In this document: positions 1-64,000 of the stretch, one piece after another
Layout of the letters: every line of letters begins with the position of its first letter
Position numbering within the stretch: position 1 is the first letter of the stretch
Assembly (NCBI GenBank): GCA_963798085.1
Contig: CAWCRS010000001.1
Span: 64,001 to 128,000 of the forward strand
From: an uncultured Gemmatimonadales bacterium
GTDB lineage: Bacteria > Gemmatimonadota > Gemmatimonadetes > Longimicrobiales > RSA9
Direction of reading: 5' to 3'
Length of the DNA: 64,000 nt
Made by a program: the position numbers and the translations under genes
Notes under the pieces: model-generated
Databases searched by the model: none
What the model saw: only the letters and a program-made list of their open reading frames with translations
What the model was told of the DNA's origin: nothing

Positions 1-371
1 ACCTGCAGGCCGCTGTACACGCCCAGCACAATGGCGTTGTCGGTGCGGTCAATGTTGCGGCGGTCCACTTCGATGCGATCCGGGAACGTTTCCGAGTTCA
101 CGTACTCATCGGTGAACATGCCCTGCGCCACAACTGTGCTGTTATTGAAATTGCCGTTGAATGCGATCTGGAAATCCAGGATGGCGCCGGCCACGCGCGT
201 GGGAATCGCGTCCTTGCCCTGGAGCTGATCGGGCCGCACGACATCGGGATCACTGACTTTCAGAATGTTGTCGCAGCCTGCAAGCGTCACGGCCAGCAGG
301 GAAGCGACGATGCCCGTGCGGCGCAGGCGCAGGATCGCGCGCTGCCCGCTCGTCTTCGGCATACCCGTCAT
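1..371 (-). CDS. SusD/RagB-like outer-membrane lipoprotein (5' part; runs off window)
   Basis: Manual translation from ATG 371: MTGMPKTSGQRAILRLRRTGIVASLLAVTLAGCDNILKVSDPDVV...; LAGC lipobox; GGGGAGG RBS; directly downstream of the SusC-like gene. Confidence 0.85.
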   Translation of the reverse strand, partial: MTGMPKTSGQRAILRLRRTGIVASLLAVTLAGCDNILKVSDPDVVRPDQLQGKDAIPTRVAGAILDFQIAFNGNFNNSTVVAQGMFTDEYVNSETFPDRIEVDRRNIDRTDNAIVLGVYSGLQ

Positions 372-388
372 GGGATGCGTCCTCCCCG

Positions 389-3300
389 TCAGAAGTTGAT
401 GTTGATGCGGGCGGTCCAGTAGCGGACCTGCGGCTGCGTGCCGAACTCGCCCTGCGTGAAGTTGCTGGCGGAACTGGACTCGTTGCCTTCCGGATCCAGG
501 CCCGGGTATTTCGTCCAGGTCCGCAGATTGCGGCCCGCGAGCGTGAGGCTCAGTCCGCTGATGCGGCCGAAGCGCTGCACCCAGGTGCGCGGCGGCGACA
601 GCGTGATCGCCAGTTCGCGCCACTTGATGAAGTCCGCCTTGTGAATCATGCCGGACAGCGAGACCGTGCCCGTGTTGGGATCGCCGAGAATATCCGCAAT
701 GGCGGCCGCCTGGTCCGCCAGCGGCGCCTTCGGATCATCGAAACCGGCGCAGCCGCGGTCACTGGTCAGCACGGAGAAGAGACAGCGGAAATTCTCGTTG
801 TCATCCAGCTGGTACTGCCCCGCGCGACCCTCGAACAGCGCCGACACCCGCAGGAAGTCGAAGATCTGCAGGTCGGTCGAGACCGAGCCCGTGAGCCTGG
901 GCAGCGATGGCCCGATGTAGCTGGCCGTGTCGTCCACACTCACTTCGCCCGGATCCAACAGGCCGTTATGATCCGCATCCTGGAAATGGATGGCCGGCTG
1001 CCAGTAACCGCCGGCCGGGAATCCCGCAATGTGCTTCTGGTTGCCGCGGTTGAAAATGATGGGATCAATGCCGGCGCCCAGCTCGAGGATCCTGTTGCTG
1101 AGCGTGGCGGCCGCGACGCGCACGCTCCAGGAGAGCGGCCGTGATTCGATGACGCGCGCATTGAGGCCCAGCTCGACGCCCTGGTTGCGCACGTTGCCAA
1201 TGTTCTCGAAACGCGTGCCCGATCCGGTGGCCGGATTGGTTTCACCGAGCGATGGCGGCAGATTGCGCGCGATCAGCGCGTCGCGCGTCTCGCGCTGGAA
1301 CACGGTGAACTCGGCCGCCAGCCGCTCGCCCAGCAGACCGGCATCGAAGCCTGCTTCCAGCTCGCGTGTGCGCTCGGGCTTGAGGTCGAGATTGCCCGTG
1401 CCGCCAATCGTGACGCCCGGCTGATCGCCGGTCGGCGTCGCGGCGGTGGCCGGGCTGTAGTACGTGTCCGCCTGGCGGAACTGCGGCCGCTGGCCGGATT
1501 CGCCCACTGCACCGCGCAGGCGCAGCGAGCTGAGGAAGCTCATCTTCGGGAAGAAGGGCTCGTCGCTGATCACCCACGAACCCGTCACGGACGGGTAGTA
1601 GACCAGACCGAAGTCCGAGCCGAACGCGCTATTATCATCGGCCCGCAGCGCACCCGACAGGAAGAGACGGTCATTGAGCGCCACCTGCTCCTGGACGAAG
1701 CCGCCCACCGTGATGACGTCCGAGTTCTGCTCGGCGATCTGGAAGAGCGTGCTGGTACCGCTCAGCGAGCGCGTGCCCGGCGTCAGGCCGAAGCCCTTGC
1801 CGCGCGTCACGCCCAGCCGCTGCTTGTTGTAGTCGAAGCCCGCCGTGCTGCGCGAGACCAGACGGGAACTGAGCTGGAAGGACGCCACGGTGGCGCCATT
1901 GCCCGTGTACTGCAGGTTGGTGCCGCGGCTGTCCTCGGCCCAGCCGTTCACCCACGTCTCCGCAATGGGCGCCACATTGGGATCGAGGATCTGCGCGTCG
2001 TGCAGGCTGAACTGGTCGATGCCGGCCGTGCCATTGACGCTCAACCACGAGAACGGCTGCCAGCTGGCCGTCGCGCTGCCCGTGAAGCGATTGATCCCCT
2101 GCGTGGCGTAGAACTTCTGCGCCGTGACATCCGGCCCGAAGGCGTAGTAGGCGCTGGCCGTGTCCGAGTGATCGAAGTAGGCACGCCCCAGCATGCCGTT
2201 CAGAATCGGACTCAACACGCTGTTATCATTGGAGGGCTGCGAGAAGTTGCTCGCAATGTAGCTGGATGACGCCGACAGCGTCAGGTTGTCCCGCAGCAGC
2301 GTGCGTATGTTGGCACGCAGGTTCACCTTGTCCAGGAAGTTGGAGTCGTAGACGCCGTTCTCCCGCTCCTTGTCCGCGGACAGGAAGTACGTGAGGTTGT
2401 CGCTGCCGCCGCTCATGCTGACGCCGGTCTTGCGCCGGTCCCCGTTGCGGAACGGCGTGAATCCCGACTGGAAGGGATTGAAGCGCGCAATCGAGTCCTG
2501 CGTGCACGCGCCCGACGCCGCCTGGAAGTCGCGGCAGTGGCCCAGGGTACCGTTGCTGCGGCGGAACAGTCCGGCCACGTTGTCCGGCCAGTCCGTCCGT
2601 TCCTGCACCGCGCCGCCTTCCGCGTAGAGGTTCCAGCGCGTCTGTCCCGCACTGCCCCGCTTCGTCTTGATCAGGATCACACCGTTGGATGCCGACGTGC
2701 CGTAAATGCCGCTGGCCGCCGGCCCCTTCAATATCTCGATCGATTCAATGTCATCGAAGTTCAGGTCATTGAGCCGGTTCGGCACCTGCTCCGGCGCACC
2801 CTCCGAGAAGTTCGGATCCATGAAGAGCGTGCCATTGTCGAAACGGATGCCGTCGATGATGATGAGCGGCTCATTGTCGAGGGATATGCTGTTCGCGCCA
2901 CGAATGCGGATGCGCTGGCCGGCACCCGTGGTGCCGCTGATGTTGCGTACTTCCACGCCCGCGACACGACCGGTGATGACATCAGCGGGCCGCGCCAGCA
3001 CGGCCTTGTCCAGCGAGCCCATGTCGATGGAGCCCACCGCATTGCCGATCTCGCGCTTGCGCTCGCGTTCGCCCGTCACCGCGTTCACTACAATGCCGCC
3101 CAGCTCGACCGCGGTTTCCTTCAGCTGGAAATCGACTGTTGTCGTGCTGCCGGATGTGATGGTGACGCTCTGCGACGACTGCGCGTACCCGATGAACGTC
3201 GCCGTCACCGTCTGCGTCCCGGCCGGCACATTGGGAATGCTGTACCGCCCCTTCTGATCCGTAATGGCGCCGCGCTGCGTGCCGGCAATGAAGACCTGCA

Positions 3301-3439
3301 CACTCACCAGTGGCTGATCCGTCCCGGCAATCACGACGCGACCGGCCACCGTCCCACTCCCCTGGGCGCGTGCGCCCGAGGCGCTCGCCAGCGCCAGCAG
3401 CAGTGCGGCGAGACCGTATCGCTGTACCCGAAACCGCAT
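389..3439 (-). CDS. SusC/RagA-family TonB-dependent outer-membrane receptor
   Basis: Signal peptide, N-terminal carboxypeptidase-regulatory-like domain, plug motifs RIRGANS, PLIIIDG and DIESIEILKGPAASGIYG, LKPERTRELEAG, C-terminal Phe (ININF). Confidence 0.95.
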   Translation of the reverse strand: MRFRVQRYGLAALLLALASASGARAQGSGTVAGRVVIAGTDQPLVSVQVFIAGTQRGAITDQKGRYSIPNVPAGTQTVTATFIGYAQSSQSVTITSGSTTTVDFQLKETAVELGGIVVNAVTGERERKREIGNAVGSIDMGSLDKAVLARPADVITGRVAGVEVRNISGTTGAGQRIRIRGANSISLDNEPLIIIDGIRFDNGTLFMDPNFSEGAPEQVPNRLNDLNFDDIESIEILKGPAASGIYGTSASNGVILIKTKRGSAGQTRWNLYAEGGAVQERTDWPDNVAGLFRRSNGTLGHCRDFQAASGACTQDSIARFNPFQSGFTPFRNGDRRKTGVSMSGGSDNLTYFLSADKERENGVYDSNFLDKVNLRANIRTLLRDNLTLSASSSYIASNFSQPSNDNSVLSPILNGMLGRAYFDHSDTASAYYAFGPDVTAQKFYATQGINRFTGSATASWQPFSWLSVNGTAGIDQFSLHDAQILDPNVAPIAETWVNGWAEDSRGTNLQYTGNGATVASFQLSSRLVSRSTAGFDYNKQRLGVTRGKGFGLTPGTRSLSGTSTLFQIAEQNSDVITVGGFVQEQVALNDRLFLSGALRADDNSAFGSDFGLVYYPSVTGSWVISDEPFFPKMSFLSSLRLRGAVGESGQRPQFRQADTYYSPATAATPTGDQPGVTIGGTGNLDLKPERTRELEAGFDAGLLGERLAAEFTVFQRETRDALIARNLPPSLGETNPATGSGTRFENIGNVRNQGVELGLNARVIESRPLSWSVRVAAATLSNRILELGAGIDPIIFNRGNQKHIAGFPAGGYWQPAIHFQDADHNGLLDPGEVSVDDTASYIGPSLPRLTGSVSTDLQIFDFLRVSALFEGRAGQYQLDDNENFRCLFSVLTSDRGCAGFDDPKAPLADQAAAIADILGDPNTGTVSLSGMIHKADFIKWRELAITLSPPRTWVQRFGRISGLSLTLAGRNLRTWTKYPGLDPEGNESSSASNFTQGEFGTQPQVRYWTARININF

Positions 3440-3696
3440 GGATGCTCTCCTTCCGCCGGCAATCCCTGGCCGGCAACGACGTTCTGCTGTCCGTGAACCG
3501 GATCGCCGCGACGCGCGATATGCGCGCAGCGCCGCATGACCCCCATGAACCCCGGCTCACGAGTTAGAACGAGATGCTGACTTCCGTGTTGACGGCGCCG
3601 GTTCGAGTGAGCCGGATCGCGGGACGGAGTCAGGTTCGGTCGGGACGGAATGTGTCACGTGTGGGCGTGTGTCTTACATATAGACAGACGAACGGC

Positions 3697-3861
3697 GTTG
3701 CTGGGGCTGGGGCTCGGGCCCGGTTGCTGGCGAGCGGATACGGATTACGACGGACTGTTGCTGGGGCTCGGGCTCGGGCTGGTTGCTGGCGAACGAATGC
3801 GAATTACGACGGACTGTTGCTGGGGCTCGAGCTGGTTCTTGGCGAACGGATACTTTACGGA
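3697..3861. repeat. Three imperfect ~60-bp tandem repeats (GTTGCTGGGGCTCGGGCT...GGTTGCTGGCGA...TTACGACGGACT)
   Basis: Units start at 3697, 3757 and 3816; a partial inverted copy lies at 4045-4070. Confidence 0.85.
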
Positions 3862-4099
3862 AAGAAAGGCATGCGGCTCGCCGCGTATCGGCCGGGGCGA
3901 ACGGCAATGGAGCGGCGTTCATCTCCGGCCCGGACGCATGCCTCCAAACACCGAGTTTGTCCGACACAGGTGGCACTGCCATTCGCCCCGGCAACCGGCC
4001 AGCCAGTGGCAGCACCGTACTCGGTTGCAGTTCAATCCATTCCCGGCAACCAGCCCGAGCCCCAGCCCCGGAAACGCAGTACCGGTTTCCGCACCGGCT

Positions 4100-5248
4100 T
4101 CAGCTCAGATTCTTGTGACAGGAACGGCACTCGGTAGGCGCTTTCCAGACGTGCGCCTTGTGGCACTCAATGCACTTGCCGGCAATGGGATGGTTCAGGC
4201 CCTTGTGGTAGGCGGTCAATGTCTCCGCGCTGGAGTGACAGCCGGCTTTCGTGCAGGAGCGGATCGCGGCGGCGGGTGTGGTCTGCGTGTGCGGATTGTG
4301 GCAGTCGCCGCAGACGCCTTTGTGCGGATCCTTGTCGGGCTCGAAGTTGGCCAGCACGCGCCTCATGTCATGACAGTCGAGACAGCCCTGGAACGTGGGC
4401 ACGAGGCCCTGCTTCGCCAGGCGAAGGCTGTCGGCTTCGTTGATCGGCTTGGTGAACTTGTGGCAGGCCAGACAGTGGAACGACGTCGTGGAATCTGCCA
4501 TGGCGCCCAGCACCATCTGCGTGCTCTGCGGCTTGTGACAGCCGGTCTGGCCGCACGTCTTGTCCGCCGGCACGAACTTGTGCACTTCGACGCCGTGACA
4601 GGTCACGCACTTCACATCCTTGAGCGCGCTCGAGTCCAATGTCAGGTGTACCTTGTGACCCGCGGTCGCGGAAATGCGCTGCCACGTGCTGTCCTTGTCC
4701 TGGACAATGTGGCACTTCACGCACACTTCGTTAGCCACCTTGGCGTGCGGCCCAATGTCCTGCGGCCGGTCCAGCACCCACAGATAAACCTGTCGCAGGC
4801 TGGCGTAGAGCGGCTGCTGGTGGCAGTCGTGACACTTGCGCCTGGAATGCTCGCTGTTGAGGAAGCGCGTGTAGGCCACATCCATGACGTGGCAGGCCTG
4901 GCAGAAATCGTTCTCGTGCTGCGTGTAGTTGAAGCTGATCACACCAAAGACGCCGCCTGACACGGCGACCAGCAGCACGCCCACTGCCAGCCCCGCCTTC
5001 ACGCCCGTGGGCCGCGTCTTGAGCCACGTCCAAATGGCAATGCGGCGCTTCCACAGAAACCATACGATGATTCCCGCGACCGCCAGCCCCAGGACGAGGC
5101 CGGCGATCTGGATCCACTGCGGCACCTGGAAGAACCAGCGGATCGCGGCCGCCACCCCGCCGGGCAGCGGCGGCGGCGGCAGCTGCTGCGACAGCTGTTG
5201 TGCGCCGAGCGCGGGCGCCTTGACCACCGTGTTTCCTCCGATTGTCAT
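4100..5248 (-). CDS. Membrane-anchored multihaem cytochrome c (NapC/NirT-like N-terminus), about 11 haems
   Basis: Two N-terminal hydrophobic helices; nine CxxCH motifs plus two CxxxxCH (CGQTGCH, CTKAGCH); start uncertain (ATG 5248 chosen). Confidence 0.9.
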   Translation of the reverse strand: MTIGGNTVVKAPALGAQQLSQQLPPPPLPGGVAAAIRWFFQVPQWIQIAGLVLGLAVAGIIVWFLWKRRIAIWTWLKTRPTGVKAGLAVGVLLVAVSGGVFGVISFNYTQHENDFCQACHVMDVAYTRFLNSEHSRRKCHDCHQQPLYASLRQVYLWVLDRPQDIGPHAKVANEVCVKCHIVQDKDSTWQRISATAGHKVHLTLDSSALKDVKCVTCHGVEVHKFVPADKTCGQTGCHKPQSTQMVLGAMADSTTSFHCLACHKFTKPINEADSLRLAKQGLVPTFQGCLDCHDMRRVLANFEPDKDPHKGVCGDCHNPHTQTTPAAAIRSCTKAGCHSSAETLTAYHKGLNHPIAGKCIECHKAHVWKAPTECRSCHKNLS

Positions 5249-5487
5249 CACCGCGCGCAACGAGCGAGGGTGTACCCCGGCGTCCGGGCGGGCAGGAGCG
5301 CGCCGGCCGGACTCCGTACTACTGCGTACCGGCCTAATCTCGGTTGAGCGACATCGCGCGGCGGTAGGAGATCGCGCGACACCATGGTAGGGGAAACCCG
5401 GACACCGCCGACGGCAGTACGGTCGTCGGCATGGCCGGGCCGCCGGCCGGAATCCGCAGTCAGGAGAGAGCGCCAGCCAGAGGGGAC

Positions 5488-6285
5488 ATGAGCGAATCGG
5501 AGCGGGGGCAGGTCACGCGCAGTGCTGCGGACATCTACAATGCGTTCTTCGTGCCCGCGCTGTTCAGCGAGTGGGCGCCTCGCGTCGCGCGTGCGGCCGA
5601 GATTACGCCGGGCCAGCACGTGCTCAATGTGGGTTGCGGCACCGGCGTCCTCGCCCGCCACGCGGCGACGCTCGCGGGCGCGCGCGGCCGGGTCGTGGGC
5701 CTCGATGTCAACCCCGGCATGCTGGCGGTCGCAGCGCGGGCGCGCCCGGCGCTCGAGTGGCGCCAGGGCGAGGCGGAATCGCTGCCGTTCACGGACGGCG
5801 AGTTCAATGCAGTGGTGTGTCAGTTCGCGCTGATGTTCCTGGGCGACCGTAAAGCCGCGTTAGAAGAGATGGCCCGGGTGACGAGGCGGGGCGGCCGCCT
5901 CGCCCTTGCCGTCTGGGCCGGCCTCGACGACAACCCGGGCTACACCGCCGTCGCGCGGCTGCTGCACGCGCTGTTCGGGCCCGCCGCCGCGGCCGCGGTG
6001 GAAGCGCCGTTCGCGCTGGGTGACGTCGCGGCGCTGCGCGCGCGGTTCGCGGACGCCGGCCTGCCCGACGTGCGCATCGAGACGGTCACCGGCGCGGCGC
6101 GCTTCCCCTCGATCGAGTCGTGGATGCACACGGAGATCCGCGGCTGGACCCTGGCCGACCGGATCGATGACGCACAGTTCGCCGCACTGCTGGCCGCCGC
6201 GCACACCGAGCTGCAGCCGTTCTGCCGGCCGGATGGTCGCGTCGCCTTTGCCATGCCTGCGCACATCGTGAGCGCGACGCTCTGA
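5488..6285 (+). CDS. Class I SAM-dependent methyltransferase
   Basis: VLNVGCGTG motif I, GLDVNPGML, AESLPF; RBS AGGGG before ATG 5488. Confidence 0.9.
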   Translation: MSESERGQVTRSAADIYNAFFVPALFSEWAPRVARAAEITPGQHVLNVGCGTGVLARHAATLAGARGRVVGLDVNPGMLAVAARARPALEWRQGEAESLPFTDGEFNAVVCQFALMFLGDRKAALEEMARVTRRGGRLALAVWAGLDDNPGYTAVARLLHALFGPAAAAAVEAPFALGDVAALRARFADAGLPDVRIETVTGAARFPSIESWMHTEIRGWTLADRIDDAQFAALLAAAHTELQPFCRPDGRVAFAMPAHIVSATL

Positions 6286-6326
6286 GGCGGACTACGGCAC
6301 CGGTATCCGGCGGCGGATCCGCCTCA
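6283..6326. terminator. Possible hairpin between convergent genes
   Basis: TGAGGCGGA (6283-6291) pairs with TCCGCCTCA (6318-6326); long loop and no U-tract. Confidence 0.3.
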
Positions 6327-6370
6327 CGTTCGGGCAGCAGCAGAGCGCGCATCCCCGGCTGACAGCGTTG

Positions 6371-6964
6371 TCAGGTGGCGTTCCGTGACCCGCGCTGATT
6401 TCGCTGCACCTGATAACACAGCTCTACCACGCCGTTCCGGCAGGCGTTGACCTCAGTGAGATGCAGCGCAATGTCGCGGTCGAGCCTGCCGAAGAAGGGG
6501 ATGCCATGGCCGATCAGGACCGGCAGGATGGAATAGCGGACTTCGTCGGCCAGGCCGAGACGGAGGCATGCGCCGGATACCGCACCACCTCCCACGAACC
6601 AGATGCTGCGGAACGTGGGGCGCAGGCGGCCGTTCACGAACTGCGCGAGGTCGCCTGAATGGAACTCGACGGTGTCGCGGGTCCGTGGCAGCTGGCGGCT
6701 GGTGAGGACGAACGTCGGTTTGGCGCCGTACAACCAGCCCAGCCCCCGGGCCTCGAAACCAAGCGCGGTCTCATAGGTTCGCGATCCCATGACGTAGCAG
6801 TCGATCGTCGCGAGGAACGCCCCGACAGCCGCCGCATCCATGGTGCTCCCGCCCGCGAATTCGTCCGAAGTTTCGAGCCAGTCGACACTCCCGTCCTGCC
6901 GCGCGATGAAGCCGTCGAGGCTCGCCGCCATGTGGATCGTGACGCGAGAATCAGCAGTCGCCAT
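6371..6964 (-). CDS. Dihydrofolate reductase / RibD C-terminal family protein
   Basis: MAASLDGFIA, MGSRTYE, VGGG, LPVLIGHGIPFF. Confidence 0.9.
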   Translation of the reverse strand: MATADSRVTIHMAASLDGFIARQDGSVDWLETSDEFAGGSTMDAAAVGAFLATIDCYVMGSRTYETALGFEARGLGWLYGAKPTFVLTSRQLPRTRDTVEFHSGDLAQFVNGRLRPTFRSIWFVGGGAVSGACLRLGLADEVRYSILPVLIGHGIPFFGRLDRDIALHLTEVNACRNGVVELCYQVQRNQRGSRNAT

Positions 6965-7015
6965 GATTCATCCGTGCTTCGAGGCGTGCATGGCGCGACG
7001 CAGGCCTGACTCGCA

Positions 7016-7729
7016 TCACGCCGGCCTCCCAGGCGCTTCCTCGCGATACATCTCGAGCCGGTTCGCCAGCTCTTCCGGATGGCCCAGCGCCGGGAGGTGA
7101 CCGCTATCCATCTCGTCCGGCACAATGCCAAGCCGATCTTCCACGATGCGGCGCAGGAAGGCGGGCGGGAAGAAGCGATCCTTCGTGCACAGCAGGAACG
7201 TGGTCGGCACCGCGGGCCACGCGTCGAGTGGCCACACCTCCTCGAACGGTCTGCGCGACTGGTAGCGCTCCCCGCGTGCCATGGCCTCGGCGACGACGTT
7301 GCGCGGCACGTCGTGGAAGAAATCCGCCATCACATCGAAGCCGCCGCCCGGGCGACCCTGGCGCGCGAGCTCCTCCGCGCGGGCCTGCTCCCAGCCCGTG
7401 TGCGACCACCAGTCGCCGAGTCGCTCGCGCGGCAGCGGTATCATGGCGGCGACGAGCACGAGCAGACTGGCCGGGAGCCGCGCACACACGAGCGGCGCCG
7501 TGAAGCCGCCCATCGACTGGCCGACCACAATAATCTGCATCTGCCCGCGCGCCAGGTCGCCGACCGCCTCCAACACCGCGTTAGTGTACGCATCAATGCC
7601 GGCCGCGTCGGAATCAATGGGCAGGTCCGGCGCCACCACCGCATGGCCGCGGGCCTCCAGCAGCGGCACGACGCGGTGCCAGTACCACGAGTCCGTGGAC
7701 GCGCCATGGATCAGGATATACAGTGCCAT
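7016..7729 (-). CDS. Alpha/beta-fold hydrolase
   Basis: LIHGA, GQSMGG nucleophile elbow, D in KDRFF, H in SGHLP. Confidence 0.9.
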   Translation of the reverse strand: MALYILIHGASTDSWYWHRVVPLLEARGHAVVAPDLPIDSDAAGIDAYTNAVLEAVGDLARGQMQIIVVGQSMGGFTAPLVCARLPASLLVLVAAMIPLPRERLGDWWSHTGWEQARAEELARQGRPGGGFDVMADFFHDVPRNVVAEAMARGERYQSRRPFEEVWPLDAWPAVPTTFLLCTKDRFFPPAFLRRIVEDRLGIVPDEMDSGHLPALGHPEELANRLEMYREEAPGRPA

Positions 7730-7817
7730 CAGACGCGTCTCCCCAGCGTCACCCTCGGCATTGCCAGACGGGAGTGAGCGTTCGGACGTAGTCCGCTCTT
7801 GCGAGTGTCGGAGTCGG

Positions 7818-8660
7818 CTATCGTTGCGGTCGCTCGCCGCGAACCGTGACGCGATAGCCGGACCGTACCTGCGGGAAGTAGTCCCACACCGCGTAGTGCT
7901 GCGTGCAGCGGTTGTCCCAGAACGCGATGGAGTTCCGTTCCCAGTGGAAGCGGCACTGGAACTGCGGGTTCTTCACGTGATCGAACAGGAAGTCGAGGAT
8001 CGCGTCGCTTTCCGCGGCCGGCAATCCGACGATGCGCGTGGTGAACATCGAGTTTACGTACAGGCACTTGCGGGCGGACACGGGATGCGTGCGCACGACC
8101 GGATGCGTGGCCCGCGGATACGTGCGGCCGCCATCCTCGCGCCCGAGAATCGCATTGACGCCGCGGTAGTAGGGCGCGCCGTCGTGAACCGCGTCCAGCC
8201 GGTCGAGCATCGCCTTCAGCGGCTGGGACAGCGCATCATACGCGGCGTACATGCTGGCGAACATCGTGTCACCGCCGCTCCCGGGCACGACGAACATGCG
8301 CAGGATCGAGCCCATGGGCGGCTCTTCCGCGCACGACACGTCGGAATGCCACATCTCGCCGGCCACGCGCTTCGACTTCTCATCCGCATGGATGATCATG
8401 ACCTCCGGATGGCCCTGGAGCCCGGGATCGTTCGGATGAATATCGAGCGTGCCGAAGCGGGCGCCGAACGCCTTGTGCGCCTCGACGCTGATGTCCTGAT
8501 CGCGGAAGAACACGACCTGGTGCCGGGTCAGCGCAGCGCGGATCGCCTCGAACTGCGTGTCCGAGAGATCCTCCAGATCGACGCCCAGGATCTCGGCACC
8601 AATGGTGGGCGTGACGGCTCGGATCGTCAGGCCGGATGCGCGCGTTTCGCTGTCGATCAC
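7818..8660 (-). CDS. TauD/TfdA-family 2-oxoglutarate-dependent dioxygenase
   Basis: IGAEILGVDL, WHSD (HxD), GGDTMF, HPVVRTHP, WDNRCTQH; GTG 8660 with AGGAGG RBS. Confidence 0.92.
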   Translation of the reverse strand: MIDSETRASGLTIRAVTPTIGAEILGVDLEDLSDTQFEAIRAALTRHQVVFFRDQDISVEAHKAFGARFGTLDIHPNDPGLQGHPEVMIIHADEKSKRVAGEMWHSDVSCAEEPPMGSILRMFVVPGSGGDTMFASMYAAYDALSQPLKAMLDRLDAVHDGAPYYRGVNAILGREDGGRTYPRATHPVVRTHPVSARKCLYVNSMFTTRIVGLPAAESDAILDFLFDHVKNPQFQCRFHWERNSIAFWDNRCTQHYAVWDYFPQVRSGYRVTVRGERPQR

Positions 8661-8893
8661 AGGACCTCCTGGCCGTCCGCGTGTGAGATCGCGCGTGCCA
8701 CAAGCAATGCATAGCATACTGCCAGCCGGCCGGACACGATACGCCGGCATGCAGCGAGCGCAACGATTTGTGTGGCGCCTGGTCCGCCGGCACGATCTGT
8801 TCCGCTGCGCACTCGGATTTGAACGCCACCGGGGGAGGCCGGGAATGATCCGCGGAGCTCGATCGTGACACCACGCTCGGCGCGGATGACGCC

Positions 8894-9815
8894 ATGAACC
8901 CGGACCGGTACCGCACACCGCTGCTCGACGTGAGCGCGGAACTGCAGCGTCGCCTGGCCGCCGAACCGGCGGTCGCTGCCATCACGCTGGCTGATGGCAT
9001 GCCCGGCATGAGCCGCCACCTGGCGCAGCTGGAGCTGCAGCGCGCCAGCGAGCCGCCGCATCTGGTCGACACGAACGTGGATGGCAAGAGAGCCTGGCTC
9101 GCGTTCGTGGACACCGGCTTCTTCGGCGCGTTCCGCCTGCCGCTCGTCGCCGGTCGAGGCTTTGCGGAGAGCGACGCGCGGGCGAGGAATGTCGTGGTCG
9201 TCAATGAAACGCTCGCGCAGCATGGGCGGCAATGTCCTGGGCGTGCGTCTGCGCTACGCGCCGCAGGGTGCAGGGCAGGCGGGTCCGGGGTACGAGGTGG
9301 TGGGCATCGTGCGCGAAGCGAGTGTCGTCCCCGCGGACCGGGATTTCCTGTACCATCCCGCTTCCGCGGCGAATCTGTCTCCCCTGGTCGTCGGCATGCA
9401 TGTGCGAGGCAGCCCGGTCGCGTTCGAGCCCCGCCTGCGTGAGCTGGCGAAGCAGGTTGATCCCGGCCTCCGCCTGTACGACCTGCTGCCCCTCGACGAA
9501 GTGATGCGCCGCCACAATGCCTAATGCCGCCCCCGCGATGACCGCCGTGTTCGCAATCGTGCTGCTGCTGAGTGTGCTCTCCGCCGCCGCGCTCTATTCG
9601 CTGGTCTCTGTCGCCGTGACCCGTCGCACCCGCGAGATCGGCATCCGCCTCGCCATTGGCGCGAGTCCGCGGGATGTGCTGACAGCGCTGTTCGGGCGCG
9701 TGGCGGCGCAGGTGGGGATCGGGCTGGTGCTGGGGGATGCGCTGCTGCCGCCTGTCATGCACGCGCTCGGGCAGTCCGAACTGCGGGTTAGCGAAGTAGT
9801 GCCTGTGATGCTGGC
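8894..9815 (+). pseudogene. Truncated, doubly frameshifted MacB/FtsX (ADOP-type) ABC permease remnant
   Basis: Permease motifs spread over three frames: VDTGFF..LVAGRGF..VVVVNETLA, then YEVVGIV...VDPGLRL, then LYSLVSVAVTRRTREIGIRLAIGA; shifts near 9220 and 9520. Confidence 0.85.
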
Positions 9816-10611
9816 CGCCCGCCGGCGACATCCCGGGAGCTTCGTTGCCGCCTGCCTGGTTGTCGCCTGCTCAGGGGCGGAGCCGACCACGCCGATCCAG
9901 AAGATCGATCCCGTACCTGCGTCCATTTCGCTGTCGGAAACAAGCCTCAGCTTCGCCTGGCTCGGAGAAGGGAGGGAGATCGCCGCCACGGTCAAGGATC
10001 AGGATGGCCGCGTTCTCGGCCTCGAGATCACGTGGACTTCGACGGACACGGCAGTGGCGACGGTGTCGAACAAGGGCACCGTGCTTGCCTGGAGCAATGG
10101 CGCGGCGGAGATCGTGGCTTCGACGTCGTCGCTCTCCGCTCGCATCCCGGTATCAGTGCAGCAGGCGCCGGCAGTATCCCGGGACGCGCGAGCAATGGCC
10201 GCCGTATCGGATCGCCGTGGACTGGATCAAGTGCAACTATAACTTTTCGTTAGGGACGGCGGTCATGAACTCGGGCATACCTTCGGCTTGCCGCACCCGG
10301 CCGATTTTCAGTGTGCGGGTCTCGCGGAAGTGCTGGTCATGCAGAGCCAGTGGAACACGGATCTGGCGAGCGAAGGCTTTTTCAGACGACCCGCAGGCTT
10401 CACGGGCAACAACATCGGCATCATGAAATCGTGGGATCCCGTTGCCGGCCGGCCCACGGATCCGACGCAGGGCTACGCCGCCGGAATCGGTACGACGAGC
10501 CGGCCCAACGGCAAATTCCACAGCGAGCCGGAGATCCTTCTGGACAATCCGCACTTCATCAGCGGAGCACCGTCCGTGCTTCTGCGCGGCAGAAACCGGG
10601 GAAGTCGATAA
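9816..10611 (+). pseudogene. Decayed lipoprotein gene with Ig-like (Big_2) domain, fused in frame to the permease remnant
   Basis: LVVAC-S lipobox-like, ATVKDQDG..ITWTSTDTAVATVSNKGTV..G.AEIVA; coding-like sequence appears to continue in other frames to ~10611. Confidence 0.55.
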
Positions 10612-10674
10612 CAGTCGTCTGTGCTGCGCACAGACTTCCCCCGCGCATGGACCGCGGGCGGGTCGCGTCGCGTT

Positions 10675-11175
10675 TCACGGCGCCAGGAAAGGCGACTGAC
10701 GGCCCGCCTCGCTGCCGGCATCGCGGATGATCGCCGAGAGAACGCGCATGTCTCGCGACTCACCACGCAACGCGGCTGTGAGTTCATGCGCGGTGAAGCG
10801 GCCCGCGATCGTGAGATAGATCGCGCCCCTGCCGCTGGGCAGCCCGATCGCCACGACCGTGTCCTCCGCCGACCACGCGACCGGAATCTTGCCGCCGATC
10901 GCGGTGATCAGCGCAATATCGTGGTCGCCGAGCCACGGCGCGCCGTCGAGCATCTCGGCCAACGAGCCGACCGTCGTCGTCCCCGGCGACACGTGACGGC
11001 GAACCAGCTGGATGAGCGCGAGCATCCGATGCGCATCCGCCCTCGTTGCGTCGTTGGCGATGGCGCTCCAGAACGACGGCGTCTCGACCACGGGTGCGAC
11101 CTGCTCCGCTGCTCCACGGAGTTCGGCCTCCGTCGCGTCGCGCCGCTCGAACACCTCGAAAGGATGGGACGACAC
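10675..11175 (-). CDS. Hypothetical protein, candidate immunity protein
   Basis: 166-aa ORF whose GTG start overlaps the upstream TAG stop by 1 nt; no recognisable family. Confidence 0.6.
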   Translation of the reverse strand: MSSHPFEVFERRDATEAELRGAAEQVAPVVETPSFWSAIANDATRADAHRMLALIQLVRRHVSPGTTTVGSLAEMLDGAPWLGDHDIALITAIGGKIPVAWSAEDTVVAIGLPSGRGAIYLTIAGRFTAHELTAALRGESRDMRVLSAIIRDAGSEAGRQSPFLAP

Positions 11176-12161
11176 TATCTTGTTTCTATCTTTGTCGTCT
11201 TTGTTGCCTTCTTACCCTTGGCACAGCAATCCCATGTCGCTTTCAGCGTGTGCGAGATCGCGCCGGTTCCGCCACTCAGAGTCGGGGCGCTGGTGGTCGC
11301 GGGCAGGATCCACGTAGGTGCCTTGTTAGTGACCGTGAAGCTGGTCGGCAGCGTGAGGTCCTCGTAGAATTCAGCGGTCCCCCTGACCGTGACGGTTCCC
11401 TTGGTGTCACTTCCAGGACCAGGGGTAGAAAAGGAGTCGTCGTTGACGTCCCCGCCCTCGGCATAGGTCGTGACCTTCTGGTCCTTGTTGATCTGCCACG
11501 CTTCCCAGACCGGATACCAGCTCGGTTGCAACCCACCGACTTTCGCCGGATCGACCGCCTTGTTGCTGCAGTCCTTGACGCTGTACGGCACTTCTACCTT
11601 CTGAACTACCCATCCACCTTTGGTCGTCGGCTTGTCGAGCTCCCACTGAATCATCCAGTCGAAGCCACCGCAGTCATTCGCAGTCGGGCCTGACACATTC
11701 GACTTCTTCAATTTCGGCGGCTTGGTGGCGGCACCCTTTACCGCCTTGGCACCAGCGCCGCTGGTTTTCGGCCCGTGGCCGCCGGTTACCTCAGGCCACT
11801 GCCCTTCAGCCGGCAGGGATGCACCGAGCTTGCCGGCAACGTTGTCTGCTCCCCGCACGTTACCGGCACTCGCTCCGCTCGCATCGCGCCTCGCCCGGGC
11901 CGTCGCCGCCTCAGCGGCGAGTATGGGAATTCGGCCGAAATCATGACGCGCGCGCGGAATGCCGCTGGAATCGCGTGTGTCGGTTCCGGCACCCCCATCC
12001 AGCATGCCCTGCGCGGCTTGATGCGCGATTGTTTGCTGGTAATGACGCGTCGGGTGCACCTCGTTGCGGAACACGGCGGGCCCTCGACCGGACAGTCCGG
12101 GTCTGACAAATGTGGTCTGCCCGGTCGTCGGTTTCTTCGACTGCTTTGCGAAGGCGGGCAT
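11175..12161 (-). CDS. Putative eCIS cargo / polymorphic-toxin-like protein
   Basis: ATG 12161 with AGGAG RBS; low-complexity N-terminus with QQTIAHQAAQGML and HDFGRIPI; compact Trp/Cys-rich C-terminal domain (GGFDWMIQWEL, GGWVVQKV, WEAWQI, WDCC). Confidence 0.65.
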   Translation of the reverse strand: MPAFAKQSKKPTTGQTTFVRPGLSGRGPAVFRNEVHPTRHYQQTIAHQAAQGMLDGGAGTDTRDSSGIPRARHDFGRIPILAAEAATARARRDASGASAGNVRGADNVAGKLGASLPAEGQWPEVTGGHGPKTSGAGAKAVKGAATKPPKLKKSNVSGPTANDCGGFDWMIQWELDKPTTKGGWVVQKVEVPYSVKDCSNKAVDPAKVGGLQPSWYPVWEAWQINKDQKVTTYAEGGDVNDDSFSTPGPGSDTKGTVTVRGTAEFYEDLTLPTSFTVTNKAPTWILPATTSAPTLSGGTGAISHTLKATWDCCAKGKKATKTTKIETR

Positions 12162-12303
12162 GATCATCTCCTGCGTGCGCATCAGAGCCTGAACTTTCGC
12201 TGCCGTCAGCTGCGTGGCCGTGCGCAACTCCAGAGTGCGATGATCGTGACCGCCGCGCCAGCTTCATTGCCCGACCGGGAACGGCCGTGGTCCCGGATCC
12301 CGC

Positions 12304-12825
12304 TCACCCCGCGGGCAGCCGCCCGTGCGCGCGCAGGAACGGCACCAGCCCGCCCGCTTCCAGCAGCGACAGCGCAATGTCGGGGAGCGGTTCTGCTGCC
12401 TGCACGGCGTCGCGCGTCAGGTTGCGGATCTCGACGCCCGCAGCAGCCACGTGGATGTGCAGTCGATCACCCTCCCGTACGCTGCCGGTATCGCAGCACA
12501 ATGGCATTAACCCGTTGTTCACGGCGTTGCGGAAGAAGGCGCGCGCGAAGCTCTGCGCGAGCACGGCGGGGATGCCCGCCGCCAGGATCACCGTGACGGC
12601 AACTTCCATGGCCGAGCCGCAGCCGAAGTTGCGGCCCGCCACCAGCACATCGCCGGGCTGCACGGATGCGGCGAAGCCGGGATCCACCGCCTCCAGCAGC
12701 CACTGCTTCAGCTGCGCTTCATCGAGCGTGTCGCGCTTGCGTGTGGATGCGATGATGTAGTCGCTGTTGATGTGGTCGCCGAACACGCGCGCCCTCGCCT
12801 CCATGCTGCGCAGCGTGCCGGTCAT
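12304..12825 (-). CDS. LeuD/DmdB-like aconitase-family hydratase small subunit
   Basis: GDHINSDYII, AGRNFGCGS, SFARAFFRNAVNNG; ATGA overlap with the large subunit. Confidence 0.9.
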   Translation of the reverse strand: MTGTLRSMEARARVFGDHINSDYIIASTRKRDTLDEAQLKQWLLEAVDPGFAASVQPGDVLVAGRNFGCGSAMEVAVTVILAAGIPAVLAQSFARAFFRNAVNNGLMPLCCDTGSVREGDRLHIHVAAAGVEIRNLTRDAVQAAEPLPDIALSLLEAGGLVPFLRAHGRLPAG

Positions 12826-14087
12826 GACGCGAACGCGCGCGGATCGGTAATACGCCCGCTTGCAGCCGCCGCGCCACACGCGGCGGGCGAGGCCAGGTAG
12901 ATGGCGGCCCGCGCGTTGCCCATTCTCGCCTTGAAGTTGCGGTTCGCGGTGGAGAGCACGTTCATGCCGTCGCCGGGAATCGCGCCGCTGGTGCCGCAGC
13001 ACGCGCCGCAGCCGGGCGTCGTGATGATGGCGCCCAGGGCGGCATAGCGTTGCAGTGTGCCATCGGCCAGCAGCTGCAGGTACACTTCGCGCGAAGCCGG
13101 TGTGAGCACGAGCTGCACGCCCGGCGCAATGCGCCCGCCCGCGCGCTCCAGCGTGGCCAGTGCCTCATGGAAGTCGACGACGCGCCCTCCGGTACACGTC
13201 CCGATGAACACCATGTGCACCGGTGTGCCTGCCGCCTGCTCGATGCCCACCACATGGTCCGGCGAATGCGGCAGCGCCACAGCCGGCCCCAGCGCATCCA
13301 GGTTCAGAGTGACCTCGCGAACGTAATGTGCGTCGTCGTCCGACCTCACCGTCGTACCGCGCTCCGTGGTGCGACCTTCGAGGTATGCGTGCGTCTGCGC
13401 ATCGGCGGCAAAGATGGCGGCCTTGGCATCCATCTCCACGGCCAGGTTGCACAGCACCATGCGGTCGTCGACTGACATTGCCGCGGCGGCCGTGCCGTGG
13501 AATTCCAGAGTCTGATACGATGCGCCGTCGTTGCCCAGCTCGCGCACCAGGGCCAGCGCGGCATCCTTCGCGCCCACGCCCGCACCACAATGTCCGGTCA
13601 GCCGCACGCGGATCGTCGCGGGCACGCGCAGCCACACCTGTCCGGTGAGCATGGCGGCCGCAAGGTCGGAGGAGCCGACGCCGGTGGCGAAGAGACCGAG
13701 TGCGCCGCAGGTGACGGTGTGGCTGTCCGCGCCAATCACCAGATCGCCCGGCAGCACACGGCCCAGCTCCGCCGCCAGCTGGTGGCTGATGCCCTCCCCC
13801 ACTTCGTGCAGCTCCACGCCGTAATCGCGCGCAAAGCGGCGCACGCGATCATGGAACGCGGCCGTTTTTGCCGAGGCCGGCGGCGAGTAGTGGTCCAGCG
13901 CGAAGAGCACGCGCGCGGCGTCGAACACCGCGTTACCACCCATTTTCGCGAAATAGTCGATGGCCATGGGCGACGACGCATCGGTACCAATGACGCGGTC
14001 CACGCGGCACACGACGATGTCGCCGGCCCTCGCCTCGCGACCGGCCGCGCGACTCAGGATCTTCTCGCTGATCGTGCGCCCCGGCAT
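12822..14087 (-). CDS. LeuC/DmdA-like aconitase-family [4Fe-4S] hydratase large subunit
   Basis: TISEKIL, DH, GADSHT, IGTCTGGR, PGCGACCG, STANRNFKARMG; alternative GTG start at 14096. Confidence 0.92.
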   Translation of the reverse strand: MPGRTISEKILSRAAGREARAGDIVVCRVDRVIGTDASSPMAIDYFAKMGGNAVFDAARVLFALDHYSPPASAKTAAFHDRVRRFARDYGVELHEVGEGISHQLAAELGRVLPGDLVIGADSHTVTCGALGLFATGVGSSDLAAAMLTGQVWLRVPATIRVRLTGHCGAGVGAKDAALALVRELGNDGASYQTLEFHGTAAAAMSVDDRMVLCNLAVEMDAKAAIFAADAQTHAYLEGRTTERGTTVRSDDDAHYVREVTLNLDALGPAVALPHSPDHVVGIEQAAGTPVHMVFIGTCTGGRVVDFHEALATLERAGGRIAPGVQLVLTPASREVYLQLLADGTLQRYAALGAIITTPGCGACCGTSGAIPGDGMNVLSTANRNFKARMGNARAAIYLASPAACGAAAASGRITDPRAFAS

Positions 14088-14092
14088 GGCGG

Positions 14093-15379
14093 TCACGCGC
14101 TGCTGGCCGCTGCGGCCGTGGCGACCGGCGACGTCGGCAGCGTCTCGCCTTCGCCGCGCGCGACCCACGCGCTGCCCGCGAGATTGCCAATCGTGTTGAC
14201 CGTGGTGCGGCACATGTCGAGCGGGCGATCTATGCCCGCCACCAGGGCAATGGCGGCCGCCGCCTGCGGCCCCAGCCCGATCGCGTTCAATACGATGAGC
14301 GTGGTGACCAGCGAGCTGCCCGGCACGCCGGCCCCGGCAAACGCGGCCATGGTCGCGGTGAGGACGATGGTGAGCCGTGTCGCCCCCGTCAGTCCCACAC
14401 CGTACAGCTGCGCGATGAATACCGCCGTAACCGCCTTGTAGACAGCCGCACCGTTCTTGTTCAGCGTGGTGCCCGCGGGCAGCACGAAGCTGACAATGGT
14501 GTTCGAGATGCCGAGTCGGTTGCGCGCCGCCGCCATGCTCACGGGCAGTGTGGCGCTCGAGGATGCGGTGGAGAAGGCCAGCAGCAGCGCGTCGGAGGTG
14601 TCACGGAAGAAGCGTCGCACGCCGACCCGTGCGCCCACACGCAGCAGTGGCAGCAGCACCAGCGACACGTGCAGGGCCAGCGCCAGAATCACGCACAGCC
14701 CGTAGAGCAGCAGGCTGCCCAGCAGCCCGGCGCCCGAGCGCGCCACGGTGGCCGCCACCAGCAGCGCCACGGCGACCGGCGCCAGGCGCATCAGCCAGCC
14801 GATCACGACCATGCACAGCTCATTGATGCCCTGAAAGAACGCGAGCACGGTCTGCGCCGCCTGACCGCGTGTCAGTGTGGCGGCCGCGCCGAAGATGCAG
14901 ACTGCCACGATGAGCGGCAGCAGATCCGCCTGAGCGGCGGCGGCGAACGGGTTCTGCGGGATCATGGCAAGCAGTGTCTGCCCCAGCGTCGGCGCTACCG
15001 CCAGCGGCATCTCTAACGATGCGTTTGCCATGCCCAGCGAAGCCCTTGCCGCCGCATCCAGCCCGGCGCCCACGTGCAGCAGCAGCGCCAGCACCAGCCC
15101 GATGGTCGCGGCGCACAGCGTGGTGAAGAGGAACCAGAGCAGCGTCCGCCCGCCGATGCTCCCCAGACGCCGCACATCGCCCAGCGAGGCAATGCCGGTG
15201 AACAGGCTGGCCACCACCAGCGGCACCACCACCATCGTGATCAGTCGAATGAACGCGGTGCCGAACGGCTCGAGTGCGAACACCACTGTCTGCACGCTGT
15301 CCGCGCCCGGCAGCTTCGCGCCGGCACCGATCACCGCGCCGGCCAGCAGACCGGCGAGGATCTGCGTGTGCAGCTTCAT
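14093..15379 (-). CDS. Dicarboxylate/amino acid:cation symporter (DAACS, GltP/DctA family)
   Basis: FIRLITMVVVPLV, AFSTASSSATLP, AGVPG, IDRPLDMCRTTVN. Confidence 0.93.
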   Translation of the reverse strand: MKLHTQILAGLLAGAVIGAGAKLPGADSVQTVVFALEPFGTAFIRLITMVVVPLVVASLFTGIASLGDVRRLGSIGGRTLLWFLFTTLCAATIGLVLALLLHVGAGLDAAARASLGMANASLEMPLAVAPTLGQTLLAMIPQNPFAAAAQADLLPLIVAVCIFGAAATLTRGQAAQTVLAFFQGINELCMVVIGWLMRLAPVAVALLVAATVARSGAGLLGSLLLYGLCVILALALHVSLVLLPLLRVGARVGVRRFFRDTSDALLLAFSTASSSATLPVSMAAARNRLGISNTIVSFVLPAGTTLNKNGAAVYKAVTAVFIAQLYGVGLTGATRLTIVLTATMAAFAGAGVPGSSLVTTLIVLNAIGLGPQAAAAIALVAGIDRPLDMCRTTVNTIGNLAGSAWVARGEGETLPTSPVATAAAASSA

Positions 15380-15410
15380 GACGGGGGCGGCGTCGCCGCC
15401 ACGGTCCGGC

Positions 15411-16091
15411 TCACTCGATCACGCCCTTCTGCCGCAGTGCGCCGTCGATCTCGGCGCGATACAGTACGCCCGCGTGGATCTCCTCGATACGCAGGCGCTC
15501 ACGCTCCGCCAGCGCCGCGACCAGCTCGAGCACTTCCGCCGCACTGTCGCGCGGCACGACCGCGATGCCGTCGCTGTCACCCACCACGATGTCGCCCGGT
15601 GACACCACCGTGCCGCCGCAGCTGATGGGCCCATTGATCTCGCCCGGCCCATCCTTGTCACAACCACCCGGACTGACCGTGCGGCTGTACGCGGGGAAGC
15701 CCAGCCGCGTGATGGCCTCCACATCGCGGATGGCGCCATCGACGACAATGCCACCCAGGCCCTTGCCCACGGCCGTGTGACACATCAGCTCGCCAAACAC
15801 CGCGCTAGTCGTGTTGCCGCACGTGTTCACCACCACGATGTCGCCGGGCTCCGCCTCCTGCAGCGCCTTGTGCACCATCAGGTTGTCAGCGGGCCGGCAG
15901 CACACGGTGACCGCCAGGCCGCAGAGCGGCAGGGCGCTGCGCGCATGCATGCCGGGGTCCATGAAATGGAAGCGGCCCATGGCATTGGCCAGGTTGGGTG
16001 CGGCCAGTCCCTGGAAGCGGGCGACCAGCGCGGCAGCCAGGCGAGGCGGCGCTGGCAGCACGCGGAATCCCGGCTTGCCCGCCTTCGGCAT
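15411..16091 (-). CDS. RraA-family / HMG-CHA aldolase-like protein
   Basis: DNLMVHKAL, FGELM, VDGAIRD, VSPGDIVVGDSDG; AGGAG RBS before ATG 16091. Confidence 0.9.
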   Translation of the reverse strand: MPKAGKPGFRVLPAPPRLAAALVARFQGLAAPNLANAMGRFHFMDPGMHARSALPLCGLAVTVCCRPADNLMVHKALQEAEPGDIVVVNTCGNTTSAVFGELMCHTAVGKGLGGIVVDGAIRDVEAITRLGFPAYSRTVSPGGCDKDGPGEINGPISCGGTVVSPGDIVVGDSDGIAVVPRDSAAEVLELVAALAERERLRIEEIHAGVLYRAEIDGALRQKGVIE

Positions 16092-16301
16092 GATGGCATC
16101 TCCTGTCGCGCGGTTGCGACCGTGGCGTGCACACGTGCCTGCGCACGAGTCGCGCGAATCATGCGCGAGACCGGCGTAGTGCCGCAACTGCGACCGGCAG
16201 GCACCCGGCGAGAACCGGCGAGCGCGTCCTGCCAGCGAACCATTCAACCAGAGCTGAAGCCGCCTGTTCATGTGCCGCGCACCTGGTGTGCGGCTGTCGT
16301 T

Positions 16302-16401
16302 GATCCTCGCGGCGCGGGGATCCAGATCCTCGGGCCCTTGGATCTACTGCCTTCGATCCATTGCTGCCGTCTGCGCGCGAGGCCGACATTCGCGCCGGAT
16401 C
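16302..16401. promoter_or_regulatory. GATC-rich repeat cluster in the divergent promoter region upstream of the eCIS operon
   Basis: GATC at 16302, 16319, 16325, 16341, 16355 and 16398; function inferred only. Confidence 0.4.
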
Positions 16402-16427
16402 TTCAGCCGGAGCTCGGACGACGGCTC

Positions 16428-16775
16428 GTGGAACACGTTCGCGTCGTAATGGCCGGCCTGCCACGCATGCTCCGGGACCTGATCCGCGTTCAGCTGGAAG
16501 CGGAGCCGGGCGTGGTCGTGGCGGCGGAAAGTGGCGTGGTAGCGGCGCTGCCCGAACTGCTGTCGGATGGTCGGGCGGATGTGCTGGTGCTGGGCGTCAC
16601 CTCGGAGCCGAGCTGGCGTGCGGTGTGTGAAACGCTGGCGCTGCGCGAGCGGTTGCGGATGCTGACCGTGGGTGAGGGCGGGCGCGTGCTGCGCGTGTAC
16701 GCGCTGCGTGCGCGTCCGGTCGAGGGATCGATCGCAAGTCTGATCACCGCGATCCGTGAAGAGAGCGGCGAGTGA
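16428..16775 (+). CDS. Degenerate stand-alone receiver (REC)-like protein
   Basis: VRVVMAGLPRMLRDLIRVQLEAEPGVVVAAE...ADVLVLG resembles a NarL-type REC fold without the acidic pocket or phospho-Asp; no HTH. Confidence 0.6.
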   Translation: MEHVRVVMAGLPRMLRDLIRVQLEAEPGVVVAAESGVVAALPELLSDGRADVLVLGVTSEPSWRAVCETLALRERLRMLTVGEGGRVLRVYALRARPVEGSIASLITAIREESGE

Positions 16776-16827
16776 GCGGCAACCGGCGGCAGACCGGCTG
16801 CTCGCGTGTTGACGTCGAGGAGGTGCC

Positions 16828-19059
16828 ATGCCTGCAAGCCTGACGTTCCCCGGTGTTTACCTCGAAGAATTGCCCAGCGGCGTTCGCACGATCACCGGCG
16901 TGGGCACATCGCTGGCCGCGTTCCTCGGCTTTACGCCGCGCGGCCCCGTGAATCGTGCGGTGCGCGTGCAGAGCTTCGCCGATTTCGAGCGCAGCTTCGG
17001 CGGGCTCAGCACGGCCAGTCCGCTCGGGCACGCGGTGCGACAGTTCTTCCTGAACGGCGGCGCCGACGGCTATGTGGTGCGCGCCGCGGCGGGCGCACAG
17101 ACCGCGAGCGTGCAGCTGCTCGACACGGGCGGCAATCCCTCGCTCGAGGCCACGGCCTCGTCGCCGGGCGCCTGGGGCAACTTCCTCCGCCTGACAGTCG
17201 ATTACGCCACCGCATCGCCCGAGAGCACGTTCAACCTGCGCGTGACCGAGCTGGTGCTGGACGGCGGCACGCCGCGTGTGGGACGCGCGGAGAACTTCGG
17301 CGGCCTCACCATGAACAGTCTGGCCGCGAACTACGCGGTCGACGTAGTGAACGCCGCTTCACAGCTGATCCAGCTCACGCGTCTGGCGGGCGCAGCGGCC
17401 AATGCGGGCACGGCGTTCAGCGGCCCGATCGTGGCCGCTGACCTGGCCGCGCTCGACGCGGGCCACAACCGCCTGGCCGTCTTCGTCAACGGACAGGGTC
17501 CGTTCGAGGTAGCGCTGGCGCTGCCGGTCGCCGATGTCGCGGATCTCGCGAACAAGATCACGACCGGCCTGAACGCGACCGGCGATCCGCTGGCCGCGGG
17601 CGTCACCGTCTCCGCCGCGGGCAGTCGCATTCAGCTCACGTCGGGCACGACGGGTGACGACTCGACGCTTCGCGTGGGTCCCGCCAGCACCAATAATGCA
17701 TCCATCAGGCTGCACTTCGGCGTGATCAATGGCGGTCGCGAAGTCAATGCGGCGGGCGTGATCCGTCCCTCGCCCAGCGGCACGACAGGCGGCGCCGCCA
17801 TTGACACGGCCACGGTGGCGACCGGCCCGCTCGACGTCACGGTCACGCCGCGTGTGGGCGGCGCGGCCACCGACACGCTCGCGCTCACCGTTCCCCCGCA
17901 GCCGCTGACCGCGGCGCAGGTGCGCACCATTGTCGAGCAGGCCCTGCGTGCGGCCACACGCCCGGCGCTGCGCACAGCCACGGTCGCGCTGGTGGATAAC
18001 AGACTTGTCATCACTGCCGCCAATGACGATGCCACCCGCCTCGGCTTCGGCAACACGCTGGCGGCACCGCTCGGTCTGACGGGCGGCACCAGCAATGTTG
18101 CCATGTATGCGCTGGGCACCGGTCCGACAGCGGGGCAGCAGGTGCAGGGCACGTCGGGTTTCGATGGCAATCCGCCTTCGCCTGCCGACCTGATCGGCAG
18201 CCGCGCCGCACGCACCGGCCTCTACGCGCTCGAGGGCGTCGACCTCTTCAACATCATGCTGGTGCCCGGCGAAACCTCGAACGCAGTGTTATCCGAGGCG
18301 CTGGCCTACTGCACCGAGCGCCGCGCCATGCTCATTGTCGATCCGCCGCAGAATGCGCAGTCGGTGGATGATGCGACGACGTGGCTCGACTCGATCGGCG
18401 CCCTGCGCAGCCGCAACGCGGCCGCCTACTTCCCGTGGGTCTCGCTGGAGGATCCGGTGCGCGGCTTCCGTCCCACCGGCTTCCCGCCCTCGGGCACCGT
18501 GGCCGGCGTCTGGGCGCGCACGGATACCGAGCGCGGCGTGTGGAAGGCACCCGCCGGCACCGACGCCAGCCTGCGCGGCACCATCGGCCTCGCCAGCACG
18601 CTGACCGACGCGCAGAACGGCGTGCTCAATCCGCTCGGCCTCAATGTGCTGCGCACACTGCCCGTGTTCGGCTCCGTGGTCTGGGGCGCGCGCACACTGC
18701 GCGGCGCCGACCAGATGGCCGACGAATACAAGTACATCCCGGTGCGCCGCCTCGCGCTGTTCCTCGAGGAAAGTCTGTTCCGCGGCCTGCAGTGGGTGGT
18801 GTTCGAGCCCAATGATGAGCCGCTCTGGGCGCAGATCCGTCTCAATGTCGGCGCCTTCATGCAGACGCTGTTCCGCCAGGGCGCATTCGCCGGCACATCG
18901 CCACGCGACGCCTATTTCGTGAAGTGCGACAGCGAGACGACGACGCAGAACGACGTGAATCTCGGTGTGGTGAATGTGGTCGTCGGATTCGCGCCGCTCA
19001 AGCCGGCGGAATTCGTCGTTATCAAGATCCAGCAGATGGCCGGCCAGGTGCAGACCTGA
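16828..19059 (+). CDS. Contractile tail sheath protein (Afp2/3/4-like)
   Basis: PGVYLEELPSG, FFLNGG, AAAYFPW, RGVWKAPAG, VWGARTL, YIPVRR, WVVFEPND, FAPLKPAEFV; GAGGAGG RBS. Confidence 0.97.
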   Translation: MPASLTFPGVYLEELPSGVRTITGVGTSLAAFLGFTPRGPVNRAVRVQSFADFERSFGGLSTASPLGHAVRQFFLNGGADGYVVRAAAGAQTASVQLLDTGGNPSLEATASSPGAWGNFLRLTVDYATASPESTFNLRVTELVLDGGTPRVGRAENFGGLTMNSLAANYAVDVVNAASQLIQLTRLAGAAANAGTAFSGPIVAADLAALDAGHNRLAVFVNGQGPFEVALALPVADVADLANKITTGLNATGDPLAAGVTVSAAGSRIQLTSGTTGDDSTLRVGPASTNNASIRLHFGVINGGREVNAAGVIRPSPSGTTGGAAIDTATVATGPLDVTVTPRVGGAATDTLALTVPPQPLTAAQVRTIVEQALRAATRPALRTATVALVDNRLVITAANDDATRLGFGNTLAAPLGLTGGTSNVAMYALGTGPTAGQQVQGTSGFDGNPPSPADLIGSRAARTGLYALEGVDLFNIMLVPGETSNAVLSEALAYCTERRAMLIVDPPQNAQSVDDATTWLDSIGALRSRNAAAYFPWVSLEDPVRGFRPTGFPPSGTVAGVWARTDTERGVWKAPAGTDASLRGTIGLASTLTDAQNGVLNPLGLNVLRTLPVFGSVVWGARTLRGADQMADEYKYIPVRRLALFLEESLFRGLQWVVFEPNDEPLWAQIRLNVGAFMQTLFRQGAFAGTSPRDAYFVKCDSETTTQNDVNLGVVNVVVGFAPLKPAEFVVIKIQQMAGQVQT

Positions 19060-19098
19060 GTCGGGACTGTCGGCAAGTAATCTCGTCGGAGGCCGGTC

Positions 19099-19626
19099 AT
19101 GGCACAGTTCACGGTCAATGCCACGCGCTTCGATCCCTACAAGAACTTCAAGTTCCGCGTGAAGTGGGATGGTCGATACGTCGCGGGCGTGAGCAAGGTC
19201 GGTTCGCTCAAGCGCACCACGGAAGTGGTGAAGCACCGCGAGGGCGGCGATCCCAGCTCGAGCCGGAAATCCCCCGGTCGCACGGAATTCGATGCCATCA
19301 CGCTGGAGCGCGGCGTGACACACGACACCGAGTTCGAGAAATGGGCCAACAAGGTGTGGAACTTTGGCTCGGGCCTGGGCGCGGAGACGTCGCTGCGTGA
19401 TTTCCGCAAGGACGTGATCCTCGAGGTCTACAATGAAGCCGGTCAGCTGGTGCTGGCCTACAAGATCTTCCGCTGCTGGGTCTCCGAATTCCAGGCGCTG
19501 CCGGACCTCGACGCCAACGCCAATGCTGTCGCCATCCAGCACATCAAGCTGGAGAACGAAGGCTGGGAGCGTGACTACAATGTGGTCGAGCCGCAGGAGC
19601 CCAGCTTCACTGAACCGCTGACGTAG
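19099..19626 (+). CDS. Tail tube protein (T4 gp19 / Afp1/5-like)
   Basis: DPYKNFKFRV, HREGG, KSPGRTEFDAITLERG, LDANANAVAIQHIKLENEG. Confidence 0.96.
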   Translation: MAQFTVNATRFDPYKNFKFRVKWDGRYVAGVSKVGSLKRTTEVVKHREGGDPSSSRKSPGRTEFDAITLERGVTHDTEFEKWANKVWNFGSGLGAETSLRDFRKDVILEVYNEAGQLVLAYKIFRCWVSEFQALPDLDANANAVAIQHIKLENEGWERDYNVVEPQEPSFTEPLT

Positions 19627-19628
19627 TC

Positions 19629-20420
19629 GTGGGGCGCAGTACGAGTCCGTCCGATCTGCTGCGCGTCTGGGAACGAGGCGATTCGCGCCCGCTGCCCGAG
19701 CGCGCGCTCGAGCTGCTGGCGCTCGCGCTGCCGGACGCACCGTGGGACGAGCTCGCCGCCCTGTCCTTGGCCGCGCGCGATCGCGAACTGCTGCGGCTGC
19801 GCGCGGCGCTGTTCGGCGAATCGCTCGATGCCACCGCCCGCTGTCCCGCGTGTGCGGGCACGGTCGCGTTCCGCACGACAGTTCCGGAGATGCTGCGCGC
19901 CCTCTCCGGCGACGCACCGGTTCAGCGGCTGGATCTGGAAGGCGACACGTTCCGGGTCCGGCCACCGAACGCGCTCGACCTCGTCCTCGCCGCACGCTGC
20001 GCCGATGCCGCTGCCGCCACCCGCCTGGTCATGCAACGTTGTGTTAGCACAGACACCGGTGCACCGGACGACGGCAGCATGACGGCGGGGGCAGGCGCGG
20101 ACGGAGCAGGTCCGGCGGCCCGGGATAACGGCTGGTTTGACGGATTGCCGGATGCCGCGCAGGCTGCCCTTGCCGCGGCCATGGATCGCGTCACCGAGCC
20201 CGCTTCCCTGCAGATCGCACTGGCTTGCGCGGACTGTGGCGCGCATGTGCCGGTGGAGTTCGACATTGTCCCTTTCCTCTGGCGCGAAGTCGCCGCCGAG
20301 GCGAAGCGGCTCGCGAGTCAGGTCGTGCTGCTGGCCCGGGCCTTTGCCTGGCGCGAACGCGACATCCTCGAGCTCTCCGCCGCCCGCCGCCGTCTCTACC
20401 TCGAGCTGGCAGGCGGCTGA
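19629..20420 (+). CDS. eCIS tail/baseplate assembly chaperone-like protein
   Basis: Follows the tube gene; CPAC and CADC pairs; C-terminal LARAFAWRERDILELS..RR.YL motif. Confidence 0.7.
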   Translation: MGRSTSPSDLLRVWERGDSRPLPERALELLALALPDAPWDELAALSLAARDRELLRLRAALFGESLDATARCPACAGTVAFRTTVPEMLRALSGDAPVQRLDLEGDTFRVRPPNALDLVLAARCADAAAATRLVMQRCVSTDTGAPDDGSMTAGAGADGAGPAARDNGWFDGLPDAAQAALAAAMDRVTEPASLQIALACADCGAHVPVEFDIVPFLWREVAAEAKRLASQVVLLARAFAWRERDILELSAARRRLYLELAGG

Positions 20421-21199
20421 TGGGCGCGCTCGATCGTCTGGTCTCGCGCACCCTGGAGAGCGCGCCCGTGGCCCGGCCCGTGCTGACACCACTGTTCGCA
20501 GCACCCGGCCCGCCGCCGCCATTGCCCGGCCTGCCCGTACCGGAGGCTCGCGGTGCCGTCCCTGCCGGTCGCGCAACCGCCGAGCCGCGGTCGAGCGATC
20601 GGCCGGCAGGCGCCCGCGCAGAGCGACTCTCGCTCGAGGAATGGCTCGACTCCCCGGCCCGGCAGGCCAGCGCATCCGACCGCTTCACGCGCGCGGTTTT
20701 GTCAGCGGGCGAGGCTGACGCGAATGTTGCGCGCCCGCGGGGTGCAGCGTGGGCGGATCCCGCAGAGAGTGCGGCTCACGTGGCGGCGGTACGCGAGACC
20801 GTGCCCACCGGGTCGGCGCCGCGTGCGCCCATCGCCGACGCCGTCACGCAGGGCGGCGATGCGGCGCAGGCCGCGCGTGGGTCGGCCGCCGAGGCGATCG
20901 ACAGGCTGGCCCGCCGCCTGGACGCGCGCGAAGCGCAGGATGGCGCACGCCCCGCTCCACGGATTGCAGGCGACGATGCCGCCTCGGCTCGCCGGCCCGC
21001 TGCCGCGAACCCGCCGGTCGTCTTCGAACAGTCCGTTAGCAGCGCTGCCGGCGCGCCTGCGGAAGCGCCGGTGGTGCGGGTGAGCATTGGCCGCGTGCTG
21101 GTGCGCGCCATCCTGCCGCCGCCTTCGCCTCGACCCGCGGCGCGACCGGGCCCGGCCGGACCCACGCTCGAGGAGTACCTGCGCGGAGGCCGGCGATGA
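20420..21199 (+). CDS. eCIS-associated Ala/Pro-rich hypothetical protein
   Basis: Overlaps both neighbours; low complexity with C-terminal VRVSIGRVLVRA...TLEEYL. Confidence 0.7.
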   Translation: MGALDRLVSRTLESAPVARPVLTPLFAAPGPPPPLPGLPVPEARGAVPAGRATAEPRSSDRPAGARAERLSLEEWLDSPARQASASDRFTRAVLSAGEADANVARPRGAAWADPAESAAHVAAVRETVPTGSAPRAPIADAVTQGGDAAQAARGSAAEAIDRLARRLDAREAQDGARPAPRIAGDDAASARRPAAANPPVVFEQSVSSAAGAPAEAPVVRVSIGRVLVRAILPPPSPRPAARPGPAGPTLEEYLRGGRR

Positions 21200-22505
21200 G
21201 CAATGCGCTGTGCATTGCCACGGTCACGTCGACACTGCGGCGCGAACTGACGCTCGCACTGACGGCGAACGTGGCCGGTCGCGTGCCCAACACCACGGTC
21301 ACGACCCTGCGGCCGGACCGCGTGCAGAATCCGCTCGCCGATCCCACTGTCAATCTGTTCCTCTACGCGGTGACGCCGGACCCGTCGTTCCGCAACGTGG
21401 ATCTGCCCACGCGCAGCAGCAACGGCCGGCTGACGGCGGGAAACCGCGTCGCGCTCGACATGCACTACCTGCTCACGTTCCACGGCGATGATGCCACGCT
21501 CGTGCCGCAGCGGCTGCTGGCCATTACCGCGAGAACGCTGCACGCGCACCCCGTGCTGACGGCGCAGATGATCCGTGACACGGTGGCGGACGCGGCGACG
21601 TTTCCGTTCCTGGCCGGCGCCGACCTGGATCAGGCCGATGAGCCCGTGCGCATCACGCCCGCGCCGCTGACGCTCGAGGAGACATCGAAGTTCTGGGCCA
21701 TGTTCCCGCAGACGTCGGCCGCGCCATCACTGAGTTACATCGCGGCCGCCGTGCTGGTCGCTGCCGAGGCGCAGCCGGCGGCAGGACCGCCGGTACGGCT
21801 GCGCAATGTCTACGTGGTGCCGGCCGCACAGCCGTTCATCGAGCGCGTTACTGGGCCGGCCGGCATCAACGACCCGCTCGTCGCGAGCAGTACGCTGGTC
21901 ATCAGCGGACGTGCGCTGCGCGCCGATATCACACAGCTGCGCGTGGAGGCGGCCACCATCGATGTAGTGTCCAATCCAGCGGGCACGGAGATCCGCGTGC
22001 CGGTGCCCGCGACCGTACTCGCCGGACTGCGGGGCGCGCAGATCATCCAGCCGCAGCAGCTGGGCACACCGCCGGTGCCGCACCGCGGCATGGAATCCAA
22101 CGTCGCGCCGTTCCTGCTGCGGCCCGCGATCGCGCAGGACAATCCCGGCAACTTCCTGGTCTCGGCCGGCAACATCGTTGCGGGTGCGGGCAATCTGCGT
22201 ACGGCTGACATCACGTTCACCGTGACGCCCGCGGTGGGCAAGCGGCAGCGCATGCTGCTCTACCTGATCGAGCGGCTGCCGCCTGCGGATCGCGCGCCGC
22301 GCGTGTTCGCGGTCGTAGCGCCATCGCGTGACGTGCCGGCCGAACCTGAGACGCGCGCGGTGTTCACGCTCACGGCCGCGAACATCGAGGCCGGTGATTA
22401 CGTGGCCAGGCTGCAGGTGGATGGCGCCGACAGCACGTTCGTCGCCGACGCCGATCCGCAGAGCCCCACGTTCAACCAGTTCATTGCGCCCCGCGTGCAG
22501 GTCCC

Positions 22506-22509
<4 letters not shown>
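21196..22509 (+). CDS. DUF4255 / Afp16-Pvc16-like cap (tail terminator) protein with C-terminal Ig-like extension
   Basis: MSNALCIATVT, VNLFLYAV...FRN, LDMHYLLT, PSLSY. Confidence 0.9.
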
Positions 22510-24508
<1,999 letters not shown>

Positions 24509-24512
<4 letters not shown>

Positions 24513-24808
24513 GCGCGCACGCCGCGACCCGCCGGCCACAGCATGGCTCGCCCTCTCGGCCGCCGCGGTACGAGCTGCACATCGAGGAAGTCGTACTCGA
24601 GGGCTTCGACTCGCTGCCGGAACGAGCACTGCGCACAGCAATCGAGCAGGAGCTGACTCGCCTGTTCCGCGAGCGCGGCGGGCGGGCGGGCGGGCGGGAC
24701 CTCGCAGTGGACCGCGTCGATGCGGGCGCCTTCCAGGCCACCAATGTGCGCGCCGCACCTCTGGGCGCCAGCATCGCAAACGCGGTGTTCGACGGGTTGC
24801 CACGATGA
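24509..24808 (+). CDS. Small eCIS-associated hypothetical protein (99 aa)
   Basis: ATGA overlaps at both ends; ELHIEEVVLEGF...AIEQELTRL. Confidence 0.7.
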
Positions 24809-26079
24809 GTGAGCGCGCCGCCGTGCAGACTGCAACGCCCGTCCCGTCGAGTGCGGCACGCGCCGCTTCACCGGTGCGGCTGCTGCGCCGCAAGTGCGGC
24901 TGCGGCGGCGACCACGAAGGCGAGTGCGACGAGTGCAGGAAGAAGCGCATGGGCACCGTGCAGCGCTCGGCAATCGATGCCGCGTCGCTGGATCGCATTC
25001 CGCAAGAGGTCGACGAAGAGCTGGCGCGCGCCGGCACGACACTCGAGCCGGGTGTGCGCCGCTTCATGGAGCAGCGCTTCGGCCACGACTTCGGCACTGT
25101 GCGCGTGCACAGCAATGCGCGGGCCGCCGCGTCCGCTGATGCCGTGCGGGCACGGGCCTACACGGTGGGCTCTGACGTCGTGTTTGCCGCCGGCCAGTAC
25201 CAGCCGGAGACCGGTGAGGGGCGGCGCCTGCTGGCGCACGAGCTGACCCACGTCGTGCAGCAGTCGGGCAGTGCCTCGCCGGCCGCGGATTCCGCCACGG
25301 CGGAAGCCCGTGACGAAGCGGAAGCGGTGCGCGCCGAACACATGGTCGCGGCGTCGTCGCCTGCACCCGTTGCGGTTTCTTCCTCGCCCGGCAGCGCGCT
25401 GCGCCGGCAGGGTGGCGGCACGCAGGGGCAGCCTGCGCCGAAGAAGCCCAGCGCGATCGAGAAGCTTACGCACCTGACCTTCCATCTCGGTGATGCCACC
25501 TTCGAGATCGACCTGCCTTCCTCCGTCTCAGCGACCCTGCCCATTGAGCTGTCCGGCAGGACGAAGATCACGTTCGCGCTGAAAGGCACGACATCGGGCG
25601 CGTTCACCTTCACGGCCACGCTCGACGGCATTCCCCACGTGCGCATCATCGCGAAGGCCGGCGTCGAAGTGGGCGACAAGTCGAAGGCCACCGCGGGCAT
25701 CACGGTCGAAGCCACGCGCAAGGTCTGCCGCGTGAAGAACGAAGGCGAGATGCGCAAGGATCTGCAGAGTGCGGGCGACAAGCTCAAGAGCGCGATCGTC
25801 GACTTTCAGAAGCTGCCCGACGCCCTGGCGGGTGTGAGCGATGAGGTGGAGCGCGCGAAGATCATTGGTACGCGGGCGGGTGCAGTCGGCTCGGCCATTG
25901 GCGCAGTGAACAGCGCCATCGAGAAGGCGAAGGCGCCCTGCAAGGAGACGCCGGTGTTCTCGTTCGATTTCGGCGTGCAGGCGCCACTGCAGCCGGCGCA
26001 GCCGGACTTCTTCGGCCCCGGCTCCTCGGCGCCGCCCATGGGCCCATCCGTGGGCGCCACCTTCACGTGGCATTTCTAA
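24805..26079 (+). CDS. DUF4157 (eCIS core) domain protein with uncharacterised C-terminal domain
   Basis: RRKCGCGG..CDEC, FMEQRFGHDFGTVRVH, ARAYTVGSDVVF, LLAHELTHVVQQ. Confidence 0.93.
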   Translation: MSERAAVQTATPVPSSAARAASPVRLLRRKCGCGGDHEGECDECRKKRMGTVQRSAIDAASLDRIPQEVDEELARAGTTLEPGVRRFMEQRFGHDFGTVRVHSNARAAASADAVRARAYTVGSDVVFAAGQYQPETGEGRRLLAHELTHVVQQSGSASPAADSATAEARDEAEAVRAEHMVAASSPAPVAVSSSPGSALRRQGGGTQGQPAPKKPSAIEKLTHLTFHLGDATFEIDLPSSVSATLPIELSGRTKITFALKGTTSGAFTFTATLDGIPHVRIIAKAGVEVGDKSKATAGITVEATRKVCRVKNEGEMRKDLQSAGDKLKSAIVDFQKLPDALAGVSDEVERAKIIGTRAGAVGSAIGAVNSAIEKAKAPCKETPVFSFDFGVQAPLQPAQPDFFGPGSSAPPMGPSVGATFTWHF

Positions 26080-26083
26080 CGCC

Positions 26084-27043
26084 ATGTTGAGCGCCTGCCG
26101 CCTCCGTTGCAGCGCCGTCGCGCGCACGAGCGTAATGCCGGTGCTGCGCCGCACCTCGCATGCGCCGTTGATGCTGCACGGCGCAGTACGCGCCGCTGCC
26201 GATGGCGCCGCGAACGCTGCGCCGCTGCTCGCGCCCGCAACACACGATTTCGGACGCGTACTGGTGAGCAGCCGCGGTCATGGCGGCTTCGGTGATGGCG
26301 GCGACAAGCCGGTGGTCGCGGACAAGGGCAAGGAAGGCGAGCAGGGCAAGGACGCCGGCCCGGGCTCCGCAGGAACGCCGGCACCACCCGTCACATGCGT
26401 GCCCGACAAGGCGCTCGACTTCACGGACTACACGGGCACCGCACCGTCGGGCACGGGACACGCCGGCAAGACCACGTACGACTTCAATGTCGTGAGCGGC
26501 ACGGGCGGCGATGTCATCCAGGCGAAGTTCGCTGGCGCCAGCTCGTGGCTGCGGTCCGACGTCCTCAACGGCGGCGACCGCAATGCCAACGGCTGCGCCG
26601 GTATAACAACGGATTGCGAGGCCAGCTTCACCCAGGAAGGCGACTATTACGAGCTGGATTCGCGACCCGTCCCGGGGTGCGCCGCGAGCGAGCGCTACCC
26701 GGCCGGCACGAAGGCGATGAAGAAGAGCGAGTGCCGCTCCAAAGTCGAACCCGTGTGCATGACAACGAAGAAGAAAGAGGCCGCGCGCGTGCTGCACCAT
26801 GAGCAGAGGCACCTCGACCTGGGCTGCGCGCTGGCCGCCATGGGCACGGCCGCCATTGCCGCGGGCAGCAGCTCGAGTGCAGCGCTGGACCAGGTCAAGT
26901 ACACGGATGGTGTGCTGACCGCGAAATACGACAGCGAAGCGAAGAACGGTTGTGATGCCACTGCGCAGACCAAGTGGGACACCGAGATCGGCGGCGGACT
27001 GCCGTCGTACAAACTCATGACGAGGCCGAAGAAGAAGAAATGA
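26084..27043 (+). CDS. Cys-rich HExxH protein, DUF922-like putative Zn protease; candidate cargo
   Basis: HDFGRVLV near the N-terminus; LDFTDYTG, LHHEQRHLD, YDSEAKNG...QTKWDTEI; start codon uncertain. Confidence 0.7.
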   Translation: MLSACRLRCSAVARTSVMPVLRRTSHAPLMLHGAVRAAADGAANAAPLLAPATHDFGRVLVSSRGHGGFGDGGDKPVVADKGKEGEQGKDAGPGSAGTPAPPVTCVPDKALDFTDYTGTAPSGTGHAGKTTYDFNVVSGTGGDVIQAKFAGASSWLRSDVLNGGDRNANGCAGITTDCEASFTQEGDYYELDSRPVPGCAASERYPAGTKAMKKSECRSKVEPVCMTTKKKEAARVLHHEQRHLDLGCALAAMGTAAIAAGSSSSAALDQVKYTDGVLTAKYDSEAKNGCDATAQTKWDTEIGGGLPSYKLMTRPKKKK

Positions 27044-27699
27044 GCACGTTCCCCGGTTCACCGCGTGTGCTCAAGGCGGGCCTCGTGCTGCTGGATCCGG
27101 ACACGGCCGCGGTGCAGCGCGTCATTGTGCTGCAGTACAACCCGGACTCGCTGTCGCGCACACTGCAGATCCAGTCGGTGGGCGGCACCGAGGCGGAGCG
27201 CTCCGATGTCGTGCGGCTCAAGGCGCCGCCCATCGAGACGTTCAAGCTGGATGCCGAGCTGGATGCGACCGACCAGCTCGAGCATCCCGACCAGAATCCG
27301 AACGCGGTGGAGGTCGGCATCCTGCCCGAGCTGGCCGCGCTGGAAACACTGCTCTATCCCACGAGCAGCCGGCTGCAGACGGTCGATGCGCTGGCGAGGT
27401 CCGGCACGCTCGAGATCACGCCGCAGGAGGCGCCGCTGGCGCTGCTGGTGTGGAGCCGCGAGCGCGTGGTGCCGGTGCGCGTCACGGACTTCAGTGTGAC
27501 CGAGGAAGCCTTCGATCCCTCGCTCAATCCGCTGCGCGCCAGGGTCAGCCTCGGATTCCGCGCGCTGAGCATTGCCGACCTGCCTTCCGGCCACCGCGGC
27601 GCCACGCTGTTCCTGAGTTATCTGCAGCGCAAGGAACGGCTGGCGCAGCGCAGTCCCTCTCGCCCGCTCGGCTCGCTGGGCGTGGAATCGATCTCGTGA
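27040..27699 (+). CDS. CIS tube-initiator-like protein (Afp7 N-terminal equivalent)
   Basis: LQYNPDSLSRTL, LLVWS..RVVPVRVTDFSVTEEAFDPSLNPLRA; position at the start of the baseplate block. Confidence 0.8.
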   Translation: MSTFPGSPRVLKAGLVLLDPDTAAVQRVIVLQYNPDSLSRTLQIQSVGGTEAERSDVVRLKAPPIETFKLDAELDATDQLEHPDQNPNAVEVGILPELAALETLLYPTSSRLQTVDALARSGTLEITPQEAPLALLVWSRERVVPVRVTDFSVTEEAFDPSLNPLRARVSLGFRALSIADLPSGHRGATLFLSYLQRKERLAQRSPSRPLGSLGVESIS

Positions 27700-27708
27700 G
27701 GAGGCCGG

Positions 27709-28020
27709 ATGCTGCCGCCTGACAGCCGCTACAGCACGATTTCCACCGCCACGTACACCCGCGCGGATGGCGTGACAATCGTGTACCTGCGACGCCGGTT
27801 GTTGCCCGATCCGGAACGGCTCGCGCAGATCGCCCTGCACGCCGTGGTCGCGGGCGAGCGCCCCGACCTGGTCGCCGCACGTTATTACGCTAACCCGGCC
27901 TTATGGTGGCGCATCGCCAATGCCAATGGCGTGCACGATCCCGCCGAGCTGACCGATACGCCCGGAAGGCGGCTGCGCATCACGCTGCCCGAAGGCATTC
28001 CGGGGCCGGCCCATGCGTGA
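27709..28020 (+). CDS. LysM-domain baseplate protein
   Basis: HAVVAGERPDLVAARYY..PALWWRIANAN. Confidence 0.88.
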   Translation: MLPPDSRYSTISTATYTRADGVTIVYLRRRLLPDPERLAQIALHAVVAGERPDLVAARYYANPALWWRIANANGVHDPAELTDTPGRRLRITLPEGIPGPAHA

Positions 28021-29141
28021 CGCCATGCTGCTCACGCTCATGGTCGGGCCCGGTGTGCCCGTGCCTGTGCCCCGCTCGGTGCTGGACGCGCTGACTTCCG
28101 TCCGCGTCATCACCGACTCGGGCGAAACCATGAGCGGCTTCGAGCTGACCTTCACCATGGACGCGCGCTCCCCGCTGCAGACGCTGTTTCTGCTCGCAGG
28201 CGGATCGCTGCCGCCCATCTTCCGCGTCGTGCTGGTAGCCACGGTCAATGGTATTGCCGAAGTGCTGATCGATGGCGTGATGACCAGCCAGCGCACGGCG
28301 CAGGCCGATGATGGCAAGGTCACGCTCACCGTGACGGGCAAGGACCTGCTCGCCGTGCTCGACTACCTGCCGCCCCTGCCCATTCCCTGGCCCGCCATGC
28401 CCGCGGAAGTGCGTGTGCTCGCCATTCTCGCGAAGTATGCGGTGTTAGGCGTTGTGCCGCTGGTCATTCCCAGCATCATGGTCAATGTGCCCATACCCAC
28501 GGACCGCATACCGCGGCAGCAGGGCACGGATCTCGAGTACGTAAAGGCGCTCGCGGATGAAGTGGGCTACGTCTTCTACCTGAAGCCGGGGCCGGTGCCG
28601 GGCATGAGCGTGGCCTACTGGGGACCCGAGATCAAGGTGGGCGCGCCGCAGTCCGCGCTGACGCTCGATGTCGAGAACAACCGCAACGCCATTTCCATTT
28701 CGTTCAGCTTCAATGCGGAAGCCGCCGAGCTGCCCATTGTCTGGATCCAGGAGCCCATCTCCGAAGGTGCCCATCGGTATTCCCATACCCGACATCACGC
28801 CGCTGAATCCGCCGCTCGCCGCGATTCCGCCGATCCCGAAGAAGTTTCCGGCCATCGATGAGACGGCGAAGTACTCGCCCGTGCGCGCACTGCTCGTGGG
28901 CCTGGCCAGGGCTGCACAGCGCGCCAATGTCACCACCGGCGATGGTTCCCTCGATGTGCTGCGCTACGGCAGGCTGCTGCGGGCGAGGGAGCTGGTGGGC
29001 GTGCGCGGCGCCGGGACCGCGTTCGATGGACTGTACTACGTCTCGCGCGTCACGCACGAGATCGGCCGCGGCGCGTACACGCAGAGCTTCACACTGAAGC
29101 GCAACGGCCTCGTCTCCAATGTTCCGCAGGTACCGGTATGA
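28013..29141 (+). pseudogene. Baseplate hub (gp27 / late-control-D / VgrG N-terminal-like) with a +1 frameshift at ~28762 (real lesion or sequencing error)
   Basis: First frame reads to IQEPIS, then the next frame continues KVPIGIPIPDITPLNPP...GLYYVSRVTHEI...QSFTLKRNG; span 1129 nt = 3n+1; both ends overlap neighbours. Confidence 0.8.
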
Positions 29142-29653
29142 GCATTCCGCAGCGCTTCTATGGCAAGTATCGCGGCACGGTGATCAACAATATCGATCCC
29201 ATGCAGCTGGGCCGCGTGCAGGTAATGGTGCCTGATGTGTCGCAGGTGGTGCCCACCAGCTGGGCGATGCCGTGCATGCCGTTCACGGGCAAGCAGATGG
29301 GCATGTGGGTGCTGCCGCAGATCGGCGCCGGTGTGTGGGTCGAGTTCGAGCAGGGCGATCCCGACTATCCCATCTGGGCCGGCTGCTGGTGGGGCTCCGC
29401 CGCGGAGCCGCCCGCACTCGCGCTGGCCGCGCCACCCGCCGTTCCTAACTTCGTCATACAGACGCAGGCGCAGAACACGCTGATGATCAGCGATGTGCCC
29501 GGCCCCACCGGCGGCATCCTGCTGAAGACCACGACCGGTGCCATGATTTCCGTGAATGACATCGGCATCACGATCTCGAACGGCAAGGGCGCGACCATCA
29601 TTCTGGCCGGCCCGACGGTGACGATCAACCAGGGCGCACTGGCGGTGACCTGA
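29138..29653 (+). CDS. Spike protein (gp5/GpV OB-fold, VgrG C-terminal equivalent)
   Basis: FYGKYRGTV..NIDP..LGRVQV.VP, WAMPC, PQIGAGVWVEFEQGDPDYPIW. Confidence 0.92.
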   Translation: MSIPQRFYGKYRGTVINNIDPMQLGRVQVMVPDVSQVVPTSWAMPCMPFTGKQMGMWVLPQIGAGVWVEFEQGDPDYPIWAGCWWGSAAEPPALALAAPPAVPNFVIQTQAQNTLMISDVPGPTGGILLKTTTGAMISVNDIGITISNGKGATIILAGPTVTINQGALAVT

Positions 29654-29988
29654 TGCCCGGACCCCTCGCCCATCTCGGCATGGTGGCCATCTGCCCGCAC
29701 GGCGGCCAGCTCAGTGAGATCACAACCAACGCGCGGGTCCTGGTGAGCGGCCAGCCTGTCGTGACCGTGGCGGATCAGTACCCGATCGCGGGCTGCACTT
29801 TCACGCTGCCCGGGCCCAAGCCATCGCCCTGCATCCGCGCGCAATGGCTGACGCCCGCGCTGCGCGTCCTGGTCAATGGACAGCCGCCCATTCTCCAGAC
29901 CAGCAGCGGGCTCTGCCTGTCGCCGGAGCAGGCGCCGCAGGGGCCGCCCACGATCATTACCACGCAACCGCGTGTGATCGGCACATGA
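29653..29988 (+). CDS. PAAR-like (DUF4280-type) spike tip
   Basis: CPHGG, IAGC.F, PC...W, VLVNGQP, four Cys; follows the spike gene. Confidence 0.8.
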   Translation: MPGPLAHLGMVAICPHGGQLSEITTNARVLVSGQPVVTVADQYPIAGCTFTLPGPKPSPCIRAQWLTPALRVLVNGQPPILQTSSGLCLSPEQAPQGPPTIITTQPRVIGT

Positions 29989-30344
29989 ACCTCGACTTTC
30001 CGCTCGGCTTCGATGGCCGCGGCCGTAGCGCCGCGACGACGCCCGAGGAACACGTGCGCGACCTCATTGAGCAGGTGCTCTTCACTTCGCCGGGTGAGCG
30101 GGTGATGCGGCCGGACTTCGGCAGCGGACTCATGCAGCTGGTCTTCGCACCCGTGGGTGGCGAGATCGCCGCCGCTACGCAGATGCTGGTGCAGAGTTCG
30201 CTGCAGCACTGGCTGGGCGACCTGATCGATGTCGAGGCGGTCGATGCCAGCTTCGATGATGGCGTGCTCAGCGTCAGCGTGCAGTACACGCTGCGCCAGA
30301 GCGGCGAGCGGGCTGTGGCCGAATTCGCGAGGCCCGCGACATGA
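29985..30344 (+). CDS. gp25/GpW baseplate protein (Afp9-like)
   Basis: IEQVLFTSPGERVMRPDFGSGL. Confidence 0.93.
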   Translation: MNLDFPLGFDGRGRSAATTPEEHVRDLIEQVLFTSPGERVMRPDFGSGLMQLVFAPVGGEIAAATQMLVQSSLQHWLGDLIDVEAVDASFDDGVLSVSVQYTLRQSGERAVAEFARPAT

Positions 30345-32899
30345 CGCGCTACCGCTGCGCGGACGATGAGCGCCGCGCCCGCCTGCTCGAGCAGATCACC
30401 GGCACACCGCAGATTCCGCCGGTGCCGCCGGCCAGTGCCATCAACGGCATTGATTTCCTGGAAGTCGACGACGATCCCGCCGACCCGCTCGCCGACCGCC
30501 AGCGCACACTGCACGTCCACTTCCTGTTCGACGTCGCGCCGCTCGGCCTGACCGTCGACAACCTGCAGCTCGAGGGTGGCGAGCGCATCCGCAACGTGCA
30601 GATCGAGGCGGGCACGTTCGCGACCGCTGGCAATGTCGTGACGTTCGAGGTGGACGAGGCCGGCGACTTCTCGCCGTACACGCTGCGTCTCGTCAACTCC
30701 GCGGTGGACATCACGCCACCGCCCGGCTGCGATCCCATCCTTTCCGCAGTGACGTTCAGCTTCAAGGCTGGCTGTCCGAGCGATTTCGACTGTCGCGATG
30801 CGACGACATGCGCGCCTGTTCCGCCGCCGGCGACGGCTCCTGACATCGACTATCGCGCCCGCGACTTCAATGCCTTGCGCACGCTCATGCTGGACCGCCT
30901 GGCTGTGCTCTCGCCGGCGTGGACCGAGCGCAATCCCGCAGACCTCGGTGTGATGCTGGTCGAGGCACTCGCATACGTCGGCGATCAGCTGAGCTACCGC
31001 CAGGACGCGGTCGCCACGGAAGCGTACCTGCACACCGCGCGCAGCCGCATTTCTGTGCGCCGTCACGTCCGCCTGGTCGATTATCAGCTCCGCAATGGGT
31101 GCAACGCGCGCGCCTTCGTGCAGCTGCAGGCGAACGCCGACGGCGTGCTCGTTCCTGCCGCGACACCGCTGCTCACGGCGATCACGGGCCAGCCCGCACG
31201 CCTCGACGCGCTGCCGGCAGGGCTCGATCAGTCGGATGCGCCCGCCGTCTTCCTGACCCTGATGCCGGTAACGCTGACGCAGGCGCACGACACCATGGGC
31301 TTCTACACCTGGGGCGGGCGCGACTGCTGTCTGCGGCAGGGTGCGACCAGCGCCACGTTGCGCGGCGCTTTTCCTGGTCTGGTGCGCGGCACATTCCTTG
31401 TGTTAGCCGAAGCGAAGGGCCCGCGCACGGGCGAGGCAGAGGATGCGGATCCGACGCGTCGCTGCGTGGTGCGCCTGACGCGTGATGCACGCATCACCGT
31501 CGACCCGATCGGCGGCCGCTTCGATTCGCCGCCCACCGGCAATCCGGTCACGCTCACCGAAATCGAGTGGAGTGTCGCCGACGCGCTGCCCTTCACGCTC
31601 TGGATCAGCGGCACCGCGGATGCCGAGCACCTGGGCGTGGCCATCGACGACATCAGCGTCGCGCACGGCAACATCGTGCCCGCGGACCACGGCCGCCCGG
31701 TGACTGGCGAGCTGTTAGGCGATGTGCCCGGCGGTCTGCTGCGTGTGGGCGGGCGCACGGCATGCTGCACCGTGCTGGACGACACCCTGGTTCCACCGCG
31801 CTTCCGCCCCCGCCTTGCCGAAGCGCCGCTGACGCGCGCCATCACGCTCGACCTGAGCGTGCCGTCGCCGCCGGTCTCTGGTGAGGCCGACACGCTGCTG
31901 TCCGCGCAGGCCTTCGCGACCGCGACCGCCGATCAGGCCGAGCCTGTGATCGGGCTCGATACCGTGGAAGCCGTTCCCGAACCCTGGAGCCCGGTGTCGG
32001 ATCTGCTGGCCAGCGGCGAGGACGATGCGTCGTTCGTCGTCGAGAGCGAGAGCAATGGCGCGTCGTATCTGCGTTTTGGCGATGACACGTTCGGCCGGCG
32101 CCCCGCCGCAGGCACGGCTTTCGTTGCGAACTACCGTGTTGGCAACGGCAACAGCGGCAATGTCGGGCTGGCGGCGATCCGTCACGTGGTCAGCACCGAT
32201 GGCCGGCTGACGGGCGCAGCCAACCTGCTGCCTGCTGCCGGTGGCATCGAACCCGAGACCATCGCGGAAGCGCGTCTGCGCGCGCCCGTCGCGTTCCGCA
32301 CGCAGGAGCGTGCCGTCACACCCGACGACTACGCGCGTCTCGCGGAGACGCACCCGGAAGTGCAGCGTGCCGCGGCCGCGTTCCGCTGGACCGGCAGCTG
32401 GCGCACGGTATTCCTGACCGTGGATCGCGTCGGCGGCCTGCCCATCGATGATACATTCGAGGCGACGATGCGTCGTCATCTGGAACGCTATCGTCTGACC
32501 GGCCACGACCTCGAGATCGAGACGCCGGATTTCGTATCCCTCGAGATCGCCATGGATGTCTGTGCGGGGCCGGAACGCGCGGCGTCGGATGTGCGACGCG
32601 AGCTGCTCGACATCTTCAGCGCGCGTCAGCTGCCCGATGGCCGCCGCGGTCTCTTCCACCCCGACGCGCTGACGTTCGGCCAGACAGTGTTCCTCAGCCG
32701 TCTCTACTCGGCGGCGCAGAAGGTCGCCGCCGTGCGCACGGTGTCCATCACCACGTTCCAGCGGCAGAGCCAGCCGCTGTCGTCGGGCATTACCTCGGGC
32801 CGTCTGGAATTTGCGCGCACGGAGATCGCCCGCCTCGACAATGATCCCGATTTCCCCGAGCACGGCGTGCTGACCATAACCGTGGGAGGTGGCCGGTGA
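30341..32899 (+). CDS. Baseplate J/gp6-like wedge protein 1 (Afp11-like)
   Basis: IDYRARDF, WTERNPADLG, YRQDAVATEAYL.TA, LRFGD, YRVGNG, RAVTPDDY. Confidence 0.92.
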   Translation: MTRYRCADDERRARLLEQITGTPQIPPVPPASAINGIDFLEVDDDPADPLADRQRTLHVHFLFDVAPLGLTVDNLQLEGGERIRNVQIEAGTFATAGNVVTFEVDEAGDFSPYTLRLVNSAVDITPPPGCDPILSAVTFSFKAGCPSDFDCRDATTCAPVPPPATAPDIDYRARDFNALRTLMLDRLAVLSPAWTERNPADLGVMLVEALAYVGDQLSYRQDAVATEAYLHTARSRISVRRHVRLVDYQLRNGCNARAFVQLQANADGVLVPAATPLLTAITGQPARLDALPAGLDQSDAPAVFLTLMPVTLTQAHDTMGFYTWGGRDCCLRQGATSATLRGAFPGLVRGTFLVLAEAKGPRTGEAEDADPTRRCVVRLTRDARITVDPIGGRFDSPPTGNPVTLTEIEWSVADALPFTLWISGTADAEHLGVAIDDISVAHGNIVPADHGRPVTGELLGDVPGGLLRVGGRTACCTVLDDTLVPPRFRPRLAEAPLTRAITLDLSVPSPPVSGEADTLLSAQAFATATADQAEPVIGLDTVEAVPEPWSPVSDLLASGEDDASFVVESESNGASYLRFGDDTFGRRPAAGTAFVANYRVGNGNSGNVGLAAIRHVVSTDGRLTGAANLLPAAGGIEPETIAEARLRAPVAFRTQERAVTPDDYARLAETHPEVQRAAAAFRWTGSWRTVFLTVDRVGGLPIDDTFEATMRRHLERYRLTGHDLEIETPDFVSLEIAMDVCAGPERAASDVRRELLDIFSARQLPDGRRGLFHPDALTFGQTVFLSRLYSAAQKVAAVRTVSITTFQRQSQPLSSGITSGRLEFARTEIARLDNDPDFPEHGVLTITVGGGR

Positions 32900-35529
32900 C
32901 CGAGCCGCGGCTGCCTGACAGCGAGTTCGAGCGCAACCGCCACGCGGCCCTGCGCGCGCGTCTGCTGGCGCAGCTCTCGGCCGCGAATCACCCGGCGCTG
33001 GCCGGCCTGACATCGCGCGCGCCCGATGACTTCGTCATTGCGTTGCTTGATGCCTGGGCGGCGGCCGGCGACGTCATCAGCTTCTATGACGAGCGCATCG
33101 CCAACGAATCGTATCTGCGCACGGCGACGGAGCGCTTCTCCGTGCTCCAGCTCGCGCGGCTCATCGGCTACGAGCCTCGCCCGGGCCTCGCGGCGGAGAC
33201 TTTCCTGGCGTTCACACTGGAGACCGCGATCGGCGCACCGCGCGCGGTTACGATTGCGCCGGGCGCCAGGGTGCAGAGTCAGCCCGGCCCGGGCGAGCTG
33301 CCGCAGCTGTTCGAGACCGTCGAGGAGATCCCTGCACGACCCGCGTGGAACGCGCTGGTGCCACGTCTGAGCGTGCCCCAGAACGTGACCGTGAACAACG
33401 CTTCGTTCACGGTGGCCGCCGGCGCCGCGATCCAGCCTGGTGATGCACTGTTAGTGCGTGCGGGCGGCGCCTTCCAGGTGCGGCGCGTGCGCCGCGTCGT
33501 ACCTTCGCCCGATGCGCGCACCACCCGCCTCGATGTGAGCACGGGCGCCACCGGCACGGGTGCGCTGGTCGAGCTGTCCACCGGCGCCTTCGCCGCGCCT
33601 TTCACGGATGCCGCGCCGCTCAATGCAAACACCGTGAACAACCGCATCCTCGGTCGCAAATGGCATCAGGCGGACCTGCTGGCGCTGGCGGCCGCGCAGC
33701 AGTGGCCGCTCGACAAACTCACGGCCGCGATCCAGGGCCAGCTCGCGGCGCGCGCCTCGGCCTCCGCCGGAGAGCTGTACGTGATGCGGCAGCGCGCCGC
33801 GCTGTTCGGCCACAACGCGCCCGCGTACGAGTCGCTCCCCGCATCACTGCGCTTCACGAGTTTCCGCGAAGCCACCAAGACGACCGCGGGCATCGCGACG
33901 TTCGCATCGGTCGGCGCCGCATTCGGCACGAACTGGGAGAATCGCACGGCCGCACAGGAGGCCGGGTCGCAGCCGGTGATCTTCCTCGATGCCGTGTATC
34001 CCGGCATCACACCGGGCGGCTGGGTGGTGCTGCGCGACGGCGACAACCAGCGCGCCTATCAGATCACGGACGTCGGCGAGGTGGCGCGCACGTCGTTCAC
34101 CTTGAGTGCAAAGGTTTCCCGCCTGCTGCTCAACACCGCCGCCGATCTGGGCCTCTTCAAGCTGCGTACCACCACCGTGCTGCTGCAGAGCGAGCCGCTC
34201 ACGCTCACGGGTGTTCCAGTGGCAGCACCGGTGGCCGGCAGCGCCATCCAGCTCGACTCGCCGTATCTCGAGCTGCGGGCGGGACAGCGACTCGCCGCCA
34301 GCGGCCCGCGTGCCGACCTGGCCGGTGCAGCAGCGGGCGAAGTGCGCTCGCTGGCTGACACCGTGCTGGACGACGGCCGCACCGTGCTCGTGCTCGACCG
34401 TGCGCTCGATTTCACATACGTGCGCAGCGACCTGCAGCCGGAGGGGCGGGTTCGCCTGTGCGCCAATGTCGCGCGCGCCACGCACGGCGAGTCCGTGAGC
34501 GAGATCGTGGGCGCCGGCAATGCGCGCAAGCCGTTCCCGACTTTCGCGCTGCGCCAGTCGCCCCTGACGTTTGTGAGCGCTGCCACGCCTTCAGGCGAGG
34601 CGTCCACGCTCGAGCTGCGCGTAAATGATGTGTTATGGAAGGAAGTGCCCACGCTCGTCGGCCAGGCCGCCACGGCCAGGGTGTTCTCCACGCGCGTCGA
34701 GGATGATGGCAGCACCACGCTGCAGTTCGGCGATGGCAGTACGGGCGCCCGCCTGCCCTCGGGCACGGACAATGTGCGCGCCACGTATCGCAAGGGCATT
34801 GGCACGGCCGCCCTGCTGGATGCGGACCGGCTGACACTGCTGTTGACGCGGCCGCTGGGCGTCAAGGATGTGACCAACCCGGTGCCGGCAGTGGGTGCGG
34901 ACGATCCGGAATCACGCGATGCGGCGAGGCGCAATGCGCCGCTCACCGTGCTGACACTGGGCCGCATCGTCTCACTGCAGGACTACGAGGACTTTGCGCG
35001 CGCCTTCGCCGGTATTGCCCGCGCCTTCGCCACGTGGATGTCGCTGGGCAATGAGCGTGGCATCCTGCTCACGGTCAGCGGTCCCCGCGGCGAGGATGTC
35101 GCGGAAGGCAGCGTACTGGCGGGCAATCTGCTGAGCGCCATCGCGCAATCCGGCGATCCCAGGGTGCCCGTTCGCCTGGTGAATCGCAGCCGCGTCTGGT
35201 TCCGCCTGGACGCGCGCGTCCGCACGGATCCCGACTTCACCCGCCTCAAGGTCCTGGCGCAGGTCGAGCAGGTGCTGCGCACGCGCTTCGGCTTCGATGC
35301 CCGCGACTTCGGGCAGGCGGTCACGCTCGCCGAAGTCATGGCCACCATGCACGAAGTGGCGGGCGTTGTCGGCGTGGATGTCGATGCGCTGTACCGCCCG
35401 GACGAGCAGGGCGCCATTCCTAACACTGTCGTACCCTCCCATGTGCCGCCCGCCGGCACGGCGCTGGCCACACCCGCCGAGCTGGTGCTGCTGGACCCCC
35501 GGCCCCTCAACTTCGCGGAGCTGTCGTGA
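32896..35529 (+). CDS. Baseplate J/gp6-like wedge protein 2
   Basis: FYDERIANESYLRTA, LIGYEPRPG, ANVARATHGE, QFGDG..GARLPSG, RIVSLQDYEDFA. Confidence 0.92.
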   Translation: MTEPRLPDSEFERNRHAALRARLLAQLSAANHPALAGLTSRAPDDFVIALLDAWAAAGDVISFYDERIANESYLRTATERFSVLQLARLIGYEPRPGLAAETFLAFTLETAIGAPRAVTIAPGARVQSQPGPGELPQLFETVEEIPARPAWNALVPRLSVPQNVTVNNASFTVAAGAAIQPGDALLVRAGGAFQVRRVRRVVPSPDARTTRLDVSTGATGTGALVELSTGAFAAPFTDAAPLNANTVNNRILGRKWHQADLLALAAAQQWPLDKLTAAIQGQLAARASASAGELYVMRQRAALFGHNAPAYESLPASLRFTSFREATKTTAGIATFASVGAAFGTNWENRTAAQEAGSQPVIFLDAVYPGITPGGWVVLRDGDNQRAYQITDVGEVARTSFTLSAKVSRLLLNTAADLGLFKLRTTTVLLQSEPLTLTGVPVAAPVAGSAIQLDSPYLELRAGQRLAASGPRADLAGAAAGEVRSLADTVLDDGRTVLVLDRALDFTYVRSDLQPEGRVRLCANVARATHGESVSEIVGAGNARKPFPTFALRQSPLTFVSAATPSGEASTLELRVNDVLWKEVPTLVGQAATARVFSTRVEDDGSTTLQFGDGSTGARLPSGTDNVRATYRKGIGTAALLDADRLTLLLTRPLGVKDVTNPVPAVGADDPESRDAARRNAPLTVLTLGRIVSLQDYEDFARAFAGIARAFATWMSLGNERGILLTVSGPRGEDVAEGSVLAGNLLSAIAQSGDPRVPVRLVNRSRVWFRLDARVRTDPDFTRLKVLAQVEQVLRTRFGFDARDFGQAVTLAEVMATMHEVAGVVGVDVDALYRPDEQGAIPNTVVPSHVPPAGTALATPAELVLLDPRPLNFAELS

Positions 35530-37556
35530 CCATTACCGCCGATCGGCTCGCCGGGCTGCTGCCGGCCCTCTATCGCGTCCGCGATGCGGAGGCGGGCGGA
35601 CCGCTGCAGGCACTGCTCGAAGTCATTGCTGCTTCCATGGCAGACCTCGAGGAGGAGATCGAGCAGCTTTACGACAATCAGTTCATCGAGACCGCTTCGC
35701 CTTCGGTACTGCCGTGGTTCGCCGATCTCGTGGGCGCGCGCGCCTTCGGCCTGCCCGTCGAGAAGGATGAGACGCAGCCGGAGCGCAGTGCGGAATCGCT
35801 GCGCGCGCAGATCGCCAACACGGTGGGTAACCGGCGCCGTCGCGGCACGGCTGCAGCACTCGAGCAGGTGGCGAGGGACATCACGGGCTGGGACGCCGTC
35901 GTCGTCGAATTCTTCCAGCGTCTTGCTGCCACGCAGGCGCTGCACCACCTGCGGCCCGGCAACATCGTGACCGCAGACCTGCGCGACATTGCCGGCCTGG
36001 ATCGCGTCGGCTCGGCCTTCGAGCCCGTCACGCGCACGGTGGACGTGCGCCGGATTGCCTCGGGCCGCGGTACGCACAACATCCCCAACGTCGGCATCTT
36101 CCTCTGGCCGTTCCGCGCCGAGCGGTGGGTGCTGTCCCCCGCCTTCGAGATCGATCCCCGGCGCTTCGTGCTGCACCCGCTCGGCATCGACGCGGCGCTG
36201 CGCACAGATCCCGTGGCCGAGCGTTCGCTGGCCGGACTGGCGCAGCCGCTCAACCTGCCACTGCCCATCAGCCGCCGCGCCATGGACGCCGCGCTGGACG
36301 ACTACTACGGCGCCGGCAGAAGTCTGCTGCTCAATGTGGATGGCGTGCCCGTTACGAGCAACGTGTTAGTCGCCGACCTGTCGAATGTCGGCGCGGATGA
36401 CGCGTCCGGCTGGTCCTGTGCGCCCGCTGCAGGCGACATTGCGGTGGACCCCGTGCTCGGCCGCATTGCCTTCCCGCCCGCGGCGCCGCCGCCCACCACG
36501 GTGCGCGCCAGCTTCTTCGCTGGGCATCGCACGGGCATGGGCGGTGGCGCCTACGAGCGCGCCGCCAGCTTCCGCTCGCCCGGCTCCGTGCTCGCGCAGG
36601 TCACGGGCGCGGTCAGCACGATCCCCACCGCCATCGCACAGGTGCTGGATGGCGGCACCATCGAGATCACGGACAGCGATCGCTACATCGATTCACTCCT
36701 CATTCAGGCGAATGACAACGCGCAGATCGAGCTGCGCGCGGCCAACGAGCACTTCCCGCACCTCGCGCTGCCCGACGACTTCGAGATCAATGGCGACGGC
36801 ATCGAGGTCTGGCTGAATGGCCTGCTCATCAGTGGCGCCGCGATTGTCGTGGGGCCGGGCGTGGCGCAGGTGCACATCCGCCATTGCACGCTGGTGCCCG
36901 GCAGCGGCCTGAACCGCAATGGCACGCCCGTCGACACCACGGCGCCGTCGCTCATCATCGAGGGCACCGCCACCAGCGTCGAGATCGAGAGCAGCATCGT
37001 CGGCACGGTGCACCTCACGCGCGGCTCCTCGCTCAGCGCGCGTTACAGCGTCATTGATGCCACAGCGCCGGACGGCATCGCGCTGGCCAATGGCACACTG
37101 GCCGCTGCGGGTGGTGCCGTGTCGCTCGAGCAGTGCACGGTGATCGGCAAGGTGTGGACGGAACAGCTGGATGCATCCGACAGCATCCTGTTTGCCCGCC
37201 TGGCCGCCGCCGATCCGTGGACCTCACCGGTGCGCAGCGAAAAGCGACAGGAAGGCTGCGTGCGTTTCAGCTTCGTGCCGCCGGGCTCGCTCACGCCGCG
37301 GCGCTACCGCTGCCAGCCCAATGCCGCGCACACCGGCCTGCTCCCGCGCTTCCGCACCCTGCGCTTCGGCCTGCCGGACTACGCCCTGCTCGCGAAGAAC
37401 TGCGCGCCCGAGATCGCGGAAGGCGGGGATGATGGAGGCGAAATGGGCGCGTTCGTAAGACTGCGTTTGCGCCAGCGCGTGGCCAATCTGCGGGCCGCGC
37501 TGCCGGAGCATCTGCGATTCGGGCTCGAGGCCGGCACTTTCGTGTCGGAACTCTGA
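35526..37556 (+). CDS. Baseplate wedge / tail protein I-like protein with C-terminal beta-helix-like region
   Basis: LLPALYRVRD, QLYDNQFIETA, RRRRGT..ALEQVARDITGW, VDPVLGRIAF, GCVRFS, GEMGAF. Confidence 0.8.
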   Translation: MTITADRLAGLLPALYRVRDAEAGGPLQALLEVIAASMADLEEEIEQLYDNQFIETASPSVLPWFADLVGARAFGLPVEKDETQPERSAESLRAQIANTVGNRRRRGTAAALEQVARDITGWDAVVVEFFQRLAATQALHHLRPGNIVTADLRDIAGLDRVGSAFEPVTRTVDVRRIASGRGTHNIPNVGIFLWPFRAERWVLSPAFEIDPRRFVLHPLGIDAALRTDPVAERSLAGLAQPLNLPLPISRRAMDAALDDYYGAGRSLLLNVDGVPVTSNVLVADLSNVGADDASGWSCAPAAGDIAVDPVLGRIAFPPAAPPPTTVRASFFAGHRTGMGGGAYERAASFRSPGSVLAQVTGAVSTIPTAIAQVLDGGTIEITDSDRYIDSLLIQANDNAQIELRAANEHFPHLALPDDFEINGDGIEVWLNGLLISGAAIVVGPGVAQVHIRHCTLVPGSGLNRNGTPVDTTAPSLIIEGTATSVEIESSIVGTVHLTRGSSLSARYSVIDATAPDGIALANGTLAAAGGAVSLEQCTVIGKVWTEQLDASDSILFARLAAADPWTSPVRSEKRQEGCVRFSFVPPGSLTPRRYRCQPNAAHTGLLPRFRTLRFGLPDYALLAKNCAPEIAEGGDDGGEMGAFVRLRLRQRVANLRAALPEHLRFGLEAGTFVSEL

Positions 37557-37565
37557 CAGGTCAGC

Positions 37566-37586
37566 GTACCCGCACCGCGCGGGTAC
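37566..37586 (+). promoter_or_regulatory. 8-bp hairpin just upstream of the fibre gene RBS
   Basis: GTACCCGC-ACCGC-GCGGGTAC followed by CAGGAG. Confidence 0.35.
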
Positions 37587-37603
37587 CGCACAGGAGATCG
37601 ACC

Positions 37604-40405
37604 ATGCACGGCGACTTCAGCCGCCAGACATTCGAGCCGCGCAAGCATTATGCGGGCGTGCTGCTGCAGCAGGGTCGCGTCCAGACCAATGCGGACTGGA
37701 ACGAGGCCACGCAAATCGGGCAGCACCAGCTCGAGACCACGGCCGCCAATGTGATCGGCCCGACGGGTGCTCCCCGTGATAACGCCGGGTTCCAGCTGAG
37801 CGCCGCGGGCGCCACCCTCAACATTGGCGCCGGCCGCTACTACGTCGACGGCATCCTCTGCGAGAACGAGGCGGCCCTGGCGCTCAGTGCGCAGACCGGC
37901 GCGGCGCCACCCGCGGGCGCCGGCCTCTACGCCGTGTACCTCAATGTGTGGCGCCGCCATGTCTCGGCCATCGAAGACCCGTCCATTCGCGAGCCGGCAT
38001 TGGGCGGGCCCGATACGGCAACGCGTGTGCAGACCGCATGGCTGGTTCGCCTCGTGCGCATTGGCAATGCCAACGCCAATGCGGTGTGCAGCACGGTGTC
38101 GCCGCAGTGGCAGGCCACACTGCCCGCCAGCACCGGTACGCTGCGCGCGTCCACGCAGGCGGTCGCTGCGCCCACCACGCCCTGCGTGCTGCCCGCCAGT
38201 GCGGGCTATCGCGGCCTCGAGAATCAGCTCTACCGCGTGGAAGTGCACGGGGCCGGCAACCAGGCAACCGCACGCTTCAAGTGGTCGCGCGAGAACGGCT
38301 CCGTGGTGGCCGCCGTGGAGAGCGTGAGCGGCGCCGATGTCACACTGCGCGACCTGCGCACCGATGACCCCCTCGGCTTCGCCCAGGGCGACTGGGTCGA
38401 GCTGATCGATGATGCGCTGGAAGCCGCGAACCAGCGCGGCGATCTCTTCCAGATCGCGCAGCTCGCGCCCGAGATCCGCCGCGTGACGCTCAATACCGCA
38501 CCCGCGCTCGTGGCTAACGCGGCATTGCACCCGCGGCTGCGTCGCTGGGACCAGACGGCGGGCGCCACCAGCCAGGGCGTGTCCATGGTGCCGGGCGGTG
38601 GCGCCACCTCCATATCGCTGGAGCGCGGCGTCGAGGTGAGCTTCGGCGCGGGCCAGTACAATGCCGGCGACTACTGGCTCATTCCCGCGCGCACCGCGCT
38701 GGGCAACGAGCTGGGCACCATTGACTGGCCCGCGGGCCAGTTCCTGCCGCCCGCCGGCATCCGCCACCACTTCGCGCTGCTCGGCGCGTTCAACTTCGAT
38801 GGCGCGAACTTCAGCGCCACGACAGCGGCCGACTGCCGCGAGATCTTCCCGCCGCTGACCGATCTGCACGCAGTCGACGTGGCCTATGACGCCGGCGCCT
38901 GCAGCGACCTGGCGGGCGTGACCACCGTGCAGCAGGCGCTCGATGTGCTGTGCGACCGGCGGGAGGAGTGCTGCGGCATCGTGCTCGAGCCGCTGCCCGG
39001 CTGGGAAGCGGCCTTCGACCAGATCCCGGCCGGCGGTCACGGCCACTTCTGCTTCCGCGCGGCCGACTATCCGCTGGCGGCCACGAAGACCATCACCGGC
39101 AAGGGCACGATCCTGCTGACGGGAGCCGGTCCCGCGAGTCGCATTGTCACCAACAACGAGTGCGCGCTGCTCTTCTCCGGCTGTACCAGTGTGACGGTGC
39201 GCGATGTCGCGTTCATCAGCGGCAGCCCGGGCAAGCCCGTGACTGGCCTGAAGGCGCTGAACGGCGTGCTCACCTGCGACAACGTGGCTGCGGTCACCAT
39301 TGAGCACGTCTCCGCCAGCTGCTCCGCGTCTACGCGCAAGAAGAGCGCATGCCTGGCCGTGCGCAATGCCGCGGTCGCGAGCGCCACCGCGGCCGGACCC
39401 GGAACGGTGCGCATCCGTGGCTGCGACATCGAGGTGGGCTATCAGCAGGTGGGCATCCTCGTGGTCAATGCGCTGCGCGCCACCATCGAGGACAACGCGC
39501 TCCGCGTCGGTCCCGACGTGCCGGCGGGCGCGCAGATCCACCGCCGCATCACGGACCCGGCCGTGCGCGCGCCCATCAGCAAACTCCTGGTTAAGGCGTC
39601 TGTAGCGAAAGCCGCGGGCTCGTCCGTGCCCGCGCCGGTGGTCACCACGGCGGCCGGCGGCGCCATCACGCTGCGCGCGGGCGCGCAGCAGGTCAACTTC
39701 TCCACGGATCCCTCGCTCGCGCCGGCGTGGTCCGCGCTCATCGCCGCCGCACCGCCCACCGACACCACCACCGCGGCGGCTGTCGCCGCGTACGTCAGCT
39801 CGCTCGCCAATCGCGTGCTCTTCGACCCGACGTTCCGCGAGCAGTTCGCGCTGCTGCGCACCTGGTTCGACACGCTGCGCGCCGACAACCCTCCCGCCGC
39901 GGCGCAGGGCATTGTCGTGGGCGGCCAGGTCGCGCGTGACGTGCGCGTCCGCGGCAACACGCTGTCAGGCATGATCGAAGGCGTGCACATCGGTGTGAGC
40001 CACCGCGAGGGACAGCGCGGTACGCCCGACAGCGCCGGCACCGTCCTGATACGCGACAATTCCATCGACACCGTGCTGCCTGCCGCCACCACGCGCCAGC
40101 GTTATGGCATTTACCTCGGCAACTGCGACAGCGCCGTGATCGAGGACAACTTCATCAGTGTGCAGCGCACCGTGCTCACACTGCGCATGCACGTGGATGG
40201 CATCCACATCTTCGGACGCATGGGCCGGCGCCTGATCGTGCGCCAGAACCACCTGCGCGGCTTCCAGACCGGCGTCGCCTTCACCCCCACACCGGCATCG
40301 CTCACGGCGTCCCGGCTCTGGGTGGTGGCGGAAACCATGGCGGAGTCCGCCAGTGTCGCCGTGACGGGGCCGGCGAGCCTGATCCAGGCGAACAACATCA
40401 AGTGA
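37604..40405 (+). CDS. DUF6519-type tail fibre with C-terminal right-handed beta-helix
   Basis: MHGDFSR, LQQGRV...DWNE, GRYYVDGILCE, YRGLENQLYRVEVH, FKWSRENGS, GDYWLIPART; repeated IEDN/VRGN/IRDN/VRQN rungs. Confidence 0.88.
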   Translation: MHGDFSRQTFEPRKHYAGVLLQQGRVQTNADWNEATQIGQHQLETTAANVIGPTGAPRDNAGFQLSAAGATLNIGAGRYYVDGILCENEAALALSAQTGAAPPAGAGLYAVYLNVWRRHVSAIEDPSIREPALGGPDTATRVQTAWLVRLVRIGNANANAVCSTVSPQWQATLPASTGTLRASTQAVAAPTTPCVLPASAGYRGLENQLYRVEVHGAGNQATARFKWSRENGSVVAAVESVSGADVTLRDLRTDDPLGFAQGDWVELIDDALEAANQRGDLFQIAQLAPEIRRVTLNTAPALVANAALHPRLRRWDQTAGATSQGVSMVPGGGATSISLERGVEVSFGAGQYNAGDYWLIPARTALGNELGTIDWPAGQFLPPAGIRHHFALLGAFNFDGANFSATTAADCREIFPPLTDLHAVDVAYDAGACSDLAGVTTVQQALDVLCDRREECCGIVLEPLPGWEAAFDQIPAGGHGHFCFRAADYPLAATKTITGKGTILLTGAGPASRIVTNNECALLFSGCTSVTVRDVAFISGSPGKPVTGLKALNGVLTCDNVAAVTIEHVSASCSASTRKKSACLAVRNAAVASATAAGPGTVRIRGCDIEVGYQQVGILVVNALRATIEDNALRVGPDVPAGAQIHRRITDPAVRAPISKLLVKASVAKAAGSSVPAPVVTTAAGGAITLRAGAQQVNFSTDPSLAPAWSALIAAAPPTDTTTAAAVAAYVSSLANRVLFDPTFREQFALLRTWFDTLRADNPPAAAQGIVVGGQVARDVRVRGNTLSGMIEGVHIGVSHREGQRGTPDSAGTVLIRDNSIDTVLPAATTRQRYGIYLGNCDSAVIEDNFISVQRTVLTLRMHVDGIHIFGRMGRRLIVRQNHLRGFQTGVAFTPTPASLTASRLWVVAETMAESASVAVTGPASLIQANNIK

Positions 40406-40438
40406 ACCCGGGGACTGCGCCACGCCGGCGCCGAATGC

Positions 40439-40672
40439 ATGGTCGTCGGACAGGGTCTCGGTGTGGCCGCCATTGGCGCAGGCATCGGCGTGGCCATCGC
40501 GTTGCTCGTCACACGACTCATGGTGAGCCTCCTCTACGGCGTGCGGCCGGGGGACCCCCTCACGCTGATTGCCGTCGCACTGCTCATGCTGTTTGTTGCG
40601 TGCGCCGCGGCGTGGGCGCCCGCGCGGCGTGCGGCGCGCGTGGATCCGCTCGCGTCGATGCGCCTGCAGTGA
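40439..40672 (+). pseudogene. C-terminal fragment of an FtsX/ADOP-type permease
   Basis: VVGQGL...LLYGVRPGDPLT...WAPARRAARVDP; the rest of the gene is absent. Confidence 0.8.
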
Positions 40673-40866
40673 GTCGAGGCCTGTGGACTCCGGCTCTTCC
40701 CACTCGGCAAGAGGATGCCCATGCACCTGACATTACAGATGTACGTCGGTGTCGCGGGGGACTCAGGCCGCGGTCATGCGGATCACGGACTTGATCGCAC
40801 GACGCTCGTTCATGGCCCGGCAGGCCTCCCGCGGAGCAAGGTTGCACGACTCGCTGCAGGGATGCT

Positions 40867-42855
40867 CTAACCGGCGCCCTCGCCGGGGACGCGCGTCGCG
40901 GGCGGAGCCGCGGCAGCGGACCGGCGCAGCATCCATCCGTAGAGCAGCACGATCAGCCCGACGAAGCCGAGCACGCCCAGCCACGGTCCTGGCACGAACG
41001 TCTCTGGAACCACAGCGAGCGGCGCGTCCTTCGACGTGGCTACGATGAGGCCGGCGTTGATCACGCCCCAGATGCTCTCGCCTACGATGAGGCCGGACGC
41101 CACGAGCGTGCCCAGCCGTTGCGCACGTCCGGCATCCGGCATGGGCCGGCTGCGCCGGTCGTACCAGTGCGACAGCACCGCACCCACGACTACGGCGAAC
41201 ACCGCGGACATGGGCAGATAAATCCCAATGCCAACAGCGAGCGGCGGGATACGCAGCTTCTTCATTGCACCCAGCACAGCGTCCACCACGATGAGCCCGA
41301 CACCGATGACGGCGCCGATAAGGATCATCTTCCATTCCAGACTGCCGCCGATCACACCCTGCGCCAGCGCCGCAATGAGCGTGGCCTGCGGCGCGGGCAG
41401 CGGGTTCAGGGCGACCACACCGATGTTGGCTGCGCCCGCGAAGCCGTACGCCTTCGCCAGAAGATTCAGCACGGACGGAATCACGGCCGCGCCCGCACCC
41501 ACGCCGACGATCAGCGCGATCTGCTGGCGCATCGGCGAAGCGCCCACGAGCTGGCCGGTCTTGAGATCCTGGAGGTTGTCGTTCGAGATCGTGGCGCACG
41601 CGAAGACGATGGCAGTGACGAAGAGTGCGAGGGCGACGAGCGCGGTGCGATTATCCGCCGTGGGCGGCACTGCGATGGCCAGCACCCAGGCGCACAGCAC
41701 GATCGAGAGGATGCCCACGCCCGAGACCGGACTGTTGGAGGCGCCGATCAGCCCCGCCATGTACCCGCAGATCCCCGCGATCAGAAAGCCGCCGATCAGA
41801 ACGAACGGGACCGCAACCAGCGTGAGCCGCGTCGCATGCTCCGCAAGCACGGTGCCGCCCGCGAAGGTGTACGCGAGCCAGCCCGCCAGCAGCATGCACG
41901 CGCCGGTGAGCGTGAGAATCCAGAAGGGCGAGAGATCGCGATCGAGTTCGTCCTGGCGGCCCGTCGCACGCGACGCCGCAAGGGTGCTGACCAGCCCGCC
42001 TAACACGGGCTTTGCCAGGGTCGCGAGCGTGTAGATCGCGGCCACGCCGATCGTGCCCGCACCAATGAAACGCACCTGCGTGCGCCAGATCGTCAGTGTG
42101 TGCGCCGCCAGCGTGACGCCCGCCGCCGCCGGCTGCATGGACGTGAGGATCGGCACCGTGATGCCCCACGCGATCACCAGACCCGTGAGCATCGCCATGC
42201 CCACCGACAGCCCGACCAGGTGCCCCGCCCCCACCAGCGCAAGCGACCACGCGAAGTCGTATCCGCTCGAGGCCATCGCGCCAATGCGGAAGAACCCGCT
42301 GACCCCGCCCGCTGCAATCCGCGTCGCCGTCACAATCGCGAGCCCCGCAGAAGCGACGGAACCGTAGACCACGGCGCGCAGGCCCTCGCGCGCCTCGCCT
42401 GTTTCGTCCTTCGTCTCGCCCCGCGTACCCGAACCCACCTTCAGCACTTCGGCGGCCGCCACGCCTTCCGGATACGGCAGGTCCGACGTCGTCACCAGCG
42501 CGCGCCGCAGCGGAATCGTGAAGAGCACACCCAGCACGCCGCCGCTCACGCAGATCAGGAACGACTGCCAGAACGGGAAGCCCGTCCACCAGCCGATGAT
42601 CACGAGCCCCGGCAGCACGAAGATGATGGCCGAGAGCGTGCCCGCCGCGGACGCGACCGTCTGCACGATGTTGTTCTCGAGGATCGTCGAGTCCTTCACC
42701 GCGCTCAGCACCGCCATCGAGATCACCGCCGCCGGTATCGACGAGGCGAAGGTCAGCCCGACCTTCAGGCCGAGGTACACGTTGGCCGCCGTGAACAGCG
42801 TCGTGATCAGCGCACCCAGGATCAGGCCGCGGATCGTGAGTTCCCTGGGTTTCAT
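40867..42855 (-). CDS. OPT-family oligopeptide transporter
   Basis: ELTIRG, YLGLKVGLTFASSIPAAVIS, LPYPEG.A.AEVL, DNLQDLKTG. Confidence 0.95.
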   Translation of the reverse strand: MKPRELTIRGLILGALITTLFTAANVYLGLKVGLTFASSIPAAVISMAVLSAVKDSTILENNIVQTVASAAGTLSAIIFVLPGLVIIGWWTGFPFWQSFLICVSGGVLGVLFTIPLRRALVTTSDLPYPEGVAAAEVLKVGSGTRGETKDETGEAREGLRAVVYGSVASAGLAIVTATRIAAGGVSGFFRIGAMASSGYDFAWSLALVGAGHLVGLSVGMAMLTGLVIAWGITVPILTSMQPAAAGVTLAAHTLTIWRTQVRFIGAGTIGVAAIYTLATLAKPVLGGLVSTLAASRATGRQDELDRDLSPFWILTLTGACMLLAGWLAYTFAGGTVLAEHATRLTLVAVPFVLIGGFLIAGICGYMAGLIGASNSPVSGVGILSIVLCAWVLAIAVPPTADNRTALVALALFVTAIVFACATISNDNLQDLKTGQLVGASPMRQQIALIVGVGAGAAVIPSVLNLLAKAYGFAGAANIGVVALNPLPAPQATLIAALAQGVIGGSLEWKMILIGAVIGVGLIVVDAVLGAMKKLRIPPLAVGIGIYLPMSAVFAVVVGAVLSHWYDRRSRPMPDAGRAQRLGTLVASGLIVGESIWGVINAGLIVATSKDAPLAVVPETFVPGPWLGVLGFVGLIVLLYGWMLRRSAAAAPPATRVPGEGAG

Positions 42856-43378
42856 GGGCGCTCATAGTACGGCGGGCAGGCGTTTCCGTGCGAGGGCCGC
42901 GAACCGCGTTGGACTCCGATGGCAGGCCCGGCTCCCTGGGGCTCGCTCGGCAATGGATCGGACAGCCGGCAATCCGCGGTCGATGGAAGAGCGCAGAGCG
43001 GTCACGGCGCGAACCCCGACACTGCCGCTTTCGTCAAGCCGTTCCGCAGCAACGAGCCCCAGCAACCAGCCCCGGCAACGCAGCCCTTCCGCGCCCTCTA
43101 CTCCTGCTCTCACCCAGGGGTGGAACTGCATCGTTGGATCTATTGACCGGGGAAACCGACGTCGCGACATTTCGCTTCGACACGACGCAATCTCCTGGTA
43201 GAGGCGTGTTGGTCAGTACAAAGGTCTGCTATCGTGGCATCGTCTTCGAAAGCGTTTCTGAGGAAAGCTGATTCGTAGGGTTCGAATCCCGCGTCGTGTC
43301 ATTGGGCGAGCCTCTCGGCTCGCCCATTCTATTTCTGCCCACACCGCTTCACACCTGCCCGTCCACCGACGTCGCGAC

Positions 43379-44179
43379 TCACCCGGAGTGCAGCCGCGTC
43401 GATACCGCATCCCCGGTCCACGAGGACTCCGGGAAGGAGCGGAACGCACCCCGCCGCCACGTGCCGGCCCGCCGTAGATGCGCCACGGCTTCGCCTCGCC
43501 GGCGCACGCGCAGCTTTTCCAGAATGTTGTGCACGTGATTCTTCACAGTGGAAAGACCAATCCGCAGGCGGCGCGCGATTTCCTTGTTGGAGAGGCCCTG
43601 CTCGATCAGCTCGACGATCTCGCGCTCGCGGGTGGTGAGCGACGCTTCCGTGTCCACCGGGGTCGCGCGCGCATCGGTCAGGTCCGCGACGCGGCGGAAC
43701 AGCATGCCGGCCACGCGCGGTGAGCACCACGCCTCACCTCGCACCACGCCCTCGAGCGTGGCCATGAGATCGCTCAGGCTGGCACTGCGCGGGACATACG
43801 CCGCCACGCCCGACTCCGCACACGCCAGCACCGCACTCTCGTTGTCCTCGACGGCGAAAGCCACGACGTGCATCGTCGCCTGCAATCTGCGCAGCTGACG
43901 GGCGGCCTCGAACGCATCACGCATTGAGATGTCGAGCAGCACCACGTCGGGCGACATCTGCTCCGCCTGGACGAGGGCGCTCTGCGCATCCGTTGCCACG
44001 GCCGCGACGCGCAGGGCCGTGGAGCCATCGAGTGCGCGCGTCAGTCCGTCGCTGAGCAGCCGCACATTGGTGATGACGAGCACACGTATCCCGGCACCGT
44101 CGTGAGGCGCGACTGGGGAGAGAGGAGCGGACGAGGTGGACGGGACCGCATCATCCCGCGGCAGCGATAACCCGGCCAT
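43379..44179 (-). CDS. NarL/LuxR-family response regulator with atypical REC domain
   Basis: PDVVLLD; HTH LTTREREIVELIEQGLSNKEIARRL..TVKNHVHNILEKL; start uncertain. Confidence 0.9.
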   Translation of the reverse strand: MAGLSLPRDDAVPSTSSAPLSPVAPHDGAGIRVLVITNVRLLSDGLTRALDGSTALRVAAVATDAQSALVQAEQMSPDVVLLDISMRDAFEAARQLRRLQATMHVVAFAVEDNESAVLACAESGVAAYVPRSASLSDLMATLEGVVRGEAWCSPRVAGMLFRRVADLTDARATPVDTEASLTTREREIVELIEQGLSNKEIARRLRIGLSTVKNHVHNILEKLRVRRRGEAVAHLRRAGTWRRGAFRSFPESSWTGDAVSTRLHSG

Positions 44180-44429
44180 CGTAACGGCGAATGAGGATGC
44201 GGCGAGGTCGATTCAGGGAAGACCCTCACCGCTGGCCAAGATAGGACTCGCCCTCCGACCGATCAAGAGAAGCGACGCGCGGCCCCGCCGCCGGTGCTGA
44301 ACTGGCTGCCTGGCCTGAAGCCCTGACTACTTCGCTTCCGCCGTCGAATCTGCCCGCTCCAACCGGGCGTAGGGCTACCGTCGGCACCTCGCCACCCGCA
44401 CATTCCCGCGCACACACACAGAGGTACTC

Positions 44430-46877
44430 ATGGCCGAAGCCCTGCACGAACTCCGCCTCGCATTCCGCGTCATGCGGCAGCGCCCGTTGTTCGCGACGGT
44501 CGCGATCGTCTCGCTGGCCGTGGGCCTGGGCGCGAGCACGGCCATATTCAGCGTGGTAAATGCGCTGTTATTGCGGCCGCTGCCCGGGGTGGGCGAGCCG
44601 GATCGCGCGGTCGAGATCGGGCGGACCACAGGCGGCCGCGGCTTCGACACCTTCGCCTACCGCGAAATGCTCGACATCCGCGAGCAGGTGCCATCGCTCG
44701 AGCAGGTGGCGGGCTGGACCATCCGACCGGTCAGCCTGAGTGCCGGCGGCGAGGGGCAGCGCGCGCTGGGCATGCTGACGTCGTGGAACTACTTCGCCGC
44801 GCTGGGCGTGCGCCCGCTCCTGGGTCGCTTCGCCACGCCGGACGAAGACATCGTGGGCGCCCAGGGCGCGGTCGCCGTGCTCTCCTGGCAGTTCTGGCAG
44901 CAGCGCATGGGCGCGGATCCCGGCATCCTCGGCCGCGAAATCTCGATCGACCGCCACGCGTTCACTGTCATTGGCGTAACGCCGCCGGAATTCCGCGGCA
45001 ACGTCGTCGGCATCGCGCCGGATGTCTACATCCCGATCACCACGGCCGGCGTACTCGTTCCCGGCCTCACGGATTTCGACAGTTATCGTGCGAGCTGGTT
45101 CACGATCGTGGGCCGGCTCGCGCCCGGCGGGACACTGCCCCAGGCGCAGGCCGCACTGAACGCGCTGTTTGCCCGCATGCCGCAGGAGGCGGCGGAAGGC
45201 GACCTGCGCAACCTGCGCGGTGCGCGCGTGATGCCGCTCGGTCCGATACCCGGCGCGGGGCGCACGATCGTGACGGCGTTCCTCGGCATGCTGTTCGGCG
45301 TCGTGGGCCTGGTGCTGCTGATCGCGTGCTCGAACGTGGCGGGCATGCTCATCGCTCGCGCCACGGCGAGGGGTCGCGAGATCGCGATCCGTCTGGCGCT
45401 CGGCGCCGGACGCCTGCGTCTCGTGCGACAACTCCTCGTCGAGGCGCTCGCCCTCTTCGTGCTCGGCGGCCTTGCCGGCATTGCGCTCGCGTGGTGGGGT
45501 GTCGGCCTGGTCTCGCGCATTCACCTGCCCGTGCCCATTCCCGTCGACTTCGACTTCCGCCCCGATGGCCGCGTCCTCGGCTTCGGCCTGCTGCTCGCGC
45601 TGTCGAGTGGCGTGATCTTCGGGCTCGCGCCTGCGCTGCAGGCCACACGGTTCGCCGTGGTGGGCGCGCTCAAGAACGAGGCGGCACGCCGCGGCAGCCG
45701 CGGCGGCAGGCTGCGCCGCGTGTTCGTCGCCGCGCAGATCGCGCTCTCCGTCATTCTGCTGGTGTGCGCCGGCCTGTTCCTGCGCTCGCTGCAGCGCGCC
45801 GCGCAGATCACCACCGGCTTCGATCCGGCCGGTGTGCACGCACTGAGCTTCAACCTCGCCATCAATGGGTACGACGACGTCGCCGGCGCCGCCTTCGAGC
45901 GCGACCTGCTGGACCGCGTCCGCAGCGTCCCGGGGATCCCCGCCGCGGCGTTCGCCTCGGACCTGCCGCTCGACGGCAGCAAGAGCGGCGAGCCCGCCTA
46001 CCCCGAGGACAGCGCTGCCGGCCGCCGCCGCGATGGCATGGATGCGTCGTTCTGTGTCGTGAGTGACGGCTATTTCGAGCTGCTGGGCGTGAAACTGTTG
46101 CGCGGCCGCGTGTTCAACAGTGCCGATGGACCGTCTGCGGAGCCCGTCATCGTGGTCAGCCGCAGTTTTGCCGAGAGCGCGTGGCCGGGCAGCGAAGCGG
46201 TGGGCCGGCGGGTGCGCGTCGGTGGACCCGACCAGCCGCTGCGCACGATCATCGGGGTGGTGGACAACGTGAAGAACCAGATGCTGTCCGAGCAGCCCGA
46301 GCCAATGTACTACCTGCCCTTAACACAGCGTTACGACGGCTCCTTGTATCTGCTGACGAAGGGTCCGGGCGATGGCGCCGCCGCCGCCGCGGCCGCGCTG
46401 CGTACCGTGCGCGCGCAGGATCCCCGCCTCTCGCTCACCGAGCCGCAGTCGCTGGCTGCGATCACATCGCTGGGGGTGCTGCCCCAGCGCATTGCCGCAA
46501 GCCTGAGCAGCAGTCTGGGCCTGCTCGCGCTGCTGCTCTCCGCCATTGGCGTGTACGGCGTCATTGCCTTCATGGTGGCGCAGCGCACGCGGGAGATCGG
46601 TGTGCGCATGGCGCTGGGCGCACGCCGGCCCGATGTCTTTGCGCTCGTGCTCCGCGGCGGACTGCTGCTGGCGCTGCCCGGCTTCGCGATCGGCCTGCTG
46701 GCCGCGCTCGCGCTGAGCCGCCTGCTGCGCAGCTTCCTCCTCGGCGTACCGACGCTCGATCCGGTCACGTTCCTCGGCATGCCCGCAGTACTGCTCGTCA
46801 CGATCATTCTCGCCGCGCTCGGACCCGCACGCCGCGCTTCCGCGGTGCAGCCCGTGCGCGCACTGCGCAGCGACTGA
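44430..46877 (+). CDS. ADOP-type duplicated MacB/FtsX ABC permease
   Basis: LAVGLGASTAIFSVVNA, LLIACSNVA, REIAIRLALGA, QRTREIGVRMALGA; GAGG RBS. Confidence 0.93.
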   Translation: MAEALHELRLAFRVMRQRPLFATVAIVSLAVGLGASTAIFSVVNALLLRPLPGVGEPDRAVEIGRTTGGRGFDTFAYREMLDIREQVPSLEQVAGWTIRPVSLSAGGEGQRALGMLTSWNYFAALGVRPLLGRFATPDEDIVGAQGAVAVLSWQFWQQRMGADPGILGREISIDRHAFTVIGVTPPEFRGNVVGIAPDVYIPITTAGVLVPGLTDFDSYRASWFTIVGRLAPGGTLPQAQAALNALFARMPQEAAEGDLRNLRGARVMPLGPIPGAGRTIVTAFLGMLFGVVGLVLLIACSNVAGMLIARATARGREIAIRLALGAGRLRLVRQLLVEALALFVLGGLAGIALAWWGVGLVSRIHLPVPIPVDFDFRPDGRVLGFGLLLALSSGVIFGLAPALQATRFAVVGALKNEAARRGSRGGRLRRVFVAAQIALSVILLVCAGLFLRSLQRAAQITTGFDPAGVHALSFNLAINGYDDVAGAAFERDLLDRVRSVPGIPAAAFASDLPLDGSKSGEPAYPEDSAAGRRRDGMDASFCVVSDGYFELLGVKLLRGRVFNSADGPSAEPVIVVSRSFAESAWPGSEAVGRRVRVGGPDQPLRTIIGVVDNVKNQMLSEQPEPMYYLPLTQRYDGSLYLLTKGPGDGAAAAAAALRTVRAQDPRLSLTEPQSLAAITSLGVLPQRIAASLSSSLGLLALLLSAIGVYGVIAFMVAQRTREIGVRMALGARRPDVFALVLRGGLLLALPGFAIGLLAALALSRLLRSFLLGVPTLDPVTFLGMPAVLLVTIILAALGPARRASAVQPVRALRSD

Positions 46878-47806
46878 TGCCGGGTCCGGCGCGGAAACCG
46901 CGCAGGCTCACGTTTGCGCGCGTCCTGCTGGCGCTGCTGCTGCTCCTCGCCGCCGGCGGAGCCTGGTTCGCCTGGGGCATCCGGCCCAGCAATGACCGCA
47001 ACTGGGTGCCCGATCAGGCGCACACGCTGACCGCGACCATCACCGGACCTCGCGTCGTCGTCCACAATGTGCGCAATTTCGACTGGACCGCCGGCGATAT
47101 TCCCTCGCCGCGCTGGGAGGACCGCACGCTCGACCTCGACCGCATCGAGTCCGTCTGGTTCGTGCTCACGCCCTTCGACACGAACTGGCGCGGGCCCGCG
47201 CACGCGTTCCTGAGTTTTGCTTTCGCCGACTCGCAGTACCTCGCCATCTCCATCGAGGCGAGGCGTGAAGTGGGCGAAACCTACTCGATTCTGAAAGGCA
47301 TGCTGAAACGTTTCGAGATTGCGTACATCGCAGGCGACGAACGGGATGTCATCGGCCTGCGCGTCCTGCAGCATCACAGCGAGGTCTACCTGTATCCTGT
47401 CCGCGCCACACCGGAAGCAGTGCGCGAGCTGTTCACCGGCATGCTGCAGGCCGCGAACCAGCTCGCGGCCAAGCCGAAGTTCTACGGCACGCTGCGTGAC
47501 AACTGCACGACGCGCATCCTCGACCACGTGAACGCGATCGCGCCGCACACCATTCCCTACAGCTGGCGCGTGCTGCTGCCCGGGTACTCGGACGGACTCG
47601 CGCTGTCGCTCAACCTGATCGACACGGACCTGCCCCTCGAGGACGCGCGCCAGCGGTTCCATGTGAACGACCGGGTGCGCAGGTTCATCGCCGCGCCGGA
47701 CTTCTCCGAACGCATCCGTGAGCCGGTCGCGACCGCACCGCCCGACAGTACCCCGCCGGCCGCACGCAGCACGCGCACACAGCTGGCTGCCGCCGTGTAC
47801 AACTGA
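46877..47806 (+). CDS. DUF4105 (Lnb N-terminal-like) protein
   Basis: N-terminal TM helix, PSNDRNW, NVRNF, AHAFLSF, SIEARRE.GE.YS, FY.TL.DNCTT, LLPGYSD. Confidence 0.85.
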   Translation: MPGPARKPRRLTFARVLLALLLLLAAGGAWFAWGIRPSNDRNWVPDQAHTLTATITGPRVVVHNVRNFDWTAGDIPSPRWEDRTLDLDRIESVWFVLTPFDTNWRGPAHAFLSFAFADSQYLAISIEARREVGETYSILKGMLKRFEIAYIAGDERDVIGLRVLQHHSEVYLYPVRATPEAVRELFTGMLQAANQLAAKPKFYGTLRDNCTTRILDHVNAIAPHTIPYSWRVLLPGYSDGLALSLNLIDTDLPLEDARQRFHVNDRVRRFIAAPDFSERIREPVATAPPDSTPPAARSTRTQLAAAVYN

Positions 47807-47836
47807 CTGTTTGCGGAATCGACAGAGGACGGGACC

Positions 47837-48721
47837 ATGCTTGCTATCGTTCGCCGACCGGCCCTGGTGCTGCTGAGCACGCTGCTGCTGCCCGCCGCGG
47901 TGGTGCGCTGGGGTCACGAAGGACACCTGATGGTGGGGCTGGCCGCGGCCTCCCGCCTGCCGCCCGACATGCCCGCGTTCTTCCGCGATGCGAAGGACGA
48001 GCTGGGCTGGCTCGACTTCGAGCCCGATCGCATGCGCAATCCTGCGCTCGTCGAGATGAACGATGTCATGCAGTACGACCATTTCATCGATCTCGAGAAG
48101 ATTCCCGACGCGGCGCTCGCGGCGCGCAACCGCTGGGCCTATTTCCAGGCGCTGCAGAGTGCGGGCATCGCGCACCCCGAGACCATGGGCTTCCTGCCCT
48201 TCCGCATTGTGGAAGGCTACGAGATGCTGGTGCAGGAGTTCACGCTGTGGCGCAAGGCGACCAATGCGCAGGAGAAGCACTGGATCGAGCAGCGCATCCT
48301 GAACGAGGCCGGCATTCTCGGCCACTTCGTCGCCGATGGCTCGAACCCGCACCACGCCACCATTCACTACAATGGCTGGGCCAGCGGTACGCCCAATCCT
48401 GAAGGGTTCAGCACTGACCACACGATTCACAGCCGCTTCGAGGAGGTGTACGTCTCCTCGCACGTGAAGCTCGATGACGTGATGGCGCGCGTCACAGGGC
48501 CTGCGCGCCAGCTCAATGACGTGCGCGCCGATGTGCTGGCGTACCTGCGCAAGAGCAATTCCCTGGTACGCACGCTGTACGAGCTGGAAAAGAAGGAGCC
48601 CTTCTCGGCTACCACGCAGTCAGCGGATCACAAGGCGTTCGTGGTGGAACGGCTGGCCGCAGGCGCGGAAATGCTGCGCTCGGTGTGGTACACGGCCTGG
48701 CTGAAGAGTGCGACGATGTAG
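47837..48721 (+). CDS. S1/P1 nuclease (zinc-dependent phospholipase C-like) family protein
   Basis: Signal peptide then WGHEGH, PD, HFID, GHFVADGSNPHH, IHSRFE. Confidence 0.82.
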   Translation: MLAIVRRPALVLLSTLLLPAAVVRWGHEGHLMVGLAAASRLPPDMPAFFRDAKDELGWLDFEPDRMRNPALVEMNDVMQYDHFIDLEKIPDAALAARNRWAYFQALQSAGIAHPETMGFLPFRIVEGYEMLVQEFTLWRKATNAQEKHWIEQRILNEAGILGHFVADGSNPHHATIHYNGWASGTPNPEGFSTDHTIHSRFEEVYVSSHVKLDDVMARVTGPARQLNDVRADVLAYLRKSNSLVRTLYELEKKEPFSATTQSADHKAFVVERLAAGAEMLRSVWYTAWLKSATM

Positions 48722-48723
48722 CT

Positions 48724-49236
48724 TCAGCCGTCCTTCTCGATCTCGCGTACTGCGATGATCGCGCTGGTGTTGACGGCGACCGGACCCAGCAGCTTGTCCG
48801 AACCCGCGATCGTCGCCTGCGTTACCGGCAGGAACGCGGGCGCGGCATCGAAATAGTCCGTCAGCCGCTGCTCATCCGCGATGTACAGCCCGGCCTGCAT
48901 CACCACGCCATCGTCCAGTGTCAGCTCGGCCCAGCGCGGTGTCGAGGTAGGCCGCTGATTCGTCGAGATCGGCAGCGCATCGTCCAGCGAGCCCGCCCAC
49001 AGCAGTTTCTCCGTGCGGATCGCCATGTGGGGCAGCACCTGCATGCCCGGGCCGATCCAGCGGGCCTCCGTGATGCTCGTCAGATAACGCCGCGTTTGCA
49101 GGAACACGGCCAGCGACTGCCCTTCCGTGACGTGGATGTTGCCTTCCACGATGCGGCCACCGCGGACCATGAAACGCACCAGACGGCGCGTGAACTGCGC
49201 AAAGGCCCGCGGCCGCTGCATTGGACGAGCATCCAT
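48724..49236 (-). CDS. Hypothetical protein with two similar halves (DUF6812-like)
   Basis: IVEGNIHV..GQSLAVFL and VMQAGLYI..EQRLTDYF..FLPVTQA. Confidence 0.6.
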   Translation of the reverse strand: MDARPMQRPRAFAQFTRRLVRFMVRGGRIVEGNIHVTEGQSLAVFLQTRRYLTSITEARWIGPGMQVLPHMAIRTEKLLWAGSLDDALPISTNQRPTSTPRWAELTLDDGVVMQAGLYIADEQRLTDYFDAAPAFLPVTQATIAGSDKLLGPVAVNTSAIIAVREIEKDG

Positions 49237-49663
49237 CGGAAAGTCCTTTTCACGGATCCGGAAAGCGGCGGATGCCGCAATCCTCGCGGCGGGCCGGGCG
49301 TTGTCCTCCCTCCGACCTCGACGTTTCCGGTTTGTCTGATGTTTTCGGCCTCGGCGCGCGTAAGTTGAGGAGTTTGTGACGTGACGCGCCGATTCCGGGC
49401 CCTGCAGGCCGGTTACAGCACCAACGTTGACCGTTCACCGACGCGCGATTATCTTGGCCGCCCTGAACCTCTGAACTGGGGAAAGATGCGTCGATTTTCC
49501 GGAATCCCTCACAGCATGGCACGACCGCGGTGCACCCGCGTCGGTGTCACCAGCGCCGCGCCGTATGCGCGGCGTGATGGGCTGTGCATGAAGCAACCCG
49601 TACTCACCAGCGACGGGAAGCGAGCAGACCAGGAGTAGCGGAATCGCCGCTATTGGCCAGTAT

Positions 49664-49696
49664 CGGCCTCCCGGGTGCTCGGCTCCCGGGAGGCCG
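49664..49696 (+). terminator. Perfect 12-bp hairpin upstream of the MATE gene (terminator/attenuator-like)
   Basis: CGGCCTCCCGGG / CCCGGGAGGCCG, 9-nt loop, followed by CTTCGTTT. Confidence 0.55.
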
Positions 49697-49744
49697 CTTC
49701 GTTTGAGACAGGAAACGCAGGACCGCACAACTGCGGAGCTGAAA

Positions 49745-51148
49745 GTGCCTTTGCGTAACCGGCTGCAATCGGGCGCGTCACTGCTGCGCAGTGCCTTGCG
49801 CGGCGAAGGCGTGGACCCGGCGCGTGACGCGCTGACCCGCGCCATCGTCTTCCTCGCCGTGCCCATGGTGCTCGAGATGGTGATGGAGTCCATCTTCGCG
49901 GTGGTCGACATCTTCTTCGTTTCCCGCCTGGGCGCGGAAGCGGTTGCCGCCGTCGGCCTCACCGAGTCGATGCTCGCCATCGTCTACACGCTCGCGGGCG
50001 GGCTTTCGATCGGCGTGATGGCCATGGTCGCGCGCCGCATGGGCGCACGTGACCCGGATGGCGCCGCCGATGCCGCTGTGCAGGCCATTGCCCTGGGTCT
50101 GCTGGTGGCCGTGGTCTTCGGCATTGTCGCCGGCGTCAACGCGCCGCGCCTTCTGCACATCATGGGCGCTGATGACAACGTGGTTCGCGTGGGCCACAAC
50201 TTCACACGCGTGATGCTCTCGGGCAGTGGCGTGATACTGCTGCTGTTCCTGAACAACGCGGCGTTCCGCGGCGCCGGCGACGCCGCCGTAGCCATGCGTG
50301 TGCTCTGGACCGCGAACCTCATCAACCTGATCCTGGACCCCTGCCTGATCTTCGGGCTGGGACCGTTTCCGAAGCTGGGTGTGCTGGGCGCCGCCGTGGC
50401 TACCACCACGGGCCGCGGCTCAGCCGTGGTTCTGCAGCTGGTCACACTGCTGCGGGCCGATGGCCGGCTGCGCCTGCGCGCGCGTCACCTGAAGCTGCAC
50501 CCCGCCGTCATGGCAAGGCTCGTGCGCCTGTCCGGTACCGGTACGCTGCAGGTGTTCATCGGCACGGCCAGCTGGATCGGACTGGTGCGCATCCTGTCGA
50601 CGTTCGGCAGCAACGCACTGGCCGGCTACACCATCGCCATTCGCATTGTGCTGTTCGCACTGCTTCCCGCGTGGGGCCTGGCCAACGCCGCCGCCACACT
50701 CGTGGGCCAGAGCCTGGGCGCGAAGAACCCGGAACGCGCCGAACAGGCTGTTTGGCTGGCCGGCTTCATGAATCTGCTGTTCCTGGGCAGTGTGGGCATC
50801 CTCTTCATACTGCTGGCGCCGCAGATCGTGCACTTCTTCGGGGGCGACCCGGTCACCGCCGGGTTCGCGTCGCGCGGCCTGCGCATTGTCAGTGCCGGCT
50901 TCTTCTTCTACGCCTACGGCATGGTGCTGACGCAGTCCTTCAACGGCGCCGGCGCCACCTGGACGCCGACGATCCTGAACCTGTTCTGCTTCTGGCTCTG
51001 GGAAATCCCCGTTGCCTGGGCACTGTCACACAATGCCGGCTTCGGTGCTAACGGCGTGTTCCTGGCCATCACCACCGCCTTCTCCATCATCGCGGTCGTA
51101 AGTGCCATCCTCTTCCGCAGAGGGAGGTGGAAGTTGAGTGTGGTGTAA
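49745..51148 (+). CDS. MATE-family efflux transporter
   Basis: LAVPMVLEM, VDIFFVSRLG, FRGAGD, LGVLGAAVAT, LVGQSLGA; GTG 49745 after GGAG. Confidence 0.93.
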   Translation: MPLRNRLQSGASLLRSALRGEGVDPARDALTRAIVFLAVPMVLEMVMESIFAVVDIFFVSRLGAEAVAAVGLTESMLAIVYTLAGGLSIGVMAMVARRMGARDPDGAADAAVQAIALGLLVAVVFGIVAGVNAPRLLHIMGADDNVVRVGHNFTRVMLSGSGVILLLFLNNAAFRGAGDAAVAMRVLWTANLINLILDPCLIFGLGPFPKLGVLGAAVATTTGRGSAVVLQLVTLLRADGRLRLRARHLKLHPAVMARLVRLSGTGTLQVFIGTASWIGLVRILSTFGSNALAGYTIAIRIVLFALLPAWGLANAAATLVGQSLGAKNPERAEQAVWLAGFMNLLFLGSVGILFILLAPQIVHFFGGDPVTAGFASRGLRIVSAGFFFYAYGMVLTQSFNGAGATWTPTILNLFCFWLWEIPVAWALSHNAGFGANGVFLAITTAFSIIAVVSAILFRRGRWKLSVV

Positions 51149-51189
51149 GCGGAGGCGTACTTCCCGGCCGGGAGTTGGCGGAGGACTGG

Positions 51190-51380
51190 CCACTCGTTTC
51201 GTCATGCGGCCACGCAACCTGACACCCGACGATGAGACGGGCACCGGCAGGTACAGCGAGCACCAGATCTTCAATGCGCTGTGCTCCGGGCTGCGCCCGC
51301 GCGCGACACCCGACGGCGCGATCACGTCCGGCACGCCTGGCCTGGGCAACTGCCCGAAGAATCCGGATTACCAGACGAAA
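51190..51380 (+). pseudogene. Internal fragment of a cytochrome c gene
   Basis: PRNLTPDDETGTGRYSEHQIFNAL.SGLRP; no CxxCH or proper start; limits approximate. Confidence 0.5.
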
Positions 51381-51420
51381 GCCAAGGCCGATGTCCAATC
51401 CCGGATCGGCGCTAACGATC

Positions 51421-52125
51421 TCAATCTGACGTGTCGGTGGCCGTTTCGGCGAGGCGAGTCAGCTCGCTGACGACGTTCTCCAGCTTTTCCGCTTCCGACT
51501 TCGACAATCGCCGGAGAATCGCGCGCAGCCCACCGAACACGATGGAGAGGACGGCGAGGACGATGAGGACCGGTATCACGCTGTCTGTCTTCACGGACGC
51601 AAAGACACCTGCCATCGATACGAACAGACTCAGGATGCCGGCCGGCAGGAATGCGATGAGCGCGGCATTGTTCAGATTGCTGGCTGCGCGGATCGTCGTG
51701 CTGCCGTCCCTGGACCAGACACTCACGTGCCTCTCGACGAAGTCGCCGCGTGCGCTCCATTCGAGGGAGCCGCGGATGTCAGCGACTTCTCCCTGCAACC
51801 CCGTCGTGTCGCGAATGAGCGAGAGCACGCGTGGCGCATCCTCCGGAGCGATCACGCCCTCCACGGTTCGCTCGAATTGCAGCTGCAGCGGAGCTCCGAT
51901 CAGCGGATTCTCAGGCGCGCCGCGGCGCAGCGCGACATCGCGCGCCGCCTCCTCGATGCGTCGGGGATCGATGCCCGCTTCGCCCGCGATCGCCCTGAGC
52001 TCGGCGAGCGAGAGACCCTCGCGTTTCGAAAGGCTGCGCGACGGGGCGTGCTGCACCGCCCGCTTGAGGATCTCGCGAACCTCGGTGTCGGTGAATCGCC
52101 GGTCGTCGATCGGGGTGTCCGCCAT
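51421..52125 (-). CDS. Hypothetical membrane protein
   Basis: RRFTDTEVREILKRA...LAELRAIAGEAGIDP; two C-terminal TM helices. Confidence 0.75.
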   Translation of the reverse strand: MADTPIDDRRFTDTEVREILKRAVQHAPSRSLSKREGLSLAELRAIAGEAGIDPRRIEEAARDVALRRGAPENPLIGAPLQLQFERTVEGVIAPEDAPRVLSLIRDTTGLQGEVADIRGSLEWSARGDFVERHVSVWSRDGSTTIRAASNLNNAALIAFLPAGILSLFVSMAGVFASVKTDSVIPVLIVLAVLSIVFGGLRAILRRLSKSEAEKLENVVSELTRLAETATDTSD

Positions 52126-52349
52126 CGCTATCGTACGCTAGCCGGTGCCGACGCTGTGGGCCAGACGGGCGCTCGACCTGGACGTTCCTCGACTTCGAAG
52201 CGATTCCGAGTCGGTCCGCCTGACAGCTCGAACAATCCCTCCGACTGGTGTTGCGGTTTCGGCTGGCCAGGCAACATTCATCGCAGTCAATGCCGTATCG
52301 GCCGCTGACGGCAACACCAATTACGGCAAGCATTGACCGGAGTCAACCT

Positions 52350-55300
52350 GTGAGAACGAACGCTACCATCCGTCATCGCCGCTTCGAGTCAGGCCGCCCG
52401 GAATGGGCGATGCTCGCGGCAGTCCTGCTCGCTTTGACGTCCGCGGCGCCGGTCCTGGGCCTCCAGGCCAGTGATCCGAGCGCACGCGCGGCGGACCGGG
52501 CGGATTCGTCGAAGAAGGTGCTCAACGTCGCGGACTACGCGCGCTGGCGCACGATCGGAGACAAAAGCATCTCGAGCGACGGCCGCTGGGTCACGTGGGT
52601 CTATCGCTTCACGAACGTCGCCCAGAAGGACGAGAAGCCCGAGTTGCACGTCCTGAATCTCGAGACGAACCAGGACGTGAAGATCGCCGGTGCGAGCCGC
52701 GGCACGTTCTCCCCGGACGGCCGCTGGATCGTCTACCAGGTCGACTCGATTCCCTCGCGAGGCGGCCGCGGCGGCGGCGGGCCGGACAGCGCGGGTGCGG
52801 GCGGACAGGGTGGAGGCGGTCGGGGCGGTGCGCCGTCGACGTTGCACCGCATGGAGCTGCGCAACCTCGCCACCGCAACGACGCAGGTCTGGCACGACAT
52901 GCAGTCGGCGACCTTCAACCATTCCTCGACGCACGTGCTGGTGCGGAATCGCGCCGCCAGCGGAGGTGGCGGCCGCGGTGGCTTCGGCGGTGGCAGGGGT
53001 GGAGCCGGTGCCTCGCCCGCGGCCCGGGGATCGGACGCCATTCTCTTCGATCTGGCAACCGGGCGCGGACAGCTGCTCGGAAGCGTCGGTGACGCGGAGT
53101 TCAATCGCGCCGGCGACATGCTCGCGTATACGGTGGACGCGACAACGCGTGATGGTAACGGCCTGTTTGTGGTCGACCTCGCGTCGGGCGCGACGCGAGC
53201 CCTCGACAACGAAGCGCGCACTTACAGCCGCCTCGCCTGGAACGAGGCAGGTAATGGCGTCGCCGTGCTCAAGGGCAAGGACGTCCCGAAGATGAGGGAG
53301 CGCGACAACGTGCTCCTCGTGGTTCGCGATGTGCGCGCCGCGCTCGCCAATGCGAAGCTGCCACCGGCAAGGCTCGACTCGTCGGCCGCCGGCTTTCCCA
53401 GGGGCTGGGTCCTCAGCGAACGCGCGCCGCTCAGCTGGAGTGGGGACGGCGCTCGCGTGTTCCTCGGCGCCATGCCCCAGACGCCCGCCATCGACACGAT
53501 CAAGGTGGAGAGCTCGGATTCCACGACCGACGTCGACGTGTGGCGCACGGACGACCGCTGGATCCAGTCCGAGCAGATGATCCGCGCGCAGCGCGATCGC
53601 AACTTCACGTACAACGAGGCGTTCGACGTCACGCGCGGCGCGTACGTCGCACTCAGTGACTCGACGATGCGCGATCTGGAGATCTCGACGGATGGCCGTT
53701 GGGGTGTAGGTCGCGATGCGCGCGCCTATATCTCCGACTGGAAGCCCGACCTCGCCGATTTCTATCGCGTGAACACTGCGACGGGCGAGCGGACGCTGAT
53801 GTTCAAGGGGCTGCTGACACAGCAGTCGACGTTCGGCATCTCGCCGGACAGCCGCAAGTTCGTGTTCTGGAAGGACGACCGGTTCCAGGCGTACGATCTC
53901 GACACGGGCGCGACGACGACGCTCGGCGTCGACGCACCGACGTTCGTGGACACCACGTTCGACCATCCCGGACCGAAGCCATCGTGGGGAGTGGCCGGCT
54001 TCACGAGCGACGGCAAGAGCGTGATCGTGTCCGATCGCTACGACCTGTGGACACTCCCGCTCGATGGCAAGAGTGCGGCGCGCAACATCACGAACGGGCT
54101 CGGCACGAAGAACCGCACGCGCTTCCGCCTGGTACGCCCGGAACCGATCGACCCGCTGGCGACGCGGCGGGAACGCACCGGTCGCGAATACGACCTGAGC
54201 AAGCCGGTCACGCTCTCGGCATTTGGCGAGCTGACGAAGAAGTCAGGGTTCGATCGCCTGTCGAAAGGTCGCGTCGATAACATCGTGTTCGACGACGCCA
54301 GCTACGACACGCCGGACAAGGCCGCCCACGCCGACCGCTTCCTGTTCACGCGCGAAACCTTCACGGAGTCACCCGACCTGCGCGTGTCCGGACCCGACTT
54401 CGCCGGCGCGAAGCGCATCACGGATTCCAACCCGCAGCAGGCCGAGTACCGCTGGGGCCACGCGCAGCTGTTCGACTTCACGGACAAGCACGGTCATGCA
54501 CTGCAGGGACTGCTCTGGCTGCCGGACGATTACCAGCAGGGCGAAAGGCGACCCACGCTCGTCACCTTCTACGAGAAGAATTCGCAGATCCTGAACCGGT
54601 ACCCGATGCCGGAGCTGCTCGTCAGCATGGGGCGTCCGGCCATTGAGGCCGTGAGCCGCGGCTACATCGTGATGATCCCCGACGTCTGGTACAACACGGG
54701 CACATCGCACGACGACCAGCTCGATTGCGTCGAAGCTGCGACTCGCAAGGTGATCGCGATGGGCTACGTCGATCCGCAGCACATTGGTCTCCACGGGCAC
54801 AGCTACGGCGGCGAGGGCGCGGCGTACATCGGAACGAGGTCCCATCTCTTCGCGGCGGTAGGCGAGGGCGCGGGCGTCACCGATCTCTACACGGACTTCA
54901 GCCAGGAATGGGGCTGGTCCTATCAGGTGAGCGGCGGGTCCGGGCAGAACGGCAACCAGTACTACATCTATGGACAGGGACGCTGGGGCGTATCGCCGTG
55001 GGAAAAGCCGGACGTGTATCGCGACGAGTCGGCGCTCACGCACGCGGCGGAGGCGTCGCAACCCATCCTGATCCTGCACGGCACCGCGGATCCGACGGTC
55101 TCGTTCAATGAGAGTCTCAAGTTCTACAACGCGCTCCGTTACAACGGGAAGGAAGCGATTCTGCTCGCCTATCCGAACGAGGGCCACCACCTCGACAAAC
55201 TCGGGAACCGGAAGGATTTCACGCTTCGATTCTTCGAGTTCTTCGACCACTACCTGAAGGGCGCGCCGGCCGCGAAGTGGATGACCGGTGAGGTGCCCTT

Positions 55301-55361
55301 TCTCGAGAAATCGGCCGTGAATCGTCCCGTGGCCGAGACGGCGGGCGGGAATCACCGATGA
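52350..55361 (+). CDS. Secreted S9 (prolyl oligopeptidase/DPP-like) peptidase
   Basis: Signal peptide, beta-propeller repeats (SPDGRW), triad GHSYGG / HGTADPTV / EGHH. Confidence 0.93.
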   Translation: MRTNATIRHRRFESGRPEWAMLAAVLLALTSAAPVLGLQASDPSARAADRADSSKKVLNVADYARWRTIGDKSISSDGRWVTWVYRFTNVAQKDEKPELHVLNLETNQDVKIAGASRGTFSPDGRWIVYQVDSIPSRGGRGGGGPDSAGAGGQGGGGRGGAPSTLHRMELRNLATATTQVWHDMQSATFNHSSTHVLVRNRAASGGGGRGGFGGGRGGAGASPAARGSDAILFDLATGRGQLLGSVGDAEFNRAGDMLAYTVDATTRDGNGLFVVDLASGATRALDNEARTYSRLAWNEAGNGVAVLKGKDVPKMRERDNVLLVVRDVRAALANAKLPPARLDSSAAGFPRGWVLSERAPLSWSGDGARVFLGAMPQTPAIDTIKVESSDSTTDVDVWRTDDRWIQSEQMIRAQRDRNFTYNEAFDVTRGAYVALSDSTMRDLEISTDGRWGVGRDARAYISDWKPDLADFYRVNTATGERTLMFKGLLTQQSTFGISPDSRKFVFWKDDRFQAYDLDTGATTTLGVDAPTFVDTTFDHPGPKPSWGVAGFTSDGKSVIVSDRYDLWTLPLDGKSAARNITNGLGTKNRTRFRLVRPEPIDPLATRRERTGREYDLSKPVTLSAFGELTKKSGFDRLSKGRVDNIVFDDASYDTPDKAAHADRFLFTRETFTESPDLRVSGPDFAGAKRITDSNPQQAEYRWGHAQLFDFTDKHGHALQGLLWLPDDYQQGERRPTLVTFYEKNSQILNRYPMPELLVSMGRPAIEAVSRGYIVMIPDVWYNTGTSHDDQLDCVEAATRKVIAMGYVDPQHIGLHGHSYGGEGAAYIGTRSHLFAAVGEGAGVTDLYTDFSQEWGWSYQVSGGSGQNGNQYYIYGQGRWGVSPWEKPDVYRDESALTHAAEASQPILILHGTADPTVSFNESLKFYNALRYNGKEAILLAYPNEGHHLDKLGNRKDFTLRFFEFFDHYLKGAPAAKWMTGEVPFLEKSAVNRPVAETAGGNHR

Positions 55362-55540
55362 GCGCGCCCGTCGGGCGGCCGAGCGCGTCCTGCCGGGCTG
55401 CCCGGTTTGGTGACTCGGCCGTGCGCCAGGTCGTTAGCGAGAACCTGCCGCCTTCGGTCGGCCCTTTGACGGTCCGCTGCGCGTGCTGCACATTTGGCCG
55501 CCGCACCAACCGTCCGCTACCGATTCCAGTGAGGTCCGCC

Positions 55541-57424
55541 GTGCGCCCGCGTATCCTTGCCACCGCGCTCGTCTCGCTCGTCGTCTTGACAGCCGCGTCT
55601 CTTCCCGTGTCCGGCCAGAAGGGCTCGGCGGCCCGGGCCGACCAGAAGCCGGTCTGGCCCGACGAGGGCCCGGCCGTGTGGGCGCCCCGGCCCACCGTCG
55701 CCGACATCACGGCCAACGATCTGCGCACTCGCCTGTACGGCTTCGCCGACGACTCGATGATGGGCCGGCGCATTGGCGAGCTGGGCAACCAGAAGGGCAC
55801 GGCGTACATCGCCGCGGAATACAAGCGCCTCGGCCTCGAGCCTGCCGGTGAGGGCGGGACGTACTTCCAGGACCTGCCGTATGGCCCAATTGGCTTTGAT
55901 CGTGCCGCTTCACGACTCCTCGTGGCGGGCCGCTCCGCCGCGGCAGGCCAGGACTGGATCCCGCTGACGCCTTCCGCCGCCAACGGTCTCGGCGGCACTG
56001 CCGACCTGACGAATGTGACCGCGGTGTTCGCCGGCCGGTGGGGCGACCAGACGCCACTCGACGCCGCCGCGTTCAAAGGCAAGGTCGCGGTCTTCGCCGG
56101 AGGGCCTTCCGCTGGCCGAGTCGGTGGCGCTGGCAGAGGCGGCGCGCGCGAACTCCCGAGCTGCGACGAGCTGCCCAACCGCTTCGGCGCCGAGGCCGTT
56201 CTCGCTTCCGATGCGGCGCAGCGTGCTGCGGGAGGGCAGGCCGCCGGCCGCGGCGCACGCGGCGGCCGCGGAGGACCGGGCGGCCCCACGCGCGACACAC
56301 GGGCAGTGGACGCGGGCGCCGTCGCCGTCCTTTTCGTGAACCTCGACGACGAGCCGGACGCGGCGGCCGGCGCTTTCGCGCAGCGCAGCACGATGCGACC
56401 GGAAGCGGCACCGTCCGGCGAACCCGCCGGCGCGTCCGTCACGCGCGCCACCGCGGAACGCATCTTCGGCAAGCCGGTGGATCAGTTGACGGTTGGCGCT
56501 ACTGGCAAGGCGGTGTCAGGCCACTGGGACTACGCGTGGCACATGTCGGAGTGGCCGGCGAGGAACGTGATCGGCGTCATCAAGGGATCCGATCCCGCGC
56601 GGGCCGGCGAGTACGTGCTCATCAGCGCACATAACGACCACGTCGGCGTCAATGGCCAGGCCGTGGACCACGATTCGCTGCGCGCCGTGAACATGGTGAC
56701 CCGGCGCCAGGGCGCGAACGACCCGGTGTGCCGGCCCACCGCGTCACAACAGCACGAGATCGACTCGCTCATTGCGCGCGCCCGCAGCATCCGGCCGCCG
56801 CGCAGGGACTCGATCATGAACGGAGCCGACGATGACGGCTCAGGCACCGTGATCATGCTCGAGGTCGCGGAGCGCTTCGCCGCCGAGCATCCGGCCCGCT
56901 CCATCATTTTCGTGTCTCATGAGGGTGAGGAAGCCGGACTGCTGGGATCCAGGTGGTTCACCGACCACCCCACGATTCCCCTCGCGTCCGTAGCTGCGGC
57001 GCTCAACATGGATATGGAGGCGAAGGGGCGTGTGGAGCAGGTGAAGTACGGCGGACCCACGTCGATTCAGATCCTGGGCGCCCGCCGGTTGTCCATCGAG
57101 TTCGGCAGCGTCATCGACTCCGTGAACGCGATCCGACCGGTGGTCATGGCCATCGACCGCTCATGGGATGTGTCGGGGAATCCGCTGAACCGGTTCTGCC
57201 GGAGCGACCAGGTGAACTACGTGCACCACGACGTGCCGGTCGCGTACTTCTCGACCGGCTACGCCGAGGACTATCACCAGCCGACGGACGAACCGCAGTA
57301 CGCTGACTACGATCACATGGCCAGGATCGGCGGCTTCATCCACGACATCGCCATGGCCATCGCGACGCGGCAGAACCGGCCGGCGATCTCGGGCGCCGAC
57401 CCGAGCTACCCGCAGTGCCGGTAG
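55541..57424 (+). CDS. Secreted M28-family metallopeptidase
   Basis: ISAHNDH, NGADDDGSG, GEEAGLLGS, NMDM, RSD, YHQPTD; GTG 55541 after GAGGT. Confidence 0.92.
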   Translation: MRPRILATALVSLVVLTAASLPVSGQKGSAARADQKPVWPDEGPAVWAPRPTVADITANDLRTRLYGFADDSMMGRRIGELGNQKGTAYIAAEYKRLGLEPAGEGGTYFQDLPYGPIGFDRAASRLLVAGRSAAAGQDWIPLTPSAANGLGGTADLTNVTAVFAGRWGDQTPLDAAAFKGKVAVFAGGPSAGRVGGAGRGGARELPSCDELPNRFGAEAVLASDAAQRAAGGQAAGRGARGGRGGPGGPTRDTRAVDAGAVAVLFVNLDDEPDAAAGAFAQRSTMRPEAAPSGEPAGASVTRATAERIFGKPVDQLTVGATGKAVSGHWDYAWHMSEWPARNVIGVIKGSDPARAGEYVLISAHNDHVGVNGQAVDHDSLRAVNMVTRRQGANDPVCRPTASQQHEIDSLIARARSIRPPRRDSIMNGADDDGSGTVIMLEVAERFAAEHPARSIIFVSHEGEEAGLLGSRWFTDHPTIPLASVAAALNMDMEAKGRVEQVKYGGPTSIQILGARRLSIEFGSVIDSVNAIRPVVMAIDRSWDVSGNPLNRFCRSDQVNYVHHDVPVAYFSTGYAEDYHQPTDEPQYADYDHMARIGGFIHDIAMAIATRQNRPAISGADPSYPQCR

Positions 57425-57440
57425 CCTGATCGCGTGAAGA

Positions 57441-57472
57441 GAGAGGCGCGGGGGATGCGACCCGCGCCTCTC
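57441..57472. terminator. Hairpin terminator between convergent genes
   Basis: GAGAGGCGCGGG / CCCGCGCCTCTC 12-bp stem, 8-nt loop. Confidence 0.7.
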
Positions 57473-57539
57473 GATCCTTCCGCGTCTGATTATCCGCCCG
57501 GCTGCGTCCTCTCCATCCGATTCTCCAGGGCGATCCTTC

Positions 57540-60230
57540 TCACCCGTGCATCAGGATCTGCCCCGGATCCAGTCGCGTCGCCTGCCTCGCCGGCACCAGC
57601 GCCGCCAGCACCGCAGCCGACAACAGGACTGCCGCTACGATCACGAACGTGATGGGGTCACCCGGCTTCACGCCGAACAGCGCGTTCCGCAACACCCGTG
57701 TGGACGCCGCCGCGAGCGCTCCGCCGATCACGAGACCGAACAACACCGGCAGGATCCCCTGCCCCGTGACGAGCGCCAGGACATTGCGTCGACTCGCACC
57801 CAGAGCCATGCGCAGCCCGATCTCGTGTGTGCGACGTTTCGCGTAATACGCCACGACGCCATAAATGCCCACGATCGCCAGCGCCAGGCCCATGAAACCC
57901 AGCACCGCGAGCAGCTGCGCGTTGAACCGGCTCGTCGCAAACGAACCACGCACCCGATCCTCCATTGACCGGACATCCCAGACCGGGACGCCGGGCGCCA
58001 CTGACGCCACGGCGTTCCGGATCGCGCGCGCGCTCGACTGCATTTCTCCACCCCGCGATCTCGCCACGAGCGCCAGCGTGTTCTGAATCCAAGAGAACGA
58101 CACGGCAGGCGCCTGGGCCAGCGGCAGGTAGAATTCGGGCCACGGCTCCCGGCCTGGGCCGCGCGACTTCACGTCTGCTGCAACCCCGATCACCGTCTTC
58201 CACATCGGATCCGCGTCCGAGCCCTCGCAGCACGCCACGCGGCGTCCGATCGGATCCTCATCGGGCCATGCAAGCCTTGCGAACCGCTCGCTCACCACCA
58301 TCACGCGATTGCCGCCCGTGACATTGCGCGAATCGAAATCCCGGCCGCGGGCAAGCCTGATTCCCATTGCGCCGAAGTAGCCCGGGGTCACGATTCGCAG
58401 CACCGTCTGGATCGAGCTCTCCACAGCCAGGGCACGGCCCTCCGGGATGAGTCCGATGAACCCGCAGCAGCCGGGCCCGGTCGGCACCTGGGAGGACAGG
58501 GCCGAGGCGACGATGTCTGGCTGCTCCTTCAGCGCCCGGCTCAGCTCGATGAACGTCCGCCGGGGCCCCTCCGAATCGCCGTAGTCCGTCGGCGGCAGCG
58601 TCACGAGCGCGGTCAGCACACCCTCCGGATGGTATCCGGGACCATCCCGTGCCAGACTGATCGCCGTTCGCACCAGCAGGCCCGCACCCGCAAGCAGCGC
58701 GAAGGCGAGTGCCACCTCGGCCGCTACGAGTATGTCGCGCGCTCGGTCCGAACCGCCCACCGTTCCCCGACCACCCGACCGCAGCGTGCCGAAGAGGTCG
58801 CGCCGGACGATCCGGAGCGCGGGCGCCGCGCCGCACAGCACCGCGCTCACGACGGCGATCGCTGCCCCGAACAGCCCTGTCGTCCCGTCCACCGAAATCA
58901 GGCCCAGGCGAGGCACTCCCGGCGGCGCCGCCGCGATCAGCGCGCGCATCCCGGCCCAGCCCAGCAGTCCACCCGCCAGTGCGCCGAGCACCGACAGCAC
59001 CAGACTCTCCGTCAGCAGCTGCCGAACCAGCCGCCGTTGTCCCGCACCGATCGCCGCTCTCACCCCCAGCTCGCGCAGCCGCCCGGTGCCGCGGGCCAGC
59101 AGCAGATTCGCGACGTTCGCGCACGCGATCAGCAGCACGAAACCCACGGCACCGAGCAGAATCAACAGCCTGGCCCTGACGTCGCCGCTCACCACGACGG
59201 CCGAGAACTGGCGCACGGTGATCTCACCGCGCGCGTTTTCCTGCGGAAAGCGCTCCTTCATCACCCGCGCCACCCGATCCATCTCCCGTTGCGCCGCCGT
59301 GCGAGTAACTCCCGGCGCGAGCCTCGCCGCCACCATGAGATAGTGCTCGTCGTGCATCTGCCGCCGCGCTTCCGTGAACGCTGCGGGAAACCAGAGCGCT
59401 TCGCCGGCGTCGAACGGGTCGAAGTCGGCCGGCATCACACCGAGCACGGTACTCGGCTGTCCGTTCAGTCGGATCTCCCGCCCCACGATCGACGAATCCG
59501 CGCGAAACCGGCTGCGCCAGAGCCCGTCCGACAGCACAACCACGCCGTCACGGCCCGGGATATCCTCCTCCGCCGTGAAGGTCCGGCCCAATGCCGGCTG
59601 CACGCCGAACACGTCCCAGAAATCGTGCGTCGCCTGGACGGCGAGGACATGCTCCGGCGATTCCTCCGTCGCAATGTTGACGTTCGTCCACCGCAGCGCC
59701 GCCATCGACGCGAATGATCGGCTGATCTCCTTCCAGTCGACGAAATTCCCCGCCGACACGTCGCTCGCGTTGGCATCGTCGCCTTCCTCGACGACCACCA
59801 CCCGGCCCGGCTCGCGAAACGCGTACGGCCGAAGCATCACGCCTTCGACCACGCTGAAGATCGCAGTGGTCCCGCCCATGCCCAGCGCCAGCGTCAAGAT
59901 CGCCGCGACGGCGAAACCGGGGGCCGTGCGCAGCTGCCGCAGCGCGTAGCGCACGTCCGTTCCGAAATCTCCAGCGATCATTCGCAGGCTTCGCCTCCGA
60001 TCCCGCCGCCGGCCGATCGCGGCGCATTCTTCCCGTAAGCGGTCCAGATCACCAAAATGTCGCAGCGCCTCCCGCCTCGCCGCCTCACTCGTCCAACCCT
60101 GCGCCTCCAGCTCACGCGTCCGCATCTCCAGATGGAACGCCAGCTCGTCCGCCACTTCGCGATCCGCATCGACCCGGAAGACGCTGCGATCGTATCGACG
60201 GCGCTCCACGCGCCGCGCGCGACCCCTCAC
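57540..60230 (-). CDS. ADOP-type ABC permease with permease-prefix domain
   Basis: EVADELAFHLEMR, DVRYALRQL, LLIACANVANLLL, RTHEIGLRMALGA; GTGA overlap with the PadR gene. Confidence 0.92.
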   Translation of the reverse strand: MRGRARRVERRRYDRSVFRVDADREVADELAFHLEMRTRELEAQGWTSEAARREALRHFGDLDRLREECAAIGRRRDRRRSLRMIAGDFGTDVRYALRQLRTAPGFAVAAILTLALGMGGTTAIFSVVEGVMLRPYAFREPGRVVVVEEGDDANASDVSAGNFVDWKEISRSFASMAALRWTNVNIATEESPEHVLAVQATHDFWDVFGVQPALGRTFTAEEDIPGRDGVVVLSDGLWRSRFRADSSIVGREIRLNGQPSTVLGVMPADFDPFDAGEALWFPAAFTEARRQMHDEHYLMVAARLAPGVTRTAAQREMDRVARVMKERFPQENARGEITVRQFSAVVVSGDVRARLLILLGAVGFVLLIACANVANLLLARGTGRLRELGVRAAIGAGQRRLVRQLLTESLVLSVLGALAGGLLGWAGMRALIAAAPPGVPRLGLISVDGTTGLFGAAIAVVSAVLCGAAPALRIVRRDLFGTLRSGGRGTVGGSDRARDILVAAEVALAFALLAGAGLLVRTAISLARDGPGYHPEGVLTALVTLPPTDYGDSEGPRRTFIELSRALKEQPDIVASALSSQVPTGPGCCGFIGLIPEGRALAVESSIQTVLRIVTPGYFGAMGIRLARGRDFDSRNVTGGNRVMVVSERFARLAWPDEDPIGRRVACCEGSDADPMWKTVIGVAADVKSRGPGREPWPEFYLPLAQAPAVSFSWIQNTLALVARSRGGEMQSSARAIRNAVASVAPGVPVWDVRSMEDRVRGSFATSRFNAQLLAVLGFMGLALAIVGIYGVVAYYAKRRTHEIGLRMALGASRRNVLALVTGQGILPVLFGLVIGGALAAASTRVLRNALFGVKPGDPITFVIVAAVLLSAAVLAALVPARQATRLDPGQILMHG

Positions 60231-60574
60231 GTCGCCTCCCGGCCGGTTGGACGCAGCACTCGCGACACCGCCGCGGCGAAGCGCAGCCATTCCACTGAGT
60301 CTTCCGCCAGGCGGCGAGCCCCTGCTTTCGTGAGCCGGTAGAGCTTCGCCCGCCGGCCCAGCTCGGAGACGCCCCATTCCGCGTCGAGCCAGCCGCGCTT
60401 CTCCATGCGATACAGCGCCGGGTACAGCGAACCCTCTTCCACCCGGATCGCGCCACCCGATTCCTGCTCGATCCGCCGCGCGATCCCGTATCCGTGCAAC
60501 GGCTCTTCTTCGACCGTCCGCAGGATGAGCGAGTCGAGCGTGCCGTGGAGCCAGTCCTTGGTGGCATTGGTCAT
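60227..60574 (-). CDS. PadR-family transcriptional regulator
   Basis: GTLDSLIL, HGYGIARRI, EEGSLYPALYRME, RRAKLYRLT. Confidence 0.95.
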   Translation of the reverse strand: MTNATKDWLHGTLDSLILRTVEEEPLHGYGIARRIEQESGGAIRVEEGSLYPALYRMEKRGWLDAEWGVSELGRRAKLYRLTKAGARRLAEDSVEWLRFAAAVSRVLRPTGREAT

Positions 60575-60608
60575 GGGCGGCCTGGCGTCGTGGGATCGTA
60601 ATGCGACT

Positions 60609-60667
60609 ACCTAGATAATCTTGGTATCACCTGCAATGCTGCGTCTGCGATACCTCGATTGTCAAGG
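60609..60667. promoter_or_regulatory. Two imperfect palindromes, candidate PadR operators
   Basis: ACCTAGATAATCTTGGT (60609-60625) and CCTCGATTGTCAAGG (60653-60667) upstream of the PadR gene. Confidence 0.5.
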
Positions 60668-60877
60668 CTTCCTGCGTGGCGACTTCGCGAGCGCGGTGCG
60701 TTCCCTGCGCACATGGCCGACGGGTGCATCCCATGGAGATCGCCGCAACGACGGACAGCGTGTGCACAGGGACATCAGTGCCTTTCTAACACCACGTTAC
60801 AATGGCGCGAAGAAGGTCCTTGCGGGACGCAGCACCGACGCTCCGGCTCGCGCGTACCCCCTGACCCCGCGCTGGAG

Positions 60878-61600
60878 TCAGGGGGTGACCGGAAGGTGCT
60901 CGGGATCCCAGCGCAGAACCGCCTTCAGGACGCCCTCGAGGTGTTTCCGCATGCGTTCCCTGACCAGCTTCGCGTCGCGCTGTTCCAGAGCTTCGAGGAT
61001 GGCAAGGTGTTCCCGGTGGTCTTGTTCGCGCGACCCGAAAATGCCGAGGATCAGGCGCTGCTCGTCCGAGAAGAGGTCGCCGAGAACATCGAGCAGCTGC
61101 GCCAGCACGGTGTTGCCGGAGGCGAGCGCAATGCGCCGATGAAACGCCATGTTAGTCGTGTTGAGGACGCCGTCGTTGTTCAGGTTCCGGCCGGCGGTCT
61201 CGAGCAGCTCCCGCATCTCGGCGAGGTCGGCGGCGGTCGCCTGCGCCACCGCCGTCGACGCCGAAAAGATCTCCAGCGGGATCCGCGTCTGCACGAGGTC
61301 CACGAGCAGCTTCTTGGTCACCGTGCCGCCGTAATCCCGGCTGGCGTGTACCAGCACGTCGTGGCCGCGACTGACGTATACGCCGGACCCGTGCCGGATC
61401 TCCACCATGCCCGTGGTCTGCAGCTTCTTGAGCGCTTCTCTGACCGTCGGGTGGCCGACGCCGAAGCGGCGCGCCATTTCCATGATGGCGGGAAGGCGAT
61501 CGCCCCGCGCGTATTCGCCTGCCATGATCAGAGTGCGGATGCGGCGGGCGAGCCGATCCGACAGGCTCTCCTTCACCACGGGCCTGAACGGGTCCTTCAT
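60878..61600 (-). CDS. FadR/GntR-family regulator
   Basis: GDRLP..EMARRFGVG..TVREAL, HGSGVYV, FH..IA.ASGN; GGAGG RBS before ATG 61600. Confidence 0.93.
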   Translation of the reverse strand: MKDPFRPVVKESLSDRLARRIRTLIMAGEYARGDRLPAIMEMARRFGVGHPTVREALKKLQTTGMVEIRHGSGVYVSRGHDVLVHASRDYGGTVTKKLLVDLVQTRIPLEIFSASTAVAQATAADLAEMRELLETAGRNLNNDGVLNTTNMAFHRRIALASGNTVLAQLLDVLGDLFSDEQRLILGIFGSREQDHREHLAILEALEQRDAKLVRERMRKHLEGVLKAVLRWDPEHLPVTP

Positions 61601-61775
61601 GCGCGGCCTCCGCGTGCCGGACGTGTTCATCAGTCTACCCGGTCGCCTTCGGTTTTGCCATTCGAGGACTGTGCCTCTGCCCGTGCCGGCATTGCCGGTG
61701 TCCGGGATGCGCCAGGCGGGGTATGATGGAGGTGAATCGACCGCGCCCCACTGTTCATCAGCCGGGAAGGGGCAG

Positions 61776-62177
61776 ATGAAAGCCCGCAGACTCACCACCG
61801 CCCTGGCCATCTTCGCTTGCAGCACGCTCGCCGCCTGCGGCCTGCACCATGGTCGAGGTGCGGAGAAGCCGAATCCGGAACTCATCACACACCAGCAGCT
61901 CACCGAGAACCGCTTCGTCAACGCCTACCAGGCCGTCGAGGCGATGCGCCCGAACTGGCTCGTGCCGCACGGGCCCGACAGTTTCAGCTCACCGAGCGAG
62001 GTCCTCGCCTATCTGGACAACGTCAAGCTCGGCTCCGTCACCGAACTGCGCTCGATCCTCACGCCTGACATCTCCTTTCTGCGCCACTACGATGGCGTCG
62101 CGGCCACCACCCGCTTCGGCGTGGGTCACGCCGCGGGTGTGATCCAGGTTTCCACGTTCACGGAGAACCGGCGCTAG
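61776..62177 (+). CDS. Small lipoprotein resembling a stand-alone TonB-receptor plug domain
   Basis: LAAC lipobox; NAYQAVEAMRPNWL, YLDNV, ATTRFG.GHAAGVIQV. Confidence 0.7.
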   Translation: MKARRLTTALAIFACSTLAACGLHHGRGAEKPNPELITHQQLTENRFVNAYQAVEAMRPNWLVPHGPDSFSSPSEVLAYLDNVKLGSVTELRSILTPDISFLRHYDGVAATTRFGVGHAAGVIQVSTFTENRR

Positions 62178-62211
62178 GCTGGTCGGAGGCGCAGGCCGGG
62201 GCGCGGCAAGT

Positions 62212-63045
62212 TCAGCGGGACTTTCTAGACCCGCTGCTGCGCGCGCCGGAAGCGGTGGCATGCGTCGCGTTCCATTTACGAATGGCAGCCGTGACGCCGC
62301 GCAGGTGGTTCGTCATCCGTTCGCTGGCGAGCCGCTCATCGTGTGCTTCGATCGCGGCAAGGATCCCGAGATGGTCCTCGTGGTCGAGCTGGCGAGTGCC
62401 GAAGATCCCGATGATCAGTCGCTGCTCGTCGACAAACAGCTCCTGAAGCACGGAAATCAGCTGAACCAGTACTGCGTTGCCCGAGGTCAGCGCGATCTCG
62501 CGGTGAAACGCCATGTTCACGGTGTTGAGCTCGACCTCGTTCTCGGTCGCGCTCGCCTTTTCCAGGAGGCGTCGCATCTCGGCGAGATGCAGCGGGTCCG
62601 CGTTCTTCGCCGCTAGCGCTGCGGACAGCACTTCCAGTGGTGCCCGGGCCTGGATCAGATCCAGGAGCAGCTTGCGGGTCACCGTGCCCGCGTAGTCCGG
62701 CGTGGCGACGACCATTACGTCGTGATTGCGCGTCACGTACACGCCCGAGCCGTGCCGGATCTCCACCATACCCATCGCCTCGAGCTTCTTCAGCGCTTCG
62801 CGCAGCGAGGGATGCCCGACGCCGAACCGTCGGGCCATCTGCATGATCGGAGGCAGTCGGTCTCCTTTCCGGTACTGCCCTTCCTGGATCATGGCCCGGA
62901 TGCGCTGCGCCAGCCGGTCCGCGAGGTTGAGTTTCAGCACCGGTCGGAACGCCTCATCCGCGGGCTCTCGGCGCAGTGGCTGGTTGCCTCGGATTCTCGC
63001 CCGGCCCCTCGCGGGCGGACCCTGGCGCTCCGGACCGGGCGTCAC
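62212..63045 (-). CDS. FadR/GntR-family regulator (paralogue of 60878-61600)
   Basis: GDRLPPIMQMARRFGVGHPSLREALKKL, HGSGVYV; GTGA overlap with the upstream transporter. Confidence 0.9.
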   Translation of the reverse strand: MTPGPERQGPPARGRARIRGNQPLRREPADEAFRPVLKLNLADRLAQRIRAMIQEGQYRKGDRLPPIMQMARRFGVGHPSLREALKKLEAMGMVEIRHGSGVYVTRNHDVMVVATPDYAGTVTRKLLLDLIQARAPLEVLSAALAAKNADPLHLAEMRRLLEKASATENEVELNTVNMAFHREIALTSGNAVLVQLISVLQELFVDEQRLIIGIFGTRQLDHEDHLGILAAIEAHDERLASERMTNHLRGVTAAIRKWNATHATASGARSSGSRKSR

Positions 63046-64000
63046 CGCGAAGCGGCGGTCGCCGGTTCGGCGTACTGCCTCCGCCGCTCCGCCAGCCCGT
63101 CCTGGATTTTCAGGTTGAGATCCTTCCCGATCCGGTAGAAGAGAAGGGACGCCACGACGATGGCCAGGAAGACGGCCGGGTAGACGCTCGCAGTGAGCCG
63201 GATCCCGAGCAGCGCTCGCGGCGCCTGCGTCACGTTCGCGACGTAGCCGTAGGCCCCGAGGAGCCAGCCGGTGAGCGCGCCGCCGAGCGAAAGGCCTGCC
63301 TTCAGCGCGAACAGGATGGTGGCGAAGATCACGCCGGTGATCCGCCGTCCAGTGGTCCACTCCGCGTAATCCGCCACATCCGCGAACATCGCCCAGAGCA
63401 GCGGGATCGTCGGCGCATAGCACAGCGCGCGAACCCACTCGAGCACGTAGGTGGCCCCGATCGCGTTCGCCGGCAGCAGGATGAACGCCGCGGCGAGTAC
63501 GGTGGCCAGCGTGAAGCCCACGAGGGCCACCGCCTTCTTGCCGAACCACCGGGCGAGGAACGCCGAGGCCACCACGCCGAGGATGGTCACGAGCTGCTGG
63601 GACATCTGGAAGAAGCTGAAGCCCACCGACGCGACGTTGCTGCGCGTCTCGTTGACCACGAGCCCGAACGTCTCCAGCAGATATCGCAGCACGCCGGACG
63701 GGCCGGCTCCCGCCTGGCCCAGTCCGAACTTCTCCAGGAAGCGGTACAGCTGCTCGCCGTCCACGTAGTAGGTGAAGTAGTAGAACATCGTCCCGCCACG
63801 CATCGCCACATAGATGAAATGCGCGAGCGTGACCCCGAACATGACGATCCACGGACCGTTGTGGAGCAGACCCGCGAAGTCCTCGCGCGGTGAAGACTTC
63901 TGCTCCGGCGGCGGCAGGATGCGCTCGCGCGTGGTGAGGAACGTGATCAGGAAGAACACGACGCAGACCACCGCCCACAGGCCCATCGTGAGCTGCCAGC
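63042..64000 (-). CDS. GPH/MFS sugar:cation symporter (3' part)
   Basis: TTRERI, WAMFADVADYAEWTTGRRITG, GWLLGAYGY. Confidence 0.9.
   Translation of the reverse strand, partial: WQLTMGLWAVVCVVFFLITFLTTRERILPPPEQKSSPREDFAGLLHNGPWIVMFGVTLAHFIYVAMRGGTMFYYFTYYVDGEQLYRFLEKFGLGQAGAGPSGVLRYLLETFGLVVNETRSNVASVGFSFFQMSQQLVTILGVVASAFLARWFGKKAVALVGFTLATVLAAAFILLPANAIGATYVLEWVRALCYAPTIPLLWAMFADVADYAEWTTGRRITGVIFATILFALKAGLSLGGALTGWLLGAYGYVANVTQAPRALLGIRLTASVYPAVFLAIVVASLLFYRIGKDLNLKIQDGLAERRRQYAEPATAASR

Follow-up and report, generated by a model that had tools for sequence, protein, structure and literature searches.

A contractile injection system locus of the eCIS superfamily, with gene content like that of subtype IIa, in a soil Gemmatimonadota genome

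We found that the window, the whole 64,000-nucleotide stretch of DNA analysed, carries the genes of a contractile injection system (CIS) that belongs to the Afp/PVC-related (eCIS) superfamily and is neither a prophage tail nor a classical T6SS. With moderate confidence, we read the locus from its sequence as a complete CIS of lineage II with IIa gene content, acting by preference extracellularly, probably intact and probably acquired horizontally. All eight core subunit types of Chen et al. 2019 (PMC6899500), as that survey describes them, were present in searches of Pfam, NCBIfam and PHROGs, the family libraries used. Only one such locus was found in the 6.2-Mb genome.

A run of co-oriented + strand ORFs occupied 16428–40405, and the ORF list placed one tightly packed operon at 16828–40405 (+); all operon genes given below are on this strand. 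In the revised gene list, 13 of 19 junctions were overlaps of 1–8 nt and the biggest gap was 52 nt. An earlier note on this DNA had claimed 20 co-oriented genes. The co-orientation and the short overlaps stood, but the count had to be revised: g12 and g13 are one gene, one ORF had been missed, and g01 is not conserved. The missed ORF, g07b (24509–24808), encodes a conserved 99-aa protein of no assigned role, overlaps its neighbours by ATGA at both ends and has GC contents by codon position of 0.78/0.55/0.80. In tblastn searches, 17 named loci and one further relative (G013) had it directly 3' of the ATPase gene. By contrast, g01 (16428–16775, +), a small receiver-like ORF upstream that had been counted as an operon gene, was matched in 0 of 80 related loci. 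Its composition was coding-like (0.80/0.48/0.78), it had no Pfam, NCBIfam or PHROG family, and its Atlas feature matches were unnamed clusters of 115–130 aa, with receiver-like families at just 0.77–0.79. Its membership of the system is doubtful, and it is not a conserved part.

The family libraries bore out the sheath, tube, cap, AAA+ ATPase, spike, baseplate and fibre named in the earlier note. A Pfam HMM search of each ORF, the check it had suggested, gave a family for 13 of the 20 ORFs at E ≤ 0.01; those above cut-off were sheath, gp19 tube, Pvc16_N, AAA and WHD, eCIS_core/DUF4157, Phage_base_V, gp25, Baseplate_J, Tail_P2_I and DUF6519. The neighbouring genes encode everyday transporters and enzymes, strongly matched by their families. 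Among the families recognised on 28 flanking ORFs there was no capsid, terminase, portal, integrase or T6SS membrane-complex family, in agreement with the note's claim of no capsid, terminase, integrase or T6SS TssJLM/ClpV genes; nor did these ORFs include the head or packaging genes that it had named as counter-evidence. No tRNA gene was seen within the window. That the locus is a prophage tail remnant or an R-type tailocin outside the eCIS superfamily is hardly credible: most of its parts are phage-tail homologues that match PHROG tail families, but it holds Pvc16_N, an Afp15-like ATPase and DUF4157 (the marker trio anticipated earlier, all recovered by Pfam), its flanks lack head, packaging, lysis and integrase genes, and its sheath is much nearer to CIS sheaths than to those of pyocins or T4.

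The sheath, g02 (16828–19059; PF04984, PF17482; phrog_23 tail sheath, 2.4e-52), is a 743-aa long form with an inserted domain; 14 of 87 compared sheaths exceeded 700 aa. Its PDB matches were the Streptomyces CIS sheath 8bky (7.1e-82), haloarchaeal 9ezm (2.2e-81), Pvc2 (1.6e-46) and Afp3 (3.3e-42), against only 1e-8 to 1e-9 for pyocin and T4 sheaths, and none of the 21 matches bore a T6SS VipA/B or TssB/C name. CIS sheaths were thus by far the closest in this search, whereas a sheath resembling those of prophages or T6SS had been named as evidence to the contrary. The inner tube protein g03 (19099–19626; PF06841, 6.8e-45; TIGR02241, 1.7e-43) matched Anabaena tCIS 7b5h (2e-15) and AlgoCIS 7adz (1.4e-14). 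Gene g06 (21196–22509; PF14065 Pvc16_N, 8e-40) encodes an Afp16/Pvc16-like tube/sheath cap with no sequence match in PDB, and g07 (22506–24512; PF00004, 7e-27; PF22977, 2.2e-15; phrog_10401 ATPase, 2.1e-68) an Afp15-like AAA+ ATPase with a winged-helix domain.

Two genes between tube and cap appear to form a pair. The first, g04 (19629–20420; PF12322), encodes a T4 gp26/gp51-like protein of baseplate-hub assembly or chaperone-like type, in which four Cys are invariant. PF12322 was matched by 22 of 22 members of its family (best 6.4e-21; window copy 0.0035), and its AF2 model (pLDDT 90.3) had 29 BFVD matches at E ≤ 1e-3, the top one annotated 'baseplate hub assembly protein, T4-like' (2.7e-8). 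Compared with the HK97 tail assembly chaperone (VIA), the model gave Z 7.0 and rmsd 3.8 over 94 aligned residues. The second, g05 (20420–21199), encodes a Pro/Ala-rich protein with conserved ends and no family in Pfam, NCBIfam, PHROGs or any other library searched. A same-position ORF with the C-terminal motif IGR[IV]E[IV]...SLDDYL was present in 64 of 66 loci, an N-terminal motif was likewise conserved, and the ORFs at this position measured 214–407 aa, with one of 1116 aa. Binding between g04 and g05 was predicted with a complex-prediction score of 0.89 (best control 0.14), a level that 116 of 157 solved complexes attained, as against 2 of 215 mismatched pairs. This calibration applies only roughly, because the prediction used purpose-made alignments; the runs shared at least 57% of contacts, with partner pLDDT of at least 54. 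On this modelling g05 may be a length ruler or tape-measure-like core protein bound by g04. Its Pro/Ala-rich composition, unlike that of the helical classical tape measures, argues against such a role, and the tape-measure relative proposed in the S. davawensis account is a DUF4157 protein rather than a g05-like one (PMC11126660).

The interval between ATPase and tube initiator is a variable slot, holding 0–3 DUF4157 genes in relatives and ORFs of 143–1247 aa in named loci, and here it contains two DUF4157-type cargo candidates. The first, g08 (24805–26079; PF13699, 4.6e-33; HELTH motif), starts at 24805 and not upstream. Its 424-aa product joins a DUF4157 (eCIS_core, HExxH) domain to a C-terminal domain of no assignment, which recurs at 40% identity in a related locus (L056) and found nothing in Atlas. 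In g09 (26084–27043), a DUF4157 remnant ('HDFGRV') precedes a Cys-rich HEQxH domain with weak likeness to DUF922. In another related locus (L044) the domain stands behind a full DUF4157 domain, and among long homologues 40 of 40 carried an N-terminal PF13699, while 19 of 40 gave a weak match to PF06037. The domain had 1553 library matches at E ≤ 1e-3, and the g09 model (pLDDT 61.7) returned no fold match. An outlying gene, u11175 (11175–12227, −), is probably a further candidate. It retains only the first DUF4157 motif ('RHDFGRIPI', which aligns to the DUF4157 start of long forms) ahead of a conserved C-terminal domain of ~170 aa. Counting u11175, 73 proteins of its family were listed at E ≤ 0.001, with PF13699 in 8, and short forms like it make up a recurrent family of 300–400 aa proteins. 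Just downstream, u10675 (10675–11175, −) had no family and no relative in the related loci searched; from its position and composition, it is possibly a partner or immunity gene of u11175. Published accounts describe DUF4157 proteins as toxic and secreted in a sheath-dependent way by the haloarchaeal IIa system (PMC11566945), and a DUF4157 protein as loaded in S. davawensis (PMC11126660).

The spike and baseplate genes follow. Tube initiator g10 (27040–27699), the N-terminal part of Afp7/Cis7, matched PF19266 CIS_tube at 5.8e-06, with 26.6 bits just under the cut-off of 27, and had same-position orthologues of 42–65% identity. The C-terminal part of Afp7/Cis7 is g11 (27709–28020), a LysM/gp53-like small baseplate protein (phrog_7145 baseplate wedge, 1.2e-7; residues 181–230 of LysM protein 9gtp_P in PDB, E 0.0075). 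The spike OB-fold protein, corresponding to the C-terminal part of gp5/VgrG, is g14 (29138–29653; PF04717, 3.3e-23; TIGR01646 vgr_GE; phrog_430). The tip claimed in the earlier note held in part: g15 (29653–29988) is conserved in position, but its assignment as PAAR-like is weak (DUF4280 0.0049, PAAR_motif 0.0075, both below cut-offs). Next come the gp25-like wedge protein g16 (Afp9; 29985–30344; PF04965, 1.1e-16; phrog_43) and two Baseplate_J-like proteins, g17 (Afp11/Cis11a; 30341–32899; PF04865, 2.1e-08; TIGR02243, 8.6e-87; PDB 9gtp_1K, 8.8e-20) and the second Afp11 copy g18 (32896–35529; TIGR02243, 1e-55; phrog_219, phrog_6; 9gtp_1K, 7.7e-05; T4 gp6, 0.0015). A P2 gpI/Mu gp48-like outer baseplate protein and divergent Afp12, g19 (35526–37556; TIGR02242; PF09684, 2.2e-05, over cut-off; PF10076, 3.1e-06), had, like the gp27-like protein, no sequence match in PDB. 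The last gene, g20 (37604–40405), encodes the fibre, with a DUF6519 baseplate anchor (PF20129, 7.8e-68) and a C-terminal right-handed beta-helix (PF13229, 1.6e-05). This combination is catalogued as the eCIS fibre class 'eBAP5' (PMC12923769, as described there), and the family occurred in 5 of 5 genomes carrying related loci.

Between g11 and g14, g12 (28013–28861) and g13 (28881–29141) are pieces of a single gp27-like spike-base gene (28013–29141; weak VgrG_rel and Phage_GPD matches) broken near 28761. In all 19 relatives, which comprise 16 complete named loci and 3 others, the ORF was undivided (371–380 aa), and here the reading frame changes between 28734 and 28771. The Afp8 split claimed earlier was therefore correct in that the gp27 and gp5 ORFs are separate and mistaken in treating g12 and g13 as separate genes; the spike base occupies three ORFs here because of the frame break. 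A soil-metagenome contig had one letter fewer at 28761 and lacked the break; this is a single depth-3 contig that may come from the very sample that was assembled. In the same assembly rpoB was split into ORFs of 609, 667 and 340 aa, its relatives being single (1093–1443 aa), and an indel-error habit is therefore indicated. We consider an assembly error the most likely cause of the break, and for this reason regard the system as probably intact. It is very unlikely that the break is real, the remnant-DUF4157 cargo genes pseudogene-like and the locus decaying and non-functional. The break is visible in the assembly, and the greater part of the DUF4157 domain is missing from g09 and u11175; still, besides the metagenome contig, the rpoB break and the recurrence of short u11175-like forms, the other operon genes aligned at full length to orthologues in three relatives with no further breaks.

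The gene content agrees with subtype IIa of lineage II as published, in which gp27 and gp5 ORFs replace a single Afp8, Afp11 is present twice, Afp12/13 is divergent and Afp14 is missing (PMC6899500). In common with the subtype IIa dbeCIS loci of Chen et al. 2019 (PMC6899500), as described, the window has the eight core types, the split Afp8, two Afp11, a PAAR-like gene and divergent Afp12/13, and no Afp14 homologue is given by sequence in either. The IIa call is a match of gene content to the published description, and the long 743-aa form of the sheath is a point of difference. The building plan and the trio of cap, AAA+ ATPase and DUF4157-linked cargo are shared with Serratia entomophila Afp and Photorhabdus PVC (Ia). 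The latter have, as described, three sheath and two tube paralogues, Afp7 and Afp8 both fused, a single Afp11, a recognisable Afp14 and adenovirus-like fibres, and the window sheath matched theirs at E only 1e-39 to 1e-46. The earlier note's contention that the architecture departs from Afp/PVC thus rests on real differences, but these are not unusual, being published lineage II hallmarks in the subtype IIa combination (PMC6899500, as described). A locus from the same phylum, that of Gemmatimonas aurantiaca T-27, is already listed in dbeCIS under subtype IIb (supplement to PMC6899500), described as afp6 present and afp10 absent.

From family assignments and solved relatives, we infer how the machine would work. 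The baseplate would assemble round a spike of gp27-like g12–13, gp5-like g14 and PAAR-like g15, with g10/g11, g16 and J-like g17/g18 as its proteins and g19 outermost. The tube (g03) would extend from initiator g10 and the sheath (g02) polymerise round it in a strained state, while g05, held by g04, might serve as internal core or length ruler. The end cap would be g06, and g07 would help assembly or cargo loading, the cargo being g08, g09 and probably u11175. Fibre g20, with its beta-helix of polysaccharide-binding type, would fix the baseplate to a surface, and sheath contraction would push spike and cargo through a membrane. We favour release from the producer and fibre binding to another cell, because a fibre is present and no membrane-anchor gene was seen. 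The characterised relatives nearest by sheath behave otherwise, being cytoplasmic in Streptomyces (IId) or membrane-anchored and T6SS-like in haloarchaea (IIa; PMC11566945, as described).

It is unlikely, though not negligibly so, that the same machine acts inside or on its producer and is no released weapon, as in S. coelicolor (cytoplasmic, stress-induced cell death) or S. davawensis (envelope-attached, eDNA release). Such a mode finds support in the sheath, whose best solved relative by sequence is the cytoplasmic Streptomyces CIS, and in the J-like protein and g11, matched by the Streptomyces baseplate entry 9gtp only; family searches, moreover, showed no lysis genes for release in the operon or the 28 flanking ORFs, and no lysis cassette was seen. 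Against it, the host is diderm and lacks a mycelial life cycle. CIS-Sc of S. coelicolor (IId; PMC10066040; PDB 8bky, 9gtp), the best PDB match for sheath, J-like and LysM-like proteins, is described as cytoplasmic, with an unsplit Afp8, a single Afp11 and no conventional fibre, whereas the window has a DUF6519 and beta-helix fibre of a catalogued eCIS receptor-binding class, and a split Afp8 and two Afp11 unlike IId as described (PMC6899500). Streptomyces systems are nevertheless reported to act in or on the producer (PMC10066040, PMC11126660), which weighs against an extracellular mode. The S. davawensis CIS with Tme (PMC11126660) is also like the window locus, as described, in belonging to a clade of conserved synteny across distant phyla (Proteobacteria, Chloroflexota, Actinobacteria) and in having a DUF4157-bearing gene directly upstream of those for tube initiator and spike; slot and clade spread both match. 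Tme, however, is a 2247-aa protein, the cluster's largest ORF, with membrane helices and a nuclease, and the 424-aa g08 has neither.

Anchorage in the producer's cytoplasmic membrane and T6SS-like outward firing on contact, as in haloarchaeal IIa, is distinctly improbable. This is the mode of the only characterised 'clade IIa' system, the Halogeometricum borinquense CIS ('archaeal T6SS'; PMC11566945), whose sheath (9ezm) is as near to g02 as any other and which has Cis12/13 yet is membrane-anchored, a point against the extracellular mode. As described, it resembles the window in that no cis6, cis14 or cis19 is recognised and in that the name Cis11a implies two Cis11 copies. Its mid-cluster interspacing region between two structural blocks carries DUF4157 toxins with downstream immunity genes (PMC11566945), a layout paralleled by the window DUF4157 genes between ATPase and baseplate genes. 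However, the archaeal system is plasmid-borne, and its anchoring goes together with a conserved six-helix membrane protein encoded next to the cluster (PMC11566945, as described). Nothing of the kind turned up here: none of the operon products looked convincingly like a membrane protein in a hydropathy scan, the neighbours are transporters and enzymes, and a diderm envelope would need an outer-membrane conduit, of which none was seen.

Judged by RpoB, the host is a member of the Gemmatimonadota, as the earlier note had proposed when suggesting a taxonomic check: among the 120 matches listed, 8 of 9 organism-labelled relatives belonged to this phylum, 3 of these to Longimicrobiales. The gene order recurred in 3 relatives and in all 80 named loci, which span 14 phyla. 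Presence among the 80 was g02 80, g03 79, g04 76, g06 67 and g07 67, in a comparison covering 10-kb flanks, beyond which the genes after g07 fall. In the sheath tree, the window sheath clustered with Ancylobacter defluvii and a proteobacterial MAG (SH-aLRT 93), apart from same-family and same-order genomes; the sheath was found in 13 of 40 relatives and not in the same-genus genome (91% complete). These sequence comparisons indicate that the cluster was probably acquired horizontally. The gene set is full, and the system is real yet fairly ordinary, because this type of machine is already catalogued and widely exchanged.

The operon stands out from its surroundings as a single chain of co-oriented genes. 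The assembly of this genome comprises 6.23 Mb in 12 contigs and is 90% complete, and because the G+C content of the window is 64–72%, spurious ORFs are plentiful. Nevertheless, G+C by codon position singled out one chain of genes on the + strand, from 16.8 to 40.4 kb. With starts taken next to the preceding stop, 13 of the 19 junctions were overlaps of 1–8 nt, which bears out what the earlier note had claimed for most of them, and the widest gap was 52 nt. By simple reasoning, 19–20 consecutive same-strand genes with translational-coupling overlaps are no chance pattern. Pfam families were found at E <= 0.01 on 13 of the 20 ORFs (16428–40405, +): sheath, gp19-type tube, Pvc16_N cap, AAA plus winged helix, eCIS_core/DUF4157, CIS_tube, Phage_base_V, a weak PAAR/DUF4280 match, gp25, Baseplate_J, Tail_P2_I/Mu gp48, and DUF6519 plus Beta_helix. 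PHROGs gave the same assignments and put g11, the LysM-like gene, into a baseplate-wedge family. The 28 flanking ORFs encode transporters, peptidases, regulators and enzymes; no head, packaging, integrase or T6SS membrane genes were found among them, and the absence of capsid, terminase, integrase and T6SS genes that the earlier note had claimed held for the operon as well. No structural gene had a second copy in the genome. Scans for sigma-70 promoters and terminators at either operon end found nothing. No RNA runs carrying the stretch are listed among the public runs; public runs X2 and X3 give next to no cover of it, and X1 leaves parts uncovered.

The operon's parts correspond to those of a contractile injection system (CIS). 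The Afp2/3/4-type sheath (g02) and Afp1/5-type tube (g03) carried PF04984, PF17482 and PF06841 and matched CIS sheaths and tubes in the PDB. The Afp16-type cap (g06) matched Pvc16_N at 8e-40, and the Afp15-type ATPase (g07) matched AAA at 7e-27 and WHD at 2.2e-15. Counterparts of Afp8, Afp9 and Afp11 were recognised by Phage_base_V, gp25 and Baseplate_J/TIGR02243. Because the NCBIfam model TIGR02243 matched both g17 (8.6e-87) and g18 (1e-55), these genes are two J-like paralogues, as had been proposed. For Afp7, the tube initiator g10 scored 26.6 bits against CIS_tube (cut-off 27), and g11 matched the LysM end of the Streptomyces Cis7-like chain 9gtp_P at E 0.0075; since g10 resembles CIS_tube and g11 has wedge and LysM matches, the suggestion that Afp7 is divided between two genes holds, on modest scores. 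Genes g13 and g14 showed VgrG-related NCBIfam matches at consecutive profile positions. The matches of g15 to DUF4280/PAAR were all sub-threshold, and it is a small conserved gene in the expected Afp10 position, while g19 (Tail_P2_I) and g20 (DUF6519 plus beta-helix) fill the Afp12 and Afp13 slots. No tape-measure family was found on any operon ORF in Pfam, NCBIfam or PHROGs. Judged by these matches, every subunit listed for the core backbone of the eCIS/CIS superfamily (Chen et al. 2019) is present. The operon had thus been correctly recognised as a complete-looking eCIS-type operon: it is real and complete, with all core types identified by Pfam, NCBIfam or PHROGs.

Searches of the PDB by sequence placed the sheath nearest to the CIS of S. 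coelicolor/venezuelae (8bky, 7.1e-82; 8bl4) and Halogeometricum borinquense (9ezm, 2.2e-81), followed by PVC, Afp, Anabaena tCIS and AlgoCIS at 1e-35 to 1e-46. The nearest tubes were those of tCIS and AlgoCIS, and for the J-like proteins a Streptomyces baseplate entry was the sole CIS match. Gene g10 had one match, at E 0.13, and none was obtained for the cap, the gp27-like protein or g19. A prophage tail or R-type tailocin was rejected: pyocin and T4 sheaths did match that of the operon, at just 8e-9 to 2.6e-8, and no capsid, portal, terminase, lysis or integrase genes were found in the 28 flanking ORFs. A classical T6SS (i–iii) has a two-gene TssB/TssC sheath, TssJLM and ClpV, whereas here there is a single 743-aa sheath and TssJLM/ClpV-type families were found neither in the operon nor in the 28 flanking ORFs; this reading was rejected as well. 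The tme-type clusters of S. davawensis, as described in the available part of PMC11126660, share a gene with an N-terminal DUF4157 directly upstream of the baseplate genes (here g08/g09). The tme gene, however, is the largest ORF of its cluster, with membrane helices and tape-measure homology, whereas g08 encodes 424 aa with no hydrophobic segments. DUF4157 ORFs in related loci reach 1247 aa.

The gene content points to lineage II. According to the available part of Chen et al. 2019 (PMC6899500), Afp14 is generally missing from lineage II, two afp11 copies mark subtypes IIa and IIc, afp8 is split into gp27 and gp5 ORFs in IIa, IIb and IIc, afp10 is missing from IIb alone, and divergent afp12/afp13 are retained in IIa and IIb. 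In our operon the gp27-like g12–g13 lies apart from the gp5-like OB-fold gene g14, as the earlier note had it, and the same split was found in 19 relatives. Because this split occurs together with two Afp11 copies and divergent Afp12/Afp13 with an unrecognisable Afp14, we assigned the system to subtype IIa; within the gene content described in the available text of PMC6899500, which sets the class, the combination fits IIa alone. PDB E-values did not separate IIa (9ezm) from IId (8bky). The departures from Afp/PVC listed in the earlier note are textbook lineage II features in the same text. We concluded that the system is real, complete, and another case of a known, widespread type.

The list of 20 genes in the earlier note needed revision, although the chain itself stood. 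A 99-aa ORF (g07b, 24509–24808, +), overlooked before, shares an ATGA overlap with each neighbour; G013, a genome of the same family, and 17 named loci have it behind the ATPase gene too. The first gene, g01, has coding-like G+C by codon position, and a counterpart was matched in none of the 80 related loci; on this comparison we leave it out of the system. A relationship of g01 to the window's response regulator, as a receiver-like protein, was considered and gave a non-significant comparison. Lastly, g12 and g13 (28013–29141, +) are one gp27-like gene with a frame break near 28761. Their matches fall within one ORF in G013, G023 (same family) and G028 (same order), and so they do in 16 of the 21 named loci where g12 was matched; in the remaining five the gene runs off the end of the DNA. 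In the window the frame changes over between 28734 and 28771. A soil-metagenome contig covering 28734–29027 has one letter fewer at 28761 and one other letter difference; this contig has a depth of 3 and possibly comes from the same sample as the assembly, so it is suggestive and not independent. In addition, the rpoB gene of this assembly (G000:C5:436143–441079, minus strand) falls into three ORFs in different frames, of 340, 667 and 609 aa; each of its best 120 relatives is a single protein of 1093–1443 aa. Because the split rpoB reveals indel errors in the assembly, frame breaks anywhere in this genome are suspect. Given the single ORF in relatives, the contig lacking the letter at 28761 and the broken rpoB, the g12/g13 break is probably an assembly error.

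Two genes between the tube and the cap deserve closer attention. All 22 aligned members of the g04 family matched PF12322 (T4_baseplate), the best at 6.4e-21; the window copy alone scored 17.5 bits, below the cut-off of 24.5. The g04 model (pLDDT 90.3, pTM 0.85) had 29 BFVD hits at E <= 1e-3, to predicted T4-like 'baseplate hub assembly' proteins (gp26/gp51). A weaker similarity to the HK97 tail assembly chaperone (VIA, Z 7.0) lies in a range that is possibly unspecific. Against the PDB, the g04 profile gave nothing significant by sequence, and Foldseek gave no match at E <= 0.001. The neighbouring g05 belongs to no family in Pfam, NCBIfam or PHROGs; in 64 of 66 loci its position is taken by a homologue that shares its C-terminal motif and varies in a Pro-rich middle part, and a motif at the N-terminus is conserved too. 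In complex prediction the N-terminus of g05 was placed on g04 with a score of 0.89, against 0.14 for the best control. Among solved complexes 116 of 157 attained that mark, and among mismatched pairs 2 of 215; these counts hold roughly for the g04–g05 runs, which used their own alignments and in which at least 57% of contacts agreed and partner pLDDT was at least 54. The prediction favours an interaction in which g04 binds the N-terminus of g05.

A sheath gene, a tube gene, a chaperone-like gene and a variable-length gene follow one another here as they do in phage tail modules. For IIa and IId clusters, studies, among them PMC6899500 and PMC10066040 in their available parts, report no recognisable tape measure, and a literature search joining CIS, assembly chaperone and tape measure found nothing on the point. 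The predicted g04–g05 contact, the phage-like order and the missing tape measure led us to the speculation that g05 is a ruler or core. Tentatively, and with considerable doubt, we propose that g05 and its positional homologues, with a Pro/Ala-rich variable middle and conserved motifs at both ends, would be the tape measure or core of lineage II systems, with g04 the assembly chaperone that grips the N-terminus of g05, and, linked to this, that the first DUF4157 motif (GHDFxx[IV]x[IV]) would be a minimal loading tag; this motif is all of DUF4157 that is left in the cargo candidates g09 and u11175. If the proposal is true, a non-helical ruler overlooked by sequence searches determines particle length throughout a large, widespread lineage. 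In Nostoc punctiforme NIES-2108 (L084:14058–17405) the g05 homologue has 1116 aa, compared with 214–407 aa elsewhere, and keeps the C-terminal motif, a naturally occurring length variant on which the ruler idea could be tested.

To survey distribution, the sheath alignment A1 was scanned over one genome per species; at least 599 of the 606 stretches listed were confirmed, and 80 loci were kept. These span 14 phyla, two archaeal ones among them, and in all 80, as far as the 10-kb flank extends, gene order was identical: sheath, tube, g04, g05, cap, ATPase, a variable DUF4157 slot, initiator, LysM-like protein, gp27, gp5, PAAR-like protein, gp25, J, J. A DUF6519 fibre lay behind such loci in 5 of 5 genomes checked, including Pseudomonas fluorescens PS833, where it is ~20 kb downstream of the sheath. 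One locus, from a Trueperaceae MAG (L085), has a split, divergent arrangement, in which the baseplate block g10–g18 occupies the opposite strand upstream of the sheath. In a quick maximum-likelihood sheath tree (87 rows, LG+G4, SH-aLRT only), the window's sheath grouped with those of Ancylobacter defluvii and a proteobacterial MAG (support 93), and G013, G023 and G028 fell elsewhere. Phylum labels required 33 changes on this tree, compared with a minimum of 13. A sheath was found in 13 of 40 relatives, a tally that takes in the unpublished genomes G015 and G016, and none was found in the same-genus genome (91% complete). Because the sheath tree is discordant with the hosts and presence is patchy, the distribution is the pattern expected of a horizontally exchanged cassette; such exchange is already stated in the available parts of PMC6899500 and PMC11126660. 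Residues about 190–440 of the window's sheath (gene 16828–19059) form an inserted domain. Most sheaths compared were 500–540 aa and 14 of 87 exceeded 700 aa; the long forms were scattered over the tree, in no single clade.

The same-genus genome G001 aligned with the window at 64–75% DNA identity, with synteny from ~44.4 kb, and at this identity no island border could be drawn. Two + strand pieces of a MacB-like permease gene, both from its last FtsX domain, lie at 9562–9744 and 40412–40663 and match about residues 916–971 and 951–1002 of a paralogue at 57540–60626 (−). They flank 30 kb holding u10675/u11175, an aconitase-family/symporter/RraA block and the CIS operon, and the right fragment begins straight after the fibre stop codon. 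No direct repeat was found between the fragments and no tRNA gene in the window. An insertion or a rearrangement may have left these fragments as a scar. Permease paralogues of the MacB/FtsX type are many, with copies at 44373–46877 (+) and 57540–60626 (−) and dozens of DNA matches in G001.

The slot between ATPase and initiator is variable: G028 has three DUF4157 genes there, G013 has one and G023 has none, and the named loci have ORFs of 143 to 1247 aa. We regard this slot as a cargo cassette site. In g08, DUF4157 is complete and includes HELTH; the C-terminal domain of this protein was met again in one other locus and had no usable hit in the Atlas. In g09, DUF4157 is reduced to an 'HDFGRV' remnant, followed by a Cys-rich C-terminal domain with an invariant HEQxH (alignment A2). 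A profile of this domain matched 1553 cluster representatives at E <= 1e-3. Among 40 of the 150 proteins listed, picked by length (at least 394 aa), PF13699 lay upstream of the domain in all 40, and the domain itself weakly matched PF06037 (DUF922) in 19, of which 3 were above the cut-off. DUF922 is annotated as a putative zinc protease. A homologous-protein search with g09 returned g09 as the sole result, no PDB structure was matched by Foldseek at E <= 0.001, and the best match of a wide VIA search was a generic helical one (Z 5.8). A third candidate, u11175 (11175–12227, −), lies 4 kb upstream and is a short form with the first DUF4157 motif only: its 'RHDFGRIPI' aligns on that motif of long forms (alignment A4), and PF13699 was found in 8 of the 73 proteins listed for its family, u11175 counted. 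It is followed by a 166-aa ORF, u10675 (10675–11175, −); relatives of either were found in none of the 80 loci or three relatives. In the haloarchaeal system, the available part of PMC11566945 describes DUF4157 proteins that are toxic or secreted in a sheath-dependent manner, with immunity genes downstream, and that of PMC11126660 describes a loaded DUF4157 protein in S. davawensis. By analogy with these two systems, we infer that g08, g09 and u11175 are cargo candidates and u10675 a possible partner of u11175; the two may be an orphan cargo/immunity pair. A weak PF13699 match elsewhere in the genome (L103:1369–1728, G000:C7:1078167; 119 aa, HELAHVQQ, 24 bits) was not taken as cargo. Its neighbours are a ComEC/metallo-beta-lactamase-like gene and a fructose-bisphosphatase-like gene, and a link to the CIS is improbable.

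DUF6519 ('eBAP5') with beta-helix ends is a catalogued class of eCIS receptor-binding protein in the available part of PMC12923769. Because the fibre is of this type and no membrane-anchor gene was seen in operon or flanks, a released, fibre-guided particle is favoured. Against this, a haloarchaeal IIa system has Cis12/13 yet is anchored (PMC11566945, available part), Streptomyces systems act on the producer (PMC10066040 and PMC11126660, available parts), and no lysis genes were found in the operon or the 28 flanking ORFs. An extracellular mode, read from the fibre gene, therefore has a modest lead over the other modes. The host had been taken to be a member of the Gemmatimonadota, and RpoB agrees: nine organism-named relatives occur among the best 120 (77–85% identity), three Longimicrobiales, five Gemmatimonadota/Gemmatimonadetes and one Thermoanaerobaculia, so that 8 of the nine are Gemmatimonadota. 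Our literature search found no functional CIS study in this phylum, in line with the earlier note.

These results add a complete, probably intact lineage II system for the Gemmatimonadota, an abundant, little-cultured soil phylum, and place it within an operon type common to at least 14 phyla whose phylogeny is discordant with that of its hosts. For two conserved genes described as lineage-specific and domain-less there is now a reading: a T4 gp26/gp51-like assembly factor and the partner predicted for it. Culturable carriers of the operon type include Pseudomonas fluorescens, Achromobacter, Ancylobacter and Bradyrhizobium, in which these ideas are testable.
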